Virus record (IMG/VR): IMGVR_UViG_3300022752_000015
Location: 1-64,000 of that record
Reading direction: 5' to 3' (one strand)
DNA: 64,000 bases
Shown: positions 1-64,000 of the stretch, piece by piece
How positions within the stretch are numbered: position 1 is the first letter of the stretch
Layout of the letters: the number at the start of each line of letters is the position of its first letter
Notes under the pieces: model-generated
The model's input: the letters and a program-made list of their open reading frames with translations, nothing else
Database searches by the model: none
What the model was told of the DNA's origin: nothing
Position numbers and translations under genes: made by a program

Positions 1-202
1 TGAAGATGGAACGTAGATCCTCATAACCAATCACAATGGAATTGGTTCCTCTACCACAGGAATCGGTAACACTGATGTTAAACTTGTTCCAGTGTGGGTT
101 GAAGGTGATACTGAACTGAGTTCCTTCGAGATCTTGGAATTCAGTACTGAGGTTCTGGAGTTTCTTTGGTACTGAGGTACCGAGTTTCTTCTTGGCCTTC
201 AT
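1..202 (-). CDS. hypothetical early protein, 3' end beyond window
   Basis: ATG at 202, 6 nt downstream of the conserved early promoter; open to the window edge. Confidence 0.55.
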   Translation of the reverse strand, partial: MKAKKKLGTSVPKKLQNLSTEFQDLEGTQFSITFNPHWNKFNISVTDSCGRGTNSIVIGYEDLRSIF

Positions 203-208
203 GTTTCC

Positions 209-238
209 ATCCTATCATCCTCGGGTGGAATTTTTCAC
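209..238 (-). promoter_or_regulatory. early promoter GTGAAA-N18-TAGGAT, leaderless ATG 6 nt downstream
   Basis: same hexamers and spacing recur upstream of many minus-strand genes. Confidence 0.75.
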
Positions 239-505
239 CGGATCAACATCACTCATGAAAAGGTAGAATTCCTTAACACCTTCGTAATCCCAAACACCAA
301 CTCGAATTCCAAAACGTTTAACCGCACCGATCCAGGAACCGTGAGGAGATCTGGAACTCTGTGGAGAATCATAGGTAAATCCTCCTGCGGAAATCCAGGA
401 ACCTCCTCTTTCCACTCCACGAAATCCTCTATTCTTACCGGATTTTATTGGTGGTTGAGAGGAAATATTTCCGTGTGGATCTCGGCCGAGAACCTCAAGG
501 TTCAC
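215..505 (-). CDS. hypothetical protein
   Basis: GTG start overlapping the stop of 502..1002 by 4 nt. Confidence 0.5.
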   Translation of the reverse strand: MNLEVLGRDPHGNISSQPPIKSGKNRGFRGVERGGSWISAGGFTYDSPQSSRSPHGSWIGAVKRFGIRVGVWDYEGVKEFYLFMSDVDPVKNSTRG

Positions 506-1002
506 CCTTCCAACTTCCTCATGTTCCATATCTTTTCCGGGTTGTATTCCAAGGAATATCGAATAGATCCACCTTCACTCTTCTCGGGGATCTGTGATTC
601 AATCTCTCCGATGAGTTGGGAATGATACTGAGGATCCATTTCGATTTCCCATGGAACACCTTCACCATCCTTCACCACAACCTTCACACCAACCTTTGGA
701 GGTGGTTCAGGAATATTTTCATCATCATCATCCGGTTCAACACCAACGAATTCGATGAATTTCTGGAAGTATTCCTGGATTAGATCCGAATCACGTTTAG
801 GATCAACCCCAAACCAACTTCCATCCCATTCATTACACCTCCACTTCCAAAAATCGATCGCTTCAGAGTTCGATAGTGTAACTCCGAATAACCGGTGAAC
901 TTCGGATTTGATGTGATCCACATCATCCTGTTCATAGTAGATCCCAGAATTTTGGAGCCTAACATTAAAGGTTTGAGTTACCAGTTCTTGGTTGATCTTC
1001 AT
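502..1002 (-). CDS. hypothetical acidic protein
   Basis: 166-aa ORF with SD; only one Ala. Confidence 0.75.
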   Translation of the reverse strand: MKINQELVTQTFNVRLQNSGIYYEQDDVDHIKSEVHRLFGVTLSNSEAIDFWKWRCNEWDGSWFGVDPKRDSDLIQEYFQKFIEFVGVEPDDDDENIPEPPPKVGVKVVVKDGEGVPWEIEMDPQYHSQLIGEIESQIPEKSEGGSIRYSLEYNPEKIWNMRKLEG

Positions 1003-1006
1003 TGTT

Positions 1007-1180
1007 TCACCCTTCCTCCTTCACCTTCTCCAGTTCCTTACGAACCACGGTGTGTATCCCCAGGATTATTTCATCCTGAACCTCATAACCATAAACAAGA
1101 TCGTTTGCCTCGTTGGGATTCAAAACAATAGTGATTCCCTCCAACATACCATTCTTATCGTAGCTTCTCCTGGCTTCCAT
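1007..1180 (-). CDS. hypothetical protein (57 aa, below ORF-track cutoff)
   Basis: fills the gap in frame; coupled to the upstream stop. Confidence 0.55.
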   Translation of the reverse strand: MEARRSYDKNGMLEGITIVLNPNEANDLVYGYEVQDEIILGIHTVVRKELEKVKEEG

Positions 1181-1545
1181 CACCCCTCCTTCTTCTCCCT
1201 CAATTCCTTCATGCTTTCCACCAGGATCTTCTGTAGGTTTTCCATCTCCTCCGGGCTCAAGGAATCCAACTTTTCCATGATGGAATACTTCATTTTTCGG
1301 ATTAGAAGAGGATCCGTGATTGGAAAGGATTTGGTTCCTCTCTCCTCTCTTCCCTTCACATCCATGTAAAGGTTAGAATCACCACCGAATTCCTTGCAAG
1401 GATTAGGAATATCCACCTCACTCCACCCATTCTCACAACGGTTACACCCATAAACATGTGTGCTTGAAACCCCATCATCATTCATGAATGAGGTGTGTTG
1501 AATTGTTCCGGAATCACACTTTCCACACTTATCATTACCGCTCAT
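1180..1545 (-). CDS. zinc-ribbon protein
   Basis: CGKC...CNRC pairs at the N-terminus; start chosen at MSGNDK. Confidence 0.6.
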   Translation of the reverse strand: MSGNDKCGKCDSGTIQHTSFMNDDGVSSTHVYGCNRCENGWSEVDIPNPCKEFGGDSNLYMDVKGREERGTKSFPITDPLLIRKMKYSIMEKLDSLSPEEMENLQKILVESMKELREKKEG

Positions 1546-1729
1546 TGTTCTTCTCCAACTCCACCATGTTTCCATTGATATACACGAAACGATTGAAACT
1601 CAAATCGTTTGGATTATGGAAAACCTCCTTGGTGTAGGTAACGTTCCATTGTTCTCCGCTCGGATCATATTTCTTCATGATGTGGAGGAACTTCGCAACC
1701 GTTTCGAATTCTTCTTTGCTGATCTTCAT
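1535..1729 (-). CDS. hypothetical protein
   Basis: GGAG SD before MKISKEEF. Confidence 0.55.
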   Translation of the reverse strand: MKISKEEFETVAKFLHIMKKYDPSGEQWNVTYTKEVFHNPNDLSFNRFVYINGNMVELEKNNER

Positions 1730-1739
1730 GGCTTCTCCT

Positions 1740-1943
1740 TCACAGGGGTGTTGCATAACCAACGATCTTGTGGTGGATTTCCGAGAGGAGAATCTTGTAC
1801 CCCTCAACCTGGCTCCTCAGATTTCCAATGCAAACCTGATGATCCGGATGGAAATGTTTTCCATTGAACTCAATGAACTCGGAATCGTTTGTGATGTTAA
1901 CCTTACAGTGAGAACAGTTTCGTACAGGGTTTTTCTTCTTCAC
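1740..1943 (-). CDS. small putative Zn-binding protein
   Basis: CSHC...HxxH..C pattern; directly downstream of an early promoter, with AGGAG SD. Confidence 0.6.
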   Translation of the reverse strand: MKKKNPVRNCSHCKVNITNDSEFIEFNGKHFHPDHQVCIGNLRSQVEGYKILLSEIHHKIVGYATPL

Positions 1944-1960
1944 TTTTCTTCTCCTTGATC

Positions 1961-1990
1961 AAGGTACCACATGAGGTGGAGGAATTTCAC
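1961..1990 (-). promoter_or_regulatory. early promoter GTGAAA-N18-TACCTT
   Basis: consensus match with extended -10 TG. Confidence 0.65.
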
Positions 1991-2313
1991 TCATCACCTT
2001 TCATTCTTTTTTCCACCATATCCAGGTAGAATGGAAGGGCACCTTGAGGAGGAGGTTCCACGGTGAATAAATTCCTTGCAACCTGATTGTAGTTAATCCT
2101 ACCTCCGGGCCTCCCCAATGTATCGAGGAAGGGATTGTAAAAATCACCCCATAAAACCTCCACCTGATTATCGGAGGTTTTTCTCACAATGGTTCCGGTG
2201 GAACTGGAGTAAAGGAACTTCACCATATCTCCAATTTTCCAATCAACCTCATCGAGTAGTTTTCCATCGAGGGTGAGGAGGGAGGAGATGAATACCGTGT
2301 TTATTTCACTCAT
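1987..2313 (-). CDS. KOW/SH3-like protein
   Basis: IGDMVKF...GTIV...VEVLW. Confidence 0.65.
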   Translation of the reverse strand: MSEINTVFISSLLTLDGKLLDEVDWKIGDMVKFLYSSSTGTIVRKTSDNQVEVLWGDFYNPFLDTLGRPGGRINYNQVARNLFTVEPPPQGALPFYLDMVEKRMKGDE

Positions 2314-2503
2314 GATATTTTTGAATATCCTCGGGGAGGATGATCTGATCGGGGCGGAAGAACAACTGTTTTCCACACGATAAAACGGTTAGGTAGGAAA
2401 CGATCCCATAGGGGTTTCTATTCACCTCCAGGATTATCCCCGCCCGGGGAGGTTCACCGAAGAATTTGGTGAAGATTAAATCTCCAATACTACTTTGATT
2501 CAC
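2306..2503 (-). CDS. KOW/SH3-like mini-protein
   Basis: IGDLIF...GIILEV...YLTVL. Confidence 0.7.
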   Translation of the reverse strand: MNQSSIGDLIFTKFFGEPPRAGIILEVNRNPYGIVSYLTVLSCGKQLFFRPDQIILPEDIQKYHE

Positions 2504-2714
2504 TTAGTATCTCCACGTTCCACCGATCCGCGATGAGATGGTGGTAGTTGATACCATCCTCACACAACAAGGTTACATTCAAACCATGGTTTCCATTGAA
2601 ACCTTCCACCGGAGGAACCTCTTCACATTCCAACAACAAACCGGTTATGGTACCGTTTTTCAGTGGAAAATCCTGGTATTTCCAGGTGAAACGAATCAGA
2701 TCACCCCGTTTCAC
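2490..2714 (-). CDS. KOW/SH3-like mini-protein
   Basis: MKRGDLIRF...GLLLE...VEIL. Confidence 0.7.
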   Translation of the reverse strand: MKRGDLIRFTWKYQDFPLKNGTITGLLLECEEVPPVEGFNGNHGLNVTLLCEDGINYHHLIADRWNVEILSESK

Positions 2715-2904
2715 TTAGTATCTCCACCGAACCTGGTGATACATAGTAACTCTTTCCCTCCTCGGGGATGATTACTTTAAGGTAACACATCTTACCGGAA
2801 ATCAATTCCTCATCCCGATATTCCTCAATGATTCCAACCGCTCCGCGGGGAGGAAGAAAACCAGGTAACTTACCTGTGAAAAGAACCAGATCACCGGGTT
2901 TCAT
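2701..2904 (-). CDS. KOW/SH3-like mini-protein
   Basis: MKPGDLVLF...GIIEE...YLKVI...VEIL. Confidence 0.75.
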   Translation of the reverse strand: MKPGDLVLFTGKLPGFLPPRGAVGIIEEYRDEELISGKMCYLKVIIPEEGKSYYVSPGSVEILSETG

Positions 2905-2911
2905 TGTGGGG

Positions 2912-3097
2912 TTATACCTTCACCAGTTCGTAGTTGTAGAACCAGGTTAACCTCTCACGGAATAGAACCCGATAACGATGTGATCCACCGTGATGTTCCT
3001 GTGAATCTGGATGAACCACTATTCCAAAACCAAGGATCTCGGATGGATTATCCCAATCCTCAACCTTCACAATATCTCCATTCTCAAGGTTGCTCAC
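2912..3097 (-). CDS. KOW/SH3-like mini-protein
   Basis: NGDIVKV...GIVV...YRVLF...ELVKV. Confidence 0.75.
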   Translation of the reverse strand: MSNLENGDIVKVEDWDNPSEILGFGIVVHPDSQEHHGGSHRYRVLFRERLTWFYNYELVKV

Positions 3098-3309
3098 CTT
3101 ATCACCTTAACCCTTTCATACCTCACCCACCCGATGGATTCACCGGTGATTATTTTGATGTATGGAACATCGATGTTGGAATAACATGAATCTATAATGA
3201 TTCCAATGTGATCCTGTGGAAAGGTTGAGGTATACGTACCTAATGGGTTAACTGAATCAAAGATGTGTAGGTTTCCAACGGTAGGTTGAACAAGGTTTCC
3301 AGGGTTCAC
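3094..3309 (-). CDS. KOW/SH3-like mini-protein
   Basis: MNPGNLV...GIII...IGWV. Confidence 0.75.
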   Translation of the reverse strand: MNPGNLVQPTVGNLHIFDSVNPLGTYTSTFPQDHIGIIIDSCYSNIDVPYIKIITGESIGWVRYERVKVIR

Positions 3310-3512
3310 TTCACCACCTCGATCTCATATTTCTCACCGATTCGATTGATTGGAATGTAGAAAATCTTCCCAGTTCCATTCTCAAGAACATCATAGAAAT
3401 CGGTGTTGTGTTGATGTGATTCACCTATAACAACACCACCGTTTCTCAACTCATCCCGGTGGGATTTGGAGGTGATAAAGATTCGTATCATATCTCCTGG
3501 AAACAATCTCAA
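3306..3512 (-). CDS. KOW/SH3-like mini-protein
   Basis: PGDMIRI...GVVI...YDVL...IEVV. Confidence 0.75.
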   Translation of the reverse strand: MRLFPGDMIRIFITSKSHRDELRNGGVVIGESHQHNTDFYDVLENGTGKIFYIPINRIGEKYEIEVVK

Positions 3513-3718
3513 GAGATCCTCTCGGTGAAGTTGTTCTCCATGAATTCCATCAACTCATTTCCCCATAGAACCTTATAGTAATCCCCAAATTCATCCCCGT
3601 TTCTATGAACACCAACCACCAAACCAGGCCCGGTGATCCTGAATTTTTCCTTATGGTTTCCAACCCAGGTATGAATTAGATCGGTACACATCCATAACTC
3701 ACCTGTGTTTGGTTTCAT
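3509..3718 (-). CDS. KOW/SH3-like mini-protein
   Basis: TGELW...GLVV...YKVLW. Confidence 0.7.
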   Translation of the reverse strand: MKPNTGELWMCTDLIHTWVGNHKEKFRITGPGLVVGVHRNGDEFGDYYKVLWGNELMEFMENNFTERIS

Positions 3719-3939
3719 GCCACCAACTCCAGTTTACCTCTTCCAATCCAACCGATTCCATGTGAGGTTAGAATCCTACACATCCCCCGGAAAAGAACCC
3801 CATTTTGGGTGGTTTGTAGAAGTATTCCAATCTCTCCAGGGGGTACAACCGGGCCATGGGAATCATGTGGAACATCGATATCCGGAACCAGTTGAAAATT
3901 GTTGAAAGAGTTAACTCGGATTAGATCACCTGGAATCAT
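3715..3939 (-). CDS. KOW/SH3-like mini-protein
   Basis: MIPGDLIRV...GILL...GIGWI...LELV. Confidence 0.75.
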   Translation of the reverse strand: MIPGDLIRVNSFNNFQLVPDIDVPHDSHGPVVPPGEIGILLQTTQNGVLFRGMCRILTSHGIGWIGRGKLELVA

Positions 3940-4184
3940 TGATGATCTTCCTTATCTAACCAAGAATCATAAACCCAACCCTTACCGTAACCAGGAAAAA
4001 GAATCAAGTGCATTTTTCCAACCGTTTCCAAAAATATCCCGCTGGAGTTGGTTGGAATCTCAAAACAATCGCTCATCTTATATGAGCGATATGGTGTGTT
4101 ACTCCGGTTCTCGTGAAAAACCCTGAGGAATTCCTTGGCCCAGGAGCATCTATGATGAACCACAAATATATCACCACGAATCAT
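3936..4184 (-). CDS. KOW/SH3-like mini-protein
   Basis: MIRGDIFVV...GIFL...GWV. Confidence 0.7.
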   Translation of the reverse strand: MIRGDIFVVHHRCSWAKEFLRVFHENRSNTPYRSYKMSDCFEIPTNSSGIFLETVGKMHLILFPGYGKGWVYDSWLDKEDHQ

Positions 4185-4380
4185 TGATTCTCTCCACCGC
4201 CCAACGGTTACTCCACAACCAAACCAACCCATTCGGGCCTAAAACATTGTATTCGGAGGGGCTCCATTCCAACCTTCTCCTTCCAATGAACAACCCAAAA
4301 AACGGTGGGGAATTCACTTCAGGGTTGTTGTGAAGTTTGAAAGGTTCACATATAACAGGATCTCCAACACACAACACCAT
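4171..4380 (-). CDS. KOW/SH3-like mini-protein
   Basis: VGDPV...GLFI...YNVL. Confidence 0.65.
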   Translation of the reverse strand: MVLCVGDPVICEPFKLHNNPEVNSPPFFGLFIGRRRLEWSPSEYNVLGPNGLVWLWSNRWAVERINDSW

Positions 4381-4391
4381 GGTTAAACTCC

Positions 4392-4421
4392 AATGTAAAC
4401 CATCCCATCCCGGTTTTACAC
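4392..4421 (-). promoter_or_regulatory. early promoter variant GTGTAA-N18-TACATT
   Basis: near-consensus with correct spacing, upstream of 4171..4380. Confidence 0.5.
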
Positions 4422-4679
4422 CGTGTGGAGTTCCAAATGGTTCTCACTCACCCACCCGAAAACCTCACCACCGAAAAACAGAACCTTACACTGATCCTCT
4501 TTGATTTCAATCACAACACCAATCGATCCGCTTGAAATTTTACCTATGAAACTCCGAGGAACTATGGATTCTCCAACCCAACGGATCTTCTCCGGGAAAT
4601 CGTAAATTCGGTGTAGATTTGTTGGGTGATTTTTAAGAGTTAAAATCCTTACAGAATCACCGGGTTTAAACCTGTTCAC
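4416..4679 (-). CDS. KOW/SH3-like mini-protein
   Basis: KPGDSVRI...GVVIEI...CKVLF...GWV..NHLEL; zero Ala. Confidence 0.75.
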   Translation of the reverse strand: MNRFKPGDSVRILTLKNHPTNLHRIYDFPEKIRWVGESIVPRSFIGKISSGSIGVVIEIKEDQCKVLFFGGEVFGWVSENHLELHTV

Positions 4680-4857
4680 CTGGAATCACCTCACACTTCC
4701 TCTCCACCCAATCCAATCCCCACCCACGGATCTCCTGTGTTCTTGGGTTAAGAACATGAACCAGGTTGATCTCCTTGTTTATCTCCAACACGAGGCAAAC
4801 ATCACCATCGAAATAATCCTCGATTACCACCATATCCCCGATCCGAAGTTTTCTCAC
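4666..4857 (-). CDS. KOW/SH3-like mini-protein
   Basis: RIGDMVVI...LVLEI...VHVL. Confidence 0.75.
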   Translation of the reverse strand: MRKLRIGDMVVIEDYFDGDVCLVLEINKEINLVHVLNPRTQEIRGWGLDWVERKCEVIPGEQV

Positions 4858-5060
4858 CCCAACACCTCAACCTCATCCTCCGGAACCAGGAGAATATCCT
4901 GAATTTCTCCATTGGTTTCCAACATCCGAATATTGAAAGATTTTTTATGGGTATCTCTGATTGGTGCCACGGGGCGAAAATGAAGTAGAACACCGGTGAT
5001 GGTGGGGAACTTCCACTTCTTGTGGAACCGAGTGATTCGAAGAAGATTTCCTATGTTCAT
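4854..5060 (-). CDS. KOW/SH3-like mini-protein
   Basis: MNIGNLLRI...GVLL...VEVL. Confidence 0.7.
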   Translation of the reverse strand: MNIGNLLRITRFHKKWKFPTITGVLLHFRPVAPIRDTHKKSFNIRMLETNGEIQDILLVPEDEVEVLG

Positions 5061-5314
5061 CTCACCAACTCCAGGATTTTCCTATCCGCCCAACCTACTC
5101 CACCGGGGGTTAACAACTTGATGTAGAAGAAATCCTTGTTCTCTGGAAACTCCGCGGTGAGTAGAACCAAACCTACATCCTTCCCATAGAAGAGTGTTTT
5201 CGTGGTGATTAGATAACCTCTATCATCCCAACAACGGGTTTCTCCTCCGTAAAGTTCAGCGGGATGGGGATCCCATGAATCCATTCGAAGTTTTACAATT
5301 GAACCTATGTTCAT
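5057..5314 (-). CDS. KOW/SH3-like mini-protein
   Basis: MNIGSIVKL...GLVLL...GGVGW...LELV. Confidence 0.75.
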   Translation of the reverse strand: MNIGSIVKLRMDSWDPHPAELYGGETRCWDDRGYLITTKTLFYGKDVGLVLLTAEFPENKDFFYIKLLTPGGVGWADRKILELVR

Positions 5315-5580
5315 CCCACCAACTCCAGATCACATCTTTTAATCCAACCTATCCCACCGGGGCACAATACCTTCACCCAAAAACTGGTGGGTAGAGAATC
5401 ATAAACATCATTGAGAATGTATCTTTGTTCCAGAATCACTCCCACCTCGGTGTAACGGAACCTCCCGGTGTGGTTCTTCCTGTAGATTGAAGTGAAATCA
5501 GGTGGATCATCCCAGAGGATTTTGTGATCCTCGTTACCTTCCATCTCGGGAATTAAACGAACTTGTGATCCGGGTTTCAC
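5311..5580 (-). CDS. KOW/SH3-like mini-protein
   Basis: GTG start (MKPGSQVRL)...GVILE...GGIGW...LELV. Confidence 0.75.
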   Translation of the reverse strand: MKPGSQVRLIPEMEGNEDHKILWDDPPDFTSIYRKNHTGRFRYTEVGVILEQRYILNDVYDSLPTSFWVKVLCPGGIGWIKRCDLELVG

Positions 5581-5828
5581 CTTTGAAACTCCTTCACCCA
5601 ACTCTGATGTGCCCAACCAACACCACGAGGGGTTAATAACTTCACATACTGGAGGTACCTATTCGTAATGATTCGAGTTTCAAGAACCAATCCTAGATCC
5701 GAAAAACCGAATGGAATATCGGTGGGGATGAGGTTATTGGTGATTGGATCCATTAGATCCGAATGGTATAACCAATGGGTGGTACCGGTATCTCCACCGT
5801 TCACACCAACAACATCACCGGGTTTCAC
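5577..5828 (-). CDS. KOW/SH3-like mini-protein
   Basis: GTG start (MKPGDVV)...GLVLE...GVGW. Confidence 0.75.
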   Translation of the reverse strand: MKPGDVVGVNGGDTGTTHWLYHSDLMDPITNNLIPTDIPFGFSDLGLVLETRIITNRYLQYVKLLTPRGVGWAHQSWVKEFQR

Positions 5829-6016
5829 TGGAACTTCTCCAACCATCTAACCGGAAACATTCTTATCCTATCACCCAATCCCTTTACATATTCACCGGGA
5901 AGATTGGGGGTGGTGTACCTCTCACCGAGGATAACCACCAACATTCCATGGAGATAATCATCCCGTGGATGGGCACCCGGTGGAACTGAAACTCGATATA
6001 GATCCCCTTTTCTCAT
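5825..6016 (-). CDS. KOW/SH3-like mini-protein
   Basis: MRKGDLYRV...GMLVVIL...WLEKF. Confidence 0.7.
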   Translation of the reverse strand: MRKGDLYRVSVPPGAHPRDDYLHGMLVVILGERYTTPNLPGEYVKGLGDRIRMFPVRWLEKFQ

Positions 6017-6216
6017 ACGATCTTCCTGATGGTATCACTGGGATGATGAACCAGTTTATCACCTCTTAGAACCACCCACCAATCAGCGGAACCGTTTTCA
6101 CCTGAACTCCTGTATCCATCATCCCAAAGTGATTCACGGATGATTATCCCGGTTGAGTGCGGATCATCCTCATCAAGAAACTCCGGAAGGATTTCAACAA
6201 CATCTCCGGGTTTCAT
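6013..6216 (-). CDS. KOW/SH3-like mini-protein
   Basis: MKPGDVVEI...GIII...WVVL. Confidence 0.75.
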   Translation of the reverse strand: MKPGDVVEILPEFLDEDDPHSTGIIIRESLWDDGYRSSGENGSADWWVVLRGDKLVHHPSDTIRKIV

Positions 6217-6416
6217 GGTGCCTCCGAGAGGAGTGTTAGGTTTTCCCATATGAAAGGAATGAAATCTTCGTTCCAGAAAACGATACAATCACACTCACCT
6301 GCAACCTGATCTCCCCATTCATCCAGTGGAACCTTATCACTCCAGAATATCCCCACGCGGGGTTCATGTGGTTCCAGAAAATCCGCGGAGATTAAAACCA
6401 GATCTCCGGGTTTCAC
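6213..6416 (-). CDS. KOW/SH3-like mini-protein
   Basis: MKPGDLVLI...GIF...CIVFW. Confidence 0.75.
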   Translation of the reverse strand: MKPGDLVLISADFLEPHEPRVGIFWSDKVPLDEWGDQVAGECDCIVFWNEDFIPFIWENLTLLSEAP

Positions 6417-6598
6417 TGGAGATTCCTAAAGATATTTCTGAATCCATTCATCTCCCACCTCACGGTGGAGTTTCCGAGTAGAACCTCAACCATGTTCCAG
6501 GAAACACGGAGAACCACACCGATCTCAGGGGTGTAACGGTGGATAACCAGGGATCCAGGTACCACCTGGTTCACACTGAGGATATCATCGTTTCTCAC
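6413..6598 (-). CDS. KOW/SH3-like mini-protein
   Basis: PGSLV...GVVL...VEVL. Confidence 0.7.
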   Translation of the reverse strand: MRNDDILSVNQVVPGSLVIHRYTPEIGVVLRVSWNMVEVLLGNSTVRWEMNGFRNIFRNLQ

Positions 6599-6801
6599 CG
6601 GATCACCTCTATGTAGTATGATTCCACTGGGTAACGGGTTATCCTCCCATCGGGATCGATAACCTTTATTTTTTCGTTTTCACCACCGATCTCAAAGTTT
6701 TCGTGTTCCAGGTAGATCCCAAACTTCCAACCGGTTTCACGGTAAACCGGATCCAATAGATCGATTCGGTGGATGATTTTGAGAAGAGAACCGGGTTTCA
6801 T
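6595..6801 (-). CDS. KOW/SH3-like mini-protein
   Basis: MKPGSLLKI...GIYL...IKVI...IEVI. Confidence 0.75.
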   Translation of the reverse strand: MKPGSLLKIIHRIDLLDPVYRETGWKFGIYLEHENFEIGGENEKIKVIDPDGRITRYPVESYYIEVIR

Positions 6802-7007
6802 TTTGGAAGTGTTCCGATGGGTGGTGTGGTTGAGATGTTGTGTTCCTGATATTCCAGTTTCTCACCGGTGAGTGGATTGAGAACCACATACCATGGTGTG
6901 GAGGAGTAGGTAGGTTGGAAAATATCGGAGATGATTACCGGTGTGTGGGGGTGAATGTATAGGGAACCGATGATAAAAACCAGATCTCCGAGTTGAATAT
7001 CCTTCAT
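6798..7007 (-). CDS. KOW/SH3-like mini-protein
   Basis: LGDLVFI...VII...YVVL. Confidence 0.7.
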   Translation of the reverse strand: MKDIQLGDLVFIIGSLYIHPHTPVIISDIFQPTYSSTPWYVVLNPLTGEKLEYQEHNISTTPPIGTLPK

Positions 7008-7219
7008 TCCACCACCTTCACGTTTCCTACATAACACCAACCAATATTTTCTCCACTGATAACCTTAACATCGGAGCGATAAACATCAACAACCAAACCG
7101 ATTCCGGTTAGAAGCCCGTGGTATTTCCTGGTTCCAGGAGGAACCGATCCGAGTGGGGATGAGAATAACTTGGAGGAACTTCCTGGGGAATTGTTGGTTA
7201 CAATATCACCGGGCCTCAT
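7004..7219 (-). CDS. KOW/SH3-like mini-protein, close paralog of 10234..10467
   Basis: MRPGDIV; shared SKLFSSP and N(I/V)GWC motifs. Confidence 0.75.
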   Translation of the reverse strand: MRPGDIVTNNSPGSSSKLFSSPLGSVPPGTRKYHGLLTGIGLVVDVYRSDVKVISGENIGWCYVGNVKVVE

Positions 7220-7397
7220 TGATGATTTTCCAGTTGGGTGTTACCATTTCGGTTTGAACCTCACCGTTGTGAAGAATGGTACACCAGTGTTCGTGGTTGA
7301 AGATGATTGGAGTTTCCAGTACCATTCCGATGTAGGTGTGCCATGAACAGGTTCCGGAACCCCACTTTTTAAATTCCACAAGATCACCTACATTCAT
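7206..7397 (-). CDS. KOW/SH3-like mini-protein
   Basis: MNVGDLVEF...GMVLE. Confidence 0.75.
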   Translation of the reverse strand: MNVGDLVEFKKWGSGTCSWHTYIGMVLETPIIFNHEHWCTILHNGEVQTEMVTPNWKIINEAR

Positions 7398-7602
7398 TCC
7401 AGATCTCCTCCAGGTAGTTCCAGTTTACCCATCCGATCTTCCCGTTGTAGAGAACCTTGATCCAGGTACCATTCGGAGGTGAAACGATCAAGAGGGATGA
7501 TCCGATTGGAATTCCATCATCCGGTAGGTGTTTGTGAACCTTATTCACCGTGGAATAGAAGTTGGTGAAACAAAGGTTTTTGGCAAGTGAACCGGGAAGC
7601 AT
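7384..7602 (-). CDS. KOW/SH3-like mini-protein, leaderless
   Basis: MLPGSL...IKVL...IGWV...LEEI. Confidence 0.75.
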   Translation of the reverse strand: MLPGSLAKNLCFTNFYSTVNKVHKHLPDDGIPIGSSLLIVSPPNGTWIKVLYNGKIGWVNWNYLEEIWNECR

Positions 7603-7608
7603 GTTTCA

Positions 7609-7638
7609 AGTATATCATCCCACGGTGGGGAATTTCAC
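7609..7638 (-). promoter_or_regulatory. early promoter GTGAAA-N18-TATACT, leaderless ATG 6 nt downstream
   Basis: consensus match. Confidence 0.8.
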
Positions 7639-7640
7639 TG

Positions 7641-7814
7641 TTACCCCACCAGGTGTTTTTCGTTTTTGAATTGAGTGAGAACCTCCCATAGGAGTTGTGG
7701 AAGGGAATCCTGGATGTGAAGGTATGATGAGTAGGAACAACACCACACCGGGCCGGGAGAAATAACTCCAGGTTTCTCTTTCCAGATTTTTACCGAACGT
7801 AGGAACTTAAACAT
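7641..7814 (-). CDS. hypothetical protein (57 aa)
   Basis: fills the intergenic gap on the coding strand. Confidence 0.35.
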   Translation of the reverse strand: MFKFLRSVKIWKEKPGVISPGPVWCCSYSSYLHIQDSLPQLLWEVLTQFKNEKHLVG

Positions 7815-7815
7815 T

Positions 7816-8181
7816 TTAAGTGAAATCCCCCACGATTAAATCCCAGCTTCCGGATCCATGCCCAACACAGTGATCCCCAACACTTCTGTGTAGTTCCATT
7901 CCTTCCGGGCACCACCGCCCTGGGCCACGTGTGGTGATGATTTTGATCATATCCTCGGGGAGAACCTCTTCATCATATTCATTTAGGATCTTTGTGTTGG
8001 GTTTACCCCATTCGGTGATCCAATCCTCCAGGGAATTGATGCCCCTCTCGGGGATGATGTGCAGGGAGAAACACCAACCGTAGGAGGATTTTCCGATGTG
8101 AAGAACCTCCTCATCGGGATCGTGTTTACAGGTTACACATTTCGAAGGTGATTCTTTGTGTAGGTAGTAGTTTGTTCCCAT
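7816..8181 (-). CDS. conserved phage hypothetical protein
   Basis: MGTNYY...LHIGKSSYGWCFSLH motif; AGGA SD. Confidence 0.7.
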   Translation of the reverse strand: MGTNYYLHKESPSKCVTCKHDPDEEVLHIGKSSYGWCFSLHIIPERGINSLEDWITEWGKPNTKILNEYDEEVLPEDMIKIITTRGPGRWCPEGMELHRSVGDHCVGHGSGSWDLIVGDFT

Positions 8182-8182
8182 C

Positions 8183-8425
8183 TCACTTTCCTCCTAAAAT
8201 CTCTTCCACTCGAAGTTCAGATTCACCACTTCTTTCCATTGCTCTCCATGGTAATGATCCACGTTCCTCCCGGTGAAGTTGATCCACCGAATCGATCTTA
8301 TCAACCTTATACACCGATGAACCTCTAATCTCCTCGGATAGGTTCCGGAAACCGATACTCTCAGCCTCGTGTGGATCAACACAATCCACAAGGATATCTG
8401 TGTGAAATGTTACTCGGTACAACAT
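8183..8425 (-). CDS. hypothetical protein, paralog of 12332..12619
   Basis: YRVxFxTD...EAExIGF...ERGSLPWR shared. Confidence 0.75.
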   Translation of the reverse strand: MLYRVTFHTDILVDCVDPHEAESIGFRNLSEEIRGSSVYKVDKIDSVDQLHREERGSLPWRAMERSGESELRVEEILGGK

Positions 8426-8431
8426 GATTCA

Positions 8432-8461
8432 ATCTTATCCTCCACCGGTTGGGTTTTTCAC
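8432..8461 (-). promoter_or_regulatory. early promoter GTGAAA-N18-TAAGAT, leaderless ATG 6 nt downstream
   Basis: consensus match. Confidence 0.8.
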
Positions 8462-8616
8462 CGGAGGTTAATCAAAAAATCCACTTCGAATGGTACGTAA
8501 ACATATTCCAACCTGCCGGGCCCTGATACCCATGAGGTTCCAGTTGGGGAAGGAGGTGAGGAACCCGGTGGAACTTCTCAACAACAAACGAAATCCACTT
8601 CGAATTCGAGGGAGGT

Positions 8617-8799
8617 TCACTTCTCATCCTCCTCCACTTCATAGTAACCTACCACATCACAGATCCTCTTGATGAAATCCTGGGAGTTTAGGATGATCCG
8701 ATCCGATTGGTAGATAACCTCGGAACAACTGATACCATTCTCACGGATGAAATCCATGCAAACCTGAAGTAGTTCATCCCTCATTCCTGATTTCTTCAT
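8617..8799 (-). CDS. hypothetical protein
   Basis: coupled to 8796..9311 by a 4-nt overlap. Confidence 0.65.
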   Translation of the reverse strand: MKKSGMRDELLQVCMDFIRENGISCSEVIYQSDRIILNSQDFIKRICDVVGYYEVEEDEK

Positions 8800-9311
8800 G
8801 ATTTACCCATCAAACCATTCAACCAACTCTCGTTATCCTCAGGAACAAAACTTCCAACCGGATCCCATAGAACCGTGAAACGATCCTCCTTCAACATATC
8901 CACCAGATCCTCCTCACTCCAGTTCTCGTGGGAGGGAATGAGGTGGTAGGTATCACCGATGAACTGGGGAACCTTGTTGATGATCTGCGGGATGTTGTTC
9001 ACATTGAGGAACACCGTGTGAAGTGAGAAGAGGTTATCCGGTTTCTCGTTCACATCGATCAACTCGGATGCGATCTTTTCCACCTTGAGAAGTTCCAGGA
9101 TGATCCCATCCGCACCGCTCTCGGAATATCGAGTTGCACTTCCGATATCGGCCACCCAACCTTGCCCGGATTCACTGTAGAACATAGGTGAACCCCAGGA
9201 GTTATTCTCCCCATCGAGGGATGAGTGGAACCTCAAAACGAAGTTCTTCTTCTCGGTGGATTTCTTGGTGGGGTTCTTCTTCGTGGAACTGGAGGATTTC
9301 TTGGTTGCCAT
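8796..9311 (-). CDS. hypothetical protein with Lys/Ser-rich N-terminal tail, leaderless
   Basis: MATKKSSSSTKK; start 6 nt after a -10 box. Confidence 0.75.
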   Translation of the reverse strand: MATKKSSSSTKKNPTKKSTEKKNFVLRFHSSLDGENNSWGSPMFYSESGQGWVADIGSATRYSESGADGIILELLKVEKIASELIDVNEKPDNLFSLHTVFLNVNNIPQIINKVPQFIGDTYHLIPSHENWSEEDLVDMLKEDRFTVLWDPVGSFVPEDNESWLNGLMGKS

Positions 9312-9315
9312 GATG

Positions 9316-9519
9316 TTATCCTATCCTATCGAGGTGGGGATTTTCACCGGGGAGGGAGATGTAGTGATCAGAGATCATTTGTTTCCTACCGGTGTGGAGG
9401 AGAACGGTGAAGAAACGGTGATCCATTGAGATATCGTTGTGTTCCTCGATGATTATCCCGAGTGTGGGGGAGATCATCCTCTGGGGATTGGTGTAGAGGA
9501 TGAGTTGCCCGATTCTCAC
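9316..9519 (-). CDS. KOW/SH3-like mini-protein
   Basis: MRIGQLI...GIII...FTVLL; paralog of 10061..10237. Confidence 0.7.
   Translation of the reverse strand: MRIGQLILYTNPQRMISPTLGIIIEEHNDISMDHRFFTVLLHTGRKQMISDHYISLPGENPHLDRIG
9318..9347 (-). promoter_or_regulatory. early promoter GTGAAA-N18-TAGGAT, leaderless ATG 6 nt downstream
   Basis: consensus match. Confidence 0.8.
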
Positions 9520-9704
9520 TAGATCTCCTGGAGGTCTGATTCTCGGCAGTGAAGAATTCCACGATCTGGAAACAATACCTTCCAGTGTGGGAACGGATCA
9601 TTTCCACGGAATTCGTAGGGGATGTGTTCGAGGATGATCCCAACATCACCGGGAAGATCCATTTGGAATCGGTACCTCCATACCACCATGTTACCAACCC
9701 TCAT
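9519..9704 (-). CDS. KOW/SH3-like mini-protein
   Basis: MRVGNMVVW...GIILE...WKVLF...DLQEI. Confidence 0.75.
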   Translation of the reverse strand: MRVGNMVVWRYRFQMDLPGDVGIILEHIPYEFRGNDPFPHWKVLFPDRGILHCRESDLQEI

Positions 9705-9891
9705 CCGTGATCCTCCTTGATCCATGTGGGTTTAACCACCTCATACTACCATCACCCAATAAAACTTTACATACATTGGAAATTGGATCAGGATCCTCAT
9801 GGATATCAATGATCAACCCAAGGATATAAATTATTTCCTTGGTGATGGGATTCCTTCCGTTCCTAAATTCTCTAAGTTCACCAACCTTCAT
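9691..9891 (-). CDS. KOW/SH3-like mini-protein
   Basis: MKVGEL...GLII...CKVLL. Confidence 0.75.
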   Translation of the reverse strand: MKVGELREFRNGRNPITKEIIYILGLIIDIHEDPDPISNVCKVLLGDGSMRWLNPHGSRRITDEGW

Positions 9892-10064
9892 TCCAACACC
9901 TGGAATAATTCATCTTTTAAGTGGATTGAGATCCTCCTGATTTTATCTCCATCGAGAATAACCAATGAATACCTCTCAATATCAACCTGAAGTATTAGTT
10001 GAATATCGGTATTCCATCCACTTATCCTTTTACTGGATGTTTTTATTAGATCTCCACGTTTCAC
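9888..10064 (-). CDS. KOW/SH3-like mini-protein (58 aa, not in ORF track)
   Basis: GTG start MKRGDLIK; 4-nt overlaps on both sides. Confidence 0.7.
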   Translation of the reverse strand: MKRGDLIKTSSKRISGWNTDIQLILQVDIERYSLVILDGDKIRRISIHLKDELFQVLE

Positions 10065-10237
10065 TGTAGAAAATCCAGGTAGTGGGTGGAGATTAGTTTA
10101 ACAATACCGTTTTCCAGTAGAACATTGTAGAATTGTTGATCCAGGGATATTCCAAGTTTTTCCTGGATGATTATCCCGATGAGGGGTTGAGGAATTCTAG
10201 TATTATTTCGGTAACGAACCAAGGAACCGGGTTTCAT
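10061..10237 (-). CDS. KOW/SH3-like mini-protein
   Basis: MKPGSLVRY...GIII...YNVLL. Confidence 0.75.
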   Translation of the reverse strand: MKPGSLVRYRNNTRIPQPLIGIIIQEKLGISLDQQFYNVLLENGIVKLISTHYLDFLQ

Positions 10238-10467
10238 TCCACCACTCGGAGGTTCCCCGCGAAACACCAACCAACATTTCCATCACAGGTGATCTTCACC
10301 TCGGAACCATGTTGTTCCAGAACCATACCAACCCCGGATAGATACCCGGTGGTGAAACGTGAAACATAACCATTGTTCCCAACCGTGATTGGAGAGGAAA
10401 ATAGTTTGGATCTGGAATTGGTTCCAAGGTTGGTTACCAAAGTTCCGGGGAGATATGTGGTGTTCAT
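10234..10467 (-). CDS. KOW/SH3-like mini-protein
   Basis: PGTLV...GMVLE...NVGWC...LRVV. Confidence 0.75.
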   Translation of the reverse strand: MNTTYLPGTLVTNLGTNSRSKLFSSPITVGNNGYVSRFTTGYLSGVGMVLEQHGSEVKITCDGNVGWCFAGNLRVVE

Positions 10468-10673
10468 GGTGTTGTTAGTAATCGGTTTTTTATCCAACCA
10501 ACCTTACCACGGTTCGTTAGGATTTTTGAGGATGATTTTCTGGATTCAATGATGATAACAATCTCGGGGGCTCTTATCCAATCCACTGCCACGCATCCTA
10601 GTGGAATTTCATCCATACACACATCCCAAACATAGGTTTGAACTGAACAGAGGTATAGTTCATTGGGTTTCAT
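10464..10673 (-). CDS. KOW/SH3-like mini-protein
   Basis: MKPNEL...VIIIE...KIL...VGWI. Confidence 0.7.
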   Translation of the reverse strand: MKPNELYLCSVQTYVWDVCMDEIPLGCVAVDWIRAPEIVIIIESRKSSSKILTNRGKVGWIKNRLLTTP

Positions 10674-10885
10674 TGGTGAACCTTGTACATGTATGAAACT
10701 TGGCTCCACCCAATTTTCTCCCCAATTAACCATTGAACGAAACCGTTTTGGGAGGGGGTGATGATGATCCCGGTGGAGGGTGGAATTTCCGGTGGGAATG
10801 TTGGGCCTGAGTATAGATCAGGATGTACCGGAAAGAATTGAAGTACCACCGAGGATTTAACCAGGGTTCCAGGGGAATATTTCAT
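10670..10885 (-). CDS. KOW/SH3-like mini-protein
   Basis: PGTLV...GIII...IGW. Confidence 0.7.
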   Translation of the reverse strand: MKYSPGTLVKSSVVLQFFPVHPDLYSGPTFPPEIPPSTGIIITPSQNGFVQWLIGEKIGWSQVSYMYKVHQ

Positions 10886-11055
10886 TGGAGAACCTTGAAG
10901 TTCCTTTTGAGGAAGAAGTAGGAGTAGATGGAGGTGGTTCCATTGTTCCACATGATTTCACATGCTCCGGTGGGGGATTCGGAGAGGAGAAGGGCGATAC
11001 CGGGTGGAACATGGTGGTGAGGTTCGATTGAGATGAGAAGGGAACCAGGAACCAT
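10882..11055 (-). CDS. KOW/SH3-like mini-protein (not in ORF track)
   Basis: MVPGSLLI...EIMWNNG...FKVL; 4-nt overlap. Confidence 0.6.
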   Translation of the reverse strand: MVPGSLLISIEPHHHVPPGIALLLSESPTGACEIMWNNGTTSIYSYFFLKRNFKVLQ

Positions 11056-11067
11056 GGTTATATGGTA

Positions 11068-11241
11068 TCATGTGGAATGTGGGTTTTTCACCACGGTGAA
11101 GTTTTTACTGATCCAATTGTATCCCCAACGATCCATGGTTTGGAGCCTGGGGTTGAAGAGGATAACAATGTTGAGGTGTTTGTGTACCTCGAGAACAAGG
11201 TTGGGATCTTCGTAGAAAATAACGAGATCACCGGGGCTCAA
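11068..11241 (-). CDS. KOW/SH3-like mini-protein (not in ORF track)
   Basis: TTG start MSPGDLVIF...LVLEV. Confidence 0.6.
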   Translation of the reverse strand: MSPGDLVIFYEDPNLVLEVHKHLNIVILFNPRLQTMDRWGYNWISKNFTVVKNPHST

Positions 11242-11414
11242 TGAACCACCTCGAACATCCGAGAGATGAAATCAACAGAGAATCGTGATGTGGTTCCGTT
11301 GTGGGCCCACATGATATCGAACCACCCGTTGGTTTCCTGGGAGATGATAACCGCGAGGGTTTCGTTGGGAAACTCACCATTGATGTGAAATCGTATCAGA
11401 TCTCCCCTCTTCAC
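11238..11414 (-). CDS. KOW/SH3-like mini-protein (not in ORF track)
   Basis: GTG start MKRGDLIRF...FDIMW...FEVV. Confidence 0.7.
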   Translation of the reverse strand: MKRGDLIRFHINGEFPNETLAVIISQETNGWFDIMWAHNGTTSRFSVDFISRMFEVVH

Positions 11415-11617
11415 AACACCACCTCGAACAAATCGCGGATAACATCATCACCAATTCTACGGGTGATTCCATTGGATAGGTGAACGAGGTAGTTAACCGT
11501 GTTCCACCTCTCATCGATGAGAACCTCGAGAATCAATCCTGATGTTGGATTTCCGTTGCGAACCTGGTAATCGTTGGGTAGGAGAAGTGTTCCGATGGGA
11601 AGTGGATCAGGTTTCAC
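11411..11617 (-). CDS. KOW/SH3-like mini-protein
   Basis: IGTLL...GLILEV...YLVHL...FEVV. Confidence 0.75.
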   Translation of the reverse strand: MKPDPLPIGTLLLPNDYQVRNGNPTSGLILEVLIDERWNTVNYLVHLSNGITRRIGDDVIRDLFEVVL

Positions 11618-11846
11618 TGAGAACCTCTATGTCATCCGAGATTTCACCATCCATCAACCAGGATTTTCCAATCACACCACCGTGGGAGGTGAAGAGAACC
11701 TTGAGTTGGTTGTACTTGGAACCACGGTGCTTGGGGATGAAATCGATTACGATTCCGAACCAATCACCACAAACGTTATCGAATAGTTGGTGTTGATATT
11801 CACCGGGAGAGGTGGGTTTGTTTCGAATCAAAGAACCGATTTTCAC
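11607..11846 (-). CDS. KOW/SH3-like mini-protein
   Basis: MKIGSLI...GIVI...LKVLF...IEVL. Confidence 0.75.
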   Translation of the reverse strand: MKIGSLIRNKPTSPGEYQHQLFDNVCGDWFGIVIDFIPKHRGSKYNQLKVLFTSHGGVIGKSWLMDGEISDDIEVLSET

Positions 11847-12079
11847 CTGAGAACCTCGAGAATTTCTTCCATCTCATCATTCAAGAGGAGTGCCCTCATC
11901 ACCAGGTTATCGGGTGTAACGAGGGCCTCGATGGTGGTGTAGTGAGTTGTGTAGTGGGATGGTGGAGTTACCTTGAGAACCACCGCGATCCAATCGAAGT
12001 CCTGGGAGATGATTTCCCTGAAGATAGCCACACCGGATGTTTGGTATCGATTCCTTCGAAATAGATCACCAGGTTTCAT
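11843..12079 (-). CDS. KOW/SH3-like mini-protein
   Basis: MKPGDLF...VVLKV...LEVL. Confidence 0.75.
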   Translation of the reverse strand: MKPGDLFRRNRYQTSGVAIFREIISQDFDWIAVVLKVTPPSHYTTHYTTIEALVTPDNLVMRALLLNDEMEEILEVLR

Positions 12080-12360
12080 AGCTCCTCTTCAGGAATCACT
12101 CGAAAATCATGGGTGTGGTACCCGAATCGAACCAATCCATCGTTCCCCACGAAGATCCCATGGCCCTTCATCCCTGGGATTTCACCTAGGAAAAGTATTG
12201 GATTTCCGGGGCGAAGTGGGTACAACCTTTCATCCTGGGGAGGTGGAGTAAATACCACCAAAAATCCTGAGGTAATTCCTCTAGGGAAATTAACGGGATT
12301 TTTTAGGTGTTCATCCAGGGGTATCCATGTTTCAACCTGGTGTTTTTGGTAGATTGCCAT
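12076..12360 (-). CDS. hypothetical protein with SH3-like C-terminal half
   Basis: LFLGEIPGMKGHGIFV...GYHTHDFRVI; GAGG SD. Confidence 0.65.
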   Translation of the reverse strand: MAIYQKHQVETWIPLDEHLKNPVNFPRGITSGFLVVFTPPPQDERLYPLRPGNPILFLGEIPGMKGHGIFVGNDGLVRFGYHTHDFRVIPEEEL

Positions 12361-12619
12361 TTTGTGCCTCTCTGAGGATTTGTTCCACAGGTTTTTCACG
12401 TTCTCCGCGGAGATCTCGTTGGGTATCCCTCCATGGTAAGGAACCTCTTTCCCACCTGCGAACCTGATCCGGAGATTCTAGGAGTTTGATTGAGAAAACC
12501 TCGGATCCTCGGTTATCAACCTCATCGGTGAGGTGTTTGAACCCGATCATCTCGGCTTCTTTTTCATTTTCACATTCCACCAGGAGATCGGTGAGGAATG
12601 AGACTCGATAGATGGCCAT
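12332..12619 (-). CDS. hypothetical protein, paralog of 8183..8425
   Basis: YRVSFLTD...ERGSLPWR. Confidence 0.75.
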   Translation of the reverse strand: MAIYRVSFLTDLLVECENEKEAEMIGFKHLTDEVDNRGSEVFSIKLLESPDQVRRWERGSLPWRDTQRDLRGEREKPVEQILREAQNGNLPKTPG

Positions 12620-12627
12620 GGTGTTGT

Positions 12628-12656
12628 ATACTAATCCATTTTTAGTGGGTTTTCAC
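12628..12656 (-). promoter_or_regulatory. early promoter GTGAAA-N17-TAGTAT
   Basis: consensus match upstream of 12332..12619. Confidence 0.7.
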
Positions 12657-12862
12657 CGAATGATTTCAAGGAATTCGTTGGGGATCCACCCGTGGGCATT
12701 GGGGAATGCCACCTGGGAACGGTAAGAGTGTTGTTCCGTTATGATTCCGAGTGAACCATAGGGGATAATCAGGGATGAATTGATTCGATTGTTGAAGAGT
12801 TCCGTGTAGGGTATGGCACCACCGGTGTTACAAACCCTGATCAAGGTTCCTACTGGATACAT
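12653..12862 (-). CDS. KOW/SH3-like mini-protein
   Basis: VGTLIRV...GII...GWI...LEII. Confidence 0.7.
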   Translation of the reverse strand: MYPVGTLIRVCNTGGAIPYTELFNNRINSSLIIPYGSLGIITEQHSYRSQVAFPNAHGWIPNEFLEIIR

Positions 12863-13080
12863 GGGTGAATTTCCTGGAGATCCTTGGAATCGAAGGTGTG
12901 AACCATGGAGGTTGTTGGAACGAGACACCGGCAGAAGTACATGGTGTACTTGAATTCAACATCGATGATGAGGAGTGGTTGATCGTAGTAGGGTGAGGTG
13001 CGGTACTTCGTGAGCCTCACCATGGAACCCCTGTTGAATGGTGGGTTCACTGTTGAACCTCCTTCATGCCAACAGTACAA
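12850..13080 (-). CDS. KOW/SH3-like mini-protein (start uncertain)
   Basis: RGSMVRL...LLIIDV...DLQEI. Confidence 0.6.
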   Translation of the reverse strand: MYCWHEGGSTVNPPFNRGSMVRLTKYRTSPYYDQPLLIIDVEFKYTMYFCRCLVPTTSMVHTFDSKDLQEIHPCIQ

Positions 13081-13262
13081 ATATAGCCCACTCGCTGATC
13101 GGAGAGAAGCACCTTGGCCCAGTTATCTCGATGTGGAATCTCAGACTGGAGGACGAGAATGGGTTGATTCTCCAGCACGCGGACCGAATCTCCGTAGCGA
13201 AGATCCGGATAGAAGTTCACGTATGAACGAGGAGGAACTACGATGAGAGATCCTGGTTTCAT
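13047..13262 (-). CDS. SH3-like mini-protein
   Basis: MKPGSLI...WAKVL...VGYI. Confidence 0.7.
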   Translation of the reverse strand: MKPGSLIVVPPRSYVNFYPDLRYGDSVRVLENQPILVLQSEIPHRDNWAKVLLSDQRVGYICTVGMKEVQQ

Positions 13263-13510
13263 GATCCTCGACGATATTGGGATGCAGGGATGAGGAAACG
13301 GGCCACACACCAACCAATGTGACCGGTGGAGGAGAGGACCTTTGCATAGGTGATCTGCTCTCGGCCGATGGCGTCGGGAGTCTCCAGGAGTTCCACGATG
13401 ATTCCGAGCTGATACCTGCTGAAGATCGTGGAGGAATAGTAGAGGGATGGATCGGTGCAGAGATCCACGTAGCTTGGTGTGGTCACCATGTTACCAACCC
13501 TGAGGTCCAT
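13259..13510 (-). CDS. KOW/SH3-like mini-protein, leaderless
   Basis: RVGNMV...GIIVEL...AKVL...IGWC. Confidence 0.75.
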   Translation of the reverse strand: MDLRVGNMVTTPSYVDLCTDPSLYYSSTIFSRYQLGIIVELLETPDAIGREQITYAKVLSSTGHIGWCVARFLIPASQYRRGS

Positions 13511-13516
13511 GGTTTC

Positions 13517-13546
13517 ATTGTATCATGGGACGTGAGGGGATTTCAC
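13517..13546 (-). promoter_or_regulatory. early promoter GTGAAA-N18-TACAAT, leaderless ATG 6 nt downstream
   Basis: consensus match with extended -10 TG. Confidence 0.8.
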
Positions 13547-13620
13547 GGGATGAAAAACGACCGGGAGTGTTTAGTTCCCGGTCGAAAACTAGGTTAAGTT
13601 TTTAGTTGTGATCAGATCAA

Positions 13621-14472
13621 TCAGATCGATATTCCATAACGAGAAGACAAGTAAGACAAGGTAGCGGCTCTTTCTGAGCTATCGTGTTCCTTCTTGTAGT
13701 AGATTATCTCAGCGATTTTGCCATCGAAGGATCCATTTCCCATCGTTACTTTGTTAACGGGGGATGGAAGAGCTGGAACTGCTCCTGAATTAAATGAATC
13801 AGTGATTGTTTGTGACACACCATTTACTGCTTGGAAGGCACTTCCTACAGTCCCGCCTTGCGAGATTTTTAGCTCTACAATTCTGGCAGTAGAATCTATA
13901 GAATAATTGTAAAGATTAGCCGCGTAACCCGTCTCCAAACCTAAACGTTTTGTGCCCCATTGATCTGCCAAAAATAGCGAAATCATGCTTTGCTGCTGGT
14001 AAGTACCTAATGTACCGTATGTGAATATCCTTTTGGGATCGCCCACATAATTGTCGATGGAAATAACCGCGTATATAGTTAATGCAGAATCTCCAGATAG
14101 GTATGCAGCAGGTGATGTCATAGCTAGGTATGAGCCATAAAATAATCCCCCAGGTCCTGATGATACGAAACTAACTGCCGGTTGATTATTGAAAGCTGCT
14201 ACTGAGGATAGGTAAGTAGGTGGTTGCATAGGTGCTGCAAATTCGCCTGGTACTGTTAGTACATCACCAGAAGCTGAACGATCAGCCCAGCTGTTGACTG
14301 CTGCACCGTTAGAAGAGCCTGCATCATCCGCTCTAAACCACGCGCCGAGCAGTGTCATTGGAGGCGATCCACCACCTCCACCGCCACCACCACCCGATGA
14401 TGTGATGCTTATACCACCACCAATTCCTGTAAATTTGATGGATCCGCCGGATCCTTTTGATACTATGGCCAT
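13621..14472 (-). CDS. LamG/concanavalin-like domain virion-associated protein with poly-Gly linker
   Basis: AWFRADD...VNSWADRS...FNNQPAVSF...FDGKIAEIIYY...YLSSRYGI. Confidence 0.7.
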   Translation of the reverse strand: MAIVSKGSGGSIKFTGIGGGISITSSGGGGGGGGGSPPMTLLGAWFRADDAGSSNGAAVNSWADRSASGDVLTVPGEFAAPMQPPTYLSSVAAFNNQPAVSFVSSGPGGLFYGSYLAMTSPAAYLSGDSALTIYAVISIDNYVGDPKRIFTYGTLGTYQQQSMISLFLADQWGTKRLGLETGYAANLYNYSIDSTARIVELKISQGGTVGSAFQAVNGVSQTITDSFNSGAVPALPSPVNKVTMGNGSFDGKIAEIIYYKKEHDSSERAATLSYLSSRYGISI

Positions 14473-14482
14473 AAAATCTCCA

Positions 14483-14521
14483 GATTGAACAACCTAAATT
14501 TGTTCAATCAAATATAAATAT
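14483..14521 (-). promoter_or_regulatory. 10-bp hairpin (GATTGAACAA/TTGTTCAATC) and ATATTTA candidate late-promoter motif
   Basis: perfect inverted repeat just upstream of the GGAG SD of 13621..14472. Confidence 0.45.
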
Positions 14522-14542
14522 CAGCAAAATTCAATGTTGAAT

Positions 14543-14743
14543 TCAATTTGACTCAACTCTTTCCATGTAATCCTCGTAGAACTGGTGTGTTTTTCCATCG
14601 GGTGTAAGGACCTCCACGATGTTGTCGAGGAATCGATCGGAGAAGAAGGTTCGTAGCACCACGTAGACCTGAGGTTCATCAGAGAACTTTACGAGTTCGC
14701 CGAGGAGGAGAGGTTCTCTCCATGTTTTAGGGGAGCGCTTCAT
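14543..14743 (-). CDS. KOW/SH3-like mini-protein
   Basis: LGELVKF...YVVL...VEVLTPDG. Confidence 0.7.
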   Translation of the reverse strand: MKRSPKTWREPLLLGELVKFSDEPQVYVVLRTFFSDRFLDNIVEVLTPDGKTHQFYEDYMERVESN

Positions 14744-14928
14744 TTTACAAGGTCCATGTAGTTTTCGGTTTCTTCCACTATTAAACCATCCTCGCAGAGT
14801 ACATACCACCAACGGTGTTGTTGATCACCCCACCAGTTGGTACGAGGAGATTCGTATAGAATTATACCAGTGAGAGGTTTTCCTTCACGACCTTCTTGAC
14901 GTCCCATGACCAAATCACCTGGTTTCAT
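14740..14928 (-). CDS. KOW/SH3-like mini-protein
   Basis: MKPGDLV...GIIL...WYVL. Confidence 0.75.
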   Translation of the reverse strand: MKPGDLVMGRQEGREGKPLTGIILYESPRTNWWGDQQHRWWYVLCEDGLIVEETENYMDLVK

Positions 14929-14940
14929 TTCTTCGATAAT

Positions 14941-14970
14941 AAGATAATATCCTCAAGCTGTTTATTTCAC
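14941..14970 (-). promoter_or_regulatory. early promoter GTGAAA-N18-TATCTT
   Basis: consensus match. Confidence 0.65.
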
Positions 14971-15011
14971 TTTTTCGGGAACTTATTGTTTCTCCGGTTT
15001 TCTAATGCATC

Positions 15012-16301
15012 ATGGCAAAAGAAGAAATTCTCAGTTTTGTTGGCAGTACAAGATCCGTTGAATTGAGGTTGGAATGGGGTAACTCAACCTTGAAGGTTGT
15101 TGATCTAGATCCTCCTAGGAACTTCACTGTTGGAAACACGATACACTGCGATCATCACCTTCCCATCGAACCGGTGGAAATCATTCATGTTGAAGGTGAT
15201 GATGTTTTTCTATGTGGAGAAAAGCTGGGTTTTGATGTTGAGAAAACCATTGAACATGGTGGTGTTACGTTCCGTGCTCGGTTGGGGGATAGAGGTGAGA
15301 AGGTTGTTGGCGGGTTTGAATTAGGAAATGGTGGGTGGTTCAATGGATTATCAGCTGTGATTCATGCCGCGTTCCTGGGTGTCATATTCTACTACAATCC
15401 CCTGTTGAATTCCACCGAAGATGGATCGATAACCGAGGAACAGAGGATTGTTTTATCTCAGTATCTTTCCACCGCGGCCGAGAGGGAGGAGAAGAGGATG
15501 GAATCCGAGGTGGAAAATGTTCTAAGCGGTGGTGAGGTTGGTGGAAGATCCAAAGGAAGTGAAGGAAACATGGGAAGTAGTTCCTCCAAACCTTCCAACT
15601 CACGTTACACGGTTGCAGGACCGAAGGATAATGTGGATCCACATGTATCGAAACAGGTTGCTCTAAAGGATGCTGAGAACTTTGGAATGGTTGGATTGTT
15701 GAGTTCCACCGGAGGAGATCCGAATTCTCCAACATCTCCTTGGGGTAGAGATGATTCTCTTGGAAATGATGCGGTGAGTTTCAATGGTTCACTTTGGGGT
15801 GATCAACCTGGGGATAACTTTGGTTCCAATGGATTGGGGCTTTCTGGGATAGGTGAAGGAAGTGGTGGGCCTGGTGAGGGGATAGGCGTTGGACCGAACA
15901 TTGGGGGTTTGGGGAACAACATTCATCATGGGTTTGGACCACCAGGAGTGTTATCGAAGAAGTATGTGCAGAAGGATATAAAGATGAGACCGAGTTCGAC
16001 CAGTGTATCAGGAAGAATTCCGCCTGAGGTAATACAGAGGATTATTCGCCAGAATTATGGGCGGTTCAGGGCGTGTTACGAAACGGGGTTGAGGAACAAC
16101 CCATCGTTGAGCGGAAGGGTTGCGGTGAGGTTTGTTGTAGGGCGAGATGGGTCAGTGGCGAGTGTTGGGAATGGTGGATCTGATCTACCTGACGGAGGGG
16201 TTGTGAATTGTGTGGTGAATTCCTTCAGAGGTCTGTCGTTTCCTGCCCCTGATGATGGAATCGTGTCTGTAGGATACTCAATACAGTTTTCACCGGGATG
16301 A
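15012..16301 (+). CDS. AgmX/PglI C-terminal (TonB-like) domain membrane protein, GltG-like, myxobacterial type
   Basis: single TM segment, Gly-rich linker with PWGRDDSLGND, and C-terminal IQRIIRQNYGRFRACYETGLRNNPSLSGRVAVRFVVGRDG...FPAP. Confidence 0.85.
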   Translation: MAKEEILSFVGSTRSVELRLEWGNSTLKVVDLDPPRNFTVGNTIHCDHHLPIEPVEIIHVEGDDVFLCGEKLGFDVEKTIEHGGVTFRARLGDRGEKVVGGFELGNGGWFNGLSAVIHAAFLGVIFYYNPLLNSTEDGSITEEQRIVLSQYLSTAAEREEKRMESEVENVLSGGEVGGRSKGSEGNMGSSSSKPSNSRYTVAGPKDNVDPHVSKQVALKDAENFGMVGLLSSTGGDPNSPTSPWGRDDSLGNDAVSFNGSLWGDQPGDNFGSNGLGLSGIGEGSGGPGEGIGVGPNIGGLGNNIHHGFGPPGVLSKKYVQKDIKMRPSSTSVSGRIPPEVIQRIIRQNYGRFRACYETGLRNNPSLSGRVAVRFVVGRDGSVASVGNGGSDLPDGGVVNCVVNSFRGLSFPAPDDGIVSVGYSIQFSPG

Positions 16302-16310
16302 TTGTTGACT

Positions 16311-16505
16311 TCATTGTAACTTCTTTAAGTGACGGCTAAAGTAGGTCTTCACCGTTCCATCTGGGAATAACAACGTGCAAGTGGACTTCCTGAGCTTCAC
16401 AGTTCTACCCGATCCCACGACGAGCAGGATCGGGTATTTTCCCTCTTTAATCCACGCCGAAGGAATGTTGAGCGTGACGAGTTCACCGACTTTGAACGAA
16501 TCCAT
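16311..16505 (-). CDS. KOW/SH3-like mini-protein
   Basis: FKVGELV...LLVV...CTLLFPDG. Confidence 0.75.
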   Translation of the reverse strand: MDSFKVGELVTLNIPSAWIKEGKYPILLVVGSGRTVKLRKSTCTLLFPDGTVKTYFSRHLKKLQ

Positions 16506-16506
16506 G

Positions 16507-16719
16507 CTAACGATTGTGGACGATTATCTTGTTGTCGTCGACTCCTTCCCACACATCATACCAGAATCTCTTCTCATTATCCTCAAGCAGTTCAAAGGAA
16601 TATAGGATTGAATGTTTGCCGTGTAAATCTGAAGTGTCTTTGACGTTGAGGACAAGCCCATGGAACGTAAGGTTTGACGCCCACTCGTAGGTCACGAGGT
16701 CTCCAACGCGAACCTTCAT
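16507..16719 (-). CDS. KOW/SH3-like mini-protein
   Basis: RVGDLVTY...GLVLNV. Confidence 0.75.
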   Translation of the reverse strand: MKVRVGDLVTYEWASNLTFHGLVLNVKDTSDLHGKHSILYSFELLEDNEKRFWYDVWEGVDDNKIIVHNR

Positions 16720-17000
16720 GACTTCTCGTAGGAAACCATGGAGAACTTGCTCATGGTGTGGATGCCGGTGGGGGTGAGGACCTGCACGAAGGTCTCATAT
16801 TTCCCAGGGATGACAATCGCTGGAAAGATCTCTGAATCGCTGACAAAACTCATGAGATCCTCGAGATAGTAGTTGCCACCCTTACAGCTGTTTTGAGCAT
16901 CTGTGCTTGGATACATCAAAGATCCCATAGGAACATCGAAGATGTAGGCGTCACGGAAGTGCATGTCTATATTGTATCGATCGTGTTGCAAAAATTGCAC
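16716..17000 (-). CDS. hypothetical protein with SH3-like C-terminus
   Basis: AIVI...VQVLTPTG. Confidence 0.55.
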   Translation of the reverse strand: MQFLQHDRYNIDMHFRDAYIFDVPMGSLMYPSTDAQNSCKGGNYYLEDLMSFVSDSEIFPAIVIPGKYETFVQVLTPTGIHTMSKFSMVSYEKS

Positions 17001-17013
17001 GAATAAATCAGCA

Positions 17014-17424
17014 TCACTTCATGTTGAAAAGCGTCAGGCCTGACAGCGTGAGCAAGGTGGCCACGAGGTGCTTCAATTCGAACTCTTCGTTGAGGAAAGC
17101 TATCGACAGCACGGTCGTGATGACAGGTGAGGCAGATATCATCACCGAAAGTGCTCCTGTCGTGTTCGATGATTTCAATAGCATCCCAAACATCACAGCA
17201 CCACAGATGTGCAGACACGTGGTGATCACTGCGTAGATCACGCCTTGTGAATCTATGGACGAGTGTTTGGGCGCAAAATTGTACCATGCCGGGACCAGTG
17301 CCAGATAAATGAAAGCAGAGATGATCTGCATGTGGTAAGGATGAATTTTATCGACAGATAATTTTCGAAAGAACGCAGACAATCCGAAAGACAAAATTGT
17401 TGCTGCGATCAGTATGCGGTTCAT
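17014..17424 (-). CDS. EamA/DMT-family small membrane transporter
   Basis: 4-5 TM helices; SPVITTVLSIAFLNE..L motif. Confidence 0.8.
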   Translation of the reverse strand: MNRILIAATILSFGLSAFFRKLSVDKIHPYHMQIISAFIYLALVPAWYNFAPKHSSIDSQGVIYAVITTCLHICGAVMFGMLLKSSNTTGALSVMISASPVITTVLSIAFLNEEFELKHLVATLLTLSGLTLFNMK

Positions 17425-17431
17425 TGGATTC

Positions 17432-17677
17432 TTATATTAACACATTTTTTAGATAATTTTCGTCAGAAGCAAGAGTTAACTCATAATCATAAAATTGGTA
17501 CATCTTGCCTTCAGGTGTCAAGACGTCGCATATCATACGTTTATAGTCAGCCACACGCTGCTCTTCCTTGTAAACATTTAACACCACGAAGACAGAATCA
17601 TTCCAATGCGGGAGGATGTTGTCATATCCAAACCACATAGGATCTATTCTGACGAGGTCTCCTAACTTTAATTTCAC
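17432..17677 (-). CDS. KOW/SH3-like mini-protein
   Basis: KLGDLVRI...VVLNV...DVLTPEG. Confidence 0.75.
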   Translation of the reverse strand: MKLKLGDLVRIDPMWFGYDNILPHWNDSVFVVLNVYKEEQRVADYKRMICDVLTPEGKMYQFYDYELTLASDENYLKNVLI

Positions 17678-17681
17678 TGCT

Positions 17682-17924
17682 CTATATTTTTTCTAAGATT
17701 GCTGTTTTTGTCCATCCTGTCGTTCCGTCTGACAGCATTAAAAAAATGTTGTGTTGCCTTAAGTACACCACAAGCATTATGTCACCAGGTCGTATTATGC
17801 TCGTTACATCTAGAGAAGAGTCTTCGTAGTCTGGGCCTGCCCATAGAACATATCCCATCTTGAACGATGGATTGTCATTTTTGAATATGACTAGATCGCC
17901 GATCTCGATGGGATCGTGACACAC
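17682..17924 (-). CDS. KOW/SH3-like mini-protein
   Basis: IGDLVIF...GW...LEKI. Confidence 0.7.
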   Translation of the reverse strand: MCHDPIEIGDLVIFKNDNPSFKMGYVLWAGPDYEDSSLDVTSIIRPGDIMLVVYLRQHNIFLMLSDGTTGWTKTAILEKI

Positions 17925-17966
17925 ATAAATTAAGTATTTATCGAATATCGATTTTCATCGAAAAAT

Positions 17967-18197
17967 TTAGTGTAAAGTCTCTTTAGCAAACGTATAAGGA
18001 GCAGTAGACACTAGAGGTGAAATCGTAGTTCCATCGTATACCCAGGGAACATGTGGAGCTGCATCATCATGATTTTTGTTTAAAAGTCTAACAACATCAT
18101 GGATGTAATCCAATTTGGAACTTATTTCAAAAACGTCCACGGCGGTGCCATGCTTGTCGACGACAAAGATAAAAGGAAGCGGAACGACTATTTGCAA
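17967..18197 (-). CDS. hypothetical protein
   Basis: ORF in the coupled minus-strand run. Confidence 0.55.
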   Translation of the reverse strand: MQIVVPLPFIFVVDKHGTAVDVFEISSKLDYIHDVVRLLNKNHDDAAPHVPWVYDGTTISPLVSTAPYTFAKETLH

Positions 18198-18430
18198 TTT
18201 TTTACCTCTAGTTCGATTTTTTGTCGCAGTTTTTTCAATCTCTCAACAGAATCATAATCTGCGTATTCTAGTTCGACGCCGATCGCAATGTTGACTGTTT
18301 CATTCGCCTCTTTTAGGAGGCTGACTAGATTTTCGATCCTTACCTTGAGCTCATCTCTTTCAATGATGACTTTATCCAACGCCTTCATAGTATTACAACT
18401 TAATTTATCATCACAAGTCGTTTTTTTCAA
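18188..18430 (-). CDS. hypothetical coiled-coil protein
   Basis: heptad-like charge pattern. Confidence 0.55.
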   Translation of the reverse strand: MKKTTCDDKLSCNTMKALDKVIIERDELKVRIENLVSLLKEANETVNIAIGVELEYADYDSVERLKKLRQKIELEVKNCK

Positions 18431-19115
18431 TAATAGAAGAAAAAATTGCTTTCTTAAAGTCTCTTACGACATTCTCGTGTTGTTTAGAGAGCATCGTGGT
18501 CTCGCCCGCCTTCCCGCTGCCATACCATGTGCCGACAGGGCACAGAGAAAACCACGTTTTATGAACTCGTTTATCGTCTCTTGGAAATCCTTTCCAGGTG
18601 GTATCGGTCCCAACAAACAGCATGATCGAATTGGGATCTAGGCCTGCAGCTTTGAACTCTTCAATCCTTTTCAAGAAATCGCCTTCCCATTCCTTACGAC
18701 GGCGCCCTAAAGACGTTTTGCACTCCACGATCAATTTTAGTTTTTCGTCTTTCCAAATTCCAACGTCAGGTTTTCGATATCCTGATGGCAACTTCACGTT
18801 TTTCTCTGAAGACACTTGAAATCCAAGATGCCTCATCGTAGGTTGTCTGATAAATGAATCAACAAGCATGTTGACAGACTCAGTCACGATCTCTGATAAA
18901 GCGGGTTCTTTTGCTCTGCCAAGAGTCTCTGACAATGCGCGGACCCGAAGAGCAGAAGTATCCAGATATTTGCATAATGATGACTGTAATTGATCTTCAG
19001 ACAATCTCAAGTCTGCCGCCAAGTCGCAGGCCGTTGCATAGTTCAACAATTCCTGTGTGGGCTGGATCTGCTTGTAGCTGAAATTCCGCTTGATTCTTTC
19101 GACCAATGATTCCAT
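18411..19115 (-). CDS. PD-(D/E)XK restriction-endonuclease-like protein
   Basis: RKPDVGIW...IVECKTSLG catalytic-type motif; GAGGA SD. Confidence 0.65.
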   Translation of the reverse strand: MESLVERIKRNFSYKQIQPTQELLNYATACDLAADLRLSEDQLQSSLCKYLDTSALRVRALSETLGRAKEPALSEIVTESVNMLVDSFIRQPTMRHLGFQVSSEKNVKLPSGYRKPDVGIWKDEKLKLIVECKTSLGRRRKEWEGDFLKRIEEFKAAGLDPNSIMLFVGTDTTWKGFPRDDKRVHKTWFSLCPVGTWYGSGKAGETTMLSKQHENVVRDFKKAIFSSIIEKNDL

Positions 19116-19129
19116 CTTTTCCTCTTACG

Positions 19130-19369
19130 TCAGCAAGGATTGTTTCGATAATATTGGATCAATTGGAGTATTTTTTCCATCTCTAAATCGTCACAATCCT
19201 TATAGGATCTTCCTAGCCTAGCTTTCAGGCGTTCCCAAATGTGGGCATATGAGTTGCGCTGCTTCAAAAATTTGCAAGGAGGTAAGCGACCTTTAAGATG
19301 ATCTCCTGCTTCACGAGCAGCCTTGCGAACGATTTCTTGATTCTCCTTGGACAACCCCATGCATTTCAT
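19130..19369 (-). CDS. conserved hypothetical protein
   Basis: GDHLKGRLPP...RNSYAHI...GRSYKD motif. Confidence 0.6.
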   Translation of the reverse strand: MKCMGLSKENQEIVRKAAREAGDHLKGRLPPCKFLKQRNSYAHIWERLKARLGRSYKDCDDLEMEKILQLIQYYRNNPC

Positions 19370-19386
19370 TGTAACACGTCAAGGTG

Positions 19387-19731
19387 TCAGATTTCATGAA
19401 CATGAAGCATGTTTATTTCGTAGACAAATCCGCTACCAGAGGCTGCAGTAACGTACCAGTAATTTGCTCCCATTTTTCTTGACAGAAAGACTGTCGTCAC
19501 GACGTCACCAAAAGAAAAATATCCTAAGGGGTGTTGTATGTCATTGTCTGCAACCCAGTACGGTACTAAATCATATGCGATGATTGCAAGATCTCCAGGA
19601 TTAAATTTAGATTTTTTTTCATCTATTTTTTTTTGACGTTCGTTGTAACATTTCTCTGAACAGAAATTCCCGTTCTCGCCACAGATCACGAATGTGTTCG
19701 GAATCACGTTCGAACATTTCTTCTTGCTCAT
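19387..19731 (-). CDS. small Cys-motif plus KOW/SH3-like protein
   Basis: CGE..NFCSEKC, then FNPGDLA; extended -10 TGaTAGGAT 6 nt upstream of the ATG. Confidence 0.7.
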   Translation of the reverse strand: MSKKKCSNVIPNTFVICGENGNFCSEKCYNERQKKIDEKKSKFNPGDLAIIAYDLVPYWVADNDIQHPLGYFSFGDVVTTVFLSRKMGANYWYVTAASGSGFVYEINMLHVHEI

Positions 19732-19757
19732 AATTTGATCCTATCATATTATAAGAA

Positions 19758-19994
19758 TTACTGCGTGGCAAAAGGCATCAAAAGTTCAATCGGTACGTTT
19801 TTCACCGTACCATCAAATGTCAAAACTTTGGCGGATCTGCACGTTGCGGGTTGATTTGGATACGACAATATGATCACCATACGACGGTTCAGGTTAGCTG
19901 ACGTGCCGTCTGAATTTTCGTACGCGTCGGTGTAATCCCAGGCAAGGTCACCGAGTTCCATATACATAAATATTGAATCAGCAAAAATTCGCAA
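19758..19994 (-). CDS. KOW/SH3-like mini-protein (start uncertain)
   Basis: LGDLAW...VIIL...AKVLTFDG. Confidence 0.6.
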   Translation of the reverse strand: MRIFADSIFMYMELGDLAWDYTDAYENSDGTSANLNRRMVIILSYPNQPATCRSAKVLTFDGTVKNVPIELLMPFATQ

Positions 19995-20026
19995 GTGAAT
20001 TATATTTATTTTTGAGGAGGTTTGTC

Positions 20027-20794
20027 ATGAACAACCTAAAAACCTCAAAAAATGGATTGGAATTTATTTCTAGATGGGAAGGCGTCGTGTTACAACCGTA
20101 CATGGACGTTGGGGGATTGTGGACTATCGGGATTGGACATTTAATAACTCCGTACGATTCGTTTAGTACGATACCTAATGAAAAAGTTAAGGCGTTGTTA
20201 AAATCCAAAGATAGATCTCATCCTTATTCAGAACTTTTGATATCTAGAGAGGAGGCGCTGGAGTTCCTTGCAAGAGACATAGTCGACGTGGAAACAGCGC
20301 TCAATCGAGATATCAGAGTTCCTCTCAATCAGAATCAATTTGATGCGCTCGTATCGTTTGGATTTAACTGCGGTACAGGCGTTTTCAAAACTTCAGGAGC
20401 GTGTAGAGCGTTGAACGCAGGAAATTACAATGCTGTTGCAGAAAGATTATTAGATTGGAGTAAAGTAAGAATTGGTGGCGAACTGAGAACGAATAAAGGT
20501 CTTTTGGCAAGACGAACCGCTGAAGGAGAATTATTCAACAAAATTCCGTTTGTTCCTGTCGATCCGCACGAAGTACCAACAATCGTGTCGTGGACGAGAG
20601 AAACAATCATGGATACTCAAACCAGGCTGAAAATGCTTGGCTTGTATCCAGGAGTAATCGACGGGATTATGGGACCAGCCACAAGAAAAGGAATCGAAGA
20701 TTTCTCAAAAAAATACAACGTACCGACAGGCGCGGACCCAAAGATAGGAATTGCTCCTTCATGGTTAGCTGCGCTCGCAAAGGTGGTCGGATAA
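20027..20794 (+). CDS. endolysin: GH24 (T4-type) lysozyme with C-terminal peptidoglycan-binding domain
   Basis: WEG-x8-D-x5-TIGIGH, LNQNQFDALVSFGFNCG, GLLARRTAE, DGIMGPAT; GAGGAGG SD. Confidence 0.92.
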   Translation: MNNLKTSKNGLEFISRWEGVVLQPYMDVGGLWTIGIGHLITPYDSFSTIPNEKVKALLKSKDRSHPYSELLISREEALEFLARDIVDVETALNRDIRVPLNQNQFDALVSFGFNCGTGVFKTSGACRALNAGNYNAVAERLLDWSKVRIGGELRTNKGLLARRTAEGELFNKIPFVPVDPHEVPTIVSWTRETIMDTQTRLKMLGLYPGVIDGIMGPATRKGIEDFSKKYNVPTGADPKIGIAPSWLAALAKVVG

Positions 20795-20881
20795 AAAATC
20801 AAACAATATAAAATTCATGAGGAATTTTGTAAAAAAATTAAAATCAATTTTTCACAAAAATTCAGTAGCGAACATAAATAT

Positions 20882-20943
20882 TCATATGGGAAGATGAGCT
20901 TCCCATATGACAAGTACGTACAACTAAGGACCCTGCTGGGTCC
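20882..20943 (+). promoter_or_regulatory. structured 5' leader: 12-bp perfect hairpin and 6-bp hairpin
   Basis: TCATATGGGAAG-N5-CTTCCCATATGA and GGACCC-N4-GGGTCC, upstream of the AAGGA SD. Confidence 0.55.
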
Positions 20944-20965
20944 GCAACAAAGGATGATATAAGTT

Positions 20966-22972
20966 ATGGCAAGAACATTCGTTCAGCAATCACAGATCAG
21001 TGGTTCATTAACATTTAACGATGCGATGGAAGCAGGCTCCGCGCTTGCTGGCAAGCAGACACTCGTAGGCGACCTCGACGCACTCCGCTCGCAGATCAAC
21101 AAGATCGTCGGCGGTGAGCGCTGGTACGATGCACTCAGCGGTTCACAAAACCTCGCAGACATCTACGCAGCATTGCAGGTAACTGGGGCTGATGCAAGCT
21201 TCCAGGGCGCAATGGACGTCGCTGGTGTGGCAGATTTTGATTCAGCAGTCTTCATGGCTTCTGATCTCGGAGTTTCTGGTTCGCTCGTTGTAGCAGGTCT
21301 TGCAGACCTCAACGGCGCACTTGAAGTAGCCGGAGTAGCTGACTTCGCTTCTGCAGCCTACATGGCTTCGGATCTTGGCGTCAGCGGCTCGCTCACAGTT
21401 GCAGGCCTCTCTGACCTCAACGGCGCCCTCGAGGTTGCTGGTGTGGCAGACTTCGCTTCAGCAGTCTACGCGGCTTCTGACCTCGGTGTCAGCGGATCAA
21501 TCACGGTTGCAGGACCTGCAACAATGAATGATGGCCTCACCGTAACAGGCGATCGTCTCGAAGTAACAGGTTCCATGGGCATCACCGGTGCAGTCGACTT
21601 CGACAGCACGCTCAACGTCGATGGCGTTGCAGACTTCAAGGCAGACGTCTATATGGCAGCTGCTCTCGGCGTCTCAGGTTCTGCATCTGTAGCAGGAGCA
21701 CTCGACGCAGGTTCACTCGAAGTTGCAGGTCTCTCTGACCTCAACGGTGCACTTGAAGTAGCTGGTGTTGCAGACTTCACATCTGACGTCTACATGGCAG
21801 CAGCCCTCGGTGTAAGCGGTTCGCTCACAGTTGCCCAAGCAGCAACGCTCTCTAATGGCCTCACGGTCAATGGAGCAGCTGCTGACTTCAATGCTGACGT
21901 AACAGCAAACAAGATCAGCATCGATGGCGATGCTGCTATGCACCTCTACATCGTTGATGCAGATGGTTCTATCAAGGATGAAGCTGCACTTTGGTTCGAC
22001 GGAACCAAGCTCTACGTGACCGGCGCTCTTGAGATCTCAGATGACCTCAAGGTCGGTGGAAACGACATCATCGACGGTTCCGACGCAACAGTGATCACAT
22101 TCAAGTCGATCAACAGCGTCGCCTCCAGCGTCGAAGTTGCAAACAACATGGAAGTCAAGGGCGACATGTTCTATGCCGTCAGCGCTTCTTTCTCAGGAGA
22201 CGTCACAGTCCAAGGTGATCTCACGATCCAGGGCTCGATGACATACATCGACACCGAGAACCTCAAGGTGAAGGATGCACTCATCCACCTCAACACAGGC
22301 GGAAACTCTAACCTCTCTCCACGTGGCCTTGTGCTCCATGGCGACCAGGCATATGACGATCTCGCCTTCGGCGCAAAGCCTGCTTCTGGTGACTTCGTCC
22401 TCGCAAAGGAAGTCTCTGACGCAGACGTCGACGCAGGAAACAGCGACGTATTCGCTAACGCGAAGCTCGCAGCAATGTGGATGTCTGAGATCAAGCTCGG
22501 TGGCATCGAAGGATCGCTCAGCGGTTCATTCGTGGCAACAGCAGCTGGTGCAGAACTCAGCTCAACAGCAGCACTCTCAGTCGCAGCAGCAGACGACATG
22601 ACCCTCGGTGCCAACGGCGAAGAAATCGGTCTCATGTCATCCGCCGAGAAGGGCGACTTCGACACGAACTTCGATGCAACGACGATCGTCGGCGCTCTCA
22701 ACGAGCTCTTCGACATGATCGGCGGTGGTTCTGCAGCTAAGGGTGACCTCAGCGTGGCAAACGTCGCAGGTAACACACTCACCTTCAGCTCGATCGGCAC
22801 ACTCACGGCAGCAGAACACAAGTTGGTCGACGTTTACCTCAACGGCGTCCTTCTCTCTCCAAGCCGCGATCTCTCCGGTCTCACAACGACAACTGTCGAC
22901 CTCGACTCTGCAATCGCCAGCGGCCTCATGGCTGATGACGTTATCACAGTCGTGATCCGCAGCGCAGTCTGA
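20966..22972 (+). CDS. virion fibre/structural protein with beta-helix-type repeats
   Basis: 36-aa tandem repeats (ASDLGVSGSLxVAGLxDLNGALEVAGVADFASAxYx) with 6-aa sub-period; C-terminal VYLNGVLL; strong codon bias. Confidence 0.7.
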   Translation: MARTFVQQSQISGSLTFNDAMEAGSALAGKQTLVGDLDALRSQINKIVGGERWYDALSGSQNLADIYAALQVTGADASFQGAMDVAGVADFDSAVFMASDLGVSGSLVVAGLADLNGALEVAGVADFASAAYMASDLGVSGSLTVAGLSDLNGALEVAGVADFASAVYAASDLGVSGSITVAGPATMNDGLTVTGDRLEVTGSMGITGAVDFDSTLNVDGVADFKADVYMAAALGVSGSASVAGALDAGSLEVAGLSDLNGALEVAGVADFTSDVYMAAALGVSGSLTVAQAATLSNGLTVNGAAADFNADVTANKISIDGDAAMHLYIVDADGSIKDEAALWFDGTKLYVTGALEISDDLKVGGNDIIDGSDATVITFKSINSVASSVEVANNMEVKGDMFYAVSASFSGDVTVQGDLTIQGSMTYIDTENLKVKDALIHLNTGGNSNLSPRGLVLHGDQAYDDLAFGAKPASGDFVLAKEVSDADVDAGNSDVFANAKLAAMWMSEIKLGGIEGSLSGSFVATAAGAELSSTAALSVAAADDMTLGANGEEIGLMSSAEKGDFDTNFDATTIVGALNELFDMIGGGSAAKGDLSVANVAGNTLTFSSIGTLTAAEHKLVDVYLNGVLLSPSRDLSGLTTTTVDLDSAIASGLMADDVITVVIRSAV

Positions 22973-23007
22973 ACCTAATACGTTCCCTTAATAAAATAAG
23001 GTGAGCT

Positions 23008-23040
23008 TCGGAGGCCTCGAAAGGGGCCTCCGATTTTTTT
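23008..23040 (+). terminator. rho-independent terminator
   Basis: TCGGAGGCCTC-GAAA-GGGGCCTCCGA followed by a T-run. Confidence 0.85.
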
Positions 23041-23056
23041 TGGTATATTTAGTTAC

Positions 23057-23665
23057 ATGAGCATAATCGAAAATTTAGCACATTCTTTAGTAATTGTCCA
23101 AGAGTTGGGCGTGAAGACAGATGACGCGCTTGAGAAAAAAAAGGAAGAAATAAAGCTTACAGCGGGTGGCGTCGCGGCCATCACAGAGCTTGTTAGGATT
23201 CATAGCGAATTTATGGAAAAGAACAAGCAAGAGCTCGAAGCAAAAGTAAAAGAAGGCAAATTAACCCAAGAATTCGTTAAAGCTGCTATGAGCATCTCTT
23301 CAAAATCGCACGACGTTGTTAAAAAATTCTTGACAGACAAAACGGCTCAATACAACATAAAACGAGGAGAATCTTTGGCTTTGGAGTCTAGCGTGAAACT
23401 GTTGAAAACGACTCACGACGTGTTAGACAATAACAAACGTTCAATAGAAGAAGCAAAGAAAGCAGAATTGGAAGCAAAGAAAGCAGAAAATGAGCTTCTT
23501 GAAAAGCAAAGAGAAGAACAAACGCAACAAGTTCGTTTTGAAGAAATTAGTGAGGTCCCAAAGAAAGCAGTGGGCAGAAAGAAAAGAAGACCTGACGAAG
23601 CAGCTCACGTTTCAGAAACTGTGAACAGGCTTAAAGAATCTCGCAGAAAAAAAGCCAATAAATAA
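23057..23665 (+). CDS. coiled-coil hypothetical protein
   Basis: E/K-rich heptads. Confidence 0.7.
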   Translation: MSIIENLAHSLVIVQELGVKTDDALEKKKEEIKLTAGGVAAITELVRIHSEFMEKNKQELEAKVKEGKLTQEFVKAAMSISSKSHDVVKKFLTDKTAQYNIKRGESLALESSVKLLKTTHDVLDNNKRSIEEAKKAELEAKKAENELLEKQREEQTQQVRFEEISEVPKKAVGRKKRRPDEAAHVSETVNRLKESRRKKANK

Positions 23666-23666
23666 G

Positions 23667-23855
23667 CTACCAAATCTCTCTACTCGTGTAGTTTCTTTTT
23701 GGAGGAATGCTCCAAAGAATCAAAATTTCTTCTGCAGATAAAAACTCAATAACCATTCCGGTCGCGTTTTCATCTGCAGAAGATTTGACAAGACATCCTA
23801 CGGATAACTCTTCATCGAGAGCAATTACTTCTTTTATAGACACAACTAACTTCAC
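23667..23855 (-). CDS. KOW/SH3-like mini-protein
   Basis: VGCLVK...GMVIEF...ILILW. Confidence 0.55.
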   Translation of the reverse strand: MKLVVSIKEVIALDEELSVGCLVKSSADENATGMVIEFLSAEEILILWSIPPKRNYTSREIW

Positions 23856-23867
23856 GTGATCTATATA

Positions 23868-24800
23868 TCACAAATTCTTGCAACACCTGAATCCTTGCTG
23901 GTAAAAGGTATGTCCAGGACCATGATTGCGAGTGGCAGGACGGCATCTTGTTCTAACAGTCCCCCAATACCCTCCTTTGAGAACTGAAGAGTAAGGATAC
24001 TGACTCTTTATCGTTCCGACAGTCCATTCATCTACGGACCCATTCATATCCTCAACGCCGAAAAAAGAGGCACATTGAGGTGCAGACCCGCTGCGGTGGC
24101 CCTGCCACAATCGCTTTAACTCTCGTGAACATTCTTGTGACCCACGCCGGGACAGGAATTTTTGTGAATATCTCTTCCATGGATTGTCCAAGTTACATTC
24201 TTGAGAATTACGTGTATAACCGTAAGGGAAAGGAGTGGCCTCCTCACCTTCGCAGGCAAAGGTCCATTCATCCTCGGCACATAGACGTTTACCGACGGAT
24301 TCACATAACTTTTGAGATTCGCCCCACGTGATCATGACCCATGGGTATGCACCCTTCTTGTTGGGCCATTCGTACTTATCAATGCAGAACGACATCGGTT
24401 TGCGAGGAAAGCGGTTCGATACTTCAAGCCATTTATCACGATCAAAAGACGCGCAACGTTCGGGGTACTTCCTCTCTATCCACTTCGTGCATGTGGTCTT
24501 CTGTAGAGACTCAATAGAGTTGTTGTTCCAACTTCCTAATCCACCATCATCTAACATGGTTCCTGAAACAAGAAGCATGTCTTCAGGACATCCTGAATCT
24601 GAGATGGGTAATGGATTTAAATCGTATGAAATTGCCTCATACGACCACCAGACCTTATTAAAAAAACCTGGAGAGATATGTGTCGATTGGCGGATCGACA
24701 GTATCTCTCCAGAAAGGAGATATGCTATGGCTAGTAGCATATTATTAAGTATACTACTGCTGAGGACACATGTTAAAACATTGCGCGTAACAAACGTCAC
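23868..24800 (-). CDS. FGE-sulfatase (SUMF1/EgtB/PvdO) fold protein, myxobacterial type
   Basis: FCIDKYEWPN, GKRLCAEDEWTFACEG, FPYG, DMNGSVDEW, KGGYW, GFRCC. Confidence 0.85.
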   Translation of the reverse strand: MTFVTRNVLTCVLSSSILNNMLLAIAYLLSGEILSIRQSTHISPGFFNKVWWSYEAISYDLNPLPISDSGCPEDMLLVSGTMLDDGGLGSWNNNSIESLQKTTCTKWIERKYPERCASFDRDKWLEVSNRFPRKPMSFCIDKYEWPNKKGAYPWVMITWGESQKLCESVGKRLCAEDEWTFACEGEEATPFPYGYTRNSQECNLDNPWKRYSQKFLSRRGSQECSRELKRLWQGHRSGSAPQCASFFGVEDMNGSVDEWTVGTIKSQYPYSSVLKGGYWGTVRTRCRPATRNHGPGHTFYQQGFRCCKNL

Positions 24801-25176
24801 AATTGCAAGTTTTTACTTTGCTTGGCGTAAAAAGAGTTTGAATTGATTCATCGCAGGAATTGTAGCAAATTTCCTCAGCATCGTTAATCACGCAAGATTC
24901 GGTGCAATCTTTCCACGCCTTACAACTCATTGATGATAGACAATCTTCATTCTCATCCAAACAAGCTTCTGATGCCGCTCCAAGGCACCACAGACATTCT
25001 TCAGCTGCGATTGATGTACTGTCGTCAGGGGATGCAGGTGGAGGTTCCTCTTGCGGAGAAAGACACTTGTCGTCACCACACTTGCTGTTAGATGGTGGAG
25101 AAGGTGCGACGTCGATGCAAGAGGTAACAAAGAAAACTGAAGCGATTGCTAGAGAAATTGTTTTTGAGAAACGCAT
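24754..25176 (-). CDS. Cys-rich lipoprotein
   Basis: signal peptide with lipobox VTSC; paired Cys repeats. Confidence 0.7.
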   Translation of the reverse strand: MRFSKTISLAIASVFFVTSCIDVAPSPPSNSKCGDDKCLSPQEEPPPASPDDSTSIAAEECLWCLGAASEACLDENEDCLSSMSCKAWKDCTESCVINDAEEICYNSCDESIQTLFTPSKVKTCNCDVCYAQCFNMCPQQ

Positions 25177-25250
25177 AACGATAATTTACTGTAAAATCTT
25201 TGCTTGTTCAACGATTGAACACCTTGCAACAAGTGATGTACATAAATATC

Positions 25251-25751
25251 ATGCATTTGCCGCCGAGGAGCCCATTCGGCTTAATACAAGAAGATCTGTG
25301 GCCAGATAAGTGGAAAATATTGGTTTCTTGCGTTATGTTGAACTGTACGTCTAGGAAGCAAGCAGAAAAAGTTTTACCAGAATTTTTCTCGCGTTGGCCG
25401 GATGCTGCTTCAATTGTGGCTGCAACTGAGGTAGATCTACAGTCAGTGATCTATCCTTTAGGATTTAAAAATAGAAGGTCTTCTTTGCTAAAGAAACTAG
25501 CCTCCAGTTACCTTGAAGAATGGCAAGACGTGCGAAGTCTTCCAGGCATAGGAGAATATGGGTCAAGAGCCTGGGAGATATTCTGCAAGAACGACATAGG
25601 TGACGTGGCACCAAAGGACCACGCTCTGACGAAGTATTGGCATTGGAGAATAAAACATGATCAAAAGAAAAATGATGGAACAACCAGAGAAGACAGAGAA
25701 AAGGGCTCCGAGGCAGAAGAAGGTGAAAGTCGATCTGTCAAAGCTGCCTGA
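25251..25751 (+). CDS. HhH-GPD DNA glycosylase, MBD4-like
   Basis: WKILVSCVMLNCTS, YPLGF, LPGIGEYG, IFC, PKDHALTKY resemble the MBD4 catalytic domain. Confidence 0.8.
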   Translation: MHLPPRSPFGLIQEDLWPDKWKILVSCVMLNCTSRKQAEKVLPEFFSRWPDAASIVAATEVDLQSVIYPLGFKNRRSSLLKKLASSYLEEWQDVRSLPGIGEYGSRAWEIFCKNDIGDVAPKDHALTKYWHWRIKHDQKKNDGTTREDREKGSEAEEGESRSVKAA

Positions 25752-25956
25752 CGCAATCGTCGACGGCAAGTTCGTCGTCCCCGTCAAGGGAAAGGTGTTC
25801 TTTGAGAGAACCTTAAGCGGGACGACCAAAGTCCACGAAGGAACTGTGGTGAAAATTAATGAAAATGGTGTCGTCGATCTATTCGACGACACCGTAGAAC
25901 AATTTTATAGCTTTAGCCTGTATCAGAAGTTGCCAAACATCAAGGCATCTTCTTAA
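25657..25956 (+). CDS. hypothetical protein
   Basis: ORF overlapping the glycosylase 3' end; codon usage like its neighbours. Confidence 0.6.
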   Translation: MIKRKMMEQPEKTEKRAPRQKKVKVDLSKLPDAIVDGKFVVPVKGKVFFERTLSGTTKVHEGTVVKINENGVVDLFDDTVEQFYSFSLYQKLPNIKASS

Positions 25957-26677
25957 AAGATTCTTGACGTAAGAATGATTTTACGACATCTCTGTGTATA
26001 AAAAACGTCAATTGCGGACCGTTCTTGGAAATCCATGAGCAGATTCCGATCAATTGGCCGTTGGAATCAAAAGCTCCACCGCCGCTGTTCCCCATCCACA
26101 CCGGAGCTGATATTTGGACAACCTTAACATCGAATGCCGACGGACCGAACATGCTATCTCGTATGGCAGACACGAATCCGCTTGAATAAGTCCATGGGTA
26201 ACCAGCAGTGTGACCGACAATATGCATAGGATCACCTACCATGATCGGATCTTCACTCAGCTTGGCAACACTGTGATCAGGCAAATCTTCAGGATTCGAG
26301 ATCAGCAGAGCAAGATCAGTTTTTTTGTCGGTTGCTAACAAGAGAGCTTCTCTCAACTTTTTGTCAGCCAAGTCTCCTTGAACTATATACTGAAAATTCG
26401 GCGGTTTTTCGTCCACGCAATGATTCGCTGTCAAAATCAATGTTTTTGATATCCAAACGCCTGCGCAGTTTGGTATAACGAATGGACCGGCACTATCGAC
26501 AAGGGCCACCGTGGAATGCAGCAAGTATTCCACGGTTTTTTGCCTGTCGTTTGCTACGACATTTTTTGGCAATTCTTGAGGTGTAGGCTCTGGTTTTAAT
26601 GGTACAGACCCTCCAGCGCAACACCCGACCACGAATGATAGCAAACTAAACTGTAATAGGCTCCTGAAAGTTTTCAT
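25940..26677 (-). CDS. trypsin-like serine protease, probable lipoprotein
   Basis: TANHC, DLALL and GNSGG catalytic triad motifs; lipobox VVGC. Confidence 0.9.
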   Translation of the reverse strand: MKTFRSLLQFSLLSFVVGCCAGGSVPLKPEPTPQELPKNVVANDRQKTVEYLLHSTVALVDSAGPFVIPNCAGVWISKTLILTANHCVDEKPPNFQYIVQGDLADKKLREALLLATDKKTDLALLISNPEDLPDHSVAKLSEDPIMVGDPMHIVGHTAGYPWTYSSGFVSAIRDSMFGPSAFDVKVVQISAPVWMGNSGGGAFDSNGQLIGICSWISKNGPQLTFFIHRDVVKSFLRQESFKKMP

Positions 26678-26777
26678 CAGGACCTCCTGGCCGGAGGGGC
26701 TGAGCTCCAGCCTTATTAATAGCTATTCATCTGTGATCGCTCATTTTACAAAAATCGTAAAAGAATTTTACGTTACG

Positions 26778-27320
26778 TTACTTTTTTGTAATACCTTTAA
26801 TCACTCCGTCGTACCATTCCTCTACAGATTTTTTCCAAGGCCACATCCACATATATTCAGCAGAAGTGAAGTGTTGAACTACGTCATCTTTTAACGCTTG
26901 CGTAAAAAGAGTGGTGCCATAATACTCATGAGCTGCTATTAGACTTTCTTCGTACGCTTCCTTTTCAAACTTCATTCTGAAGTATGCGAAGACAAAGGGC
27001 AGCGGAAAAAACAAGTAGAGAAAAGAAAATACTATCCTCCCCCAATCTCTAGCTTGACGCATGTGTACCCTTTCATGACGCATCGTTATAGCTTTTGATG
27101 AAGAAGATCTAGAATCCCAAGAGTCAGGAACGTACACCGTTGTTCCAATAGTCGTAATGAAAGAATCCATGAAAGTCGTCATCTTACCGAAAGACACGAA
27201 TTTCAAAAATCTGCCTATTGTCTTCATCAATGAAGACTCTGATTTTTTTAAAATCTTAAAATCTGGAAACTCTTCGCTTATCTGTTTAAGCAGTTCGTCA
27301 TATCCTTCAGTAGAAAGCAT
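26778..27320 (-). CDS. zincin-like (HExxH) protein with membrane segment
   Basis: RHERVHMRQ...FEKEAY; AGGAG SD. Confidence 0.65.
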   Translation of the reverse strand: MLSTEGYDELLKQISEEFPDFKILKKSESSLMKTIGRFLKFVSFGKMTTFMDSFITTIGTTVYVPDSWDSRSSSSKAITMRHERVHMRQARDWGRIVFSFLYLFFPLPFVFAYFRMKFEKEAYEESLIAAHEYYGTTLFTQALKDDVVQHFTSAEYMWMWPWKKSVEEWYDGVIKGITKK

Positions 27321-27390
27321 GATTCTCCTTCTGGTAATTGTCTTACATAATTAAATTGAACTATAGAGAAAATAAGAATAATTTACTAAC

Positions 27391-27687
27391 ATGCTATCCG
27401 CAGGAGACATAGTCATTCCAAATCTTCAGGAAGAAAAGAAGCTATTGCTATGGTCGGATGGTAAGACTCCTATAACAGTCGTGGCAGAAGTAGATCCGGG
27501 TACCATTCTAATGATCATCGAAATACAAGACTTCGATGATACAAACAAGCACAAACTACAACCAGAATGGGAACATAGTTCTTGTTTGTTACTAGGTCCT
27601 CGAGGAGAGGTAGGATGGACAGGAGCTGGTTGGGTCACAAAAATTACCAACGAATTTTTGGGCCGACGACAACCCCATTTGGGATGA
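27391..27687 (+). CDS. KOW/SH3-like protein
   Basis: AGDIV...LMIIEI...EVGW. Confidence 0.65.
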   Translation: MLSAGDIVIPNLQEEKKLLLWSDGKTPITVVAEVDPGTILMIIEIQDFDDTNKHKLQPEWEHSSCLLLGPRGEVGWTGAGWVTKITNEFLGRRQPHLG

Positions 27688-27931
27688 TGGGCACGTCGAA
27701 TCCATCTAACTCGTTGAGTCTAACATCAAAATTCAGGTCAACTATTGACCTGAAACCACCTGTGACTTTCTTTTGCACTTTCAAAGGTACTGATATGTTC
27801 ATCGCGCTATCCTTTATTGCTGCCTTGACAGGCAAAGGATGAACGCGAGTAGGGCTGTTACCTAACTCGATCAATCCGAGAGAGTAACAGCCCTGCAAGA
27901 AAAAAGAAATAATCACAAGAGATTTTTTCAT
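27644..27931 (-). CDS. putative lipoprotein
   Basis: MKKSLVIISFFLQGC lipobox. Confidence 0.55.
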   Translation of the reverse strand: MKKSLVIISFFLQGCYSLGLIELGNSPTRVHPLPVKAAIKDSAMNISVPLKVQKKVTGGFRSIVDLNFDVRLNELDGFDVPIIPNGVVVGPKIRW

Positions 27932-27947
27932 CAAAGCATAGGTATCA

Positions 27948-28772
27948 TCAACCCCACAAACTTTCAAATGGTTTCACAAACTTTTGCCAAGATCCTTCTT
28001 TGGTGATCGAATGAAATCCCATCTCAGTAAAAGCTTCCTTGACGACGTTCCAATCCTGCACAGGCGAGGTAGAAGTCATTTTTGTCGCCTCGGCCTCAGA
28101 CCACGTCTGAAAAGAGATGAGATCGTAATTACGTTGGAATGTCTCAGCCTTGGTTGGATCTAACAAAAATTCGGTCAAAAGCTCCGGATCGCAGGCTAAC
28201 TTCTCCGCCGTCTTGTCACCAACGCCTGGGATACCAGGAATGTTGTCGGATGAATCGCCTCGAAGCGCCTTCCAGGTGACATAAGGATGATCAGGAGAAT
28301 TCACGAAAATCTTTTTGACCGGATTATACAGGGAAATATGCGGGAATTCTTGTAGGGCTTGAATGAAGTCAGTGTCTGTCGACACGACGATCCATGGTAC
28401 TGCAGTGGATGAAGTACGAATGAGATTGTAGATTGTATCATCGGCCTCGGAGGTGGGATGGCGGACGAGGGAGACCGGGAAGTAGGACGAAAGTAGTTGT
28501 ACAATGCGATCCTTCTGCTTGAAGAACTTCATGAGTTCCTCGTGACGGGGATCGGTCTCCTCCACAATTCGATTGGCCTTGTATTCTGTCATCGCAGCAT
28601 GGCGATGGACCGGACGACCTTCAAGCGCCAAGTAAACTCGATTAGGTTTGAATTGATCGACGAGTGCCCTGAACTGACGAAAGAAGTTGTAAATGACAGC
28701 GTGCTCGCCAGCGGTAAATCCACTGCGAGCACGATGGGCTGCGTTCATGAAGTCGATGCAGAGGATGGTCAT
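27948..28772 (-). CDS. 5'-3' exonuclease / flap endonuclease (T4 RNase H / PolI N-terminal family)
   Basis: IDFMN, EADD, STDTDF, GDSSDNIPGIPGVGDKTA. Confidence 0.92.
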   Translation of the reverse strand: MTILCIDFMNAAHRARSGFTAGEHAVIYNFFRQFRALVDQFKPNRVYLALEGRPVHRHAAMTEYKANRIVEETDPRHEELMKFFKQKDRIVQLLSSYFPVSLVRHPTSEADDTIYNLIRTSSTAVPWIVVSTDTDFIQALQEFPHISLYNPVKKIFVNSPDHPYVTWKALRGDSSDNIPGIPGVGDKTAEKLACDPELLTEFLLDPTKAETFQRNYDLISFQTWSEAEATKMTSTSPVQDWNVVKEAFTEMGFHSITKEGSWQKFVKPFESLWG

Positions 28773-28779
28773 GAGGACC

Positions 28780-28808
28780 ATCATACCACGTAAATGATGT
28801 TATTGCAC
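28780..28808 (-). promoter_or_regulatory. sigma70-like promoter GTGCAA-N17-TATGAT, ATG 7 nt downstream
   Basis: same family as the early promoters. Confidence 0.6.
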
Positions 28809-28813
28809 AAAGA

Positions 28814-29296
28814 TCAGGTTCCTAACCTGCCTTGATCTACTTCTTCACGTGAAACAACTTCACCTGTCATCTTGTCTACAATCACCTTTGTCGAGCTGGC
28901 GTACATCGGATCACGCTCATATTTTTCCTGAAAACGTGCTTGACCTTCTACATAAGCTGCATTGTCTTGCATCAATTGCTCGACAGCTTGCTTGACAGTT
29001 TTACTAATTCGTTTCAGGTTTTCAAAAACAGCGGATATTTGTTCAGGTGTATTGCTCTTGTACAAGTCTCCATGAAATTCGTCGTAATTTCCCATTGCAG
29101 AATTGTAAATGTCTTGTAGATCTTTGGGAGTTCCCTTGTAAAACTTGAAAAAACGCATAACGCCGCTTGGGTTATACATCGATTTCTTTAAAGCCAAAAA
29201 TTCTTTGTATGCAGCCATGGAATCGCTTGAACCCGCTGCTGCGCTCTCGACAGTTTCACGAATAATTCTCTTCAGATCTCCTAGACGTATCTTCAT
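28814..29296 (-). CDS. hypothetical protein with N-terminal LKRIIRE helix
   Basis: MKIRLGDLKRIIRETVE. Confidence 0.7.
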   Translation of the reverse strand: MKIRLGDLKRIIRETVESAAAGSSDSMAAYKEFLALKKSMYNPSGVMRFFKFYKGTPKDLQDIYNSAMGNYDEFHGDLYKSNTPEQISAVFENLKRISKTVKQAVEQLMQDNAAYVEGQARFQEKYERDPMYASSTKVIVDKMTGEVVSREEVDQGRLGT

Positions 29297-29324
29297 GTTG
29301 CCTCTTAAACTTGAGTAAATATAA

Positions 29325-30068
29325 TCACGCAAGCAATTGTTCAATAATTTGTGTTGTGTGTTCAGGCCCGGTGGTTTCTATGCACTGAACACCTGTGGTT
29401 TTCACCGCGTAGTCATTTCCTCCTGGGAACAATGCATCTCCAATGAATAACATATCTTCCTTGGCGAAACCTAGGTGTTTCTCGATCTGAGAAATACCGT
29501 ATGCCTTGTCGATACCTTTTCTCGTCACATCAATGGAGGTCGATCCGCCTGCTCTGATGTCGAATTCAGGTATCAGCTGTAACAATTTTTCGATGAGGAT
29601 CAATCTCTTCGAAAAAGTTGGATCCCACTTTTTCTTCTCCGCAACGGGAGCGAGCTGACCCATCGCCGAGAAAGTGACCTGCGTGCCACGGTTCTCGATT
29701 TGATCTCCCCAAAATCTCTTTGGCATGCTAACTCCTGGATCTGCCAAGACTTGTTTGAAAGCTGACATGATCTTTTTTACCTCTACGTCTGTGAGGTCTT
29801 CGCAGTAGACCTGCGACCACTTTTTTCCGTCATGATTGTTGTAGAAACTTGTACCTGATGTCGGGAATAGGTGTAAACGACATGACAGTTCAGAAGTCAA
29901 CCCAAGTTGATTAACTAGTTGCGACTCGAATTGTGGCCATGCACCTCCTGAAATGACAGCAACATCGTAAGAAGCGAGCAAACGCCGCAAGACACCAGAC
30001 ATATCTGATGTTATTCGTGACTTGCTTTCTGCCAACGTACCGTCTAAATCAAAAATGATTATTTTCAT
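29325..30068 (-). CDS. HAD-IIB hydrolase, phosphomannomutase-like
   Basis: DLDGTL, ENRGTQVTFS, GGSTSIDV, FIGDALFPGGND. Confidence 0.85.
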   Translation of the reverse strand: MKIIIFDLDGTLAESKSRITSDMSGVLRRLLASYDVAVISGGAWPQFESQLVNQLGLTSELSCRLHLFPTSGTSFYNNHDGKKWSQVYCEDLTDVEVKKIMSAFKQVLADPGVSMPKRFWGDQIENRGTQVTFSAMGQLAPVAEKKKWDPTFSKRLILIEKLLQLIPEFDIRAGGSTSIDVTRKGIDKAYGISQIEKHLGFAKEDMLFIGDALFPGGNDYAVKTTGVQCIETTGPEHTTQIIEQLLA

Positions 30069-30100
30069 GACGGAATTAAATAGGCGAGAGTTCGCTAAAA

Positions 30101-30682
30101 TCAGCTACGAATGTATTTCTTGATGACATGTCGACCAGTTCTCTCCTGTGGCGGGACAAAGTCCATCTCAAGAAGGTCAAAGAAATCCTGTTCTTCAGGA
30201 ATCCACAGCTGTTCGCCGGTTGGCATCGTCGGCATGCAGTCGGTCATGCGGCCACCACCAGAGAGCTTCTTCCATCTTGAAAAGATTCCAGGAGTGAAGC
30301 CGTTGAAGGAATTGCCGTCAGGACCCGCACCTGAGCCAGTTCGCATGAGAAAAAGTCCACCCCAGTTCTCAGGAGAAGCCATGAAGAGATCAAGGTTCAT
30401 ACCTTCAGCCAAACGAACTCGTAGGTATTTTGCGGCTGGTTTAGGAGACCATGGAACAACACCTGGCACGCCTGGTTTGATGTGTTGACCCACATCTGAT
30501 AACAAAGAAAGCAAAAGATCTCGTTGCGTAGAGACCGCCACGATCTCGATGTCGCCTACAACTTCTTTTTGGCGACGGATCGATCCTGCGATCTCGCCTC
30601 GATCAAGTGAAGGCATGACGTGATTCAGTACGGAACTTGCGATGGTGTTTGCTTCAAGCAGGTCGATCTTGCCGATACCCAT
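30101..30682 (-). CDS. minimal X-family DNA polymerase (palm and thumb only)
   Basis: AGSIRR...GDIEIV, DLF, RTGS, EEQDFF...PPQER. Confidence 0.8.
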   Translation of the reverse strand: MGIGKIDLLEANTIASSVLNHVMPSLDRGEIAGSIRRQKEVVGDIEIVAVSTQRDLLLSLLSDVGQHIKPGVPGVVPWSPKPAAKYLRVRLAEGMNLDLFMASPENWGGLFLMRTGSGAGPDGNSFNGFTPGIFSRWKKLSGGGRMTDCMPTMPTGEQLWIPEEQDFFDLLEMDFVPPQERTGRHVIKKYIRS

Positions 30683-30694
30683 ACCAACATGGTA

Positions 30695-30886
30695 TCAAAG
30701 GATCTTTACGATTTGCACAGAAGATTCTTCTTGCGAATTTTCTGTAAGATTCTTTTTAGAATATGGACAATTACGACAGCGAGAGTTGCAACAGTAGCCA
30801 CGTTTCAAAAGAAATTCTTTCGTAAAAACCATCTTGTTGCTTTCCATGACGTAATCTACGCCTTCAACAAGACTTATCTTGGTCAA
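30695..30886 (-). CDS. DUF5522-like small Cys protein
   Basis: KMVFTKEFLLKRGYCCNSRCRNCPY. Confidence 0.75.
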   Translation of the reverse strand: MTKISLVEGVDYVMESNKMVFTKEFLLKRGYCCNSRCRNCPYSKKNLTENSQEESSVQIVKIL

Positions 30887-31143
30887 CGTTTGATCCTCTT
30901 CGTAGGAATGGTTCGATAAGCAGCAAGTGGAACCATCTTTAACGCTTTGATAGACATCTCAGCCGTTGCAAACCATTCGTCAAGAGATTCTTGATCGGAT
31001 ATTTCTCCTGAGGCGACTTTTTGAGAGATCAAATCTTGAAGAGACTGTCTCACTTCTTCCTTTTTCATATAAGAAGCCGAAGCGGCTACTCTTGATTCCA
31101 TAATAAAATCGAAAATTAACCGCTTCAGCTTATTCTTTGTCAT
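30883..31143 (-). CDS. hypothetical protein with N-terminal LKRLI helix
   Basis: MTKNKLKRLIFDFIME. Confidence 0.65.
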   Translation of the reverse strand: MTKNKLKRLIFDFIMESRVAASASYMKKEEVRQSLQDLISQKVASGEISDQESLDEWFATAEMSIKALKMVPLAAYRTIPTKRIKR

Positions 31144-31152
31144 AAGTTTTGA

Positions 31153-31404
31153 CTAATATCTATCAATCAAATTATTAGATACCTTTGCTAATATTTGAAT
31201 TAAATCTTCAACTTCTGTTATCGTGGCATTTATTTTTGTCTCAGCAGCAATAACAGAAAGAGGGACCATGCCATTTTGACCTAATCCCTTCATTCTCCAA
31301 TTAGATAAGGTGCCAGCAATAATCTCAAGGTCGCCCTTGATATTAAATAACATAACACCTAGTTCGTTCGGTGTCAGGTCGCGCATAACTACGCCTCCTG
31401 ACAA
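31153..31404 (-). CDS. hypothetical protein
   Basis: ORF in the minus-strand run. Confidence 0.55.
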   Translation of the reverse strand: MSGGVVMRDLTPNELGVMLFNIKGDLEIIAGTLSNWRMKGLGQNGMVPLSVIAAETKINATITEVEDLIQILAKVSNNLIDRY

Positions 31405-31431
31405 TAAATAAAAATTTAACTGAGATTTTTT

Positions 31432-32676
31432 TTAAAATTGTTCTTCTTCGGTAGAACCATGCAACGCCAAAGTTGAAGAATTGCCGGCGGAGATAACCTG
31501 AGACACAGCATCGAAATAACCCGTCCCAACCTCTCGTTGGTGCTTCGTGGCCGTGTAGCCGATTTTTTCTGCATCAAATTCTGCCTGTTGTAGTTTTGAA
31601 TAAGCCGCCATGCCATGATCCTTATATCCATGAGCTAATTGATACATAGAATGGTTGAGGGTATGAAATCCTGCCAAGGTAACAAACTGAAACTTATAGC
31701 CCATGGCTCCTAGCTCTCTTTGAAACTTGGCGATAGTCAAGTCGTCCAGATTCTTCTTCCAGTTAAAAGAAGGTGAACAGTTGTAAGCGAGAGGTTTTCC
31801 TGGAAATTTCGCGTGGATAGCTTCGGCAAATCGTTTTGCTTGATCAAGATCAGGAGTCGATGTCTCCATCCAAAGTAAATCGGCATATGGAGCATACGCT
31901 AGTCCACGGGCGACTGACCTCTCAAGTCCTGTTCTACACAGATAATGAAAACCCTCTGGAGTTCTTTCTTTCGTCGCTTCGATATAATTGCGATCGTAAG
32001 GATCAACATCGCTGGTGATAAGATTTGCAGAATCAGCGTCTGTCCTGGCAATGATCACCGTGGGAACACCCATAACGTCTGCAGCGAGGCGGGCTGCCGT
32101 GAGAGTTCTTACGAATTGCGAAGTTGGAACAAGAACTTTGCCGCCCATGTGACCGCATTTCTTTTCAGAAGCTAACTGATCTTCAAAATGAACTCCAGCT
32201 GCACCAGCTTCAATCATGGCTTTAGTAAGTTCAAAAACGTTTAGAGGACCTCCAAATCCTGCCTCGGCGTCGGCAACAATCGGAGCAAACCAATCAGTTC
32301 CTGATTTGCCTTCGGAGTTATCAATTTGATCGGCTCTCTGCAAGGCATTATTGATTCTGCGAACAACGGTCGGGACGCTGTTGACAGGATAAAGGCTTTG
32401 GTCAGGATACATTTCTCCTGAAAGATTGGCATCAGCAGCAACTTGCCAGCCAGAAAGATAAATAGCTTTAAGTCCAGCCTTGACTTGTTGCATGGCTTGA
32501 TTACCTGTTAAAGCTCCGAGTGCAGCAACATAAGGTTCAGTATGGAGAAGCCTCCATAGTTTTTGAGAACCAACATTAGCTAGTGTGTGTTCGATTTTTA
32601 ATGAGCCTTGAAGCTTTCTAACATCTGCTTCTGAATAATTTCGAATGATTCCATCGAATCTTGCTTCCATTATCAT
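31432..32676 (-). CDS. aceA: isocitrate lyase
   Basis: [58 protein letters not shown]. Confidence 0.97.
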
Positions 32677-32681
32677 TTCCT

Positions 32682-33101
32682 TTATTCTTCGTTTACGTTG
32701 TTGGATAATTTCAAATTTGCAACTTTTCCATCAGGAAGAACCACCACAGCTTTTTCTTCTCGCTGCTGCAACGGATCAATTATAGGAGAATGAACTTCAG
32801 AACGTGGATACCACTCTTCGGCCTTTAAAGCAGAAGAATCTATGATGTTATTCACGGTATTCATCACACGATGAGTGAGATCTCTACGTAAGTCTTCTAT
32901 GTCTTCATAGAGCTCTCCGTCAACATCAGATAAAGAAATTGTTCTTGCGTTTTTCCCAACCTTCGCAATATACGAAATGGATTCTCCTGAGACTGTTCTT
33001 TTTATTATCTCTTCTACAATTTGTAGAGGATAAATTTTCGTTTCTTTGTTGGTTAAGACGTAAAGAATCTGCCCAACTCTATAAGAACGTGATGTCATCA
33101 T
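32682..33101 (-). CDS. hypothetical protein with KOW-like N-terminus
   Basis: YRVGQILYV. Confidence 0.65.
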
Positions 33102-33111
33102 TCCCTCTTAG

Positions 33112-33483
33112 CTACTCATCATCTGCATCGTCTTCTGAATCAGGTGCTGGTTCAGAGGATTGATCGTAATCAGAAGCAACTTCAAAGACTCCTAACTCAG
33201 GAGGAGCTGTCACAGTGATTATAAAGTCTGGAGATTCTTCTTCCAGTGGAACACTGCCTTCTTTACAAAGATTCACAATTTTATTCCACAGCTTCGTTTC
33301 TACGATTTGCCTTCCTTGCCCAATCGCAAGAGATTGGCTCACTGTTGTTTTTAAATCAACAGGCAAAGAAATACTAAAAAGATCCCTTAGATGGATCAGC
33401 TCAGCAAGCGATAATTTTAAGGTAAAAGTCTTTTTTGGTTTCAGCAAAGCTTCTCTAGAGTTATCCATTGTTTTTTCCTTCAA
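33112..33483 (-). CDS. hypothetical protein
   Basis: ORF with acidic tail. Confidence 0.65.
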   Translation of the reverse strand: MKEKTMDNSREALLKPKKTFTLKLSLAELIHLRDLFSISLPVDLKTTVSQSLAIGQGRQIVETKLWNKIVNLCKEGSVPLEEESPDFIITVTAPPELGVFEVASDYDQSSEPAPDSEDDADDE

Positions 33484-33776
33484 GTTGATTTTTCTACGCC
33501 CGTCAATGCCTCAAGAAATAGATCAAACGTATCTTTATGCGCAACTGCTTGTTGGATCTTGACGACCTTAAGAGCAGATTGCAAAGTTTTCATATCTAGC
33601 TTTTCAGAGTACTCTTCAATGATCTCTTTTCGATCTCCTTTTAAGAGCTCTATCTCATTATCAATAGATTCGATCTTGTGGATAAACTCTTTAACTAGAG
33701 TGCGCAGAGAGTTAATCTCATCTGGCTGCATCGTTTCTACGTTGTAATTTTTTTGAGAAGCATTTTTTTTAGACAT
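33480..33776 (-). CDS. GapR/DUF2312/T4 DsbA-like dsDNA-binding protein
   Basis: LVKEFIHKIESIDNEIELLKGDRKEIIEEY...LDMKTL helical pattern. Confidence 0.6.
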   Translation of the reverse strand: MSKKNASQKNYNVETMQPDEINSLRTLVKEFIHKIESIDNEIELLKGDRKEIIEEYSEKLDMKTLQSALKVVKIQQAVAHKDTFDLFLEALTGVEKST

Positions 33777-33782
33777 ACAATG

Positions 33783-33811
33783 ATTATAATCTAAAAAAAA
33801 TCCTTGTTCAA
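33783..33811 (-). promoter_or_regulatory. sigma70 promoter TTGAAC-N17-TATAAT, leaderless ATG 6 nt downstream
   Basis: near-consensus hexamers. Confidence 0.7.
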
Positions 33812-33815
33812 TCAA

Positions 33816-34709
33816 TTATTCTTTGGCGCTGATGCCGATCATCGCAGCAATTTTCTTTATTTCTTCAGAGTATCTGGCGGGTAATCCTTTTTTAGACATT
33901 ATATCAGAAGTTGAAATCCCTTTTTCCTTCATCTGACCAACTATCTTATCTCTTTCTTGCTTCAAAGTTTTGATTGAAGTCATGAAAATTTGATGTTTAC
34001 CAGCTTCTAAAATCTTTTCTTCCGCTTGCTTTTTCTCTGCTTCAGGTTTTTCCGACAGCTCAGCTGACATCTTGTCTATTGTCTCTTTCGGTGCATTCAG
34101 CTGTTGCAAGTTCTTTGCAGATTTAACTTTTGAAAGATCATTTTTGATCTTACCGAAATATCTATCGACGGCTGCATGAGCTTTTTCGACCAGCTCAGCA
34201 GGAACCTGCGGTAATTTTTGCTTTTTTCCTGCGTCTTCCTCACGCTCTAACAAGACAGAGTTACTTTTTCTTACATTTTCCAGCGCGGCTTTTGCCGTCA
34301 TCACGGCCGCTGGGTTATATAAAAAACCGATTGCGACTAAATCGCTAGCCAGCAAAGCTTTTATACCGGCCGATCTTGCACCTTCATACTCACTTCTTAT
34401 CTTCGATATTTCATTGTTGTACGCGTCTTTGGCGGCTTGATAATTCGGCTCCCAAGCGCCAGCTGTCAAGAGACCTAATCCTCCGCTAAGAGACACGCGC
34501 ACGAGCCTTTTTGCTCCAGAGAATAGTTCTTTTGCTCTACCTTTCAGGATCTTAAAAATGTCAGTAACAGGGTCTACAAACGCTGTCTTTATGGCCGTCC
34601 CACCAAAGGTACTGCCACCTGACATGTAGGATGACGAATAGTCACCTGACATTTCTTCTGCTAAAATTCGTCTAACGTACTCTCTTAATAATTTATTTTC
34701 TTGCATCAC
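33816..34709 (-). CDS. hypothetical protein with N-terminal LLREYVRRIL helix
   Basis: 297-aa ORF. Confidence 0.75.
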   Translation of the reverse strand: MMQENKLLREYVRRILAEEMSGDYSSSYMSGGSTFGGTAIKTAFVDPVTDIFKILKGRAKELFSGAKRLVRVSLSGGLGLLTAGAWEPNYQAAKDAYNNEISKIRSEYEGARSAGIKALLASDLVAIGFLYNPAAVMTAKAALENVRKSNSVLLEREEDAGKKQKLPQVPAELVEKAHAAVDRYFGKIKNDLSKVKSAKNLQQLNAPKETIDKMSAELSEKPEAEKKQAEEKILEAGKHQIFMTSIKTLKQERDKIVGQMKEKGISTSDIMSKKGLPARYSEEIKKIAAMIGISAKE

Positions 34710-34941
34710 GACTCTTAATTATCAGTTTAACGTTAGTTAATTTTTCCCATTTTTCCACAATCTTACATTCAAATTCATTTAACGTCTGTTGCTTGGTCAG
34801 CGGATCTCTAGTAGAAAAAAACTTCCTATCAGATGGAGGCAAGGATTTTAAAATTTCCTTTTTTATAGTCTGCCAATCTTTCACGTTCATAGCATAACTA
34901 CGTATTTCTAACAAAATTTGCTCTAGCTTCTTTTCATCCAT
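34693..34941 (-). CDS. hypothetical protein
   Basis: coupled ORF. Confidence 0.6.
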   Translation of the reverse strand: MDEKKLEQILLEIRSYAMNVKDWQTIKKEILKSLPPSDRKFFSTRDPLTKQQTLNEFECKIVEKWEKLTNVKLIIKSRDARK

Positions 34942-35353
34942 TTCCCATCTCCAACATCAAAAGAGCTGCATCGAAGATAGGATGCTGATACGAGCACAAC
35001 GGAGGCAACTTTTTTATATCGAACCATCTTGCTTCTACGACTTCTGAAGCTTCATGACCGCTGCTCGGCTCACGATCGCATGTTTGTATTGCTAGGAAAG
35101 GTATCACAATTTTTTTATATTTTTTTCTTGTTATGAACACGTGGGGTAATTGCGTGATTATTTTTATGTCAATTCCAGCCTCTTCGAGGGTTTCTCTAAC
35201 AGCTGTCTCTACGTATGTTTCGCCATACTCCATGTGGCCTTTCGGAATTCCCCAAGATTCATCATTTGTAGACTGCTTCACCAATAAGATTTGCGTGCAA
35301 GTAGGTTGCTTTCTATAAACTACAGCTCCGCATGAAAATCTTGTTGGTACCAT
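34934..35353 (-). CDS. Nudix hydrolase
   Basis: PKGHMEYGETYVETAVRETLEEAGI Nudix box. Confidence 0.9.
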   Translation of the reverse strand: MVPTRFSCGAVVYRKQPTCTQILLVKQSTNDESWGIPKGHMEYGETYVETAVRETLEEAGIDIKIITQLPHVFITRKKYKKIVIPFLAIQTCDREPSSGHEASEVVEARWFDIKKLPPLCSYQHPIFDAALLMLEMGNG

Positions 35354-35407
35354 AAATTCTAAATTTATCCTGTTAAGTAGATAAATATAGGATTATTAGA
35401 TCTAGAT

Positions 35408-36421
35408 ATGCCATATAACAATAGAAAAAACAGCGTAACATTGCTTAGAGAGTACGTAAAACAATTGCTTGAAGTAAAAGTCACTATTAATGACGAAGAA
35501 TTCGAAGTTCCTAATAAAGTCGCAGAAAAAATTAAAGCTCGTATTTTAAAGGCAACAACTAAAGATCGGACATCTCCAGTAGAGCAAGGGTCAAAACCTT
35601 CCGCGAAAGAATCCCAAGATTATGAAAATTTGCTACAAAGCATAGATCGTATCGACCCAGCAGTCTCTGAAAAACTAAAAGGAATTGTAGAAAGCACAAA
35701 CGTGTTAAGAGATGAACTCAAGATTCTACTTTCAAAAAAAGATCCAGTGAAGCTAGAGGCTTCTTTATTTAAGCTGGCTGCAACGCCTGCTAATACGTCA
35801 ATAAATGTACCTGAAGTTTTGCGTGATGTAGCAAGATTGTCTACTAATCCTAAAGCCGGTGGTATGCAAATTGGAGCAGGCGAAATTGTGATTCGTCTGA
35901 TGTTTGAAAACACAAGCGCTGGTGAAAAAAGCAATTCTTTATATGATGTAACAATCAACAATGAACCGTGGCACGTTAAAGCTGGATCTAGAACCGCTGG
36001 AATCAAGATGGGTTCAGCAAAAGGAAAATTGCTTACTAGCACGCCATTCGTACTAAAACTCGTAAGAATGGGTATTTCAGACATTAGCGATTTGACAGAG
36101 TTTGGTCAAAAACAATTCGCAAATCTTCTAAAGAAATGGTCAGATGAATTCAAGAAAAACGACTTGCAAGATTACACGCCGGAAAATATCTACAAAATAA
36201 TCAATGCTGAAGCTATCAAAGCCGCAGTGGGAGATGCAGTAGGCATTGTGTGGTATGAGAATAATTCGTTGTTTTTTGCTACAAAAGATATTATCTCGAT
36301 AGTTGCGACGACGCAAGGTGGAAGAATCGTGGTTTCCGTCGCAGGAAAAGAAAAAATTCTAAGTTTAATCAACTCTCAGCAGCCTGAAAGCGGCAAGGTT
36401 AAAAGAAAGACGAAATTGTAA
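35408..36421 (+). CDS. LLREYV-helix protein with possible degenerate PD-(D/E)XK domain
   Basis: GAGEIVI...YDVTINNEPWHVKA. Confidence 0.6.
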   Translation: MPYNNRKNSVTLLREYVKQLLEVKVTINDEEFEVPNKVAEKIKARILKATTKDRTSPVEQGSKPSAKESQDYENLLQSIDRIDPAVSEKLKGIVESTNVLRDELKILLSKKDPVKLEASLFKLAATPANTSINVPEVLRDVARLSTNPKAGGMQIGAGEIVIRLMFENTSAGEKSNSLYDVTINNEPWHVKAGSRTAGIKMGSAKGKLLTSTPFVLKLVRMGISDISDLTEFGQKQFANLLKKWSDEFKKNDLQDYTPENIYKIINAEAIKAAVGDAVGIVWYENNSLFFATKDIISIVATTQGGRIVVSVAGKEKILSLINSQQPESGKVKRKTKL

Positions 36422-36438
36422 AAGACGAAAAGTAATTT

Positions 36439-36711
36439 TTATTTTTCGTCTTCAACTTTTTCTTTTTTTATAGCAGCTTTTAACTGACGTTTGATGTCAT
36501 TAACAACATTTCTATAATGGGCTCTTTTTTCAGAGCCCTTCTTTTGCTTGTCACGCCAGTACTCAGCTTCTTTCAAACGGCGCTTGAGATCTGAGATGTG
36601 CTTTCTTGATCCCCATTTGGCCTTTTGACCGTCAGATATGTCGGCTTCTCTAATCTTTTTTTCAAGTATTAAAGCAACATATTCAAGCAGAATTTTCTCT
36701 GAATCCTTCAT
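36439..36711 (-). CDS. hypothetical protein with N-terminal LLEYVALIL helix
   Basis: ORF. Confidence 0.65.
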   Translation of the reverse strand: MKDSEKILLEYVALILEKKIREADISDGQKAKWGSRKHISDLKRRLKEAEYWRDKQKKGSEKRAHYRNVVNDIKRQLKAAIKKEKVEDEK

Positions 36712-36892
36712 TTTCAGCCTTGTCTATCGCAATTTTAAATACATCAAATATGTACATACGTATGTGATCATCTGTTACATTTTCAGCTTTAGCTAGCTGA
36801 AAATGTGAAGAGATTCTTTCAAGAAATCCTGGTCTCATAGAGACTTCAAGCACTTCACCATCATGTAATTGTATTCGCCTAACTTCTTCCAT
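36683..36892 (-). CDS. hypothetical protein
   Basis: ORF with TATAAT upstream. Confidence 0.6.
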   Translation of the reverse strand: MEEVRRIQLHDGEVLEVSMRPGFLERISSHFQLAKAENVTDDHIRMYIFDVFKIAIDKAENEGFRENSA

Positions 36893-36910
36893 AATGATTG
36901 AATTATAATA

Positions 36911-37411
36911 CTATTTCTTCTTGGGTTCAATCGGGGCGGGAGGAGAAGTATCTTCTGAAGGACTAGAAGACTTTGTAGTCTCTTCAGACTCTGGCTTTTT
37001 TATCACATTCGGCGTGACAGAAACCTTTTGCTTTTCAGATGACTTCTTTTTCATCTTCACTTTAGAAGGAGTGTCTGTTGGTTCAAACGCTTTGGTTCCT
37101 GATACACCTGCAGTAACTATTTCAGATATGCCCTTTAAAAATGCAAGAAGCGCTGTTTTTTCTGGCTTGTCAAGATCTTCTAAGTATTTTTGCATATTTG
37201 CTAGAACTTCTTCATCCTTAAAAGATTTTCCTGATCGAATTACGTTCAACTTATCGACCACATCCTCGACAGAAATATCTCCTGTTGATAAAGCTTCCGC
37301 ATCTTTTTTCTCAGACAGTCTTATCTTTTCAGAATAAGATTCTTTAATAATCTCAGATAAAAAACTGCTAAGCGTTTCTCCAGATTTTATAGTAGGACGA
37401 TTAGACATCAT
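36911..37411 (-). CDS. hypothetical protein
   Basis: VVDKLNVIRSGKSFKD motif. Confidence 0.7.
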   Translation of the reverse strand: MMSNRPTIKSGETLSSFLSEIIKESYSEKIRLSEKKDAEALSTGDISVEDVVDKLNVIRSGKSFKDEEVLANMQKYLEDLDKPEKTALLAFLKGISEIVTAGVSGTKAFEPTDTPSKVKMKKKSSEKQKVSVTPNVIKKPESEETTKSSSPSEDTSPPAPIEPKKK

Positions 37412-37624
37412 AACACCTTAGAAAATCTAATGCGATTTGAAGCACGCTCTGTATACTTTTTTACATATTTACGCTGCGGAGTTTCTTCAACTAATTCCTG
37501 CTTTTTCTTTGACTCTTTAATGAGAATATCATCCATAAATTTGTCAAAATTTATATCTTGTTCATCTCGTTCCATTGTGACGTGACTCCTGGTATAACTA
37601 TATATTAGACGCTTGAATCAATCA

Positions 37625-38005
37625 TTAAACAGATTTAATGCTTAATTCTAGATTGCACTCTTGATCTTCAACGTTGATGTCTAACATTTTCACTTGTTGA
37701 ACTGCATAATGACCGTTCAATTTTATTAAGTTGTCTTTTAAAACAAAGTTGACATCATCAAACTTTAAAAAGCTTTTCAACTTCATTATATGAAAAGCTT
37801 TATCAATTTGCATTTTCATGTTGATACTAACTTCATTGGAAATAGAAAATGATGTAATGGGGCCATCTAGCTCCAATGAAGCATTAGAATCTTTAAGATA
37901 AATGCAAACAGCTGAAAACAAATAATCAGACAAAGATCCTTCTATGTCAGGTATCTGACCTTCAAGTTCTTTGCTGACTAAAATTCTAGAATCATTCTCT
38001 TTCAT
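37625..38005 (-). CDS. hypothetical protein
   Basis: coupled ORF. Confidence 0.6.
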   Translation of the reverse strand: MKENDSRILVSKELEGQIPDIEGSLSDYLFSAVCIYLKDSNASLELDGPITSFSISNEVSINMKMQIDKAFHIMKLKSFLKFDDVNFVLKDNLIKLNGHYAVQQVKMLDINVEDQECNLELSIKSV

Positions 38006-38372
38006 ACAGCGGATTATACGCTATGTCTTTACAAATTAAATCCGCATATCTGCTGTAAGCTTTGTCTAGCTCTGTCGTTTTGTTCTTTTCTAGAGTTTCT
38101 AGTTCTACAAAAACTACTTTTTTGTCTATTCTTAGTCTAGCATGATGACCAGACTCTGACTCGTAACTTAATAGAGATGTTACAAATCTGTTTCTATCTT
38201 GTAGGCTTTCAAAGAAAAACTTCTTTACATAAGAGTTTCCGTCATCAAGAAAGGACCATTTTTCAATCGCTATGATTGGTTTATCAACATTCTTTACAAC
38301 CTTAACCGGGGCATCGACGACCGATCTAAAAGAATCGCGTATAAAATTTCGGTTGATTTCTACAAGCTTCAT
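37992..38372 (-). CDS. pterin-4a-carbinolamine dehydratase-like protein
   Basis: W...YVKKFFF...RFV...GHHA...TELD..Y...D pattern. Confidence 0.6.
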   Translation of the reverse strand: MKLVEINRNFIRDSFRSVVDAPVKVVKNVDKPIIAIEKWSFLDDGNSYVKKFFFESLQDRNRFVTSLLSYESESGHHARLRIDKKVVFVELETLEKNKTTELDKAYSRYADLICKDIAYNPLYERE

Positions 38373-39130
38373 AGTTCAATTATACCACCAACGACGGCTT
38401 CGTTCAAAAAGCTGGAACCATGTGTGTAGACTTGTTTGTTACGAGTAACTATACAAGAACCGCCTTTGAATGTCAAATCTCTTTCTTTTCCAACGCGATT
38501 AGAAACGATGATATTTGCATTCGTTTGTTCGGCAAGTTCTACCCATGTATGATCCGGATGACCTACATTCCCACCCCAGTTTGTCAATAATGCTATAGTA
38601 TCAACCGACCCTTTTCTATAGAATCTTTGATCTTCTTTGTAAAACTTGTAACTTTCTCTATAGACATTCATAGCATCTCTACAGATCAAAGCGCCAAGTC
38701 GACCAGCTCTTGTTATAACAACGGGATTAAATGCTTCTGAAGACTCTGCCCACAAATAATCGTTAGCCCAAAGATTGTGTTTTTGAAAATTAGCGCTAAC
38801 GCCATTTGGACCTACGACTACAGCTGAATTATACAGCTTTCCTTCATTCAATTCTACGTATCCGACCACGATGTGACAATTGTACTGTTTAGCTATTGGC
38901 AGAAATGCTTCAGTTTGGTAACCATCTCTAGTTTGCGCACATTGAGAAGCTTCTTGTTTATTGCGCAATACATAACCGCTGATGCACAATTCTGGTAGTA
39001 CCACTACGCTCGCTCCTTTTGCTGCGGCTTCATGAGCAAGATAACGAGCAGTAGAAAGATTCTTTTGTACGTCAAGAATCTTCGGTTCGAATTGTACTGC
39101 AGCGGCTATGGTAGCATTAAACATTTTCAA
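38369..39130 (-). CDS. carbon-nitrogen hydrolase (nitrilase family)
   Basis: LPELCISGY, YNSAVVV, FQKHNL, GALICRD, SNRVG; E-K-C triad. Confidence 0.9.
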   Translation of the reverse strand: MKMFNATIAAAVQFEPKILDVQKNLSTARYLAHEAAAKGASVVVLPELCISGYVLRNKQEASQCAQTRDGYQTEAFLPIAKQYNCHIVVGYVELNEGKLYNSAVVVGPNGVSANFQKHNLWANDYLWAESSEAFNPVVITRAGRLGALICRDAMNVYRESYKFYKEDQRFYRKGSVDTIALLTNWGGNVGHPDHTWVELAEQTNANIIVSNRVGKERDLTFKGGSCIVTRNKQVYTHGSSFLNEAVVGGIIEL

Positions 39131-40077
39131 CGTCCACGCAATCTAGATTCGTTTTTTGCTGTCTCAAGCGTCTTTTTAGCTTTTCTTAAATCTTTATCTA
39201 AAAATTCTCTAAATCCGTCGAGCGTTCTAACTATAGCTGGATTGTCTTTCAACATCTTTACTTCTTGAGGTGTAAGTTCTCCAGTCGAAGATAAAACGTC
39301 GATATAATCTGACATTGATTGTAGAACTAAAATCTCTAAAGTGTCAGGATCAAATAAATCCATCTTAGTTACAAGTTTAGCTTTTTCTAAAGCTTTCTCA
39401 ACGGCTTGTTTTGCACCAGATTCTGCAGCAAATCCTAGCTCTTTTGCAATCTCTTTAAATGAGGAACCACCAACGTCTGTCATCATGACATTCTTACGTC
39501 CTGTCGGTTCTGATTCTGCTTCATCTTCTAAGTCTGACATTTTCATAGTTGAAAATGTTTTTTGAAGCTGCGACTTATTCTTTTCAAATTTTGCTTTTTG
39601 TTCTGCTGGTGTTCCTGATTTACTAGAAACCCCTGGATCTACCTTCGTTACTTGTGGATAAGTAGAAGGATCTACTTTGGGTAGTTCACTCCACAACTTG
39701 TCGGCAGCCATTTGGCGTTTTTCTGACGCTGAAATTTCAGATAATAGTTTTCTAACCGTAGCACGAATAGTTGATTCAACTTGGGTATTCTTCATCTCTT
39801 CACCTTGCTTCTCTAGCGCATCTTTTACAGCTATATAAACAGCGGGAACTTGATCGTCTTCTACGTTGCATATTGTGCGCAAAGCAGATAACAACTCGAC
39901 TTTATTTTGAGGTGTGAAATTAGAATTAGCAGAATTGACCTCGGCAGCATCAGGAGCTACAACGGGACTTATTCTAACAGGCATATTTCCATCTAAATGA
40001 CTATTCGTCGACGGAGAATCTAACATCTCTCTCAAAAACTCTCTCAAAGCAGATTCTGTTATGACAATCGAATTCAT
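39127..40077 (-). CDS. hypothetical protein with LREFLRE and VRKLLSE helices
   Basis: 316-aa ORF. Confidence 0.7.
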   Translation of the reverse strand: MNSIVITESALREFLREMLDSPSTNSHLDGNMPVRISPVVAPDAAEVNSANSNFTPQNKVELLSALRTICNVEDDQVPAVYIAVKDALEKQGEEMKNTQVESTIRATVRKLLSEISASEKRQMAADKLWSELPKVDPSTYPQVTKVDPGVSSKSGTPAEQKAKFEKNKSQLQKTFSTMKMSDLEDEAESEPTGRKNVMMTDVGGSSFKEIAKELGFAAESGAKQAVEKALEKAKLVTKMDLFDPDTLEILVLQSMSDYIDVLSSTGELTPQEVKMLKDNPAIVRTLDGFREFLDKDLRKAKKTLETAKNESRLRGR

Positions 40078-40112
40078 AATATACTTCGATAACTATAACG
40101 TTATTTCCTAAT

Positions 40113-40475
40113 TTACTGATCAGATTTTGTTTCAGGCGTGGAAGAATACTTTGCCTCAGTTAACCTTCTACCAAAATACAAGCTTAAAGCTGGTAAGAAA
40201 TAAGCCATGCACGCCCCTACGTCAAAAGGCCTAAAGGATACCGGTCCTAATTTTTCAAAAGCTGCAACAAGATAGACTAAAGTTGTCACTAAAAACGAAA
40301 TTGACGCGAATGTCACACTCACTGATTTACGACCTTTGTCGTTCCTCATCCACCACCACGGGATAGCGGAAGATTTCTTTTCTTCATTCTCAACAATTTT
40401 TACTGGTTTTGCCATAAACGGTTCAAGAGTAGGAGGCGGGATGCTGTTATTTCTTCTCATTGTAATTTTCCTCAA
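40113..40475 (-). CDS. two-TM membrane protein, holin-like
   Basis: two hydrophobic segments; no family match recalled. Confidence 0.45.
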   Translation of the reverse strand: MRKITMRRNNSIPPPTLEPFMAKPVKIVENEEKKSSAIPWWWMRNDKGRKSVSVTFASISFLVTTLVYLVAAFEKLGPVSFRPFDVGACMAYFLPALSLYFGRRLTEAKYSSTPETKSDQ

Positions 40476-41002
40476 TTAGAAACGGCTGTTATTATAGAAG
40501 CTGTTGTTGTTGTTACGACAACGCCTGCAGCAAGGCCCAATAAAGACCACATGACTGGATTTGGTCTTGATTCTATTTCTGCTTTGATGGTAGAGTCTAG
40601 CAATTCAATTTGCTTTTTCTTTTCTTCTACGCTGACTTCTAACACTTTTTTATCTGCTGTACATCTATTTTCAAAGATTTGCTGTTTGTATGCAAATTCT
40701 GCCGTCGTTGTTTCTACCGCTTTCTTTACTTCAATATCAATCTTTTCTTGTTGAAACTTTATTTCAGAGATGATCGTCGCAATAGCCATCGGAGACAGCA
40801 AGACACCAGTAAAAGGAGCAAACTGAGATTTTCGCATAGGAGAAATTGCTGTCAAGTCTTTTTCAGAACTAGGCATCTCAGGAACAACGTCTTTGACAAC
40901 TTTAGACAGTTCAACATTAGGACCTTTCTTTTCATCAGAAACAGCCCAAGAAGAAATCGTGAATATAAATGCAGATAAGAACAACGGTATAATTTTTTTC
41001 AT
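40472..41002 (-). CDS. secreted/membrane coiled-coil protein, possible spanin-like
   Basis: signal peptide, coiled coil, C-terminal TM. Confidence 0.45.
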   Translation of the reverse strand: MKKIIPLFLSAFIFTISSWAVSDEKKGPNVELSKVVKDVVPEMPSSEKDLTAISPMRKSQFAPFTGVLLSPMAIATIISEIKFQQEKIDIEVKKAVETTTAEFAYKQQIFENRCTADKKVLEVSVEEKKKQIELLDSTIKAEIESRPNPVMWSLLGLAAGVVVTTTTASIITAVSN

Positions 41003-41004
41003 AT

Positions 41005-41415
41005 TTACTCCGGAAGAATTATCTTAAATCCCGTAACTTCAGAAAGCTTCTTTGCTAGCTCTTCTGGGTCGTCTGAGTACTTTTCGACAAGATCTTTTAT
41101 TTCTTCTTTTTTCTTTTTTTCTAATTCTACTTTTGCATCGTCATACTGTTTTTGGACATCAACAAGCTTTTTCTTTAGTTGTGACAACGCTTCATCATTT
41201 TGTCTGCGTTCTTCTTTTCTTGCATTTTCAATCTGACTGATTCTTTCTTCGTACGCTGTTCGAGTAGATTGAAGTTGTTGCGTTAAAGAGATTCTATCTT
41301 TTTGCAAGAATAACAACACTAAAATAGTAAAAATCGCAATCGCAAAATATCTCCAATTTTTTTTCAAAAAAGGTAATAACTTGCTCATATCAATTTGGTT
41401 TGTCTTTTCTCGCAT
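41005..41415 (-). CDS. N-terminal TM coiled-coil protein, possible i-spanin-like
   Basis: TM followed by heptads. Confidence 0.45.
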   Translation of the reverse strand: MREKTNQIDMSKLLPFLKKNWRYFAIAIFTILVLLFLQKDRISLTQQLQSTRTAYEERISQIENARKEERRQNDEALSQLKKKLVDVQKQYDDAKVELEKKKKEEIKDLVEKYSDDPEELAKKLSEVTGFKIILPE

Positions 41416-41680
41416 TTTTTATTTGACCTACGTCTTCAAAATTTTCTCTAATAGAATCTTGCGTTAAGTTTTCCATCAGTTCAGAGATAGCAATTTGATG
41501 AACGTGTAACGCTTTAGTAAGAGTCGACAAAGATTCTTTGATGCTTTTTATCTCATTGGTCAACACCAACATGTTATTGACGACGGTTGACATGACTCGA
41601 GAAGACCCTATTGCGACATCGATAATCTCTTCAAGCAGACTCATCTTCTTTTTTTCGCTTTCCTCTTTTGTCTTCTGCAT
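41390..41680 (-). CDS. hypothetical coiled-coil protein
   Basis: ORF; start uncertain. Confidence 0.5.
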   Translation of the reverse strand: MQKTKEESEKKKMSLLEEIIDVAIGSSRVMSTVVNNMLVLTNEIKSIKESLSTLTKALHVHQIAISELMENLTQDSIRENFEDVGQIKNARKDKPN

Positions 41681-41969
41681 TGATCATATTATACAGCGTG
41701 TTATGATCTAGTTCATCAATACGTTCACGACTTCCTGTAAATTTCCTAATTGGTTTTTCTAATTCAGCCTGAGCTCTTTTTAACGCAAGATCTTCCAGCA
41801 TTTTTATTGCTTTTCGATCCTCTGTAACAATCAACATCGCAAATTCATCAAAAACAGATTGTATAGACAACTGGTAAGCGAATAATTTTTCTCTTAGACG
41901 TAGATGAACATCTTTCTTCAATTTAACATGAATGCATTTTCTATCATGCAAAATGTCAGTTCTGATCAA
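41631..41969 (-). CDS. hypothetical protein, possible ribbon-helix-helix
   Basis: KCIHVKLKKDVH.LR. Confidence 0.55.
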   Translation of the reverse strand: MIRTDILHDRKCIHVKLKKDVHLRLREKLFAYQLSIQSVFDEFAMLIVTEDRKAIKMLEDLALKRAQAELEKPIRKFTGSRERIDELDHNTLYNMINAEDKRGKRKKEDESA

Positions 41970-42508
41970 GCACCACCTCCAGATGGTCCCATAGCTCTAT
42001 CGGCTGGCGGTGCTGGGAATTTCGAAAATTTTTCTTCTGATTGATTTTTGCCAACTTCTATATCGTACTGTTCTTCTAATATTTCTTTAAATGATTGTAT
42101 GACGCTCGAATCATAACTCTTTGATAAGAAATTTATGGCTCTACGAACCACAGTGTCTCTTACCTCTAAAAGAGAATCGTAGTTATCAATTAAACGAACT
42201 ACACTGTTTGTAAAGGATTCTAGATCTATATCATCGATTGTGAGATCAGATGGAACTTCTTGAACTTTATCATCTTTTTCTTCTTTGTCATCTTCTGCTT
42301 CTAACAGAAAATTTCTCGTCATAATTTTGAAATCAAATCCTTCTTTTTTAACAGAAGTCGCTTCTTTTTCATATTTGGCGAAGTAAGAGTCTATTTGCGA
42401 ATCTAAAGAGTCTTCCGATTCTACTTTAGAAGATTTGCTTTTCTCCTCGAGCAAATGAGATACGCTATCTTTAATAATCTTTTTCAACTCTTTTAAATGA
42501 ATTTTCAT
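41966..42508 (-). CDS. hypothetical protein with N-terminal LKKIIKD helix
   Basis: MKIHLKELKKIIKDSVS. Confidence 0.7.
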   Translation of the reverse strand: MKIHLKELKKIIKDSVSHLLEEKSKSSKVESEDSLDSQIDSYFAKYEKEATSVKKEGFDFKIMTRNFLLEAEDDKEEKDDKVQEVPSDLTIDDIDLESFTNSVVRLIDNYDSLLEVRDTVVRRAINFLSKSYDSSVIQSFKEILEEQYDIEVGKNQSEEKFSKFPAPPADRAMGPSGGGA

Positions 42509-43233
42509 TTTAATACCTGCGCAATTTGCTCGGCTTTCTTAACTCTCTCTTCAACAACATTCCAATTAATTTCTCTCATTTGAGAAACTATATAGCTCTG
42601 TTTGTCGTTCAAGTAATCGCGATAAGCATGTTCCCAAACGTCTAGAACGATCACTGGATATATACCCAACATAACATTAGCGTCATGACTTCCGACGAAC
42701 GTATTCACATATCGTTGCAAAAACATGTGATATCCGCAAACAGCCCAACCAACTCCGGCTGAGTTTGAACATGCTATGAAATCTCTTTGCCAGTCTTCAA
42801 ACGTGCCGAAATCTCGTTCCAATCGTAGATAAGACAAAGAATCCATTGTGATCTCAGAATGAGGATCAAAACAATTCGAGAAGTATAACTCGTGAAGCCA
42901 AATCGCGTTCAGGTTATAAACCTCATCTTTTTTCAGAGATTTATACGATGAGTGACGAGGATTAGCGTCTCCACGTTTTGAAGTGTCAAGTTCAGCAGAT
43001 ACTTTGTTGAATGATTCAACGTAGCCCTTGTAGAGATCATAATGAGCATCTTTGGTTTTTTGAGTAACAAACTCAGTTACTTGTTTAAAAACCTTGGGTT
43101 CAGCAACGTAAGATTCATTTATCTGATCTGCTTGAGGCATTAACCCAATAGATGGCGCTTTTTTAGAAATGCTGTCCTTAACAGCTTTTTTTAATAACGA
43201 GTCTATTTTTTGAGGATCTATAAGCTTGTTCAT
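42505..43233 (-). CDS. Fe/Mn superoxide dismutase family protein with N-terminal extension
   Basis: AHYDLYKGYV, LHELYF, DFGTFEDW, GWAV, LDVWEHAY. Confidence 0.88.
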   Translation of the reverse strand: MNKLIDPQKIDSLLKKAVKDSISKKAPSIGLMPQADQINESYVAEPKVFKQVTEFVTQKTKDAHYDLYKGYVESFNKVSAELDTSKRGDANPRHSSYKSLKKDEVYNLNAIWLHELYFSNCFDPHSEITMDSLSYLRLERDFGTFEDWQRDFIACSNSAGVGWAVCGYHMFLQRYVNTFVGSHDANVMLGIYPVIVLDVWEHAYRDYLNDKQSYIVSQMREINWNVVEERVKKAEQIAQVLK

Positions 43234-43237
43234 TTGA

Positions 43238-43582
43238 TTACTGCCTCTCGAATTCTTTTACAAATTCATCAAAAGTTACCGTTGTTTCTGCCACGCCATC
43301 TTCTTTTTGGTGAGTTAAAGTGATGGTTTTGTTGGTTGGATTCACGTTTGAAACAGTGTACAAAAGACCCTGCCCCGTTCCTTTTTTACTTTTCACCTTG
43401 AATTCAGGAGATATAACTATCTCTTTTTCTCCCTTGAGTGGAAATTCTACAGACAGATCAGTGTCAGCTTTTTTCTTGTCTTTCTTTTCTAATTTATCTT
43501 TTTCAGGGAGGAAAGACTCTATTTTTTTATTCCACTCTTCTCGTAAAAGTCTTATTACTTCTTTTTCTGTTAATTTTTTCAT
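43238..43582 (-). CDS. hypothetical protein with N-terminal IRLLREE helix
   Basis: MKKLTEKEVIRLLREEW. Confidence 0.65.
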   Translation of the reverse strand: MKKLTEKEVIRLLREEWNKKIESFLPEKDKLEKKDKKKADTDLSVEFPLKGEKEIVISPEFKVKSKKGTGQGLLYTVSNVNPTNKTITLTHQKEDGVAETTVTFDEFVKEFERQ

Positions 43583-43636
43583 GAATCTACCCAAACTACA
43601 TAGTAATTATCATGCCGTTTAGTCCACGTTCGGAAT

Positions 43637-44095
43637 TTATAAAGAAATTATATCTTCATACTTTTTACAAGAAGTATTGCTATTCTTGAATATCTCATCT
43701 GTAGCAGACTCTTTATCTAAATAATCGACTTCATAGACAACATTTTGAATTCCGCTATTCACGATGCGACGGGCACACATTGAGCAAGGCTTATGAGTAC
43801 ATAACATGATTAGTCCAGATCGAAGTTCATAAGGCTTGCAAAGATGAAAAAGAGCATTTTCTTCGGCATGGAGAAATCCTGAGTTACCGTGGTCTAAAGA
43901 ACTTCTCTCGTTAGGCCCGCCTTTGTATCCTCCGTTATACCCGATAGCACAAACTTCTCTAAAGTCTGGAGTGATAATAATTGAAGCTACCTTATATTTC
44001 GGATCATATGAAAGAACAGACAGGTCCCTGCACATTTGCATGAAAACAGAAAGCTTTAATTTTTTCCTATCAATCATTTCAGCTAGCCGGATCAA
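43637..44095 (-). CDS. dCMP deaminase
   Basis: IGYNG, HAEENA, PCSMC. Confidence 0.9.
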   Translation of the reverse strand: MIRLAEMIDRKKLKLSVFMQMCRDLSVLSYDPKYKVASIIITPDFREVCAIGYNGGYKGGPNERSSLDHGNSGFLHAEENALFHLCKPYELRSGLIMLCTHKPCSMCARRIVNSGIQNVVYEVDYLDKESATDEIFKNSNTSCKKYEDIISL

Positions 44096-44642
44096 ATATT
44101 ACTGGATGACACTTTAAACATCTTGGTTCATAAAGTTCAGCTCCGCCGACCTCTATTTCATTTCCTCCAATCTGCTTTTTGTATGTGTAATGAGCATCTT
44201 TGTTGCAGACTGTACAGACCGCCGTCCGTTTTTCCACCTGAGTTGCCCAAGGCAGCATTTTTTCAATTTCATTGAATGGTTTTCCGCTGGCTGATAGATC
44301 TAATGACGATACCACTATCGAATATCCACTTCTATAAAGCCAGACTAAAACTTTCGAAATACCTGGTATCATGAATGCTTCATCAACAGCCACGACATGA
44401 GGATTTTCATTCATCTCTGACAATTTTTCAAGTATGTCGGTTCCTTCTTTTATGCAAATGGCAGGTACTTTCCACCCGCTATGAGTACAAATATACTCTT
44501 CACTGTATCTATCATCTAAGCGTGGCTTAAACACAGCCACTCGTTTGTTTTGGTATTTAAAACGATCTATTGAAGACAGCAGTCCGGTTGTTTTGCTAGA
44601 AAACATTGGACCCGTATAGAGTATGAATTGAGGATTTGACAT
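44079..44642 (-). CDS. tdk: thymidine kinase
   Basis: GPMFSSKT, VDEAF, CTVC, GGAELYEPRCLKC. Confidence 0.93.
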   Translation of the reverse strand: MSNPQFILYTGPMFSSKTTGLLSSIDRFKYQNKRVAVFKPRLDDRYSEEYICTHSGWKVPAICIKEGTDILEKLSEMNENPHVVAVDEAFMIPGISKVLVWLYRSGYSIVVSSLDLSASGKPFNEIEKMLPWATQVEKRTAVCTVCNKDAHYTYKKQIGGNEIEVGGAELYEPRCLKCHPVIFDPAS

Positions 44643-44648
44643 AACACC

Positions 44649-45647
44649 TTATTTGTTAAAAAATTTATAGCCGTTAAATTCCGTTGATTTCAAAAGGTCT
44701 AACTTAAAGTTTTCAGAATCAACACCTTTTAACTTATTTGCTCTATGCGAAATTAAAATCTTGCACCAATCATTCCAATATTCAGAACCAGCATTGAGAT
44801 TAGAAGCCAACTGTTTTAATTCATCAATAGTCTGACAATTTCTGCACTTGGATTCTTGCTCCAAAATATATTCTAAAGGTAGTTTACCCTTTGGTAGCTT
44901 CGGCATTTCTAAACTAAAAAACTCTCGTTTTTTTAGAATTTCTTCTACCATTCCAAAATGCTTTTCATAAATATGCAAAGAATTGCTTACGTGAGTATAC
45001 TCACCAACGCTTATAGACCTGTTCAACCTATCCGATAATTGATTAGCCAACAACTCTTGAAACAACGTGAATGCAGGAACATCATACGCAATTCCTAAGA
45101 TGAGATCAGATGATCTCATAGAGACTATCATGTGAACCTGATCGTTACGCAAAAAAAACTGCAAAGACAAAGTGCAAGGAACGTCCTTTGAGGCTAGGAT
45201 AGAATCCTGAGGAGATCTAATATGAATGACGGCTCGGCGAGAATCTGGATCTGCCGTCAGTTCATTCAAGATGTAATCCCATTGTGTCCAAGAAGGATCG
45301 ATTTGACCAGCAATTCTTGAATGAGGATTAAAAATCCTGGCACCGTAAGCGCTGTTAGCTGTAGTGCCATCATCAGAAATGTTCTTCCAAAAAGAAGAAT
45401 AATTCGATATCCATTCAGTGGAATCGTTTCCAGAAAGATACCACAAAGACTCTGCAACAAAATATGATAAGCTAAAGTCTCTTTGCTCTACATACGGTAA
45501 TCTATCAAGAGGATTAGAAATCCTGAATGATACGCCCAACTTTTCTCTGATCTTCTGCCCTCGAGGAGAAGAAACAAAGTCAGGATGCTTGTAGACGTCT
45601 AGAAGCAGATCATAGTAGGCTTCAGTGAAGCTAGAAAAAACTTTCAT
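44649..45647 (-). CDS. thymidylate-synthase-family enzyme, probable dCMP hydroxymethylase/methylase
   Basis: AYGAR, DSRRAV, DVPCT, MRSSDLILGIAYD (Asp at the nucleotide-specificity site), SLHIY. Confidence 0.8.
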   Translation of the reverse strand: MKVFSSFTEAYYDLLLDVYKHPDFVSSPRGQKIREKLGVSFRISNPLDRLPYVEQRDFSLSYFVAESLWYLSGNDSTEWISNYSSFWKNISDDGTTANSAYGARIFNPHSRIAGQIDPSWTQWDYILNELTADPDSRRAVIHIRSPQDSILASKDVPCTLSLQFFLRNDQVHMIVSMRSSDLILGIAYDVPAFTLFQELLANQLSDRLNRSISVGEYTHVSNSLHIYEKHFGMVEEILKKREFFSLEMPKLPKGKLPLEYILEQESKCRNCQTIDELKQLASNLNAGSEYWNDWCKILISHRANKLKGVDSENFKLDLLKSTEFNGYKFFNK

Positions 45648-46624
45648 ATATTCTCTTTATCACTCAACGTTTTAATTAGTTCCCAATTGTCCTGATACCA
45701 CTGGATTGTTTTTTCCAATCCTTCCCAAAAATACACCAGGGGAGTGTAACCTAAAACTTCTTTTGTCCTAGAAATATCAGCTTGAGTGTGCATGACATCA
45801 CCAGGTCTCCAAGGAGCATCATGGTATTTCGCATCAGGAAATTTTTTCAACAAAAATTGCAAAATTTCTCTATTTGTTGTCCTGTCGCCACAAGCCACAT
45901 TTAAAGTTTCAGACTTTAATGGGAAATTTGCCTTTGCTGCTCTTACGCATGCATCGGCAACATTATCAACATAACACATGTCGCGAGATTGCGTTCCGTC
46001 TCCGTCAGAACGCATCAAAGTCCCCTTCATAATTGCATTGACCCACGCAGAAACCGCTGTGGAATAAGGAGAATTTCCTAACTGATTTGGACCAAAGACG
46101 TTAAAGAACCTTAGGCTGACTGAATCGAACCCATAAAGATCATAATACATCTTCAAATAATCTTCAATTATAGATTTTTGCAAAGCGTAAGGTGATTTAG
46201 GGTTCTTTACAGCATTAGGAGGAGTTGGTAGCTGGTCAGCACCTCCGTAAACAGATGACGAGGATGCAAAGACAAAACGTTTAATCTTTCCTCGACAAGC
46301 ATCAATCAATTTCATTGTTGCTGTCACGTTTGCGTTGTGAGATTCAAGAGGAAAATCGACGGAATAACTCACGCGCGGGACGGCAGCCAAGTGTATAACA
46401 ACATCATACAATCCAGACCTTATCTTTGCTAAGATTGTTTCGGAGTCAAAGCTGGCAATCGTAATGTTACGATCCAGCAGCGAGGGATCAACAAACGACA
46501 TGTGACCGTTTGACAGATCGTCAACGATGTCAAATTCTATATTTTCTGCCATTAATCTTTTTGCGACGTTACTGCCTATGAAGCCCGCACCACCCGTCAA
46601 TAAAATTCTCATATGATTATACAC
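45644..46624 (-). CDS. NAD-dependent NDP-sugar epimerase/dehydratase
   Basis: TGGAGFIG, ASSSSVYG, YALQK, LRFFNVFGP. Confidence 0.92.
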   Translation of the reverse strand: MYNHMRILLTGGAGFIGSNVAKRLMAENIEFDIVDDLSNGHMSFVDPSLLDRNITIASFDSETILAKIRSGLYDVVIHLAAVPRVSYSVDFPLESHNANVTATMKLIDACRGKIKRFVFASSSSVYGGADQLPTPPNAVKNPKSPYALQKSIIEDYLKMYYDLYGFDSVSLRFFNVFGPNQLGNSPYSTAVSAWVNAIMKGTLMRSDGDGTQSRDMCYVDNVADACVRAAKANFPLKSETLNVACGDRTTNREILQFLLKKFPDAKYHDAPWRPGDVMHTQADISRTKEVLGYTPLVYFWEGLEKTIQWYQDNWELIKTLSDKENI

Positions 46625-46664
46625 CTTTTTTAATTATAAACAAGCTTGTTTCATATTTACAATT

Positions 46665-47393
46665 ATGAGAACGTTTAATGTCATCAATAAATCGACCAAC
46701 GTTTCCGAAGCAGATTTAACCCTCATGGTTGAAGCCTGCAAAATACAGTTAGCCCAACATGCAGCCCCACTCCTGGAAAGGGTGCCGTGGGAGATAAAGG
46801 TAGGTGGTAATGATGGATTCCCCGTTGTTCTTATTGACTCTCCAGATGTTGCTGGTGCTCTTGGATACCATACGCAAGATCCTGACGGAAGAGTTTGGTG
46901 TAGAGTTTTTACGGACCCGTTACTAAAACATGGTGGAACAACACTAAAGGGCACTCATGCAGTCTCTACCGTGTTATCACATGAAATACTTGAAACCTTC
47001 TATAATCCGTACATCAATCTGTGGTCTAACAGAGGAGATCACACATTCGTTGCGTTAGAACTATGCGACCCTGTTCAAGGAGACTCGTACGAGATTGATG
47101 TCAATGGTACACCCGTTTCTGTCTCTAACTTTGTGCTTGAAGCTTGGTTTGATAGGGAAATGAGTAAAGCGGGTAGATTCGATTATATGAACACTATAAA
47201 AAAGCCTCTAGATATGTCCAGAGGCGGGTATACTATTATTTTTAATAGTGAAACAGGTGAAGTCAAATCAGTATTTGCTAGCAAAGAAGGAGAAGACTTA
47301 CATAACCTCTTGAAACCTGGGCATCCTGCTTCTAGATCGTCTCGTAACAAAAGTGATTGTCCGCTGAGACAACACACGTTACCTACGTACTAA
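46665..47393 (+). CDS. putative metallopeptidase-like protein
   Basis: ALGYH, VLSHEILE, ELCDPV, VSNFV motifs. Confidence 0.55.
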   Translation: MRTFNVINKSTNVSEADLTLMVEACKIQLAQHAAPLLERVPWEIKVGGNDGFPVVLIDSPDVAGALGYHTQDPDGRVWCRVFTDPLLKHGGTTLKGTHAVSTVLSHEILETFYNPYINLWSNRGDHTFVALELCDPVQGDSYEIDVNGTPVSVSNFVLEAWFDREMSKAGRFDYMNTIKKPLDMSRGGYTIIFNSETGEVKSVFASKEGEDLHNLLKPGHPASRSSRNKSDCPLRQHTLPTY

Positions 47394-47578
47394 GAAGATT
47401 TTGAAGAATAGTTATCAGCAGCCCATCCAGAACCCTTCAAGACAAATGTTGATTTGCTTATAAGTCTTCGTAAAAAGTCAGTTTTACAACGAGGGCAGTT
47501 TGTCAATGGTGGATCTTTGATTGATTGTTCCGCTTCAAACTGATGATTGCAAGCTTTGCATTCATATTCATACGTCAT
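47390..47578 (-). CDS. FmdB-family zinc-ribbon protein
   Basis: YEYECKAC...CPRC...RRLIS...FVLKGSGW. Confidence 0.88.
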   Translation of the reverse strand: MTYEYECKACNHQFEAEQSIKDPPLTNCPRCKTDFLRRLISKSTFVLKGSGWAADNYSSKSS

Positions 47579-48372
47579 ACAATTCCTCCTTGCGAAGTAA
47601 TTTTTACAGGGAACATAACCGAAGTTCCGACAAATGGAGACGTACCAGGCTGTCTAACTAAGCTTAAAGGACCATTAGCAGTAGCAAGATCACATTTCAT
47701 TGGATCTTGCAGAACGTCAGATAAGCGATGTATGACACCGTCGATCCAACAAGCTTGAGAAACAAGCTGACAAATTTGAGAATAATCAGAGTGTTTCATA
47801 TCATGAGCAGTTGCATTCGGCTGGATCACTGATATTGTCGATCCATTTAGCTTGTTCTGCTTGGATCCAGTTGGGTGACCTTTTATACCCTTGTAGTTCG
47901 TGCCAACGAAATGCCACCCATAGTTACAAGCTCTTCTAGGATTTAAGTCTAATTTCTTATCTAAAATCCAATGCTTTCCAGGGGAGGCTACTAATCCTGT
48001 CACATTAAACCCAACTTTTCCATTTACCATTTTGCTGTGTTTGATCATAGAATCGACTGTTGAAGATATCGTCATAGGACAGGGTTCTACTCGGTGCGTA
48101 GCATTGATAAACATTAAGTCAGCGATGTGTGTTGTCAATAAAGACGCATTAAATACATCTGCTAGCTTTTGCTGAAGTTCTGCAGATACATTAACTCTTA
48201 TGCCGTCAATTTTCAATGCATCATTCATCACATTGAATTTAATGGTTCTTCCTCCTGAAGAAAATTCGAGAGGAACCCATTCTGCATCAAAATTGCCAGC
48301 TAAAACTTGATCAAAAATGTATTTTTCTCTATCAGCTAATTTTTCAGGAAAAGTCATAATCATTTCTTCCAA
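47575..48372 (-). CDS. conserved hypothetical protein
   Basis: IDGIRVNVS, GKHWI, NYGWH, IQP..TAH...DYSQ motifs. Confidence 0.65.
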   Translation of the reverse strand: MEEMIMTFPEKLADREKYIFDQVLAGNFDAEWVPLEFSSGGRTIKFNVMNDALKIDGIRVNVSAELQQKLADVFNASLLTTHIADLMFINATHRVEPCPMTISSTVDSMIKHSKMVNGKVGFNVTGLVASPGKHWILDKKLDLNPRRACNYGWHFVGTNYKGIKGHPTGSKQNKLNGSTISVIQPNATAHDMKHSDYSQICQLVSQACWIDGVIHRLSDVLQDPMKCDLATANGPLSLVRQPGTSPFVGTSVMFPVKITSQGGIV

Positions 48373-49361
48373 AAAGAGTACATGTTCTTTTCAATCTCAT
48401 AATCCATGTTCTTTATTTGTCTATCAGGCTGCTTCATAGCCCAGACAAACATTTCTTTAATCATATCTCTAAGATTAGTTTCATCTTTAAACCCTAACAG
48501 CTTATGAGCTTTACTGTGATCGCAGTATGCAGTGTGCACTTCATTGCGTTTTTCTAAATGAACCTTGGTCGCTTTAACTCCAAGCTCAGCTGCAACGTCC
48601 ATCACGAGATCGCAAGCTTCGTTAATTGTGAAATCTTTATCAGCTCCTATGTTGAAAGTTTCACCGTCAAAAGACGTCATAAGCTTTTCAAAAGGAGCCA
48701 TATAGAACTTGATGTCTGAAAAAGCACGTTTTTGTGTACCGTCTCCAAAGATAGTCAGCGGTTCTCCAACAAGAGCTTTACGAATCCAAATGCCTATAAC
48801 GTTTCGATACCTATCCCAAATATTTTGATAAATGCCAACAACGTTGTGCGGGCGAACAATGCTGTATCTTAGTCCAAACATTTCATGCGCAAGTTTGAGA
48901 TCCATCTCTACTGCATATTTCGCAATACCGTAAGGATCCTCTGGGGTTGGTAGCTGATCTTCTGTAAAGGGTGGATTGCCTACTCCGTATACCGCCATCG
49001 ATGAGGTAAAAACAATCTTTTTGATATCATGATTTACACAAGCATTAATTACATTAGCGGAAGCTAACACGTTGTTTGTGTAGTTGTAATTTCTAATGAA
49101 AGGACTCAATCCTTCTGCTGCGTACGCAGCAAAATGGAAAACATAATCAGGTTTTTCTTTTGCAAATACCTCTTCTGTTTTATGACGATCTACCAAGTCT
49201 ACGTCGTAGAATGTCATTTCTTTTGGAACAGAATCTAGATATCCGCCGCTTAAATCATCAATCCCAACGACATCATAACCTCTGGACAACAGATATCTAG
49301 AAAAATTTGCCCCAAGAAGTCCAGCTACGCCTGTGATTAGAACCTTATCTTTTTTCATCAT
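48360..49361 (-). CDS. NAD-dependent NDP-sugar epimerase/dehydratase
   Basis: TGVAGLLG, TSSMAVYG, YGIAK, RPHNVVG. Confidence 0.92.
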   Translation of the reverse strand: MMKKDKVLITGVAGLLGANFSRYLLSRGYDVVGIDDLSGGYLDSVPKEMTFYDVDLVDRHKTEEVFAKEKPDYVFHFAAYAAEGLSPFIRNYNYTNNVLASANVINACVNHDIKKIVFTSSMAVYGVGNPPFTEDQLPTPEDPYGIAKYAVEMDLKLAHEMFGLRYSIVRPHNVVGIYQNIWDRYRNVIGIWIRKALVGEPLTIFGDGTQKRAFSDIKFYMAPFEKLMTSFDGETFNIGADKDFTINEACDLVMDVAAELGVKATKVHLEKRNEVHTAYCDHSKAHKLLGFKDETNLRDMIKEMFVWAMKQPDRQIKNMDYEIEKNMYSFWKK

Positions 49362-50386
49362 ACGAGTGTCTCCAAGAAATCTATTACGTCGCTTACAGAA
49401 AATACATTCTTATTTTTCAAAATCGTCATTTGTTCTTTGACTAAAGAAACTCTGAATTCGTACGAAAGCTTGCTGATGTATTTGACTTGAGCGATTACTT
49501 GTTCTGACGTCGATACTGTCCACTCACTTCCTAGTAAGTTTGGGATCAAAAACTCTGATGGGACCAAAGCGGGCGTGCCCACAGCCATATTTTCTAAGTA
49601 ACGAGGAGATGCAAACCCGCGCTTAGCGTATTCTGGCTTGGTTATGTGCGTTGCGCAGATAAAAGAATTCAATCTTTTCATTGAATCATGAAAATTCAAA
49701 CGCTGCGCAAATGAGACGTAGGGATGCTCTTTTATCAAGGACGTGGGATGTTCTCTCTCAGGAGAAACTTCTAACCAGTTACCATGAACCGTCGTCTGTA
49801 TTCCTAAATTTCTAAGCTCTCTTGACGGTGAGGAATAGTATCTATAAAACGCTTCTGGTCTTTCATAATTGTTTCCTACGTAGCCGTATTCAAAAGACAC
49901 GTTGGACGGTTGCAACAAAAATTGCCAATCTGTCCAAAACATCAATCTTTCTCTTTTTCTGGTCAAATATCTTGGCTCAAATGCAGGATCTGCAATTATA
50001 GCTTTAGGCCATGCGAGCTCATCTTCTGGAGTCACCTTGTAATCACAATCCCAAATAACAACAGGAATCTTTCCATGATAATGCCGAAGAAGCTCGTTTT
50101 GTCTGAGCAGATCAGGTTCGGCAGGATTTTCTCCTGAATTTTTATACGTTGGCCAACGCCACTCAACGAACAAAACATCTATGTCAGGAAATCCCTCATC
50201 ATAATTGATGTTTTTATATGGCACAACTTCTCTACGTTTTTGTAATGCATAAATCTGGTGTCCTGACGTGACGGCTGCGTTCACAAAAATAGGACGACCA
50301 TACCGATGACCATCAGGCGTTTTTGCTTCTCCTGATGTCCCAAAAGGTTCACAAAAACCCCAATAACTAATTCCGATGCGCATCAT
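49358..50386 (-). CDS. GT-B glycosyltransferase resembling T4 DNA beta-glucosyltransferase
   Basis: MRIGI..WG, YGYVGN...R, VHGNW, FASPRYLENMA..ALVPSEF, comparable to BGT FITLRVWETMA..MLIDEEF (from memory). Confidence 0.7.
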   Translation of the reverse strand: MMRIGISYWGFCEPFGTSGEAKTPDGHRYGRPIFVNAAVTSGHQIYALQKRREVVPYKNINYDEGFPDIDVLFVEWRWPTYKNSGENPAEPDLLRQNELLRHYHGKIPVVIWDCDYKVTPEDELAWPKAIIADPAFEPRYLTRKRERLMFWTDWQFLLQPSNVSFEYGYVGNNYERPEAFYRYYSSPSRELRNLGIQTTVHGNWLEVSPEREHPTSLIKEHPYVSFAQRLNFHDSMKRLNSFICATHITKPEYAKRGFASPRYLENMAVGTPALVPSEFLIPNLLGSEWTVSTSEQVIAQVKYISKLSYEFRVSLVKEQMTILKNKNVFSVSDVIDFLETLV

Positions 50387-50916
50387 GCCTCCTTTTTCAA
50401 GAATTTACGAATGGTCTCCATTTCCCATTCTAGGTTTTCAGAATCAATGCAAAAGCGTAATACGTCACATTTGGTCCACTTTGCAAATTCTTCATACATG
50501 TCTGACAATTTTTGTAGATGATATTCACCTATGTTATGAATATCGTCTTTTAGACCAGAATAAGAAGTCCTATACGGAATGACTATCTTAACGCCAAAAG
50601 AAGCTGCAAGAAAATCAATATGAGACAGAGCATCATGATCGGTCTTTCTATCATAAACTCTTGAATACACCCATTCGGAAGGATACGATCGATCAAGAAT
50701 AACAGACGTCTTGGTGTCTCGAAGAAAAGTGTAGAAGTAAGGGTCTCCATATCGAAGAGCCTTCACGAAATAATCTGGATCTGAGCTAAATGCTTTCCAT
50801 TCTGATTTGTTCTTGAAATATGGAATCTCCATTCGTCTCGAAAGCTCACGAGCCATTTCGGTCTTGCCAACCTTGTCACATCCTTCGAAAATTACGATAG
50901 TGTTCATGTTATTCAT
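50383..50916 (-). CDS. thymidylate-kinase-like dNMP kinase
   Basis: IFEGCDKVGKT P-loop; ILDRSYPSEWVY. Confidence 0.85.
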   Translation of the reverse strand: MNNMNTIVIFEGCDKVGKTEMARELSRRMEIPYFKNKSEWKAFSSDPDYFVKALRYGDPYFYTFLRDTKTSVILDRSYPSEWVYSRVYDRKTDHDALSHIDFLAASFGVKIVIPYRTSYSGLKDDIHNIGEYHLQKLSDMYEEFAKWTKCDVLRFCIDSENLEWEMETIRKFLKKEA

Positions 50917-53900
50917 CGATTACCTTAACCTTGCTCATAAAAGTTTTATTACCGTAATTATCGACAGTAATTTCTGCTATGCATGTGGAGTACTTCGGCA
51001 ACTCAGTTCGGCCATCCCATCCCCAACAAAAGATCCGACGGGTTTGGCCTTCGAGGCCTATTGCCGTCAGAAGCAAGTATGGCTTTCCGTTCTTCGTCTT
51101 TTTTTCTTTTACGTCAGAAATAATGAACCAATAAACGTCAGTTTGCTCGATGAGGTCGATGGATTTGACGCCTTTAGATTCTAGCTTTGCAATCAGTTCT
51201 TGAGAAACTAAAATGTTAGAGTTGAATGATCCAAGATATTTCACACTGTTGTCAACCAACTCCCCACGAGTCCACTCATCTATGTCATTTGTTTCTATCA
51301 AAAGATTTCGAAAGTTTTCCATACCGAGAGTAGGATTTTTCTTTGAAGTTTTCTTGATGTCGGCACCTTTATCAATCAAGATGTGATGCATCTGTTTGTA
51401 GCTGTTGAATGTTTTTCCTTCGCCCACGCAGTCAAGAGAGTCAAACGCTCTGATGGAGATGAGACCTTCAAAAGCTCGCTTGTTAAATTTGGAATGTTTC
51501 CATGAACCATCATCATTCCACAACATCTCTTCGACACTCTTGTAAGGTCTGTTCTCGACGATTTCATCGATAGCAGCCTCTCCAATTCCCTTGCAAGACA
51601 AGAAGCTTGGCATGAATCGTTTACCTTCCAAGATTGTCCAGCTCTTTGTCGCGTAGTTTACGTCAATTGGAACGATCTTATATCCTAGCGCTTTTACTTC
51701 TGAAAAAGCTTTGGCTCGTTTCTCGTCGTTTCCTGACATCGATTCGAGATATGCGCATAGCCATTCCTCTTCATAATAAGTCAAGAGCCAAGCGCAATAG
51801 TAAGAATCAATTGCATAAGACACGGCATGCGAGGCATTAAAGCCGTATCCAGAGAAGAATAGAATCTTATCGTATAGTTCAGATGCGACCTTCTCGTTGA
51901 CGCCATTCTTCACGGCACCTAACACGAACTCTTCTTTTGCTTTCCTCGCATCCGCTGCAGCATCGTCTTTCTTAGACGCGCTGCGCTTCATAATGTTACG
52001 ACGGATGGTGTCAGTCTCAGCCTCAGGGAATCCCGCCACCACAGAACATAACCTCATGGTCTGCTCTTGAAAGATGATACAACCGTATGTAGACTCGAGG
52101 ACTTTTTTGATCAATGGATGTTGATAGTCAATCTTGTCAGGATTATTCTTTGCATCAATATAAAGTTTATCCACGTTAGCCGCAAGAGGACCAGGACGAT
52201 AGATCGAAGTAAGAGTGGCAATGTCGATGATGCTACGTGGTTTAGCCTTCGTAAACAGCCGCTGAGCACCTGTTTGTGTTAGCTGGAAGATACCTGCGAA
52301 CCTACCTTCGTGGTAAACATATTCGTAGACCTTTTGATCGTTCAGATCAATGTTCTTCGGATCCATATGCTTATCAAACCACGCTCGAATTTGCTTAAAA
52401 TCAGGATTCTTTACACCTTCCCGGCGCTCGAGGATTAGGCCGATGCATCGTTCGATGATACGTAAGGTTTCAAGACCTAGCAGATCGAACTTGATCCACC
52501 CAAATTCTTCGAGATGTTTATAGTTCATGCCTTCGACCCAAGGTGTCTGGGCCTCACCACGAGCAAGGATTAGAGGCATTCTTTCGGCGACATCTTCTGA
52601 TACGATGACGCCACCGGCGTGGCGGCCCAAAGAACGGTTTTGCTTGAATAAAATCTCAATTGGTTCGGCCACCTCGGGATGTGCAGCAATGAAGTCTTGT
52701 AGAGACTTTGAATACTTGATGGCGTCTTCGTATGTAAGAACGAACAAGTTCTTGTCTGTTCCTGGTTTAAAGACCTCCTTCTTGACATCATCCTCGACGG
52801 GAGCAAGAGCAGCGTTGACTTCCTCAAAAGGGATGCTGTAGAATCGAGCAATATCTTTAATGAGGCTCTTTAACCTGAAGGTGTTGTAGTTGGAGATAGG
52901 AATGACGTTCCTTTCGCCAAGATTCTTTCTAAGAAGTTCGATCAATAAATCTCGATCAGAGATGTCAGAGTCAATATCAGGGGCGCCTGTTCTAGAAGGA
53001 TTCAAAAATCTTTCAAAAGAAAGATCATATTCAATTGGATCCAAATTCGTAATTCCAAGAACATAGGCTACAAGTGAACCAGCAGCTGATCCACGACCTG
53101 GTCCGATCAACATATGCTCACGAGCAATATCCATGATAGCCTTCATCGTCAAGAAGTACCTAGAGAACTTCTTACCTTTGATGATACCTAGCTCATATTT
53201 GATTCTGTCGATGTAGTCTTGTCTTGAGTCTAGACCTCTCCACTTCAATCCATTTTTACACGCAACCACGAGTGCCTTATCTTCCGTGGTTCCCTCAGGG
53301 ATCACGTAAGAAGGAAGCTTCATTGTCTTGTCAGGCTGAATGTCACCTAATTCGTTATGAACGATATCATGGGTTCTTTCAATCGCGTCCTTAACAAATT
53401 CATCGTCATAGAAATCCATGCCTTCCGTCGTAGACAAATAAGATTCCCACACCTGCTTGGCATTTTTGGGATACAATTCGCATTTTAAATCGTCCTTAGA
53501 CTTAGGCAACAAGCTTGGATCAAAGTTTTGATAGTTAAGCCAACCTAGCTTCTTATAAATCTCTCGTTCTTTCCAGTTTTCTGGTCGTGAATAGTGCGAG
53601 TCGCAAGTAACCACCACTCTATCGCGCAGGGAATTTCGTTTGGAAAACTCAATGAGAGCTCGATTAACAAGATGCTGAGCAGGGAGCTTGTTGAATTGTA
53701 GTTCAAGACACACGTTATCACGACCGACGGCATCAACTAACTTGTCGTAAGTGTTACTCATCGTAGCAATGATACGATCCAAAAGTGATCTGTCATTAAG
53801 CAATTGGTGTTTCAATTCTTCGAACGGAACCTTTTGAAGCTGTTCGAAAGCGTCGAAAGCCAAAGGACCGCCTAAACAAGCTGTGCTGATCATGAGATGA

Positions 53901-54502
53901 TCACCTTTTGCTGCTTCTTTTAGCATCGAATAATCGATTCGAGGGAATCGGTAAAATCCCTCCATGTATCCCCTGGATACCAGATGGAACAGACGTTGAA
54001 GACCTACTGAGGTTTTTGGTAGAACAACTAGATGATGACGACGTTTGACGGGATCATTGTATTTACCTGACTTCGTCTCGTCCTCGTTCTCAACAGTCAA
54101 AGCTGCTTCATCCGTGCCAACGTCTGTCGTCTCGTCATCGCCATCAACGACCGCGGTGATAGGAGTAATGATGGACTCGTCCTTTGCAGGTTTTACCTTG
54201 GACGCTTCCAGATCTTTTTTCCACTGGGTAAGATCAGGATGAACGTACATCTCGCAGCCAGGGATAAACTTAAAGTTCTTTCCTGACTTTTTCATCTTTT
54301 CGGCATGAAGAAAAGCGTGACAGAACCCATTCATGTTACCATGGTCCGTCAACGACCAGGCATCCATACCGTTCTCTAACACGTAATCGATGTGTTCTTG
54401 CGGGTAATCAAGACCATCGTACTGCGAAAATGTAGAATGCGCGTGGAGACCGACGAACCGATTTGGTCCCCCGCCACGCATTTCCTTCTTGCTGTTTGAC
54501 AT
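50909..54502 (-). CDS. dnaE: DNA polymerase III alpha subunit
   Basis: PHP domain HAHSTFS/TDHG, GPGRGSAAGS, PDIDSD, GRHAGG, KFDLLGL, FSGYGFNASH. Confidence 0.97.
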   Translation of the reverse strand: MSNSKKEMRGGGPNRFVGLHAHSTFSQYDGLDYPQEHIDYVLENGMDAWSLTDHGNMNGFCHAFLHAEKMKKSGKNFKFIPGCEMYVHPDLTQWKKDLEASKVKPAKDESIITPITAVVDGDDETTDVGTDEAALTVENEDETKSGKYNDPVKRRHHLVVLPKTSVGLQRLFHLVSRGYMEGFYRFPRIDYSMLKEAAKGDHLMISTACLGGPLAFDAFEQLQKVPFEELKHQLLNDRSLLDRIIATMSNTYDKLVDAVGRDNVCLELQFNKLPAQHLVNRALIEFSKRNSLRDRVVVTCDSHYSRPENWKEREIYKKLGWLNYQNFDPSLLPKSKDDLKCELYPKNAKQVWESYLSTTEGMDFYDDEFVKDAIERTHDIVHNELGDIQPDKTMKLPSYVIPEGTTEDKALVVACKNGLKWRGLDSRQDYIDRIKYELGIIKGKKFSRYFLTMKAIMDIAREHMLIGPGRGSAAGSLVAYVLGITNLDPIEYDLSFERFLNPSRTGAPDIDSDISDRDLLIELLRKNLGERNVIPISNYNTFRLKSLIKDIARFYSIPFEEVNAALAPVEDDVKKEVFKPGTDKNLFVLTYEDAIKYSKSLQDFIAAHPEVAEPIEILFKQNRSLGRHAGGVIVSEDVAERMPLILARGEAQTPWVEGMNYKHLEEFGWIKFDLLGLETLRIIERCIGLILERREGVKNPDFKQIRAWFDKHMDPKNIDLNDQKVYEYVYHEGRFAGIFQLTQTGAQRLFTKAKPRSIIDIATLTSIYRPGPLAANVDKLYIDAKNNPDKIDYQHPLIKKVLESTYGCIIFQEQTMRLCSVVAGFPEAETDTIRRNIMKRSASKKDDAAADARKAKEEFVLGAVKNGVNEKVASELYDKILFFSGYGFNASHAVSYAIDSYYCAWLLTYYEEEWLCAYLESMSGNDEKRAKAFSEVKALGYKIVPIDVNYATKSWTILEGKRFMPSFLSCKGIGEAAIDEIVENRPYKSVEEMLWNDDGSWKHSKFNKRAFEGLISIRAFDSLDCVGEGKTFNSYKQMHHILIDKGADIKKTSKKNPTLGMENFRNLLIETNDIDEWTRGELVDNSVKYLGSFNSNILVSQELIAKLESKGVKSIDLIEQTDVYWFIISDVKEKKTKNGKPYLLLTAIGLEGQTRRIFCWGWDGRTELPKYSTCIAEITVDNYGNKTFMSKVKVIDE

Positions 54503-54508
54503 AGTAAC

Positions 54509-54538
54509 ACTATATCTTTACAGCAAACTGTTTTGCAC
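54509..54538 (-). promoter_or_regulatory. promoter GTGCAA-N18-TATAGT, leaderless dnaE ATG 6 nt downstream
   Basis: same architecture as the early promoters. Confidence 0.7.
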
Positions 54539-54585
54539 CACAAAGATTTGGAAAAGAAAAAGCCTGATCTTTCGTATTCATCCCA

Positions 54586-55539
54586 TCATGCAAAGGTTGT
54601 CGTTCCAATGAAGACGACCTTACCCTTTACCATATTGATGAATCTTTCTTTGAGGTTGAGGGCGTCGAGCGCAGCCTTCAGAGCGTTCATCTTGTTGTCA
54701 TTCTTAGCGTTAGGTAGCGACCCGGATGCTGAGCGTGGCTTCCATATCGCGGAACGCCTGTCAATCTCTGCTGCTCGAGTTGCTTCTGCTTCTTCGCCTT
54801 GCCCGAAGTCCACCCCCTTTGCTTCAAGCCAGTCTCTTGTGATGAACTCGACGCCGCTCGTCGTTATCAACGCTTGGGTTATCAGCTCTGCTGCTAGGTC
54901 AGAATCTGCATCGAGTATGTTGGCTTGAAATTCGCGAGGTCTCTTGTTCTTTCCCCATGGAAGTCCTCTAGCGGATCCCATCGTCATACGCCGAACGATG
55001 TCTTGTTGAGCCATTCCAGCCGCTGCAAGTTCAATCGCTGAATAAACTTGATTTATCATTGTTCCCGCATCACGAGGCGGATTAGCTGCATCGAACACAG
55101 CGTGGATCATCATCCACGGCGTCGGCCAAAGATCTTTGCCCATTTCAGCAGATCCGTTGATGAAGACGGTTCCTCCCTGGGCGAGAGCATCCTTCAACTT
55201 ATCAAATTCGTAGTCAAGTTTGAAAGACTTGAGAATGTCTAACCCTTCTTCTGCTTCATAGACGTGAGATCGGTCAGAAGAGATTGGTATCATCGAGTTT
55301 TGTCGAGCCACGACTGTCGCAGGTACCATGTAGACCGGCTGAGGCCACGTCCTAAACGCTGCTTTCGCCTTCGCTTTGAAAGCAGGAGTAGAGCTGAACT
55401 TTGCGACTGCTTTTCTATTCTTCTCAGGAGTCCCTGGCTCATGGATCGCAGGAGTGATGTCTTCTAACGGTGCCTCGATCATCACCCTCGAGATCTCTTC
55501 CTTAATGATTCTGCGTAATTGTGATACCGTGATCTTCAT
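54586..55539 (-). CDS. hypothetical protein with N-terminal LRRIIKEE helix
   Basis: MKITVSQLRRIIKEEIS. Confidence 0.75.
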   Translation of the reverse strand: MKITVSQLRRIIKEEISRVMIEAPLEDITPAIHEPGTPEKNRKAVAKFSSTPAFKAKAKAAFRTWPQPVYMVPATVVARQNSMIPISSDRSHVYEAEEGLDILKSFKLDYEFDKLKDALAQGGTVFINGSAEMGKDLWPTPWMMIHAVFDAANPPRDAGTMINQVYSAIELAAAGMAQQDIVRRMTMGSARGLPWGKNKRPREFQANILDADSDLAAELITQALITTSGVEFITRDWLEAKGVDFGQGEEAEATRAAEIDRRSAIWKPRSASGSLPNAKNDNKMNALKAALDALNLKERFINMVKGKVVFIGTTTFA

Positions 55540-55688
55540 GCTTCGTTCTACCTTAACCTGATGTTATTATATATAACCGCATCTGGCAAAAAAAATCACA
55601 TGATTTGTGCAGCTATCAAACGCCCCATAGGCGACTGCGGGAAGCAGTTCTTTTTCCAAATTTCTTATAAGGAGGTATATTTATCGAC

Positions 55689-56159
55689 ATGAGAGCAAAA
55701 GACTATCTAGCAGAAACATTTGGAGAACCCATAGGAAGTTACGCAGGTAACGCACCAACGGGTGTGATGGACACAAGAGAAGCAGGAATGCCATGCGAAG
55801 AGTGTGGCATGATGTCGCAATCAGTCGAGTCAGATTGTGGTTGCGGTGGAATGGAATCTGAAATGTGTGGAATGTGTGGAATGCCTGCCGATCAATGTTC
55901 ATGCGAACAAGCTTCAGTTTGCCCTATGTGCGGTATGATGCCTTTAGAGTTAGAAGGGCCATGCACATGTGCAATGACAGAAGCAAAAAAAGGACCTTCT
56001 AAATCAACAGCAAAAAAAATATTGAAAGGCGCAGTAACCGCAACAGAAAAAGCAAAAAAAGTTGATAGTTGGGCTACGAATCCTTGGGCCGCAGCAAATT
56101 GGATGTCAAAGCAAGCAGGCGTTCCATTTCACGGAAAAAAGAAGAAAAAGAAAAAGTGA
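55689..56159 (+). CDS. Cys/Met-rich putative metal-binding protein with basic tail
   Basis: three CxxCGM...CxC units; GGAGG SD. Confidence 0.65.
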   Translation: MRAKDYLAETFGEPIGSYAGNAPTGVMDTREAGMPCEECGMMSQSVESDCGCGGMESEMCGMCGMPADQCSCEQASVCPMCGMMPLELEGPCTCAMTEAKKGPSKSTAKKILKGAVTATEKAKKVDSWATNPWAAANWMSKQAGVPFHGKKKKKKK

Positions 56160-56161
56160 AA

Positions 56162-57229
56162 TCACTTTCCGTGAGGACCATTTTCTTTGACAGCATTTGA
56201 AGTGATACCTAAAAATTTAGCTTTGCTTCTAAACTCTCTAATACTTTTAGCGCCTGAATATGACAGACCTGATTTAATGCCTTCAAGCAGGTCTGTCAAA
56301 GTATCTTGAAGAGAACCTCTGTAAGGGATCAACGTTGACTCTCCTTCAGCAACGGACACCTTACCTCTCCATTCCAATTGCGCTTCTCTTGAAGCCATTC
56401 CGCGAAACTTCTTGTAACGTTGGTTGTCTTTTGTAATGATTGCTCCTGGGGATTCATCATGTCCAGCAAGAACTGATCCTAGCATCACCATGTCCGCTCC
56501 AGCAGCTAGAGCTTTCACTGCATCGCCGCTGTTCCTAATTCCACCATCTGCTACAATGTAAACGTCCCTGTCGGATTTTGCACAATCGATGATTGATTGC
56601 AGCGTTGGAACTCCATGTCCTGTGCGAATTCTCGTTGTACACATGGATCCTCCTCCGACACCGGTACGTATGGAATCAGCACCCCAGTCAGCAAGATCAT
56701 TGAAGGCTTCCAAAGTTGCAACGTTGCCAGTCATTATGTGAATTTTTTTACCAAATTTTACTCTTAGCTTATTTAGAGCATTTTTAACATTCGTGTGGTG
56801 ACCATGCGCAACATCAACGCAGAAAGCCCTACAACCCACGTCATATAGTTCAACTGCTCTTTCAAGATAATCACCCGTCGCACCAACAGCCACCATCAAG
56901 TTCGGGATAAAAGCCGAAGAACTATTGTCACAATCATCAAGCAATAGTTTAGCCGTTTCAAGAAACATCTTTTTAGAATCATCGATTGAACAGTATCGAT
57001 GCAAAACTCCGAAGCCTCCAAGCTTTGCAATGACAGCCGCCGACTGAGGACTTATTACTGTGTCCATAGGAGAACCGACAATGGGACACTTTAATTCTTC
57101 GTGTTTGTCGGTTAAGCTAGCAAAAGCGGAGTCAAATCCAGGCACTGAAAGATCTACATGCGATCTAGACTCTATGTCTGAAAGTTGAGGGACGAGCAGT
57201 ACATCATCGAAGCACAATGAACGTTGCAT
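56162..57229 (-). CDS. IMP dehydrogenase / GMP reductase family (no CBS domains)
   Basis: [42 protein letters not shown]. Confidence 0.93.
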
Positions 57230-57270
57230 ATTATTTCATACGATATATTATGAAAACTTTTTTACTTTGT

Positions 57271-57828
57271 TCAAAAAAGCTTAACTGCTTCTAAAAAGAA
57301 ATTCTTTTGCAAATTTTCAGGAACTGCTTGTTGCAAAGAAACAGGACAAAATTCATGCCTGTCTACGGCTACATTGTAATGATTTTCTAGATTAGGATTT
57401 TTTTTATCATGTGAATGTCCATGTATTACATGAGACACTTCACCCCAATGAGAATCTTTTACTTTTCTAGAAAAAGCTTCGTGCAACGGATAATGGACAA
57501 GCAAAACGCCTGCTACGTTGATAGAATCGTATACTTTTTTAAACCCTGCATCTAAAAAAAACGAGTCACTATCTTTGTCATGGTTGCCTTTAATAAGAAT
57601 TTTCTTACCCTTTAATCTGTTTATTACATCTCTTAGTTGAATGGAGTCCACGGGACGCAACAATGAAAAATCGCCAAGATGAAAAGTTAAATCATCTTCA
57701 TCTACGAATGAATTCCACGTGTCTATCATGAATTCATTCATTTCGTCGACCGTCTTAAAGGGTCTGTCACAATATTTTATGATGTTCGCATGAAAGTAGT
57801 GAGTGTCAGAACTAAAAAAAATTCTCAT
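57271..57828 (-). CDS. calcineurin-like metallophosphoesterase
   Basis: SDTH, HLGD, KGNHD, HYP, HGHSH. Confidence 0.9.
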   Translation of the reverse strand: MRIFFSSDTHYFHANIIKYCDRPFKTVDEMNEFMIDTWNSFVDEDDLTFHLGDFSLLRPVDSIQLRDVINRLKGKKILIKGNHDKDSDSFFLDAGFKKVYDSINVAGVLLVHYPLHEAFSRKVKDSHWGEVSHVIHGHSHDKKNPNLENHYNVAVDRHEFCPVSLQQAVPENLQKNFFLEAVKLF

Positions 57829-59513
57829 TATGCAAGAATTAATCTTACATATGATTTCAACAGATTTTCACTTTGCGAAACTTTACTTTTTGACAAAGAA
57901 TTCCAAATTGCTAGTTTTGAATCTTCATTCAAAAAATCAGGCAAATTTTTCATGAACTGTTCTCCTTGTCCAGTCGACAAAAATTCTCTCATTTTTGTGC
58001 CAGAAATTCCGCCGGAAGATTCTCTGGGTACCGATCCTGCCACGACTTTTCTCGTTAGATCAATCGCATTTTTTTCATTATTGATTATACCATCGACGCG
58101 ACGGGCAGCATCTTCTGGGTCTCCATAAAGAGTCACTACTGTTTCTTCTGATTGTCTGACTAGGTTGGAGATTGCAGATCTCAGTTCATACATGGGAGAA
58201 ATTCCTTTTGTAAACCTGATGGCAACTTTATCTCCATACGTCTCTTGTATGGCTGGCAAGTAGTAGTTTTTCCACAACGGGACCATGTCAGAAGAACTTA
58301 TTTCGTCTCTTCCTCCAGTAGATACGTACACTAGAATCAATTCATTTCCGTCTGCTTCTGCTGCATCCAATAACGCTTGATGACCTCTGTGGAAAGGTTT
58401 TGCAGCCATAGGAATGACAGCTATCTTTTTGAGTCTATGACCTAAAACGAACAATCTGGTTTTAGCGGTCAGCATTAAATCTTCTTGCTTATTTAAGAGA
58501 GTTTTAACAGGATGATATGCTCCTATGTCTTCTTCAGACATCTCATAAACTCTTGCCGACAAGTCTTTCAACACCTCTTCGGGTCGAGAATCACCCATGA
58601 CAATCTGCAATTCGTCCAGAATTAGATCAGTAGCAGCGTTGATGTCTTCCCAGTATGCTGCTTCTTCTTGCGGGGTACCCTTATACCTAGATTTCTTTTT
58701 CTCTCTTACTTCTTTGCTGTGTTGATCAGCTGCTAAAACTTTATATAGCTGCTTCTCAGACATATCATCACCTTTGACAGTGATGACTACCCCTTCTGAT
58801 TGTCCTCCCAACGAAGATTCCAACGCTTGAAAAGAACTAATAACTCCGCCGAGAATTTCTTGCGGATTTGAAAAATCAACTGTCTCTAGATTTTGTGCGA
58901 ATAATTCTCTAAGTCTCGGATCAAGATGTTCGCTATTTTCAAATATCTCCGCCCTAGAAGACAAATTACCTTCGTAGAGTAGTGGAAAAGAATTTAACTG
59001 TAATATTTCTCTGTACTCTTCTAGTTTAAGAGGATCATCAATAAACGTGGAAGAAGAATAGATTTGCCCCTTTGATGATGCATATACTGCCGGTCCGAAC
59101 CCGACCAAAAACATGCCGTGTTTCTTCGCGTAATCTCTAGTTACAGTAGGTTTATTTTGGACAAATTCTATAAAAAATTCTGTATTGAGAGGAATTGAAG
59201 AAGTTCCTTCATGGACTCTTTTCAAATGATCATACACAAATTTGTATTGAGACGTACCTAACCCAGACGTTTTAATGTCTTTGTCTCTCTTTTCCAATCC
59301 AGAAAATTCCGTAGAATAAATGATATTTCCCTTATACGAAATAATCCAGTTTTTTGTATAGTCACTTGGGTCAAATTGCGCATCATTGCGTATCAAGGTA
59401 AGTTTCGTTCCGTCGATTTTCTCGACAGCCTTGATATGCTTTCTGATAAAATTAGAGGCAGCCTTCGGAGTCTTGACTGCTTTTTTTAGTTCTAGAATTG
59501 AAATATCTAACAT
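57828..59513 (-). CDS. fusion of RNA/DNA-ligase-like nucleotidyltransferase and HIGH-family (NMNAT/cytidylyltransferase-like) domain
   Basis: EKIDG, EFF, EGVV and YK ligase motifs; KPFHRGH and ISGTKMRE. Confidence 0.7.
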   Translation of the reverse strand: MLDISILELKKAVKTPKAASNFIRKHIKAVEKIDGTKLTLIRNDAQFDPSDYTKNWIISYKGNIIYSTEFSGLEKRDKDIKTSGLGTSQYKFVYDHLKRVHEGTSSIPLNTEFFIEFVQNKPTVTRDYAKKHGMFLVGFGPAVYASSKGQIYSSSTFIDDPLKLEEYREILQLNSFPLLYEGNLSSRAEIFENSEHLDPRLRELFAQNLETVDFSNPQEILGGVISSFQALESSLGGQSEGVVITVKGDDMSEKQLYKVLAADQHSKEVREKKKSRYKGTPQEEAAYWEDINAATDLILDELQIVMGDSRPEEVLKDLSARVYEMSEEDIGAYHPVKTLLNKQEDLMLTAKTRLFVLGHRLKKIAVIPMAAKPFHRGHQALLDAAEADGNELILVYVSTGGRDEISSSDMVPLWKNYYLPAIQETYGDKVAIRFTKGISPMYELRSAISNLVRQSEETVVTLYGDPEDAARRVDGIINNEKNAIDLTRKVVAGSVPRESSGGISGTKMREFLSTGQGEQFMKNLPDFLNEDSKLAIWNSLSKSKVSQSENLLKSYVRLILA

Positions 59514-60767
59514 TTATCGACCGAATAAGATGCGTATATACCTGGATATAGATTCTCTTATCTTATACGAAGAATAGTAAGATTGCACCATGGTCGCATC
59601 TGGTTCTGCCAAAAACGGAAACTCTTTTCTAAATCTTCCTACGGCGGCGAGCTTCGAAGATTTATCTACTTCTGCACTTGTCAAATCTAATCCTTGAGCT
59701 TCAGGAGAAAATAGCTTTTCATTAACAAAATCTTCGTAGATATTTTCTATGTCATCGTCTGACATATACATTTTCATTAACGAAAGTATGCCAGAAAAAG
59801 ACTGCAATTTTGTCATGTCATCTGACGACGAAGGAACCTTACCAAACAACAATGTAAATATTTCGTCTATATTTTTTACGTAGCTTGATTCTGCTGTTGA
59901 TAGTTCTCTATAAACGAAAGAATCTCCTAATTTAACAGGTTGACCGATTAGTTCTTTCGGAATATTAGGATCGTCAGGGTATTTCTGCAACTCCACAGTG
60001 GTTCTCAACCCTTGCGAAACAGAAAAAGAGAGCAGCTTAATTGGATCAGATTTCTTCTTAATCTTTATTTTTTCTGGTGGGTATACTAGGCTATTCTTGG
60101 CAAGAATGACTGCATCATTTAGAGTTGATTTTGTCGTTAGAGATCTCAACAAATATTTGTGGAACACGCCTTTTACGCCCTCTTTTACGTCTTCCCAAGC
60201 CGAAGAATGTCCAAATTTCGCAAATGAATCCGGACGGCCCCCAGCATAGTCTACTGATTCAAAATCAACTTGAACGAATACTGGGTCTGCGTCTTTTGTT
60301 TGCCTGTACGCAAACAAAGCATTTATTTGATCTCCTCCGTACTTTTTTCTATTTTGTCCTACATACCAAATTTTCCCAGGTACCACTTCTTTTCCTTCAA
60401 GAGAAGCTAGTAGATCAAATATAGTTTCTATTTTTTCAGCAGGAACTGTCAAGTCAATATCGCCTACCGAAGGCTTAAATTTTGTGAATTCTTTATCCGT
60501 TATTTTATCGTTGAATAGATGTTCAGAAGATCCGTTAAACGCCTCACCGGATGAGAGTAATGAATTTCGTTGTGAACGATCCCAAATAGGAACGCCAAAT
60601 TCATTCTCGTACAACGAATCCAAATTTTTAAAAGCAGTAATGATAGATCTTTTTAGAGAAGAGCGATCTAATTTTTTAAGATCTATTTTGTCTGCATACC
60701 CAGGACGACCAAAGAAGTTTACAACTTCTCCAGTCTCACGATCTATAGCCTTAGTATTACCACCCAT
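59514..60767 (-). CDS. Pol-beta-superfamily nucleotidyltransferase
   Basis: NGSS...VGDIDL...VQVDF. Confidence 0.7.
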   Translation of the reverse strand: MGGNTKAIDRETGEVVNFFGRPGYADKIDLKKLDRSSLKRSIITAFKNLDSLYENEFGVPIWDRSQRNSLLSSGEAFNGSSEHLFNDKITDKEFTKFKPSVGDIDLTVPAEKIETIFDLLASLEGKEVVPGKIWYVGQNRKKYGGDQINALFAYRQTKDADPVFVQVDFESVDYAGGRPDSFAKFGHSSAWEDVKEGVKGVFHKYLLRSLTTKSTLNDAVILAKNSLVYPPEKIKIKKKSDPIKLLSFSVSQGLRTTVELQKYPDDPNIPKELIGQPVKLGDSFVYRELSTAESSYVKNIDEIFTLLFGKVPSSSDDMTKLQSFSGILSLMKMYMSDDDIENIYEDFVNEKLFSPEAQGLDLTSAEVDKSSKLAAVGRFRKEFPFLAEPDATMVQSYYSSYKIRESISRYIRILFGR

Positions 60768-60784
60768 ACGTCGATTCCAGAATG

Positions 60785-61345
60785 TTAGAATGACTCTCTT
60801 TGTACAACACCATCAAGAACCACAAGGCCTGTTCCATTCATGTTAACATCCGTTGGAAGAACTCTCAATTCTAAAGCTATATCTTCAACTGTAACTTTAG
60901 AGCCATTGTACCCGCCTAGGTCTTCCCAAACTTCTCTAATTCGATCGGGGTCAACAGATTGAGATGTCTCAGAAATGAATCCCCAATTGCCTTTCGACCA
61001 TTCTTTAATTTCTCTTGTCGTAATCTTAGAAATAGACTCTGAAATATTTTTTTTCTGATTACTAGATCTAGATTCTTGCTTCAATGTTCCCATCAAATAA
61101 CCATGAACCTGTTGCAGATTTTCATGAGCAACAGAAAGATGATCTTGAACCCAACCCGGGAGTTGATCATCGTCTGCCATGACATCTTGAATATCAGAAG
61201 CCATATTCATCACGGCTGACAAACTAGATTTTACCATTGCACCTTCATCGTCAGGTCCATGTAAAAATCTTTGATTTTCGCCTGATTTTGCAAGAGTAAT
61301 TTCTTCTTTTATGATTCTTCTTAACTGTTCAAATTTAATTTTCAT
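60785..61345 (-). CDS. hypothetical protein with N-terminal LRRIIKEE helix
   Basis: MKIKFEQLRRIIKEEI; LPGWVQDH motif. Confidence 0.7.
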   Translation of the reverse strand: MKIKFEQLRRIIKEEITLAKSGENQRFLHGPDDEGAMVKSSLSAVMNMASDIQDVMADDDQLPGWVQDHLSVAHENLQQVHGYLMGTLKQESRSSNQKKNISESISKITTREIKEWSKGNWGFISETSQSVDPDRIREVWEDLGGYNGSKVTVEDIALELRVLPTDVNMNGTGLVVLDGVVQRESF

Positions 61346-61347
61346 GT

Positions 61348-61908
61348 TTAAACGGCCTGTTTGGAACAACGTTGTTTTAAGAGATAAACATGTCCTTCAT
61401 GTTTGTCTGCAATGCCTTGTAACAAATTATCGATACCGTTTGACAACATTCCACACTCATTCAAAGAAGACATCGCGTGATCAATTACTTTCAAAAAGTT
61501 CAACTCTGCAATCATTGAGCGTTTTGCTAAATCAGTCGATTGCGGAATCGTCATACCTGATCCAACGTTAGAAATGAGTTTTAACATTTGAGAATGAATC
61601 AGCTGAATATTGACGTTGGAAGTTGATCCAAGGCCTATAGCTTTTTCAGCAACTGAATCTACTTCTGCAGAAACGCCTTCGTACAATCGTTGAAAAAGAA
61701 GATGATCGCCGTAGAATGGATCTCCCATGCAAGTCCAGTGATGATTCTGGTGTAGTTCTGCCAAAAATTTTAGATGAACTAAAACAACAGAAAGCTGGCA
61801 ATAAGGAACATTTCCCCACTCAGCCATCATATTTTCTGTAATGATGTTTAAGTTTGGTTCGATCGTCAACATCATGTGTAAAGATTCGGTAATTTTTTTC
61901 TTGCTCAT
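61348..61908 (-). CDS. Dps/ferritin-like protein
   Basis: HQNHHW..G..FYGDHLLFQRLYE...D..AE; HEGHVYLL. Confidence 0.8.
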   Translation of the reverse strand: MSKKKITESLHMMLTIEPNLNIITENMMAEWGNVPYCQLSVVLVHLKFLAELHQNHHWTCMGDPFYGDHLLFQRLYEGVSAEVDSVAEKAIGLGSTSNVNIQLIHSQMLKLISNVGSGMTIPQSTDLAKRSMIAELNFLKVIDHAMSSLNECGMLSNGIDNLLQGIADKHEGHVYLLKQRCSKQAV

Positions 61909-63002
61909 TTTGACCCCAGATAAAATTTGACTTTATTTTGAATCTCTGGATGTGGCGACCAAGAAAGTCTATAGTTGCTTCCTTGAAGCGCTTGCTTATT
62001 GTTCCAATGCTTCACATACGTGTCTAAAGCAATTTCATCCGTAAATCTGGGAGAAGATTGATGAGGTAACATTCCTGACAAGGGAACAGAAATAAATTCC
62101 GCTATACCTTCATTGAGATCATCATCTTTAACCAACTTCGTAATTTTCATAGAAAAAACATCATGAGCTTTTGTGATGTATTCATTAGGTAATGAAGCTG
62201 TTTCTAACAAGCTTTCTACCTGATCATTCTGCTCATCTGATTCTTGAACGTCATATTTAAACGATTCATTAAGCTCTAATTTGTCTCTGCGTTCTTCTTC
62301 GTTGTCAGCCATTATCTCTACAACTTTTTTCATGAGCTTATAAGAGTCTATGTTGTAGCGATTGACGGATCTAGCGGCTGAACAATATTGATTTACCGCT
62401 GCAGAAACCCACCCCGTGTCCAGGGTTCTACCATAGTCTTGTATCAATTTACGGGCTTTTGAATCATACCATGCGTCGCTAAGGAAAGATTCTCCTTCAG
62501 GACTTGACGCAGCAGACTTAAGAGCAGGCTTACTCTCAGTAAGACGCTTTCGTTTTAAGATATCACGTAGGGTGTCATCTGTCGGATATTTTTTGATCGT
62601 CTCTTCAATTAACTTGACGGGAGAGTTTTGCGCGGCGGCGGCTCGAACAAAAGGAACCTTATCATTAATAAATTTGCATGCTAGATGTTCTGGCAACAAT
62701 CTAACAGCCAATCTCCTGATTTCTGGATTCTTGTGATGAGCTACTTTGAGAGCTGCGTTTGCAGAGAACTTTATGTAGTTTCTTCTACCAGTTCTTTCTA
62801 GCACATCCAAACGATCGTTGGCTTGTTCAGACAAAGCCACCACGTCATTTGCAACAATCACAGTCGGTCCAAAGACTCTTTTTATCTCTGAACAAAATTC
62901 TGCCACTGCTTTTTTCTCTTGTACCGTTTCTTCTACGATACGTTGTAAGTCAGTTATCTTCAAACGCATGAATGCAAAACTCCTGTCATAACTATTATCC
63001 AA
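61905..63002 (-). CDS. hypothetical protein with LQRIVEE helix and HEAT-like repeats
   Basis: PEIRRLAV, PFVRAAAA. Confidence 0.65.
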   Translation of the reverse strand: MDNSYDRSFAFMRLKITDLQRIVEETVQEKKAVAEFCSEIKRVFGPTVIVANDVVALSEQANDRLDVLERTGRRNYIKFSANAALKVAHHKNPEIRRLAVRLLPEHLACKFINDKVPFVRAAAAQNSPVKLIEETIKKYPTDDTLRDILKRKRLTESKPALKSAASSPEGESFLSDAWYDSKARKLIQDYGRTLDTGWVSAAVNQYCSAARSVNRYNIDSYKLMKKVVEIMADNEEERRDKLELNESFKYDVQESDEQNDQVESLLETASLPNEYITKAHDVFSMKITKLVKDDDLNEGIAEFISVPLSGMLPHQSSPRFTDEIALDTYVKHWNNKQALQGSNYRLSWSPHPEIQNKVKFYLGSK

Positions 63003-63043
63003 CAGAAGATATTACATCATTGTTGAAAATAGAATATAAAGAT

Positions 63044-63574
63044 TTATGTGCCGACGAACAAAAACCAGTCATCATGCCATGAAGTAGACTTAGAAAGATC
63101 CCAATAATGAAGCGCGTTTGGTTCAACGGGAACTTTCAATAATTTCATGCCAGCTTCTTCAGGCGTCTTATTCCCTTTATTGTTGTTACAGTAACGACAT
63201 GCTGCAACGCAATTTTTCCACGTAGTAGCGCCACCTCGAGACGCAGGGTAGATGTGATCTACCGTTATGCCAGAATAGTTGAGCTCAATGCCGCAGTATT
63301 GACATTTCCAAGCATCACGATTGAATAAAACTTTCTTTTGAAATCTAGGTGGCTTAATATACTGCCTCTTATTCACGTAATACTTTAATCTTAAAACTGC
63401 AGGCAGTTGAATTCCTCGAGTCGGAGAGTTAACAATCTCATCCCAAAAGCAAGGCTCTCCTGTCATACCAGAAGCAACTTCAGCTCTACCTTTTAACATC
63501 AACTTAATAGCCCTAGAACCATCGATGAATTGTAAAGGTTCTCCATTAAAGTTTAAGAGAAGCGCTCTTTTCAT
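63044..63574 (-). CDS. HNH endonuclease
   Basis: RDAWKCQYCG, TVDHIYP..RGG..TW.N.V.AC..CN..K. Confidence 0.9.
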   Translation of the reverse strand: MKRALLLNFNGEPLQFIDGSRAIKLMLKGRAEVASGMTGEPCFWDEIVNSPTRGIQLPAVLRLKYYVNKRQYIKPPRFQKKVLFNRDAWKCQYCGIELNYSGITVDHIYPASRGGATTWKNCVAACRYCNNNKGNKTPEEAGMKLLKVPVEPNALHYWDLSKSTSWHDDWFLFVGT

Positions 63575-63593
63575 GGAGGAAACTCCTTTAACT

Positions 63594-64000
63594 TTAAATA
63601 TCGATGATCCCTGCAATTTGTGGTGAACCATATTGAGAATTTCCGACGCGAACGTTCAAGTTGTTGAGCAAATACTCATCATAATGACTGTGAGAGTGTC
63701 CCGATAAAATCGTGAACTTAACACGTGGATAAGCTCTTGCTGCAGATAGTAACGTATCACCTAAGGTTTTAGATGTATACCACGGCAAAATTGAAGCAGA
63801 ATTTGTTGGTCCGTACTTCGTACTATTGTAGGATTCTTTAAAAGGAGGAACGTGCGAGACAACGATGACGTGTTCATTTTTGTCACGAATGGCAGCCTTT
63901 ATTCCATTTGCTATATGGTTTACAGACGCGCTGCATATCGCTCTTGAAATTTTTATTATCACATCTTTGTTTATCGATTTACCTCCCAACGAAGGAAGGA
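63594..64000 (-). CDS. metallophosphoesterase, 5' end beyond window
   Basis: SHVPP and SGHSH motifs. Confidence 0.6.
   Translation of the reverse strand, partial: LPSLGGKSINKDVIIKISRAICSASVNHIANGIKAAIRDKNEHVIVVSHVPPFKESYNSTKYGPTNSASILPWYTSKTLGDTLLSAARAYPRVKFTILSGHSHSHYDEYLLNNLNVRVGNSQYGSPQIAGIIDI

Follow-up and report, generated by a model that had tools for sequence, protein, structure and literature searches.

Gene and domain organization

The window analysed is the first 64 kb of a 212.8-kb IMG/VR record (IMGVR_UViG_3300022752_000015). Among small ORFs on the − strand, it contains a lone + strand gene that starts at ATG and codes for 429 aa (Table 1). In NCBIfam, the protein matched the AgmX/PglI C-terminal domain (NF033768, 75.6 bits against a cut-off of 40, aa 338-426) and, partially, the GltG equivalog (NF033760, 107.9 bits, profile positions 407-645 of 650). 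Pfam and PHROGs gave nothing. An FHA HMM built from cellular GltG, which scores 160-210 bits on the cellular proteins, did not find an FHA domain either. The initial annotation had described one TM segment, a Gly-rich periplasmic linker, an AgmX/PglI-type TonB-like C-terminal domain (CTD), and no recognizable N-terminal FHA domain, and our analysis confirmed this description.

We built an AlphaFold2 model on a 39-sequence alignment. It showed a beta-sandwich (pLDDT 75-89), a TM helix, a helix at aa 142-168, a disordered stretch, and a confident alpha/beta domain (pLDDT about 90). The stretch at aa 169-335 is 21.6% Gly, 15% Ser, and 7% Pro. Foldseek matched the C-terminal domain to TonB C-terminal domains (6sly, FusB 7zc8, and TonB in 2gsk). 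Interestingly, the beta-sandwich matched FHA domains (2lc1 and 3po8, Rv0020c, EssC, and YukB). It aligns to the second, central FHA domain of cellular GltG with W22, G41, C46, P51, and L72 invariant, and it is a shrunken remnant of this domain, which had not been noticed in the initial annotation.

Table 1. Features of the gltG-like locus (positions in the 64-kb window)
Position	Strand	Residues	Feature
14961..15011	+		Conserved 51-nt leader or promoter region that travels with the gene
15012..16301	+	429 aa plus stop	Phage gltG-like gene
15051..15290	+	14-93	Predicted cytoplasmic FHA-like beta-sandwich, a shortened remnant of the central FHA domain of GltG
15333..15395	+	108-128	Predicted transmembrane helix with the S114-x3-H118 motif
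15516..15986	+	169-325	Gly/Ser-rich periplasmic linker, including a conserved motif block at aa 226-300
15717..15755	+		Motif DPNSPTSPWGRDD (DPNAPTAPWGRDD in cellular GltG)
15987..16289	+	326-426	AgmX/PglI-type TonB-CTD-like domain

The gene is preceded by a leader that is nearly invariant between the window and viral contig L007 on one side and two further sequences, L003 and L004, on the other, although the coding sequence has a dS of about 1.06. The blastn match to L003 starts exactly at the first nucleotide of this leader and ends at the stop codon. The leader sequence is unique in the window. It does not fold better than shuffled sequence (z −0.22), and a sigma-70 promoter scan found no + strand site upstream of the gene.

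Viral context and selection

The record is a contractile-tailed jumbo phage (about 59% complete by CheckV, 41% GC) with a DnaE-type polymerase, three tail-sheath paralogs, and a tape measure. L007 (200 kb) is syntenic on both sides of the gene, and there the gene is the best-conserved segment, with 91% nucleotide identity against 72-85% in the flanks. Furthermore, an independent DNA run has a 6.6-kb contig spanning 14398-18500, which covers the gene and its downstream neighbors. Five viral records each have exactly one copy of the gene, and the sequence occurs in lake, river, sediment, and wastewater metagenomes from ten or more studies. Against L007 and L003, dN/dS is 0.08-0.10 overall, 0.02-0.03 in the CTD, and 0.14-0.22 in the cytoplasmic domain. 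The record is a metagenomic assembly and its far end (204.5-212.8 kb) is oddly GC-rich, but the gene itself has a GC content of 47.7%, against 53-75% at Polyangiaceae glt loci. With its intact frame, purifying selection, and recurring neighbors, we rejected the possibility that it is mis-assembled host DNA or a decaying pseudogene.

Comparison with GltG and other energy transducers

The nearest proteins are metagenomic proteins of 420-490 aa without an FHA domain. Next come the FHA-bearing GltG proteins of about 680 aa from Sorangium, Polyangium, Chondromyces, and Minicystis, at about 42% identity over 97% of the query in the search (42-50% identity in the comparisons overall). In species-representative genomes, the best 80 of 493 confirmed loci come from Polyangiaceae/Polyangia or from coarsely labeled MAGs, plus one 1.7-kb contig labeled Longimicrobiales that is probably mis-binned. 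Thus the best hits are not generic TonB proteins. The homolog of Sorangium So ce26 matches the GltG profile end to end and lies between genes that match GltC (273 bits) and GltE on one side and TPR giants on the other, which is the gltC-D-E-F-G-H-I order.

The phage protein is GltG minus the N-terminal FHA domain and minus the Ala/Pro/NPF-rich linker, and it has a further deletion of about 36 columns inside the central domain, which is shortened by roughly 80 residues. It shares with GltG (PglI, MXAN_4867) of Myxococcus xanthus and its Polyangiaceae orthologs the central FHA-like domain, a single TM helix with S-x3-H, a long flexible periplasmic linker with the DPNxPTxPWGRD...GLGLSGIGEG motif block, and the CTD. 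The motif block and the CTD are 70% and 73% identical to cellular GltG, while the cytoplasmic domain is only 32% identical. The Ser and His of the TM helix are conserved in all 20 viral rows of the alignment and in most cellular rows. The score against NF033760 is well below the equivalog cut-off of 650 bits, but the syntenic Sorangium ortholog itself scores only 320 bits, so the cut-off is tuned to closer relatives of Myxococcus. The gene is not in a glt cluster. The neighbors are phage genes, and no other phage ORF matched 81 Polyangiaceae glt loci.

The initial annotation had left open a GltG or an AgmX affiliation. The protein is GltG-type (PglI) and not GltJ-type (AgmX), since NF033761 gave only E = 0.018 over the CTD and the N-terminus is FHA-like rather than ZnR or GYF. 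With TonB and TolA it shares an N-in TM helix, a long periplasmic spacer, and a C-terminal alpha/beta domain with the TonB-CTD fold, and its S-x3-H probably resembles the Ser/His pair that is part of the SHLS motif in these proteins. TonB and TolA work with a TolQR/ExbBD-type 5:2 stator (PMC9389320). However, there was no Pfam TonB_C (PF03544) match at E <= 1, the linker is Gly/Ser-rich and not Pro-rich, a cytoplasmic FHA-like domain is present, and the sequence relatives are GltG proteins.

FHA-less AgmX/PglI C-terminal domain-containing proteins of about 500-570 aa are also abundant in Polyangiaceae cells (e.g. the cellular locus L052, 5677-7392). They have the same domain order of central FHA-like domain, TM helix, linker, and CTD, but their central domain is full-length and they are Ala-rich. 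They lie on chromosomes outside glt clusters, in Polyangium as tandem pairs among housekeeping genes. Therefore, the lack of the N-terminal FHA need not have arisen in the phage.

The protein family is known, but a phage-borne, FHA-less version has not been reported in what we searched. tblastn against 50,697 GenBank phage records and megablast of the region gave no match, and we found no paper on a phage-encoded GltG, PglI, AgmX, or TonB-like protein. A 2026 myxophage preprint mentions no jumbo phage and no TonB.

Phylogeny and host

In the ML tree, 22 viral-type sequences formed one clade (100/100) nested inside the Polyangiaceae GltG radiation (97/99 and 97/89). They come from low-Ala, FHA-less genes. 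Where contigs could be read, the neighbors are phage genes and the GC is 32-50%, while other members were classed as viral by composition only. Two of the related sequences, L008 and L009, keep a neighboring gene in common with the window, so the gene was inherited vertically within this phage group. The named FHA-less cellular proteins formed their own clade (100/97), separate from the viral clade, but the tree did not resolve whether the viral clade descends from canonical GltG or from such a paralog.

Three viral-type copies fell outside the main clade, and they also lack the N-terminal FHA. L010 is a 184-kb viral contig that is syntenic with the phage record at 155-175 kb (25-68% amino-acid identity) and carries a gltG fragment at a different locus. 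This copy is 385 aa, and residues 69-385 are 70-73% identical to Polyangium GltG, starting from the middle of the TM helix. It forms a GC island of 57.5% against flanks of 47%. P0128 lies on 16 contigs, the longest over 200 kb, with Thy1, RNR, and DnaB genes. From the TM helix onward, it is 68% identical to the GltG of an uncultured MAG (L021) that groups with the Polyangiaceae GltG sequences. P0125 is similar, and both have a short, unmatched N-terminus and keep S-x3-H. Well-supported branches force at least three origins of the viral label, and 0 of 200 bootstrap trees showed one origin. However, the AU test of a single clade of all 25 viral-type sequences gave p = 0.061, so a single origin is not formally rejected. 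For L010, the different locus and the GC island argue independently for a separate, recent capture.

These captures make Polyangiaceae-like bacteria the most likely hosts, in line with the proposal of the initial annotation that the protein identifies the host group, although the host is inferred from gene donors and not from a spacer match or a culture. Other genes were not informative. The isocitrate lyase and a 668-aa beta-helix protein have only metagenomic, phage-group relatives, and the few MAG names among them (Chlamydiae, Actinobacteria) are probably mis-binned. An ORFan from the GC-rich end gave nothing in the ESM Atlas. The GC gap between phage and host is smaller than it first seems, since uncultured Polyangiaceae glt loci range from 52.6 to 75% GC, and a 2026 preprint reports candidate myxobacterial phage groups with 46-60% GC, some of them linked to Polyangiales. 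The gene links a widespread group of very large freshwater phages, about 330-420 kb when complete, to a family for which our searches found no cultured phage and no paper reporting a jumbo phage.

Possible function

In the published structural model of the M. xanthus machine (PMC11761067), the N-terminal FHA binds the GltI scaffold, the central FHA plus the TM helix bind the AglR5QS motor, residues 428-543 wrap GltD, and the TonB-like domain binds GltD and a GltF strand. By profile coordinates, the motif block of the phage protein corresponds roughly to the GltD-wrapping segment. AglR and GltG interact in a two-hybrid assay, and gltG is essential for gliding (PMC3169522). We found no MotA/ExbB or ExbD homolog and no other Glt component in the phage, and no MotA/ExbB homolog in four related viral records, so the protein must use host partners. 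We therefore suggest that it is a subunit mimic. It should insert in the host inner membrane with the N-terminus inside, where the TM helix and the small FHA-like domain would dock on the host AglRQS (TolQR-like) proton motor, the motif block on GltD, and the CTD on GltD and GltF. Without the part that in the published model ties GltG to GltI and so to the MglA/AglZ/MreB platform, it would compete with host GltG as a transducer that does not depend on the scaffold, and machines that take it up would be cut off from polarity control and focal-adhesion assembly. The likeliest net effect is that the gliding machine of the infected cell is disabled or re-purposed. We give this reading a probability of about 0.5. 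The partners are inferred from conservation and from an AlphaFold model of the M. xanthus proteins, not from Polyangiaceae or solved complexes, and the shortened central domain may impair docking on the motor. There is no experimental or expression evidence for it. The two runs labeled RNA-Seq behaved like DNA.

Selection is strongest on the parts assigned to partner binding. Moreover, nine positions are fixed differently in the viral clade and in cellular GltG, and five of them (323, 325, 336, 423, 425) lie at or beside the first and last CTD strands. The model makes the last strand and the adjoining first helix the binding elements for the GltF strand, which hints at tuned partner binding. 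A conceptual precedent is the prophage-encoded FimU (P-FimU) of Pseudomonas phages, a homolog of a structural subunit that is taken up into the host machine (PMC12952977). P-FimU belongs to the type IV pilus and keeps motility intact, while here a scaffold-binding domain is missing, so interference is more likely.

Alternatively, though less likely, the phage might supply a working transducer equivalent to the FHA-less paralogs of the cell, keeping a Glt-type envelope machine running while host gene expression is shut down. This machine could serve gliding or another AglRQS-driven surface process, as Nfs does in spore-coat assembly. The abundance of these paralogs and the strong purifying selection on all motor-side and periplasmic features fit this view, and if the phage gene descends from a paralog, the missing FHA is inherited and the protein may simply perform the unknown function of that paralog. 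However, the main viral clade is not placed with the named FHA-less cellular clade, the central domain is cut down further than in any cellular paralog aligned here, and L010 lacks half of the TM helix and so cannot be a full substitute. An unlikely but possible purpose of the mimicry is superinfection exclusion or receptor control, in which the occupied or de-energized Agl-Glt complex hides or locks a surface component that competing phages need for adsorption or DNA entry, such as the Glt outer-membrane module, an adhesin, or an energized receptor. Phages often block motility machines that serve as receptors, as with the T4P inhibitors and P-FimU, a hypervariable gene with a weak match to a virion structural protein lies next to the gltG-like gene, and the fixed changes in the CTD would also fit. 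On the other hand, the receptor of these phages is unknown, such jumbo phages are probably lytic, where exclusion matters for a shorter time, and the CTD is GltG-type rather than a generic TonB that would act on TonB-dependent receptors.

A role in lysis or egress, in which the periplasmic arm reaches the outer-membrane side as a spanin or TolA does, is very doubtful. The topology fits and a phage lysozyme with a peptidoglycan-binding domain lies 3.7 kb downstream, but the gene is not adjacent to it, no outer-membrane lipoprotein partner was identified (without a systematic search for an o-spanin), and the conservation follows the partner-binding segments of GltG, not coiled coils. The initial annotation had proposed a dominant-negative or competitor, blocking of a TonB-box receptor, or energizing of DNA entry, and all of these remain hypotheses. 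DNA entry is the least likely, because a gene expressed after entry cannot help entry unless the protein is carried in the virion.

If jumbo phages of uncultured freshwater Polyangiaceae have captured this transducer more than once, each time keeping the membrane and periplasmic parts and dropping the scaffold-binding FHA domain, and use it to switch off or take over the focal-adhesion gliding apparatus, this would be the first viral manipulation of a gliding (non-pilus, non-flagellar) motor and would supply natural dominant-negative GltG alleles. This broader reading is tentative. The Agl-Glt machine is probably the main motility system of Polyangia, in which type IVa pili are reported to be reduced or absent (preprint 10.64898/2026.09.14.751636). 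The retained and discarded parts also bear directly on the domain assignments of the current model of the focal-adhesion complex.

Amino acid composition

The initial annotation had suggested that Ala in cellular motifs is replaced by Ser in the phage protein through drift toward the local GC avoidance. To test this, we compared the phage protein with eight cellular GltG. At 25 columns conserved as Ala in the cellular proteins, the phage protein keeps Ala at 4 and has Ser at 8, Val at 5, and Thr at 2. Ala-to-Ser is the commonest of 134 replacements. Ala is 3.5% of the phage protein, against 9.3% in the cellular GltG over the same columns. Each of these replacements (Ser, Val, Thr) is reachable from an Ala codon by one base change that removes a G or a C, which fits amelioration toward the low GC of the phage.

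The gltG-like gene and its related copies

The coordinates of the features described here are listed in the table. The 51 nt upstream of the start codon of the gltG-like gene are almost invariant between phages whose coding sequences differ at dS of about 1.06, and the nucleotide match to L003, a related phage sequence, begins exactly at the first of these bases. This stretch has no sigma-70-like site and no significant fold, and it is probably a promoter or leader that moves with the gene as a cassette. Within the encoded protein, nine positions are fixed differently in the viral clade and in cellular GltG. Five of them (aa 323, 325, 336, 423, and 425) lie at or beside the first and last strands of the TonB-like domain. 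The published model has the GltF strand bind at the last strand and the adjoining first helix.

A related jumbo phage (L010, viral contig IMGVR_UViG_3300037067_011302) carries a separate gltG fragment at another locus. The fragment is about 70% identical to Polyangium GltG and has 57.5% GC, against flanks of 47%. It is fused to a low-GC N-terminus of about 70 codons and lacks the first half of the TM helix. Furthermore, cellular FHA-less GltG-like genes were identified as a tandem pair in an uncultured Polyangium MAG (L052). The pair is outside any glt cluster and lies between genes for a lipid kinase, panE, an unknown 643-aa protein, and an asparaginase. While the function of these cellular genes is unknown, it matters for interpreting the phage gene.

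Features of the viral record and of related sequences
Sequence	Coordinates	Strand	Feature
Window	3094-12928, also 14543-14812 and 17432-17677	- (3094-12928)	Small paralogous ORFs
Window	13592-14378 (gene 13621-14472)	-	Stretch replaced in another freshwater run
Window	14961-15011		Conserved region upstream of the start codon
Window	15978-16286 (aa 323, 325, 336, 423, 425 of the ORF)		Positions fixed differently in the viral clade and in cellular GltG
Window	19973-20794	+	Phage lysozyme
Window	20966-22972	+	668-aa protein
Window	31432-32676	-	Isocitrate lyase gene
G000 (whole viral record)	97885-107321 (L092/L093)		Three tandem paralogous genes
G000	204500-212804 (L098)		GC-rich end of the record
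L010	9794-10951		Separate gltG fragment
L052	5677-8795		Tandem pair of FHA-less GltG-like genes

Other genes in the viral record

The gltG-like gene sits, on the opposite strand, among small minus-strand ORFs. These are further to a family of at least 10 small (70-100 aa) paralogous ORFs that carry a PGxLV...G(I/V)GW motif and look like SH3-type small beta-barrels. In another freshwater run, about 710-750 unrelated bases replace one stretch of the window (13592-14378), while the flanks match. The gene at this position is Gly-rich and weakly resembles a virion structural protein (phrog_10356). It may be a variable cassette involved in host range.

A phage lysozyme with a peptidoglycan-binding domain is followed by a 668-aa protein (55% GC) with a weak bactofilin match, which we read as beta-helical. 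The relatives of this protein are metagenomic proteins, many of them on large contigs. The phage also encodes an isocitrate lyase (PF00463, 337 bits). Over a hundred metagenomic protein clusters are 80-95% identical to it, many on 190-370-kb contigs, and one is labelled as a Chlamydiae MAG, which is probably a mis-binned phage contig. This suggests a glyoxylate-shunt auxiliary gene typical of this phage group.

Outside the window, the last 8.3 kb of the viral record has 52-67% GC against 41% overall and holds ORFans plus a UvdE endonuclease. This segment could be a recent acquisition or an assembly join, and it lies 190 kb from the gltG-like gene. There are also three tandem paralogous genes of about 1020 aa. 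The first of them (97885-100950) matches PHROG tail-sheath families, while the other two were linked to it only by blastp.

What the first reader, a model, noticed from the sequence alone, without database searches (positions are those of the whole stretch)
28814..63002. Shared amphipathic 'LRRIIKEE / LLREYVR' helix on a dozen otherwise unrelated proteins: possible packaging tag
Seen at N-termini: 28814 (LKRIIRE), 30883, 33816 (LLREYVRRILAEE), 35408 (LLREYVKQLLE), 36439, 39127, 41966, 43238, 54586 and 60785 (QLRRIIKEEI), 61905, and the SOD extension (42505). A similar helix ends 57828 (LLKSYVRLIL) and 59514. Established: T4 internal head proteins carry a capsid-targeting leader removed by the prohead protease after Glu. 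Inference: a portable address label that loads cargo, including enzymes, into the capsid for co-injection.
Basis: partly seen in the sequence, partly recalled or inferred. Interest (0 to 1): 0.6.

Follow-up and report, generated by a model that had tools for sequence, protein, structure and literature searches.

The report
Capsid-loading tag in freshwater jumbo phages
A 15-residue N-terminal helix that ends in a T4-type protease site is shared by a dozen otherwise unrelated proteins of this T4-related lake jumbo phage. It most likely works like T4's capsid targeting sequence, but it labels far more genes, up to 38 in one relative.

Summary
The core observation is real. Twelve proteins of this 212.8-kb phage record, five of them in the window, begin at their Met with one motif (consensus MKITxxQLRRIIKEE). 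A model built from the five window copies alone finds the others at 12-26 bits; shuffles reach at most 12. Codons vary synonymously, and the protein bodies are unrelated.

The second flavour (LLREYV...) is weaker: it is kept in orthologues but is not separable from noise on its own. The SOD extension, ORF 30883 and the C-terminal copies are not supported.

The genome is a distant T4 relative, with Gp23 capsid protein, Gp20 portal, a gp22-like scaffold and a Peptidase_S77 (gp21) prohead protease. Two conserved small proteins that carry the tag lie between protease and scaffold. The tag ends in [IV]-x-E (87% of 113 tags), which is the gp21 cleavage motif. The capsid protein has L-K-E at the position of T4's L-T-E65 maturation site.

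The tag runs through a large uncultured clade: 16 copies in a complete 298-kb genome, 38 in another, and tandem arrays of small acidic ORFans. No cultured phage in the GenBank phage set searched carries it; Flavobacterium phage immuto has a short variant.

Best reading: a CTS-like propeptide that loads cargo into the prohead core. This is inferred, not shown. It is a new variant of a known kind.

The parts
28814..29296 (-). Tagged protein, 160 aa; type-A tag is residues 1-15 (nt 29252-29296)
   Evidence: HMM 27.9 bits, starts at Met. No credible Pfam family; one sub-threshold DctP hit. A near-identical copy in relative G003, locus L108.
41966..42508 (-). Tagged protein, 180 aa, acidic body; type-A tag with Asp in place of Glu14 (nt 42464-42508)
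   Evidence: HMM 27.5 bits. Its orthologue in G001 has a different amphipathic N-terminus. In T4, Asp at the cleavage position blocks processing but not targeting (PMC9026906).
54586..55539 (-). Tagged protein, 317 aa; type-A tag nt 55495-55539
   Evidence: HMM 29.9 bits. Orthologues that are 28-45% identical in the body keep 13 of 15 tag residues. AF2 predicts a helix at residues 5-22 followed by a disordered linker, at low confidence.
60785..61345 (-). Tagged protein, 186 aa, acidic; type-A tag nt 61301-61345
   Evidence: HMM 27.0 bits. In G001 its orthologue is fused behind another tagged unit, with the second tag internal.
61905..62969 (-). Tagged protein, 354 aa, HEAT/LRV-like repeats (lead only); type-A tag nt 62925-62969
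   Evidence: HMM 24.4 bits. Orthologues in G001 and G004 keep the N-terminal motif. The HEAT hit is weak in both Pfam and the Atlas.
33816..34706 (-). Protein, 296 aa, basic; second-class N-terminal helix (LLREYV type), residues 6-18
   Evidence: Leave-one-out 14.3 bits. The G001 orthologue keeps the helix.
35408..36421 (+). Protein, 337 aa; second-class helix at residues 12-24
   Evidence: Leave-one-out 8.3 bits, marginal. No orthologue was found in G001.
36439..36711 (-). Protein, 90 aa, basic; second-class-like helix at residues 7-19
   Evidence: Leave-one-out 2.8 bits, not significant alone. The orthologue keeps the same pattern. [LI]-x-E density is 4 per 90 aa.
39127..40077 (-). Protein, 316 aa; second-class-like helix at residues 9-21
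   Evidence: Not significant alone. The G001 orthologue has the same helix right after its Met.
43238..43582 (-). Protein, 114 aa; divergent type-A-like N-terminus
   Evidence: Below the HMM threshold. The N-terminus is conserved in the G001 orthologue.
42505..43233 (-). Fe/Mn superoxide dismutase with an N-terminal extension of about 40-55 aa; not a tag carrier by the model
   Evidence: Pfam Sod_Fe_C at 5e-18; the SOD domains start near residue 56. No tag-model hit. The extension and an [IL]-N-E-S site just before the domain are kept in the G001 orthologue, so a cleavable propeptide is possible but untested.
57828..59513 (-).
   Evidence: 6.4 bits, within noise. The C-terminal 200 aa are homologous to a stand-alone G001 protein with the same ending.

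Best explanation
The type-A motif is a capsid-targeting propeptide of the T4 kind.

Proposed steps:
1. The basic amphipathic helix (residues about 3-16) docks the newly made protein onto the prohead core. That core is built from the gp22-like scaffold and from two conserved small proteins that carry the same helix.
2. The shell of Gp23-type capsid protein closes around the core.
3. The gp21-type serine protease cuts after Glu14 of the [IV]-x-E site. In lineages with a longer tag it also cuts at a second L-x-E about eight residues on.
4. The tag and the chopped scaffold leave the head. The mostly small, acidic cargo bodies stay with the DNA and enter the host at infection.

Shown here: the motif, its exact N-terminal position, its protein-level conservation, the T4-type head genes, the intact protease catalytic residues, and the position of tagged genes in the head module.

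Inferred: docking, cleavage, retention and ejection.

The LLREYV-type helix may be a second, weaker class of the same device.
For: 1. The motif is far beyond chance and always starts at Met. In the IMG/VR tag loci, 217 of 236 hits start at Met.
2. Selection acts on the peptide. Codons vary synonymously in the window's genome, and third positions carry the most entropy in a 26-copy array. Orthologues keep the tag far better than the body.
3. The head genes are T4-type: Gp23, Portal_T4 and Peptidase_S77 pass Pfam cut-offs. The protease is 35% identical to T4 gp21, with the His85 and Ser140 equivalents kept.
4. [IV]12 is invariant and Glu14 is present in 87% of 113 distinct tags. This matches the gp21 site L/I-x-E and the 10-19-residue length of the T4 CTS (PMC9026906; T4 CTS read).
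5. The capsid protein has L-K-E59 aligned to T4 gp23 L-T-E65. [LI]-x-E is about 2-fold enriched in the scaffold and 2.7-fold in the 289-aa core-module protein, but not in cargo bodies.
6. Two tagged families (about 141 and 80 aa) lie between protease and scaffold. In 45 of 46 related loci with enough upstream DNA, at least one tagged gene lies within 5.2 kb upstream of the capsid gene.
7. Four further tag-bearing genomes, found through the tag alone, all encode Peptidase_S77.
8. The extended part of the cargo tags differs between two lineages in step with the tag of the head-module 80-aa protein.
9. Across 106 tagged proteins from relatives, the bodies fall into 41 unrelated clusters. This is the pattern of an address label, not of a functional domain.
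Against: - There is no experimental datum for this clade: no virion proteome, no N-terminal mapping.
- The tag has no detectable sequence similarity to the T4 CTS, and the model finds nothing in T4.
- Cargo bodies are mostly acidic (89%, median net charge -6). This differs from the T4 internal proteins, which I recall as mainly basic (my own knowledge, not checked here).
- Many tagged genes sit among replication and nucleotide-metabolism genes rather than with structural genes.
- The docking job with the putative scaffold gave no answer.
- One window copy has Asp instead of Glu14.
- The shared TATATATA box seen upstream of three tagged genes is not reproduced in a relative, so co-regulation with head genes is not shown.
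Confidence: 0.6

Rival explanations
1. The helix is a core-building element rather than a cargo label. On this reading, all tagged proteins are expendable filler or size-determining parts of the prohead core (like T4 gp67 and gp68). They co-assemble through the shared helix, are degraded by the protease and are expelled before DNA packaging. Nothing is delivered to the host.
For: The two best-conserved tagged families lie in the head module next to the protease and have about the sizes of T4 gp68 and gp67 (141 and 80 aa). Cargo tags track the tag of these proteins between lineages. Acidic bodies would be repelled by DNA.
Against: Cargo bodies are not enriched in [LI]-x-E (observed/expected about 1.0-1.3), whereas the scaffold (2x) and the 289-aa core protein (2.7x) are. 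Forty-one unrelated and rapidly changing bodies, including a DnaJ+WGR protein and a PAP2 protein, are hard to explain as filler.
Confidence: 0.15
2. The helix is an address or binding module for something other than the capsid. For example, it could be a peptide that docks on a host or phage machine (polymerase, chaperone, protease adaptor), or an in-plane membrane anchor. The variable bodies would then act as effectors inside the infected cell.
For: A conserved N-terminus on variable small ORFans arranged in arrays is also the pattern of effector families. Many tagged genes lie among early-type genes. One carrier is a J-domain protein.
Against: This does not explain why the same tag heads two conserved proteins between prohead protease and scaffold in 45 of 46 loci. 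It also does not explain why the tag ends in the protease motif in 87% of copies. The helix is too charged for a Sec or Tat signal and has no hydrophobic core (logo).
Confidence: 0.15
3. The shared N-terminus is a leftover of common descent or a nucleotide-level signal, with no addressing role for the peptide. Possible forms are a translation-initiation region, a binding site for a translational repressor, or a recombination hotspot.
For: In one pair of genes from different samples, DNA identity (about 80%) is confined to the 54-nt tag while both flanks are unrelated. Codon choice in one array is partly uniform.
Against: Leu8 uses four or five codons and Arg9 three. Third positions are the most variable while the residues are invariant. 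The motif persists in genomes whose capsid proteins are only 37% identical. Bodies share no similarity, so plain paralogy is excluded.
Confidence: 0.05

Closest known systems
T4 capsid targeting sequence (CTS) of internal proteins IPI, IPII, IPIII and Alt (Mullaney and Black 1996; reviewed in PMC9026906 and PMC3012670)
   Same: A short propeptide at the extreme N-terminus, starting M-K and ending in hydrophobic-x-Glu. It is shared by proteins whose mature parts are unrelated, in a phage with gp20, gp21, gp22 and gp23 homologues. The carrier genes are variable between relatives.
   Different: There is no detectable sequence similarity to T4's ten-residue CTS. The tag here is 15-22 residues and strongly basic. 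It also heads conserved head-module proteins, which T4 gp67 and gp68 do not share with the IPs. There are 12-38 carriers per genome against about four in T4, and some lineages have back-to-back arrays of up to 31 genes. The bodies are mostly acidic. Function is untested.
Propeptides of inner-body and ejection proteins of phiKZ, 201phi2-1 and SPN3US giant phages (PMC5694885, PMC9026906)
   Same: Jumbo phages with a gp21-related protease that cuts after Glu. Many head proteins are processed, and propeptides are proposed to target proteins into the prohead. Paralogues gp53 and gp54 of SPN3US share an identical 15-residue N-terminus.
   Different: Those propeptides are mostly longer than 100 residues, the motif is A/S-x-E, and there is no single shared leader across dozens of unrelated proteins. 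The present phage has a T4-type head module. Features of phiKZ-like phages such as virion RNA polymerase genes were not searched for.
Encapsulin cargo-loading peptides
   Same: A short portable peptide that directs unrelated cargo into an HK97-fold shell.
   Different: In the usual cases they are C-terminal and bind the shell protein directly. As far as I know they are not removed by a protease, and the compartment is not a virus (my own knowledge). There is no sequence relation.
Flavobacterium phage vB_FspM_immuto (MW353176), the nearest cultured relative that has a similar device
   Same: A T4-type head module with the same gene order. A 73-aa protein in that module and three other proteins start with a shared shorter motif (M-K-K-S-Q, then hydrophobic-x-Glu).
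   Different: Only about four carriers. The motif is five residues shorter at the front. I searched for no virion proteome of this phage.

Membership tests
T4-type capsid targeting sequence / internal-protein system | Short (10-20 aa) leader at the extreme N-terminus, shared by proteins with unrelated mature parts | tested here: met
   Twelve carriers in this genome, all starting at Met, with bodies unrelated by blastp. In relatives, 106 carriers fall into 41 body clusters.
T4-type capsid targeting sequence / internal-protein system | Leader ends in the gp21 cleavage motif L/I-x-E | tested here: met
   [IV]12 in 100% and Glu14 in 87% of 113 distinct tags. Motif definition from PMC9026906. Val at P3 is a conservative extension of L/I.
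T4-type capsid targeting sequence / internal-protein system | Genome encodes a gp21-family prohead serine protease with catalytic His and Ser | tested here: met
   Pfam Peptidase_S77, 99 bits against a cut-off of 27. 35% identity to T4 gp21, with His85 and Ser140 equivalents conserved. The identity of the catalytic residues is from my memory of Cheng et al. 2004.
T4-type capsid targeting sequence / internal-protein system | T4-type prohead: gp20 portal, gp22 scaffold core, gp23 shell with an N-terminal propeptide | tested here: met
   Portal_T4 and Gp23 pass Pfam cut-offs. L-K-E59 aligns with T4 L-T-E65. The scaffold is assigned only by position, composition, cleavage-site density and N-terminal resemblance to relatives.
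T4-type capsid targeting sequence / internal-protein system | Sequence homology of the leader to the T4 CTS | tested here: not met
   The tag model finds nothing in the T4 genome or its head proteins. Only the first two residues and the terminal hydrophobic-x-Glu agree.
T4-type capsid targeting sequence / internal-protein system | Carriers are found in proheads and virions, lose the leader in vivo and are ejected into the host | not testable with these tools
   No proteomic data. The docking job gave no answer.
T4-type capsid targeting sequence / internal-protein system | Leader alone suffices to package a foreign protein | not testable with these tools
   Needs a cultured host-phage pair.
phiKZ-like inner-body propeptides | Long (>100 aa) propeptides with an A/S-x-E site | tested here: not met
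   The tag is 15-22 aa and the P3 residue is Ile or Val. Features compared against PMC5694885.
Sec or Tat signal peptide | Hydrophobic core of 10 or more residues after a basic N-region | tested here: not met
   The logo shows charged residues alternating with single or paired hydrophobics and no hydrophobic stretch. Judged by inspection only; no signal-peptide predictor was available.

The most novel reading that the evidence does not exclude
The tag defines the largest predicted repertoire of packaged and injected phage proteins known. That means dozens of cassettes per genome, arranged in back-to-back arrays that diversify quickly, with the body replaced while the tag is kept. They would be loaded by mimicking the N-terminus of the phage's own core proteins, and would serve as a pre-made, co-injected anti-defence arsenal of small acidic (possibly DNA-mimicking) proteins in widespread freshwater jumbo phages.
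Probability: 0.3. Interest if true: 0.8.

Novelty: new variant of a known kind. Interest (0 to 1): 0.62.

Why it matters
If the tag works as proposed, a simple sequence rule predicts which proteins of a whole uncultured clade of lake and other aquatic jumbo phages travel inside the capsid and reach the host first. That is 12 to at least 38 proteins per genome, almost all of unknown function. It turns a list of ORFans into a defined candidate set of ejected proteins, which are prime suspects for anti-defence and host-takeover roles. It would also show that the T4 CTS principle is old and general in the T4 superfamily rather than a T-even peculiarity. The sharing of one tag between core proteins and cargo suggests how loading might work. 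A short, conserved, protease-removable packaging tag is also a practical tool for loading foreign proteins into phage heads.

Tried and rejected
- Docking of the putative scaffold (646 aa) with a 99-aa tagged protein: no answer (score 0.00). This is neither support nor evidence against.
- AlphaFold2 of the 317-aa carrier with a three-sequence alignment: mean pLDDT 49.5, too poor for a fold search, so none was run.
- Pfam and PHROGs on carriers: no credible family. The only hits were sub-threshold (DctP, a poxvirus repeat, HEAT). The Atlas look-alike search for the 354-aa carrier gave HEAT/LRV repeats at 0.85, a lead only.
- T4-type late promoter TATAAATA: not found upstream of structural or tagged genes.
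- TATATATA occurs at only three sites in 212 kb, all 23-36 nt upstream of tagged genes. In the complete relative only 1 of 3 sites shows this, so it is not used as evidence.
- Type-B motif: the leave-one-out test was weak, and an IMG/VR scan recovered only the near-identical genome.
- tblastn of an array member against 50,697 GenBank phage records: no cultured phage has the tag.
- Laying contigs of four lake and river metagenomes on 58001-64000: colinear and near-identical, with no information on the tag.
Both aims were then met by reference (alignment A5; seeds taken by coordinates).
- The large profile search of 1.84 billion proteins was not run. An 18-residue motif cannot reach significance there, and the operators asked for restraint.


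Full report
**What the window is.** The window is the first 64 kb of a 212,804-bp IMG/VR virus record, estimated 59% complete. It has no close match among 50,697 GenBank phage records. Its DNA, or near-identical DNA, occurs in lake, river and other freshwater metagenomes from at least 15 studies. A 278-kb IMG/VR contig is 99% identical over one gene.

Outside the window the record carries a T4-type head module. Its gene order is large terminase, Portal_T4 portal, a 289-aa protein, a Peptidase_S77 prohead protease, 141-aa, 78-aa and 164-aa proteins, a 646-aa acidic coiled protein, and a Gp23-family capsid protein. The protease is 35% identical to T4 gp21 and keeps the residues aligned with His85 and Ser140. 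The capsid protein aligns with T4 gp23 through the propeptide, and L-K-E59 falls on T4's L-T-E65 maturation site. The phage is therefore a distant member of the T4 superfamily. It replicates with a DnaE-type polymerase.

**Checking the observation.** Translating the listed ORFs showed that most coordinates are the low ends of minus-strand genes, and that two motif classes had been merged.

Class A (consensus MKITxxQLRRIIKEE):
- It begins exactly at a Met preceded by a Shine-Dalgarno-like run.
- Five copies lie in the window, with Met at 29296, 42508, 55539, 61345 and 62969. Seven more lie elsewhere in the genome.
- A model made from the five window copies scores five non-seed copies at 12.1-25.9 bits, and a sixth (Met at genome 192658) at only 8.9. 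Twenty shuffles of all six-frame ORFs reach 5.3-12.2, and reversed sequences reach 6.7.
- A copy that was never a seed (205897) scores 16.8 bits.
- Conserved residues are written with several synonymous codons.
- The parts behind the tag share no blastp similarity.

Class B (LLREYV type):
- Three of its five members fail a leave-one-out test.
- The helix is nevertheless kept right after the Met in orthologues from a 298-kb relative.
- An IMG/VR scan found it only in the near-identical genome.

Not supported by the models: ORF 30883, the SOD extension and the two C-terminal helices. One C-terminal case is plain homology of a whole domain.

**How far the tag reaches.**
- The capsid protein has more than 600 relatives in IMG/VR at 65-85% identity.
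- Tag counts in related genomes: 16 in a complete 297,894-bp genome with terminal repeats (16 at 13.5 bits or more; 17 matches at E of 1 or less), about 21 in a 211-kb fragment, and 19 in the 484-kb uncultured phage LR756508.1, whose capsid protein is only 37% identical.
- A scan of IMG/VR with a five-sequence tag alignment matched 338 stretches, of which 146 were confirmed.
- In the 78 loci fetched, 217 of 236 model hits start at Met, and many loci hold runs of tagged genes.
- One 201-kb genome (73% complete) has 38 matches. Thirty-one lie in one 18-kb stretch, mostly stop-to-start, with bodies unrelated to one another.
- All four genomes reached through the tag alone encode Peptidase_S77.
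- Over 113 distinct tags, Met1, Leu8 and [IV]12 are invariant, [RK]9 is 98% and Glu14 is 87%.
- Tagged proteins are small (median 106 aa) and 89% of them are acidic.
- Of 30 cluster representatives, only a DnaJ+WGR protein and a PAP2 protein have Pfam domains.
- No cultured phage in the GenBank phage set searched has the tag. T4 has no match. Flavobacterium phage immuto has a shorter variant on four proteins, one of them in its head module.

**What it most likely is.** In T4, the internal proteins and Alt carry 10-19-residue N-terminal capsid targeting sequences. These bind the scaffolding core and are removed by gp21 after the motif L/I-x-E. The mature parts are diverse, and foreign proteins can be packaged with the leader alone (PMC9026906, PMC3012670, PMC5694885). 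I read the T4 leader from the T4 record.

The tag here has the same position, the same start (M-K), a comparable length and the same ending, in a genome with the same head machinery. Four further points tie it to the head:
- Two conserved tagged families lie between protease and scaffold. In 45 of 46 related loci with enough upstream DNA, at least one tagged gene lies within 5.2 kb upstream of the capsid gene.
- [LI]-x-E is enriched about 2-fold in the 646-aa scaffold candidate and 2.7-fold in the 289-aa protein, as expected for proteins that are chopped up. It is near expectation in cargo bodies, as expected for proteins trimmed only at the leader.
- Orthologues with 28-45% body identity keep 13 of 15 tag residues.
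- Where the tag is extended by a second L-x-E in one lineage, the head-module 80-aa protein shows the same extension. This rests on two lineages only.

**What is not shown.**
- Docking, cleavage, retention in the virion and ejection are all inferred.
- The single complex prediction returned no answer, and the only fold attempt was of low confidence.
- The tag has no measurable sequence similarity to the T4 leader. Homology of the device is therefore open, although analogy of function is the best reading.
- The acidity of the bodies, and the position of many carriers among replication genes, are differences from T4 that a core-filler model or a non-capsid address could also accommodate.
- A nucleotide-level explanation is unlikely, given the synonymous variation. 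In one pair of genes from different samples, however, DNA identity is confined to the tag, which hints that the tag also serves as a recombination joint.

**Verdict.** The device is a new variant of a known kind: a CTS-like leader with a new sequence, shared with core proteins, used by many more genes and organised in arrays, in an abundant uncultured clade.

Noticed in passing
window 2900-14800, minus strand: A tandem run of roughly 30 small genes (57-107 aa). Many of them begin with a similar short N-terminal pattern (Met, basic residue, x, Gly-Asp/Ser-Leu-hydrophobic). It looks like one large paralogous family. Two members gave no Pfam hit.
   Followed up: partly
window 55568-55575; genome 66610-66617 and 205913-205920: The octamer TATATATA occurs at only three sites in 212.8 kb, each 23-36 nt upstream of a tagged gene. 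In the complete relative only one of three sites lies upstream of a tagged gene. It may be a promoter element or chance.
   Followed up: partly
L096:12342-13265 (G001, minus strand) and L198:8297-9952 (G006): Single ORFs that hold two tags. The second tag is internal and is followed by a body that is a separate tagged gene in other genomes; in G001 it is the orthologue of window 60785-61345. These are either gene fusions that a protease could resolve into two proteins, or assembly errors.
   Followed up: partly
window 42505-43233, minus strand: A phage-encoded Fe/Mn superoxide dismutase with an N-terminal extension of about 40-55 residues. An [IL]-N-E-S site just before the enzyme domain is conserved in the 298-kb relative. 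The enzyme might be a protease-processed head protein even though it lacks the tag.
   Followed up: partly
window 50909-54502 and 56162-57229, minus strand: The phage has a bacterial-type DNA polymerase III alpha subunit (PHP, NTPase, finger and HHH domains) and an IMP dehydrogenase/GMP reductase family protein. This is an unusual pairing with a T4-type head.
   Followed up: no
genome 97885-107321 and 113660-116065 (outside the window): Three consecutive paralogous proteins of about 1020 aa with sheath-like N-termini, and two adjacent paralogues of about 397 aa that are near-identical at their N-termini. They were not annotated further.
   Followed up: no
genome about 205400-212800 (outside the window): The last 7 kb of the record has ORFs rich in Arg, Pro and Ala on both strands, and gene calls there are ambiguous. 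This is unlike the rest of the genome and could be an assembly chimera or a different kind of region. One tagged gene (205897, minus strand) lies at its edge.
   Followed up: no
L119:398-1003 (ENA contig) compared with window 55400-55700: A 201-aa protein from another sample has the same first 18 residues as the window's 317-aa carrier but an unrelated body. DNA identity (about 80%) is limited to the 54 nt that encode the tag. This suggests body swapping at the tag boundary.
   Followed up: partly
window 20966-22972, plus strand: A 668-aa protein with a sub-threshold bactofilin-like stretch (27.0 bits against a cut-off of 27.9).
   Followed up: no

What the first reader, a model, noticed from the sequence alone, without database searches (positions are those of the whole stretch)
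31432..32676. Intact isocitrate lyase (glyoxylate shunt) carried by a phage
Seen: full AceA with catalytic KKCGH, its own SD, a slightly shortened N-terminus, embedded among phage hypothetical genes; no malate synthase in this window. Inference: an uncommon auxiliary metabolic gene that would conserve carbon from lipid or acetate for nucleotide and sugar synthesis. This fits a predatory or starving myxobacterial host.
Basis: partly seen in the sequence, partly recalled or inferred. Interest (0 to 1): 0.6.

Follow-up and report, generated by a model that had tools for sequence, protein, structure and literature searches.

The report
Intact isocitrate lyase in a freshwater huge phage
A large freshwater phage really does carry a complete, strongly conserved isocitrate lyase gene without a malate synthase, but this is a documented habit of huge phages, and nothing points to a myxobacterial host.

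Summary
Window 31432-32676 (minus strand) is a 414-aa frame, probably 412 aa from the second ATG at 32670. It scores 762 bits against NCBIfam's isocitrate lyase equivalog (cut-off 562). It keeps 148 of 149 columns that are near-invariant in 79 cellular enzymes, including KKCGH. The contig is a phage: terminase, T4-type portal, three tail sheath paralogs and a DnaE-type polymerase lie on a 212.8-kb IMG/VR record, 59% complete.

The gene is not contamination. The same gene order recurs in seven other contigs, and contigs from independent runs cross both junctions. Among phage orthologues synonymous sites are saturated while dN stays at 0.06-0.16. Codon GC follows each phage.

It belongs to a clade with no cellular member among 185,579 species genomes (best 77% identity). 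All these viral enzymes lack the usual N-terminal segment.

Malate synthase is absent here and in a 97%-complete phage with a same-clade enzyme. A phage with a closer polymerase carries both genes side by side.

A 2025 preprint already reports 98 huge phages with this gene, the freshwater ones without malate synthase. The myxobacterial-host idea is unsupported: the phage has 41% GC and gene GC3 of 0.35, against 0.88-0.98 in Myxococcota. The physiological role is inferred, not shown.

The parts
31432..32676 (-). Isocitrate lyase (aceA-type) coding frame, 414 aa from the first ATG. The probable true start is the second ATG at 32670 (412 aa).
32677..32681 (-). Shine-Dalgarno-like AGGAA, 7 nt upstream of the ATG at 32670 and directly after the upstream gene's stop codon (32682-32684).
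   Evidence: Read directly from the sequence.
32149..32163 (-). Codons of the catalytic loop K-K-C-G-H (residues 172-176).
   Evidence: All five residues are invariant in 79 cellular ICLs.
32682..33101 (-). 139-aa unnamed ORF that ends 5 nt before the ICL frame. It is conserved in the same position in related phage contigs.
   Evidence: 35-42% identity in L010, L011, L012, L015. No Pfam or PHROG match.
33112..33815 (-). Two small ORFs (123 and 111 aa) upstream that serve as synteny anchors. The second has a weak, sub-threshold GapR-like DNA-binding match.
29325..30682 (-). Downstream synteny anchors: a 193-aa unnamed ORF and a 247-aa HAD/phosphomannomutase-like hydrolase.
   Evidence: 69-89% identity in related contigs.
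27948..28784 (-). 5'-3' exonuclease, a phage replication-module gene on the same strand.
34934..35353 (-). NUDIX hydrolase, upstream on the same strand.

Best explanation
The gene is a functional isocitrate lyase that has long been resident in the genome of a contractile-tailed huge freshwater phage.

Lineage. It belongs to a virus-associated ICL lineage that lacks the N-terminal segment of cellular enzymes and that occurs in unrelated huge-phage lineages.

Placement. It sits in a long co-directional block of replication and nucleotide-metabolism genes, 5 nt behind the preceding ORF. It is therefore probably made together with those genes during infection (inferred).

Reaction. In the infected cell it should cleave isocitrate into succinate and glyoxylate. 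That diverts carbon away from the two CO2-releasing steps of the TCA cycle (inferred from family membership).

Dependence on the host. The phage carries no malate synthase or other recognisable glyoxylate-using enzyme. The fate of glyoxylate therefore rests on host enzymes, either malate synthase or conversion to glycine or glycerate (inferred).

The physiological benefit is a hypothesis. Candidates are carbon saving, succinate for respiration, and lower NADH and oxidative load.
For: Enzyme identity and integrity.
- NF011645 scores 762 bits against a cut-off of 562.
- The best solved structure aligns end to end at E=4.7e-207.
- 148 of 149 near-invariant cellular columns are kept; the one change is F->Y at residue 231.
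- The [21 protein letters not shown] and NCSPSFNW motifs and the C-terminal Q-F are all present.

Phage identity of the contig.
- DnaE-type polymerase, thymidylate synthase-like gene and ribonucleotide reductase.
- Three tail sheath paralogs, tape measure and baseplate wedge.
- Head-tail adaptor, DnaB helicase and UvsX-like recombinase.
- Large terminase and T4-type portal.
- The record is an IMG/VR virus record.

Not an assembly artefact.
- Gene order matches on both sides in L010, L011, L012, L015, L170, L177 and L178.
- The identical protein lies on an independent 194-kb ENA contig.
- Contigs from other studies bridge both junctions.

Long residence under constraint.
- pS is at or above 0.75 (saturated) while dN is 0.06-0.16.
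- The closest pair gives dN/dS of 0.117.
- GC3 runs from 0.23 to 0.65 and follows each phage's own GC.

Virus-only clade.
- Support is 99* and 98*.
- The best of 185,579 species genomes reaches 77% identity.
- Holding all short-N viral ICLs as one clade is not rejected: lnL is 20 higher, p-AU 0.83.

No partner enzyme in the 212.8 kb.
- PF01274, PF02826 and PF00464 are absent.
- The only PF00266 match is a DegT-type sugar aminotransferase.
Against: - No enzyme assay exists, and no expression data either. The two 'RNA' runs that hold fragments are probably DNA.
- The record is only 59% complete, so a malate synthase elsewhere in this genome is not excluded.
- The host is unknown, so whether it supplies malate synthase cannot be said.
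- The effect of the missing N-terminal segment on assembly or regulation is untested.
- The single-clade test was defined after the tree had been seen.
Confidence: 0.78

Rival explanations
1. Host contamination or chimeric assembly: the gene belongs to a bacterium and was joined to phage DNA by the assembler.
For: The record is a linear metagenome contig of 59% estimated completeness. Its two ends look odd: low ORF density in the first 18 kb and a GC-rich repeat-laden last 9 kb.
Against: The gene lies 31 kb inside the contig, between phage genes on both sides. The same order is seen in at least seven other contigs from other samples. Independent runs have contigs that cross both junctions. GC3 of 0.35 matches the phage.
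Confidence: 0.02
2. A recent capture from a myxobacterial host, which would mark the host as a myxobacterium.
For: Myxococcota and a 'delta proteobacterium' MAG are among the best cellular matches at 75-77%. Their enzymes share the R-F-x-G-I start of the core and lack the L-x-x-x-W helix found in most other ICLs.
Against: - Chloroflexota, Acidobacteriota and Bacillota enzymes match equally well at 74-76%.
- The branching with the Myxococcota/Alphaproteobacteria clade is unresolved.
- Synonymous sites are saturated even among the phage copies, so the capture is old.
- Phage GC is 41% and gene GC3 is 0.35, against GC3 of 0.88-0.98 in the Myxococcota genes.
- The phage occurs in lake and reservoir water metagenomes.
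Confidence: 0.04
3. The enzyme is active but does not serve a glyoxylate shunt. One option is that it supplies glyoxylate (for glycine and purines) and succinate as a stand-alone branch, perhaps in a host that itself lacks ICL. Another is that it acts mainly as a methylisocitrate lyase in propionate handling.
For: - Malate synthase is absent here, in the syntenic 200-kb relative and in a 97%-complete 361-kb phage with a same-clade ICL.
- Freshwater huge phages are reported as ICL-only.
- A lake-sediment study found viral aceA without host homologues.
- From my own knowledge, AceA-type enzymes such as M. tuberculosis ICL1 also cleave methylisocitrate.
Against: - No glyoxylate aminotransferase, reductase or SHMT is encoded.
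- The KKCGH motif and the equivalog score are those of true ICLs, and the prpB models score far below their cut-offs.
- Phages with ICLs of the wider short-N group keep aceB next to aceA, so the enzyme type does work in a shunt.
Confidence: 0.15
4. A functionless passenger gene on its way to decay.
For: No direct evidence of expression was obtained.
Against: The frame is intact and 148 of 149 invariant columns are kept. dN/dS is 0.117 in the closest pair, and dN stays low while synonymous sites are saturated. More than 100 full-length relatives at 80-95% identity exist.
Confidence: 0.01

Closest known systems
Bacterial AceA-type isocitrate lyase (NCBIfam NF011645; solved examples 6lrp, 7cmx, M. 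tuberculosis ICL1 1f61, E. coli 1igw)
   Same: Same length class. Alignment runs end to end, with roughly 77% identity to 6lrp by inspection of the printed alignment (E=4.7e-207). All invariant motifs and the C-terminal tail are present.
   Different: It lacks the first 12-17 residues that precede the conserved core in cellular enzymes. It is encoded by a phage and has no aceB or aceK beside it.
Isocitrate lyase genes of huge phages in the Huge Phage Genome Collection (bioRxiv 10.1101/2025.02.27.640493)
   Same: A huge phage from freshwater with ICL and no malate synthase. That is the pattern the preprint describes: 98 ICL genes, 22 malate synthases, none of the latter in freshwater.
   Different: The passages I read give no phylogeny, N-terminal comparison or selection analysis. 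I could not check whether this very genome is in that collection; the supplement search was blank.
aceBA operon of the marine environmental viral genome TARA_ERS478052_N000008 (PMC5332604), and of IMG/VR records behind L037 and L038
   Same: A phage-borne ICL of the short-N type. The L038 record's DNA polymerase is 67% identical to this phage's, so it is a real relative.
   Different: In those phages malate synthase is adjacent to ICL. Here it is absent. The ICLs belong to a different sub-clade, 67-69% identical.
Phage C48C1 (OQ984149.1, Kyanoviridae, complete 156-kb genome)
   Same: A deposited phage genome with a full-length ICL homologue (59.8% identity, 413 aa), also short at the N-terminus and without malate synthase.
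   Different: It is a T4-like genome of another family. Its ICL is very divergent (long branch) and is annotated only as a hypothetical protein.

Membership tests
Isocitrate lyase (EC 4.1.3.1, AceA type) | Score above the curated cut-off of an equivalog-level family model | tested here: met
   NF011645 761.9 bits against 562. TIGR01346 579.5 bits against 275.9.
Isocitrate lyase (EC 4.1.3.1, AceA type) | Catalytic loop K-K-C-G-H with the general-base cysteine | tested here: met
   Residues 172-176. All five are invariant in 79 cellular ICLs.
Isocitrate lyase (EC 4.1.3.1, AceA type) | Metal- and substrate-binding motifs (S-G-W, D-x-E-A-G-F-G-G, [21 protein letters not shown]). The roles of these residues are recalled from the M. 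tuberculosis and E. coli structures, not tested here. | tested here: met
   All are present and identical to the cellular consensus. 148 of 149 near-invariant columns are kept.
Isocitrate lyase (EC 4.1.3.1, AceA type) | C-terminal tail that closes over the neighbouring subunit's active site | tested here: met
   The alignment with 6lrp runs to the last residue. The terminal Q-F is invariant.
Isocitrate lyase (EC 4.1.3.1, AceA type) | Full N-terminal segment as in cellular enzymes | tested here: not met
   There are 10-12 residues before the anchor, against about 24-27. This segment varies in length and sequence among cellular clades, so it is not a catalytic requirement. The consequence is untested.
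Isocitrate lyase (EC 4.1.3.1, AceA type) | Cleavage of isocitrate to succinate and glyoxylate | not testable with these tools
   Needs an enzyme assay or complementation.
Methylisocitrate lyase (PrpB) | Score above the prpB equivalog cut-off | tested here: not met
   TIGR02317 102 bits against 354. NF008455 88 bits against 353.
Complete phage-borne glyoxylate shunt (aceBA) | Malate synthase encoded with ICL | tested here: not met
   No PF01274 match in the 212.8-kb record, in the syntenic 200-kb relative or in the 97%-complete 361-kb phage. It is present next to ICL in the L037 and L038 records, and the control genomes ring. This record is 59% complete.
Tailed phage (Caudoviricetes, contractile tail) | Terminase, portal and tail sheath genes on the same contig | tested here: met
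   Terminase_6N, Portal_T4 and tail sheath phrog_23 three times.

The most novel reading that the evidence does not exclude
One virus-specific lineage of N-terminally shortened isocitrate lyases arose from a single old capture. It has since moved among unrelated huge-phage lineages: the ICL tree disagrees with the polymerase and tail sheath similarities. In freshwater lineages it works without malate synthase, so the infected cell gains a stand-alone isocitrate-to-succinate-plus-glyoxylate branch, possibly in hosts that have no ICL of their own.
Probability: 0.3. Interest if true: 0.5.

Novelty: new member of a known kind. Interest (0 to 1): 0.3.

Why it matters
Phage-borne glyoxylate-shunt genes have been counted in surveys, but I found no paper in which one was expressed or assayed. 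This gene is a clean candidate for such a test. It is intact, strongly constrained, widespread in lakes, and comes in a form that lacks both the cellular N-terminus and a malate synthase partner. Showing what an ICL alone does in an infected cell would say how huge phages rewire central carbon flow in nutrient-poor waters. As a discovery it is modest, because the pattern is already described.

Tried and rejected
1. TGA recoding as an explanation for the low ORF density in window 1-20 kb. Removing TGA opens frames, but the resulting ORFs overlap each other on both strands and none is long. I rejected this and used no other code anywhere else.
2. Host inference from the phage sigma factor. All 120 best relatives are unnamed metagenome proteins.
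3. Host inference from isolated phages. The polymerase is at most 31% identical to any deposited phage. The best tail sheath matches are an uncultured 484-kb phage and Microcystis phage Mel-JY01, at 31-34% over part of the protein. This is too weak to name a host.
5. The supplementary tables of the huge-phage preprint held no ICL rows as text.
6. Expression. No RNA holder was found, and two 'RNA-Seq'-labelled runs hold only short contigs and are flagged as probably DNA.
7. Rfam, tRNA and tandem-repeat scans of the window gave nothing relevant.
8. Glyoxylate-using partner genes were not found. The only aminotransferase is a DegT-type sugar enzyme. PrkA, seen near ICL in another phage, is absent here.
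9. The promoter scan gave no more hits than shuffled sequence (16 against 18.9). The terminator scan gave more than shuffled (23 against 8.4), but no site could be tied to this gene.

I did not run the large representative protein search, structure prediction or complex prediction. Sequence evidence already settles the fold and family.

Full report
**1. What is at the coordinates**

Window 31432..32676 is an open frame of 414 codons on the minus strand.
- It matches Pfam ICL at E=1.8e-100.
- It scores 761.9 bits against NCBIfam's equivalog model NF011645 'isocitrate lyase', whose cut-off is 562.
- The methylisocitrate lyase models score far below their cut-offs.
- The best solved structure, 6lrp, aligns from residue 5 to the last residue at E=4.7e-207.

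I aligned the protein with 79 cellular ICLs taken from species-representative genomes. Of the 149 columns that are invariant or differ in a single sequence, it keeps 148. The one change is a conservative F->Y at residue 231.

The following are all identical to the cellular consensus:
- S-G-W (75-77)
- D-A-E-A-G-F-G-G (136-143)
- H-F-E-D-Q (163-167)
- K-K-C-G-H (172-176)
- A-R-T-D-A (210-214)
- N-C-S-P-S-F-N-W (299-306)
- T-L-A-G-F-H (333-338)
- the terminal Q-F

The catalytic and ligand-binding roles of these motifs are recalled from the published M. tuberculosis and E. coli structures. I did not test them.

Upstream, the preceding ORF ends with TAA at 32682-32684. AGGAA follows at 32677-32681. 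That is 1 nt from the first ATG and 7 nt from the second ATG at 32670. The second ATG is therefore the likely start, giving 412 aa. This agrees with the alternative gene call and with relatives of 412-413 aa.

**2. Is it a phage, and is the gene really part of it**

The window is the first 64 kb of a 212,804-bp IMG/VR virus record. The record is linear, 59% complete by CheckV's estimate and 41% GC.

The record encodes:
- a DnaE-type polymerase, a thymidylate synthase-like protein and sugar-nucleotide enzymes
- ribonucleotide reductase, three tandem tail sheath paralogs of about 1,020 aa and a tape measure-like protein
- a baseplate wedge
- a head-tail adaptor, a sheath stabiliser, DnaB helicase and a UvsX-like recombinase
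- a T4-type large terminase, a T4-type portal and PhoH

Within the window the ICL lies in a long minus-strand block. From lower to higher coordinates the block holds:
- a 5'-3' exonuclease
- a phosphomannomutase-like HAD hydrolase
- small unnamed ORFs
- ICL
- more small ORFs
- NUDIX
- a CN-hydrolase
- Fe/Mn superoxide dismutase
- the thymidylate synthase-like gene
- the polymerase
- a GMP reductase/IMPDH-family protein

Several lines show that the gene is not an assembly artefact.
- The flanking genes on both sides recur in the same order around ICL in IMG/VR contigs L010, L011 (200 kb), L012 and L015.
- They recur in a Lake-sample contig whose ICL NCBI names 'Chlamydiae bacterium MAG'. By its gene content that contig is plainly the same kind of phage.
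- They recur in 278- and 282-kb contigs whose ICL is 92% identical.
- The identical protein sits on an independently assembled 194-kb ENA contig.
- The 5-kb stretch around the gene is held at half or more of its 31-mers by 17 runs from about 14 studies. Most are lake, reservoir or other freshwater metagenomes.
- Contigs of two of those runs cross both ends of the gene into the phage neighbours. X3 record 28 (15.7 kb) covers 30970-32537 and 32620-34500. X2 records 11 and 12 cross 31432 and 32676.

**3. Age and constraint**

Among the phage orthologues the proportion of synonymous differences is 0.75-0.85. That is saturated. dN is only 0.06-0.16. The closest pair (window against L177) gives dN 0.057, dS 0.489 and dN/dS 0.117.

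GC3 of the gene ranges from 0.23 to 0.65 among these phages and follows the GC of each locus. It is 0.35 in the window. The Myxococcota genes have 0.88-0.98.

The gene has therefore been in phage genomes for a long time and is kept by selection.

**4. Relatives**

The word-index protein search found more than 100 proteins of 410-414 aa at 80-95% identity, on contigs of up to 371 kb.

In 185,579 species-representative genomes the best match is 77%. At 73-77% there are Myxococcota, Chloroflexota, Acidobacteriota, Bacillota, Verrucomicrobiota and Betaproteobacteria.

In trees the window protein falls in a well-supported clade made only of viral and metagenome sequences. Support is 99* with FastTree on 197 rows and 98* with IQ-TREE and a mixture model on 86 rows. 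Its position relative to a Myxococcota/Alphaproteobacteria clade and to other viral clades is unresolved. No donor can be named.

**5. The short N-terminus is a trait of viral ICLs**

All members of the window clade have 10-12 residues before the R-N-Y anchor. So do the L021, L026, L037 and L038 groups and phage C48C1, at 4-18. Most cellular enzymes have about 24-27, forming an I-x-x-L-x-x-x-W helix motif. The Myxococcota/Alphaproteobacteria enzymes have 20-35 residues of variable sequence.

I held all 32 short-N viral rows together as one clade. This gave a better likelihood than the free quick search, by 20 log units, and was not rejected (p-AU 0.83). This is compatible with one viral ICL lineage. 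The group was defined after the tree had been seen, so it is a lead and not a result.

A separate large group of viral-contig ICLs near Burkholderiales keeps the full N-terminus.

**6. Malate synthase and other partners**

PF01274 results:
- no match in this record
- no match in the syntenic 200-kb record of L011
- no match in the 361-kb record of L014, which is 97% complete, carries an ICL of the same clade at 85% and is classed by IMG/VR as a provirus
- no match in phage C48C1
- present directly beside ICL in the records of L037 and L038

The L038 phage has a polymerase 67% identical to this phage's and a tail sheath 48% identical. The syntenic L011 phage has 44% and 60%. The L014 phage has 31% and no sheath match. 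ICL relationships therefore do not follow the phage backbone. That implies replacement or transfer between phages.

No glyoxylate reductase, SHMT or class-V aminotransferase is encoded. The one PF00266 hit is a DegT-type sugar aminotransferase in a glycosyltransferase cluster.

**7. Mechanism**

Shown:
- an intact, constrained ICL gene
- embedded in a phage replication and metabolism block
- with a ribosome-binding site
- with no intervening terminator or promoter that I could distinguish from chance

Inferred:
- it is expressed with its neighbours
- it cleaves isocitrate to succinate and glyoxylate in the infected cell
- host enzymes dispose of the glyoxylate

Possible benefits, from general knowledge of the shunt and not tested here:
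- saving carbon that would be lost as CO2
- feeding succinate to respiration
- lowering NADH production and oxidative load; the phage also carries a superoxide dismutase

**8. Comparison with what is known**

- Viral aceA and aceB were seen in Pacific Ocean viromes (PMC4053976).
- An aceBA operon was found in a 179-kb marine viral genome (PMC5332604).
- Viral aceA without host homologues was found in lake sediment (PMC12783922).
- A 2025 preprint reports 98 ICL genes in 98 huge phages, with malate synthase in only 22 and never in freshwater phages.
- I found no paper in which a phage ICL was assayed.

The finding is therefore a new member of a described kind. What this analysis adds is the virus-only clade, the shared N-terminal shortening, the saturation of synonymous sites and the mismatch with the phage backbone.

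**9. The host claim**

Nothing supports a myxobacterial host. The evidence is the GC and codon arguments above, the freshwater distribution and the unresolved tree. The host remains unknown. The nearest isolated phage by tail sheath is a Microcystis phage at 34% over part of the protein. That is too weak to use.

Noticed in passing
window 1-18000: Frames of 100 aa or more cover only 44-62% of this stretch, against 86-100% elsewhere in the genome. It has no tRNA, no Rfam match and no notable tandem repeats. Homologues among the fetched loci start only at about 14.7 kb. By my coordinate arithmetic, the independent 194-kb ENA contig of the same phage begins at about window position 14.2 kb, so this end may be variable or misjoined.
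   Followed up: partly
genome 204000-212804 (L009 6000-14804), outside the window: GC rises from about 0.40 to 0.51-0.64. From about 207 kb on, the stretch is full of dispersed 40-110-bp repeats at 73-90% identity. Its ORFs from about 205.8 kb on have no Pfam match. It follows tRNA-Glu(TTC) at about 200.2 kb, an ATP-dependent ligase, a sigma-70-like factor and UvdE. By my arithmetic, the independent ENA contig ends before most of it.
   Followed up: partly
genome 97885-107321 (L003 1885-11321), outside the window: Three tandem tail sheath paralogs of 1,015-1,022 aa each, about twice the usual sheath length. Related phages have two or three such copies.
   Followed up: partly
L173 13312-17960 (366-kb phage contig with a same-clade ICL): A DUF444 / SpoVR / PrkA gene triad lies 2-6 kb from ICL. 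In bacteria this is the stress and starvation kinase module yeaH-ycgB-yeaG. I recall, unverified, that E. coli YeaG has been linked to AceA phosphorylation. PrkA is absent from the window's own record.
   Followed up: partly
L170 (JGI Ga0194115_10000733) and L134 (Ectothiorhodospiraceae MAG contig): An ICL that NCBI names 'Chlamydiae bacterium MAG' sits on a contig with this phage's gene order. An ICL from an 'Ectothiorhodospiraceae' MAG is nested inside a viral clade and has the short N-terminus. Both look like phage contigs binned into bacterial MAGs.
   Followed up: partly
L175 7992-9233 (Phage C48C1, OQ984149.1 44175-45416): A complete 156-kb Kyanoviridae genome encodes a full-length ICL homologue (59.8% identity) that is annotated only as a hypothetical protein.
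   Followed up: yes
window 32537-32620: Contigs of two other runs carry an 82-bp segment of the same length but diverged sequence inside the 5' part of the ICL gene, roughly codons 19-46. The flanks are near-identical (table 5). This suggests mosaic exchange between strains.
   Followed up: no
window 42505-43233, 56162-57229, 38369-39130, 23868-24800: Further host-like metabolic genes on the phage: an Fe/Mn superoxide dismutase C-domain behind a roughly 135-aa unmatched N-terminus, a GMP reductase/IMPDH-family protein, a carbon-nitrogen hydrolase and an FGE-sulfatase-domain protein.
   Followed up: no
window 44649-50386 and 57828-60767; genome 138880-147235: A thymidylate synthase-like gene lies next to nucleotide-sugar epimerases and dehydratases, glycosyltransferase-like and cytidylyltransferase-like genes. 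Elsewhere there are two glycosyltransferases, a DegT aminotransferase and a GNAT. This set could serve DNA or virion glycosylation.
   Followed up: no
window 20966-22972: A 668-aa ORF of 55% GC with a sub-threshold bactofilin-like match and a 108-bp tandem repeat of 1.9 copies at 21305-21513. The same kind of gene lies at the matching position in L177 and L178.
   Followed up: no
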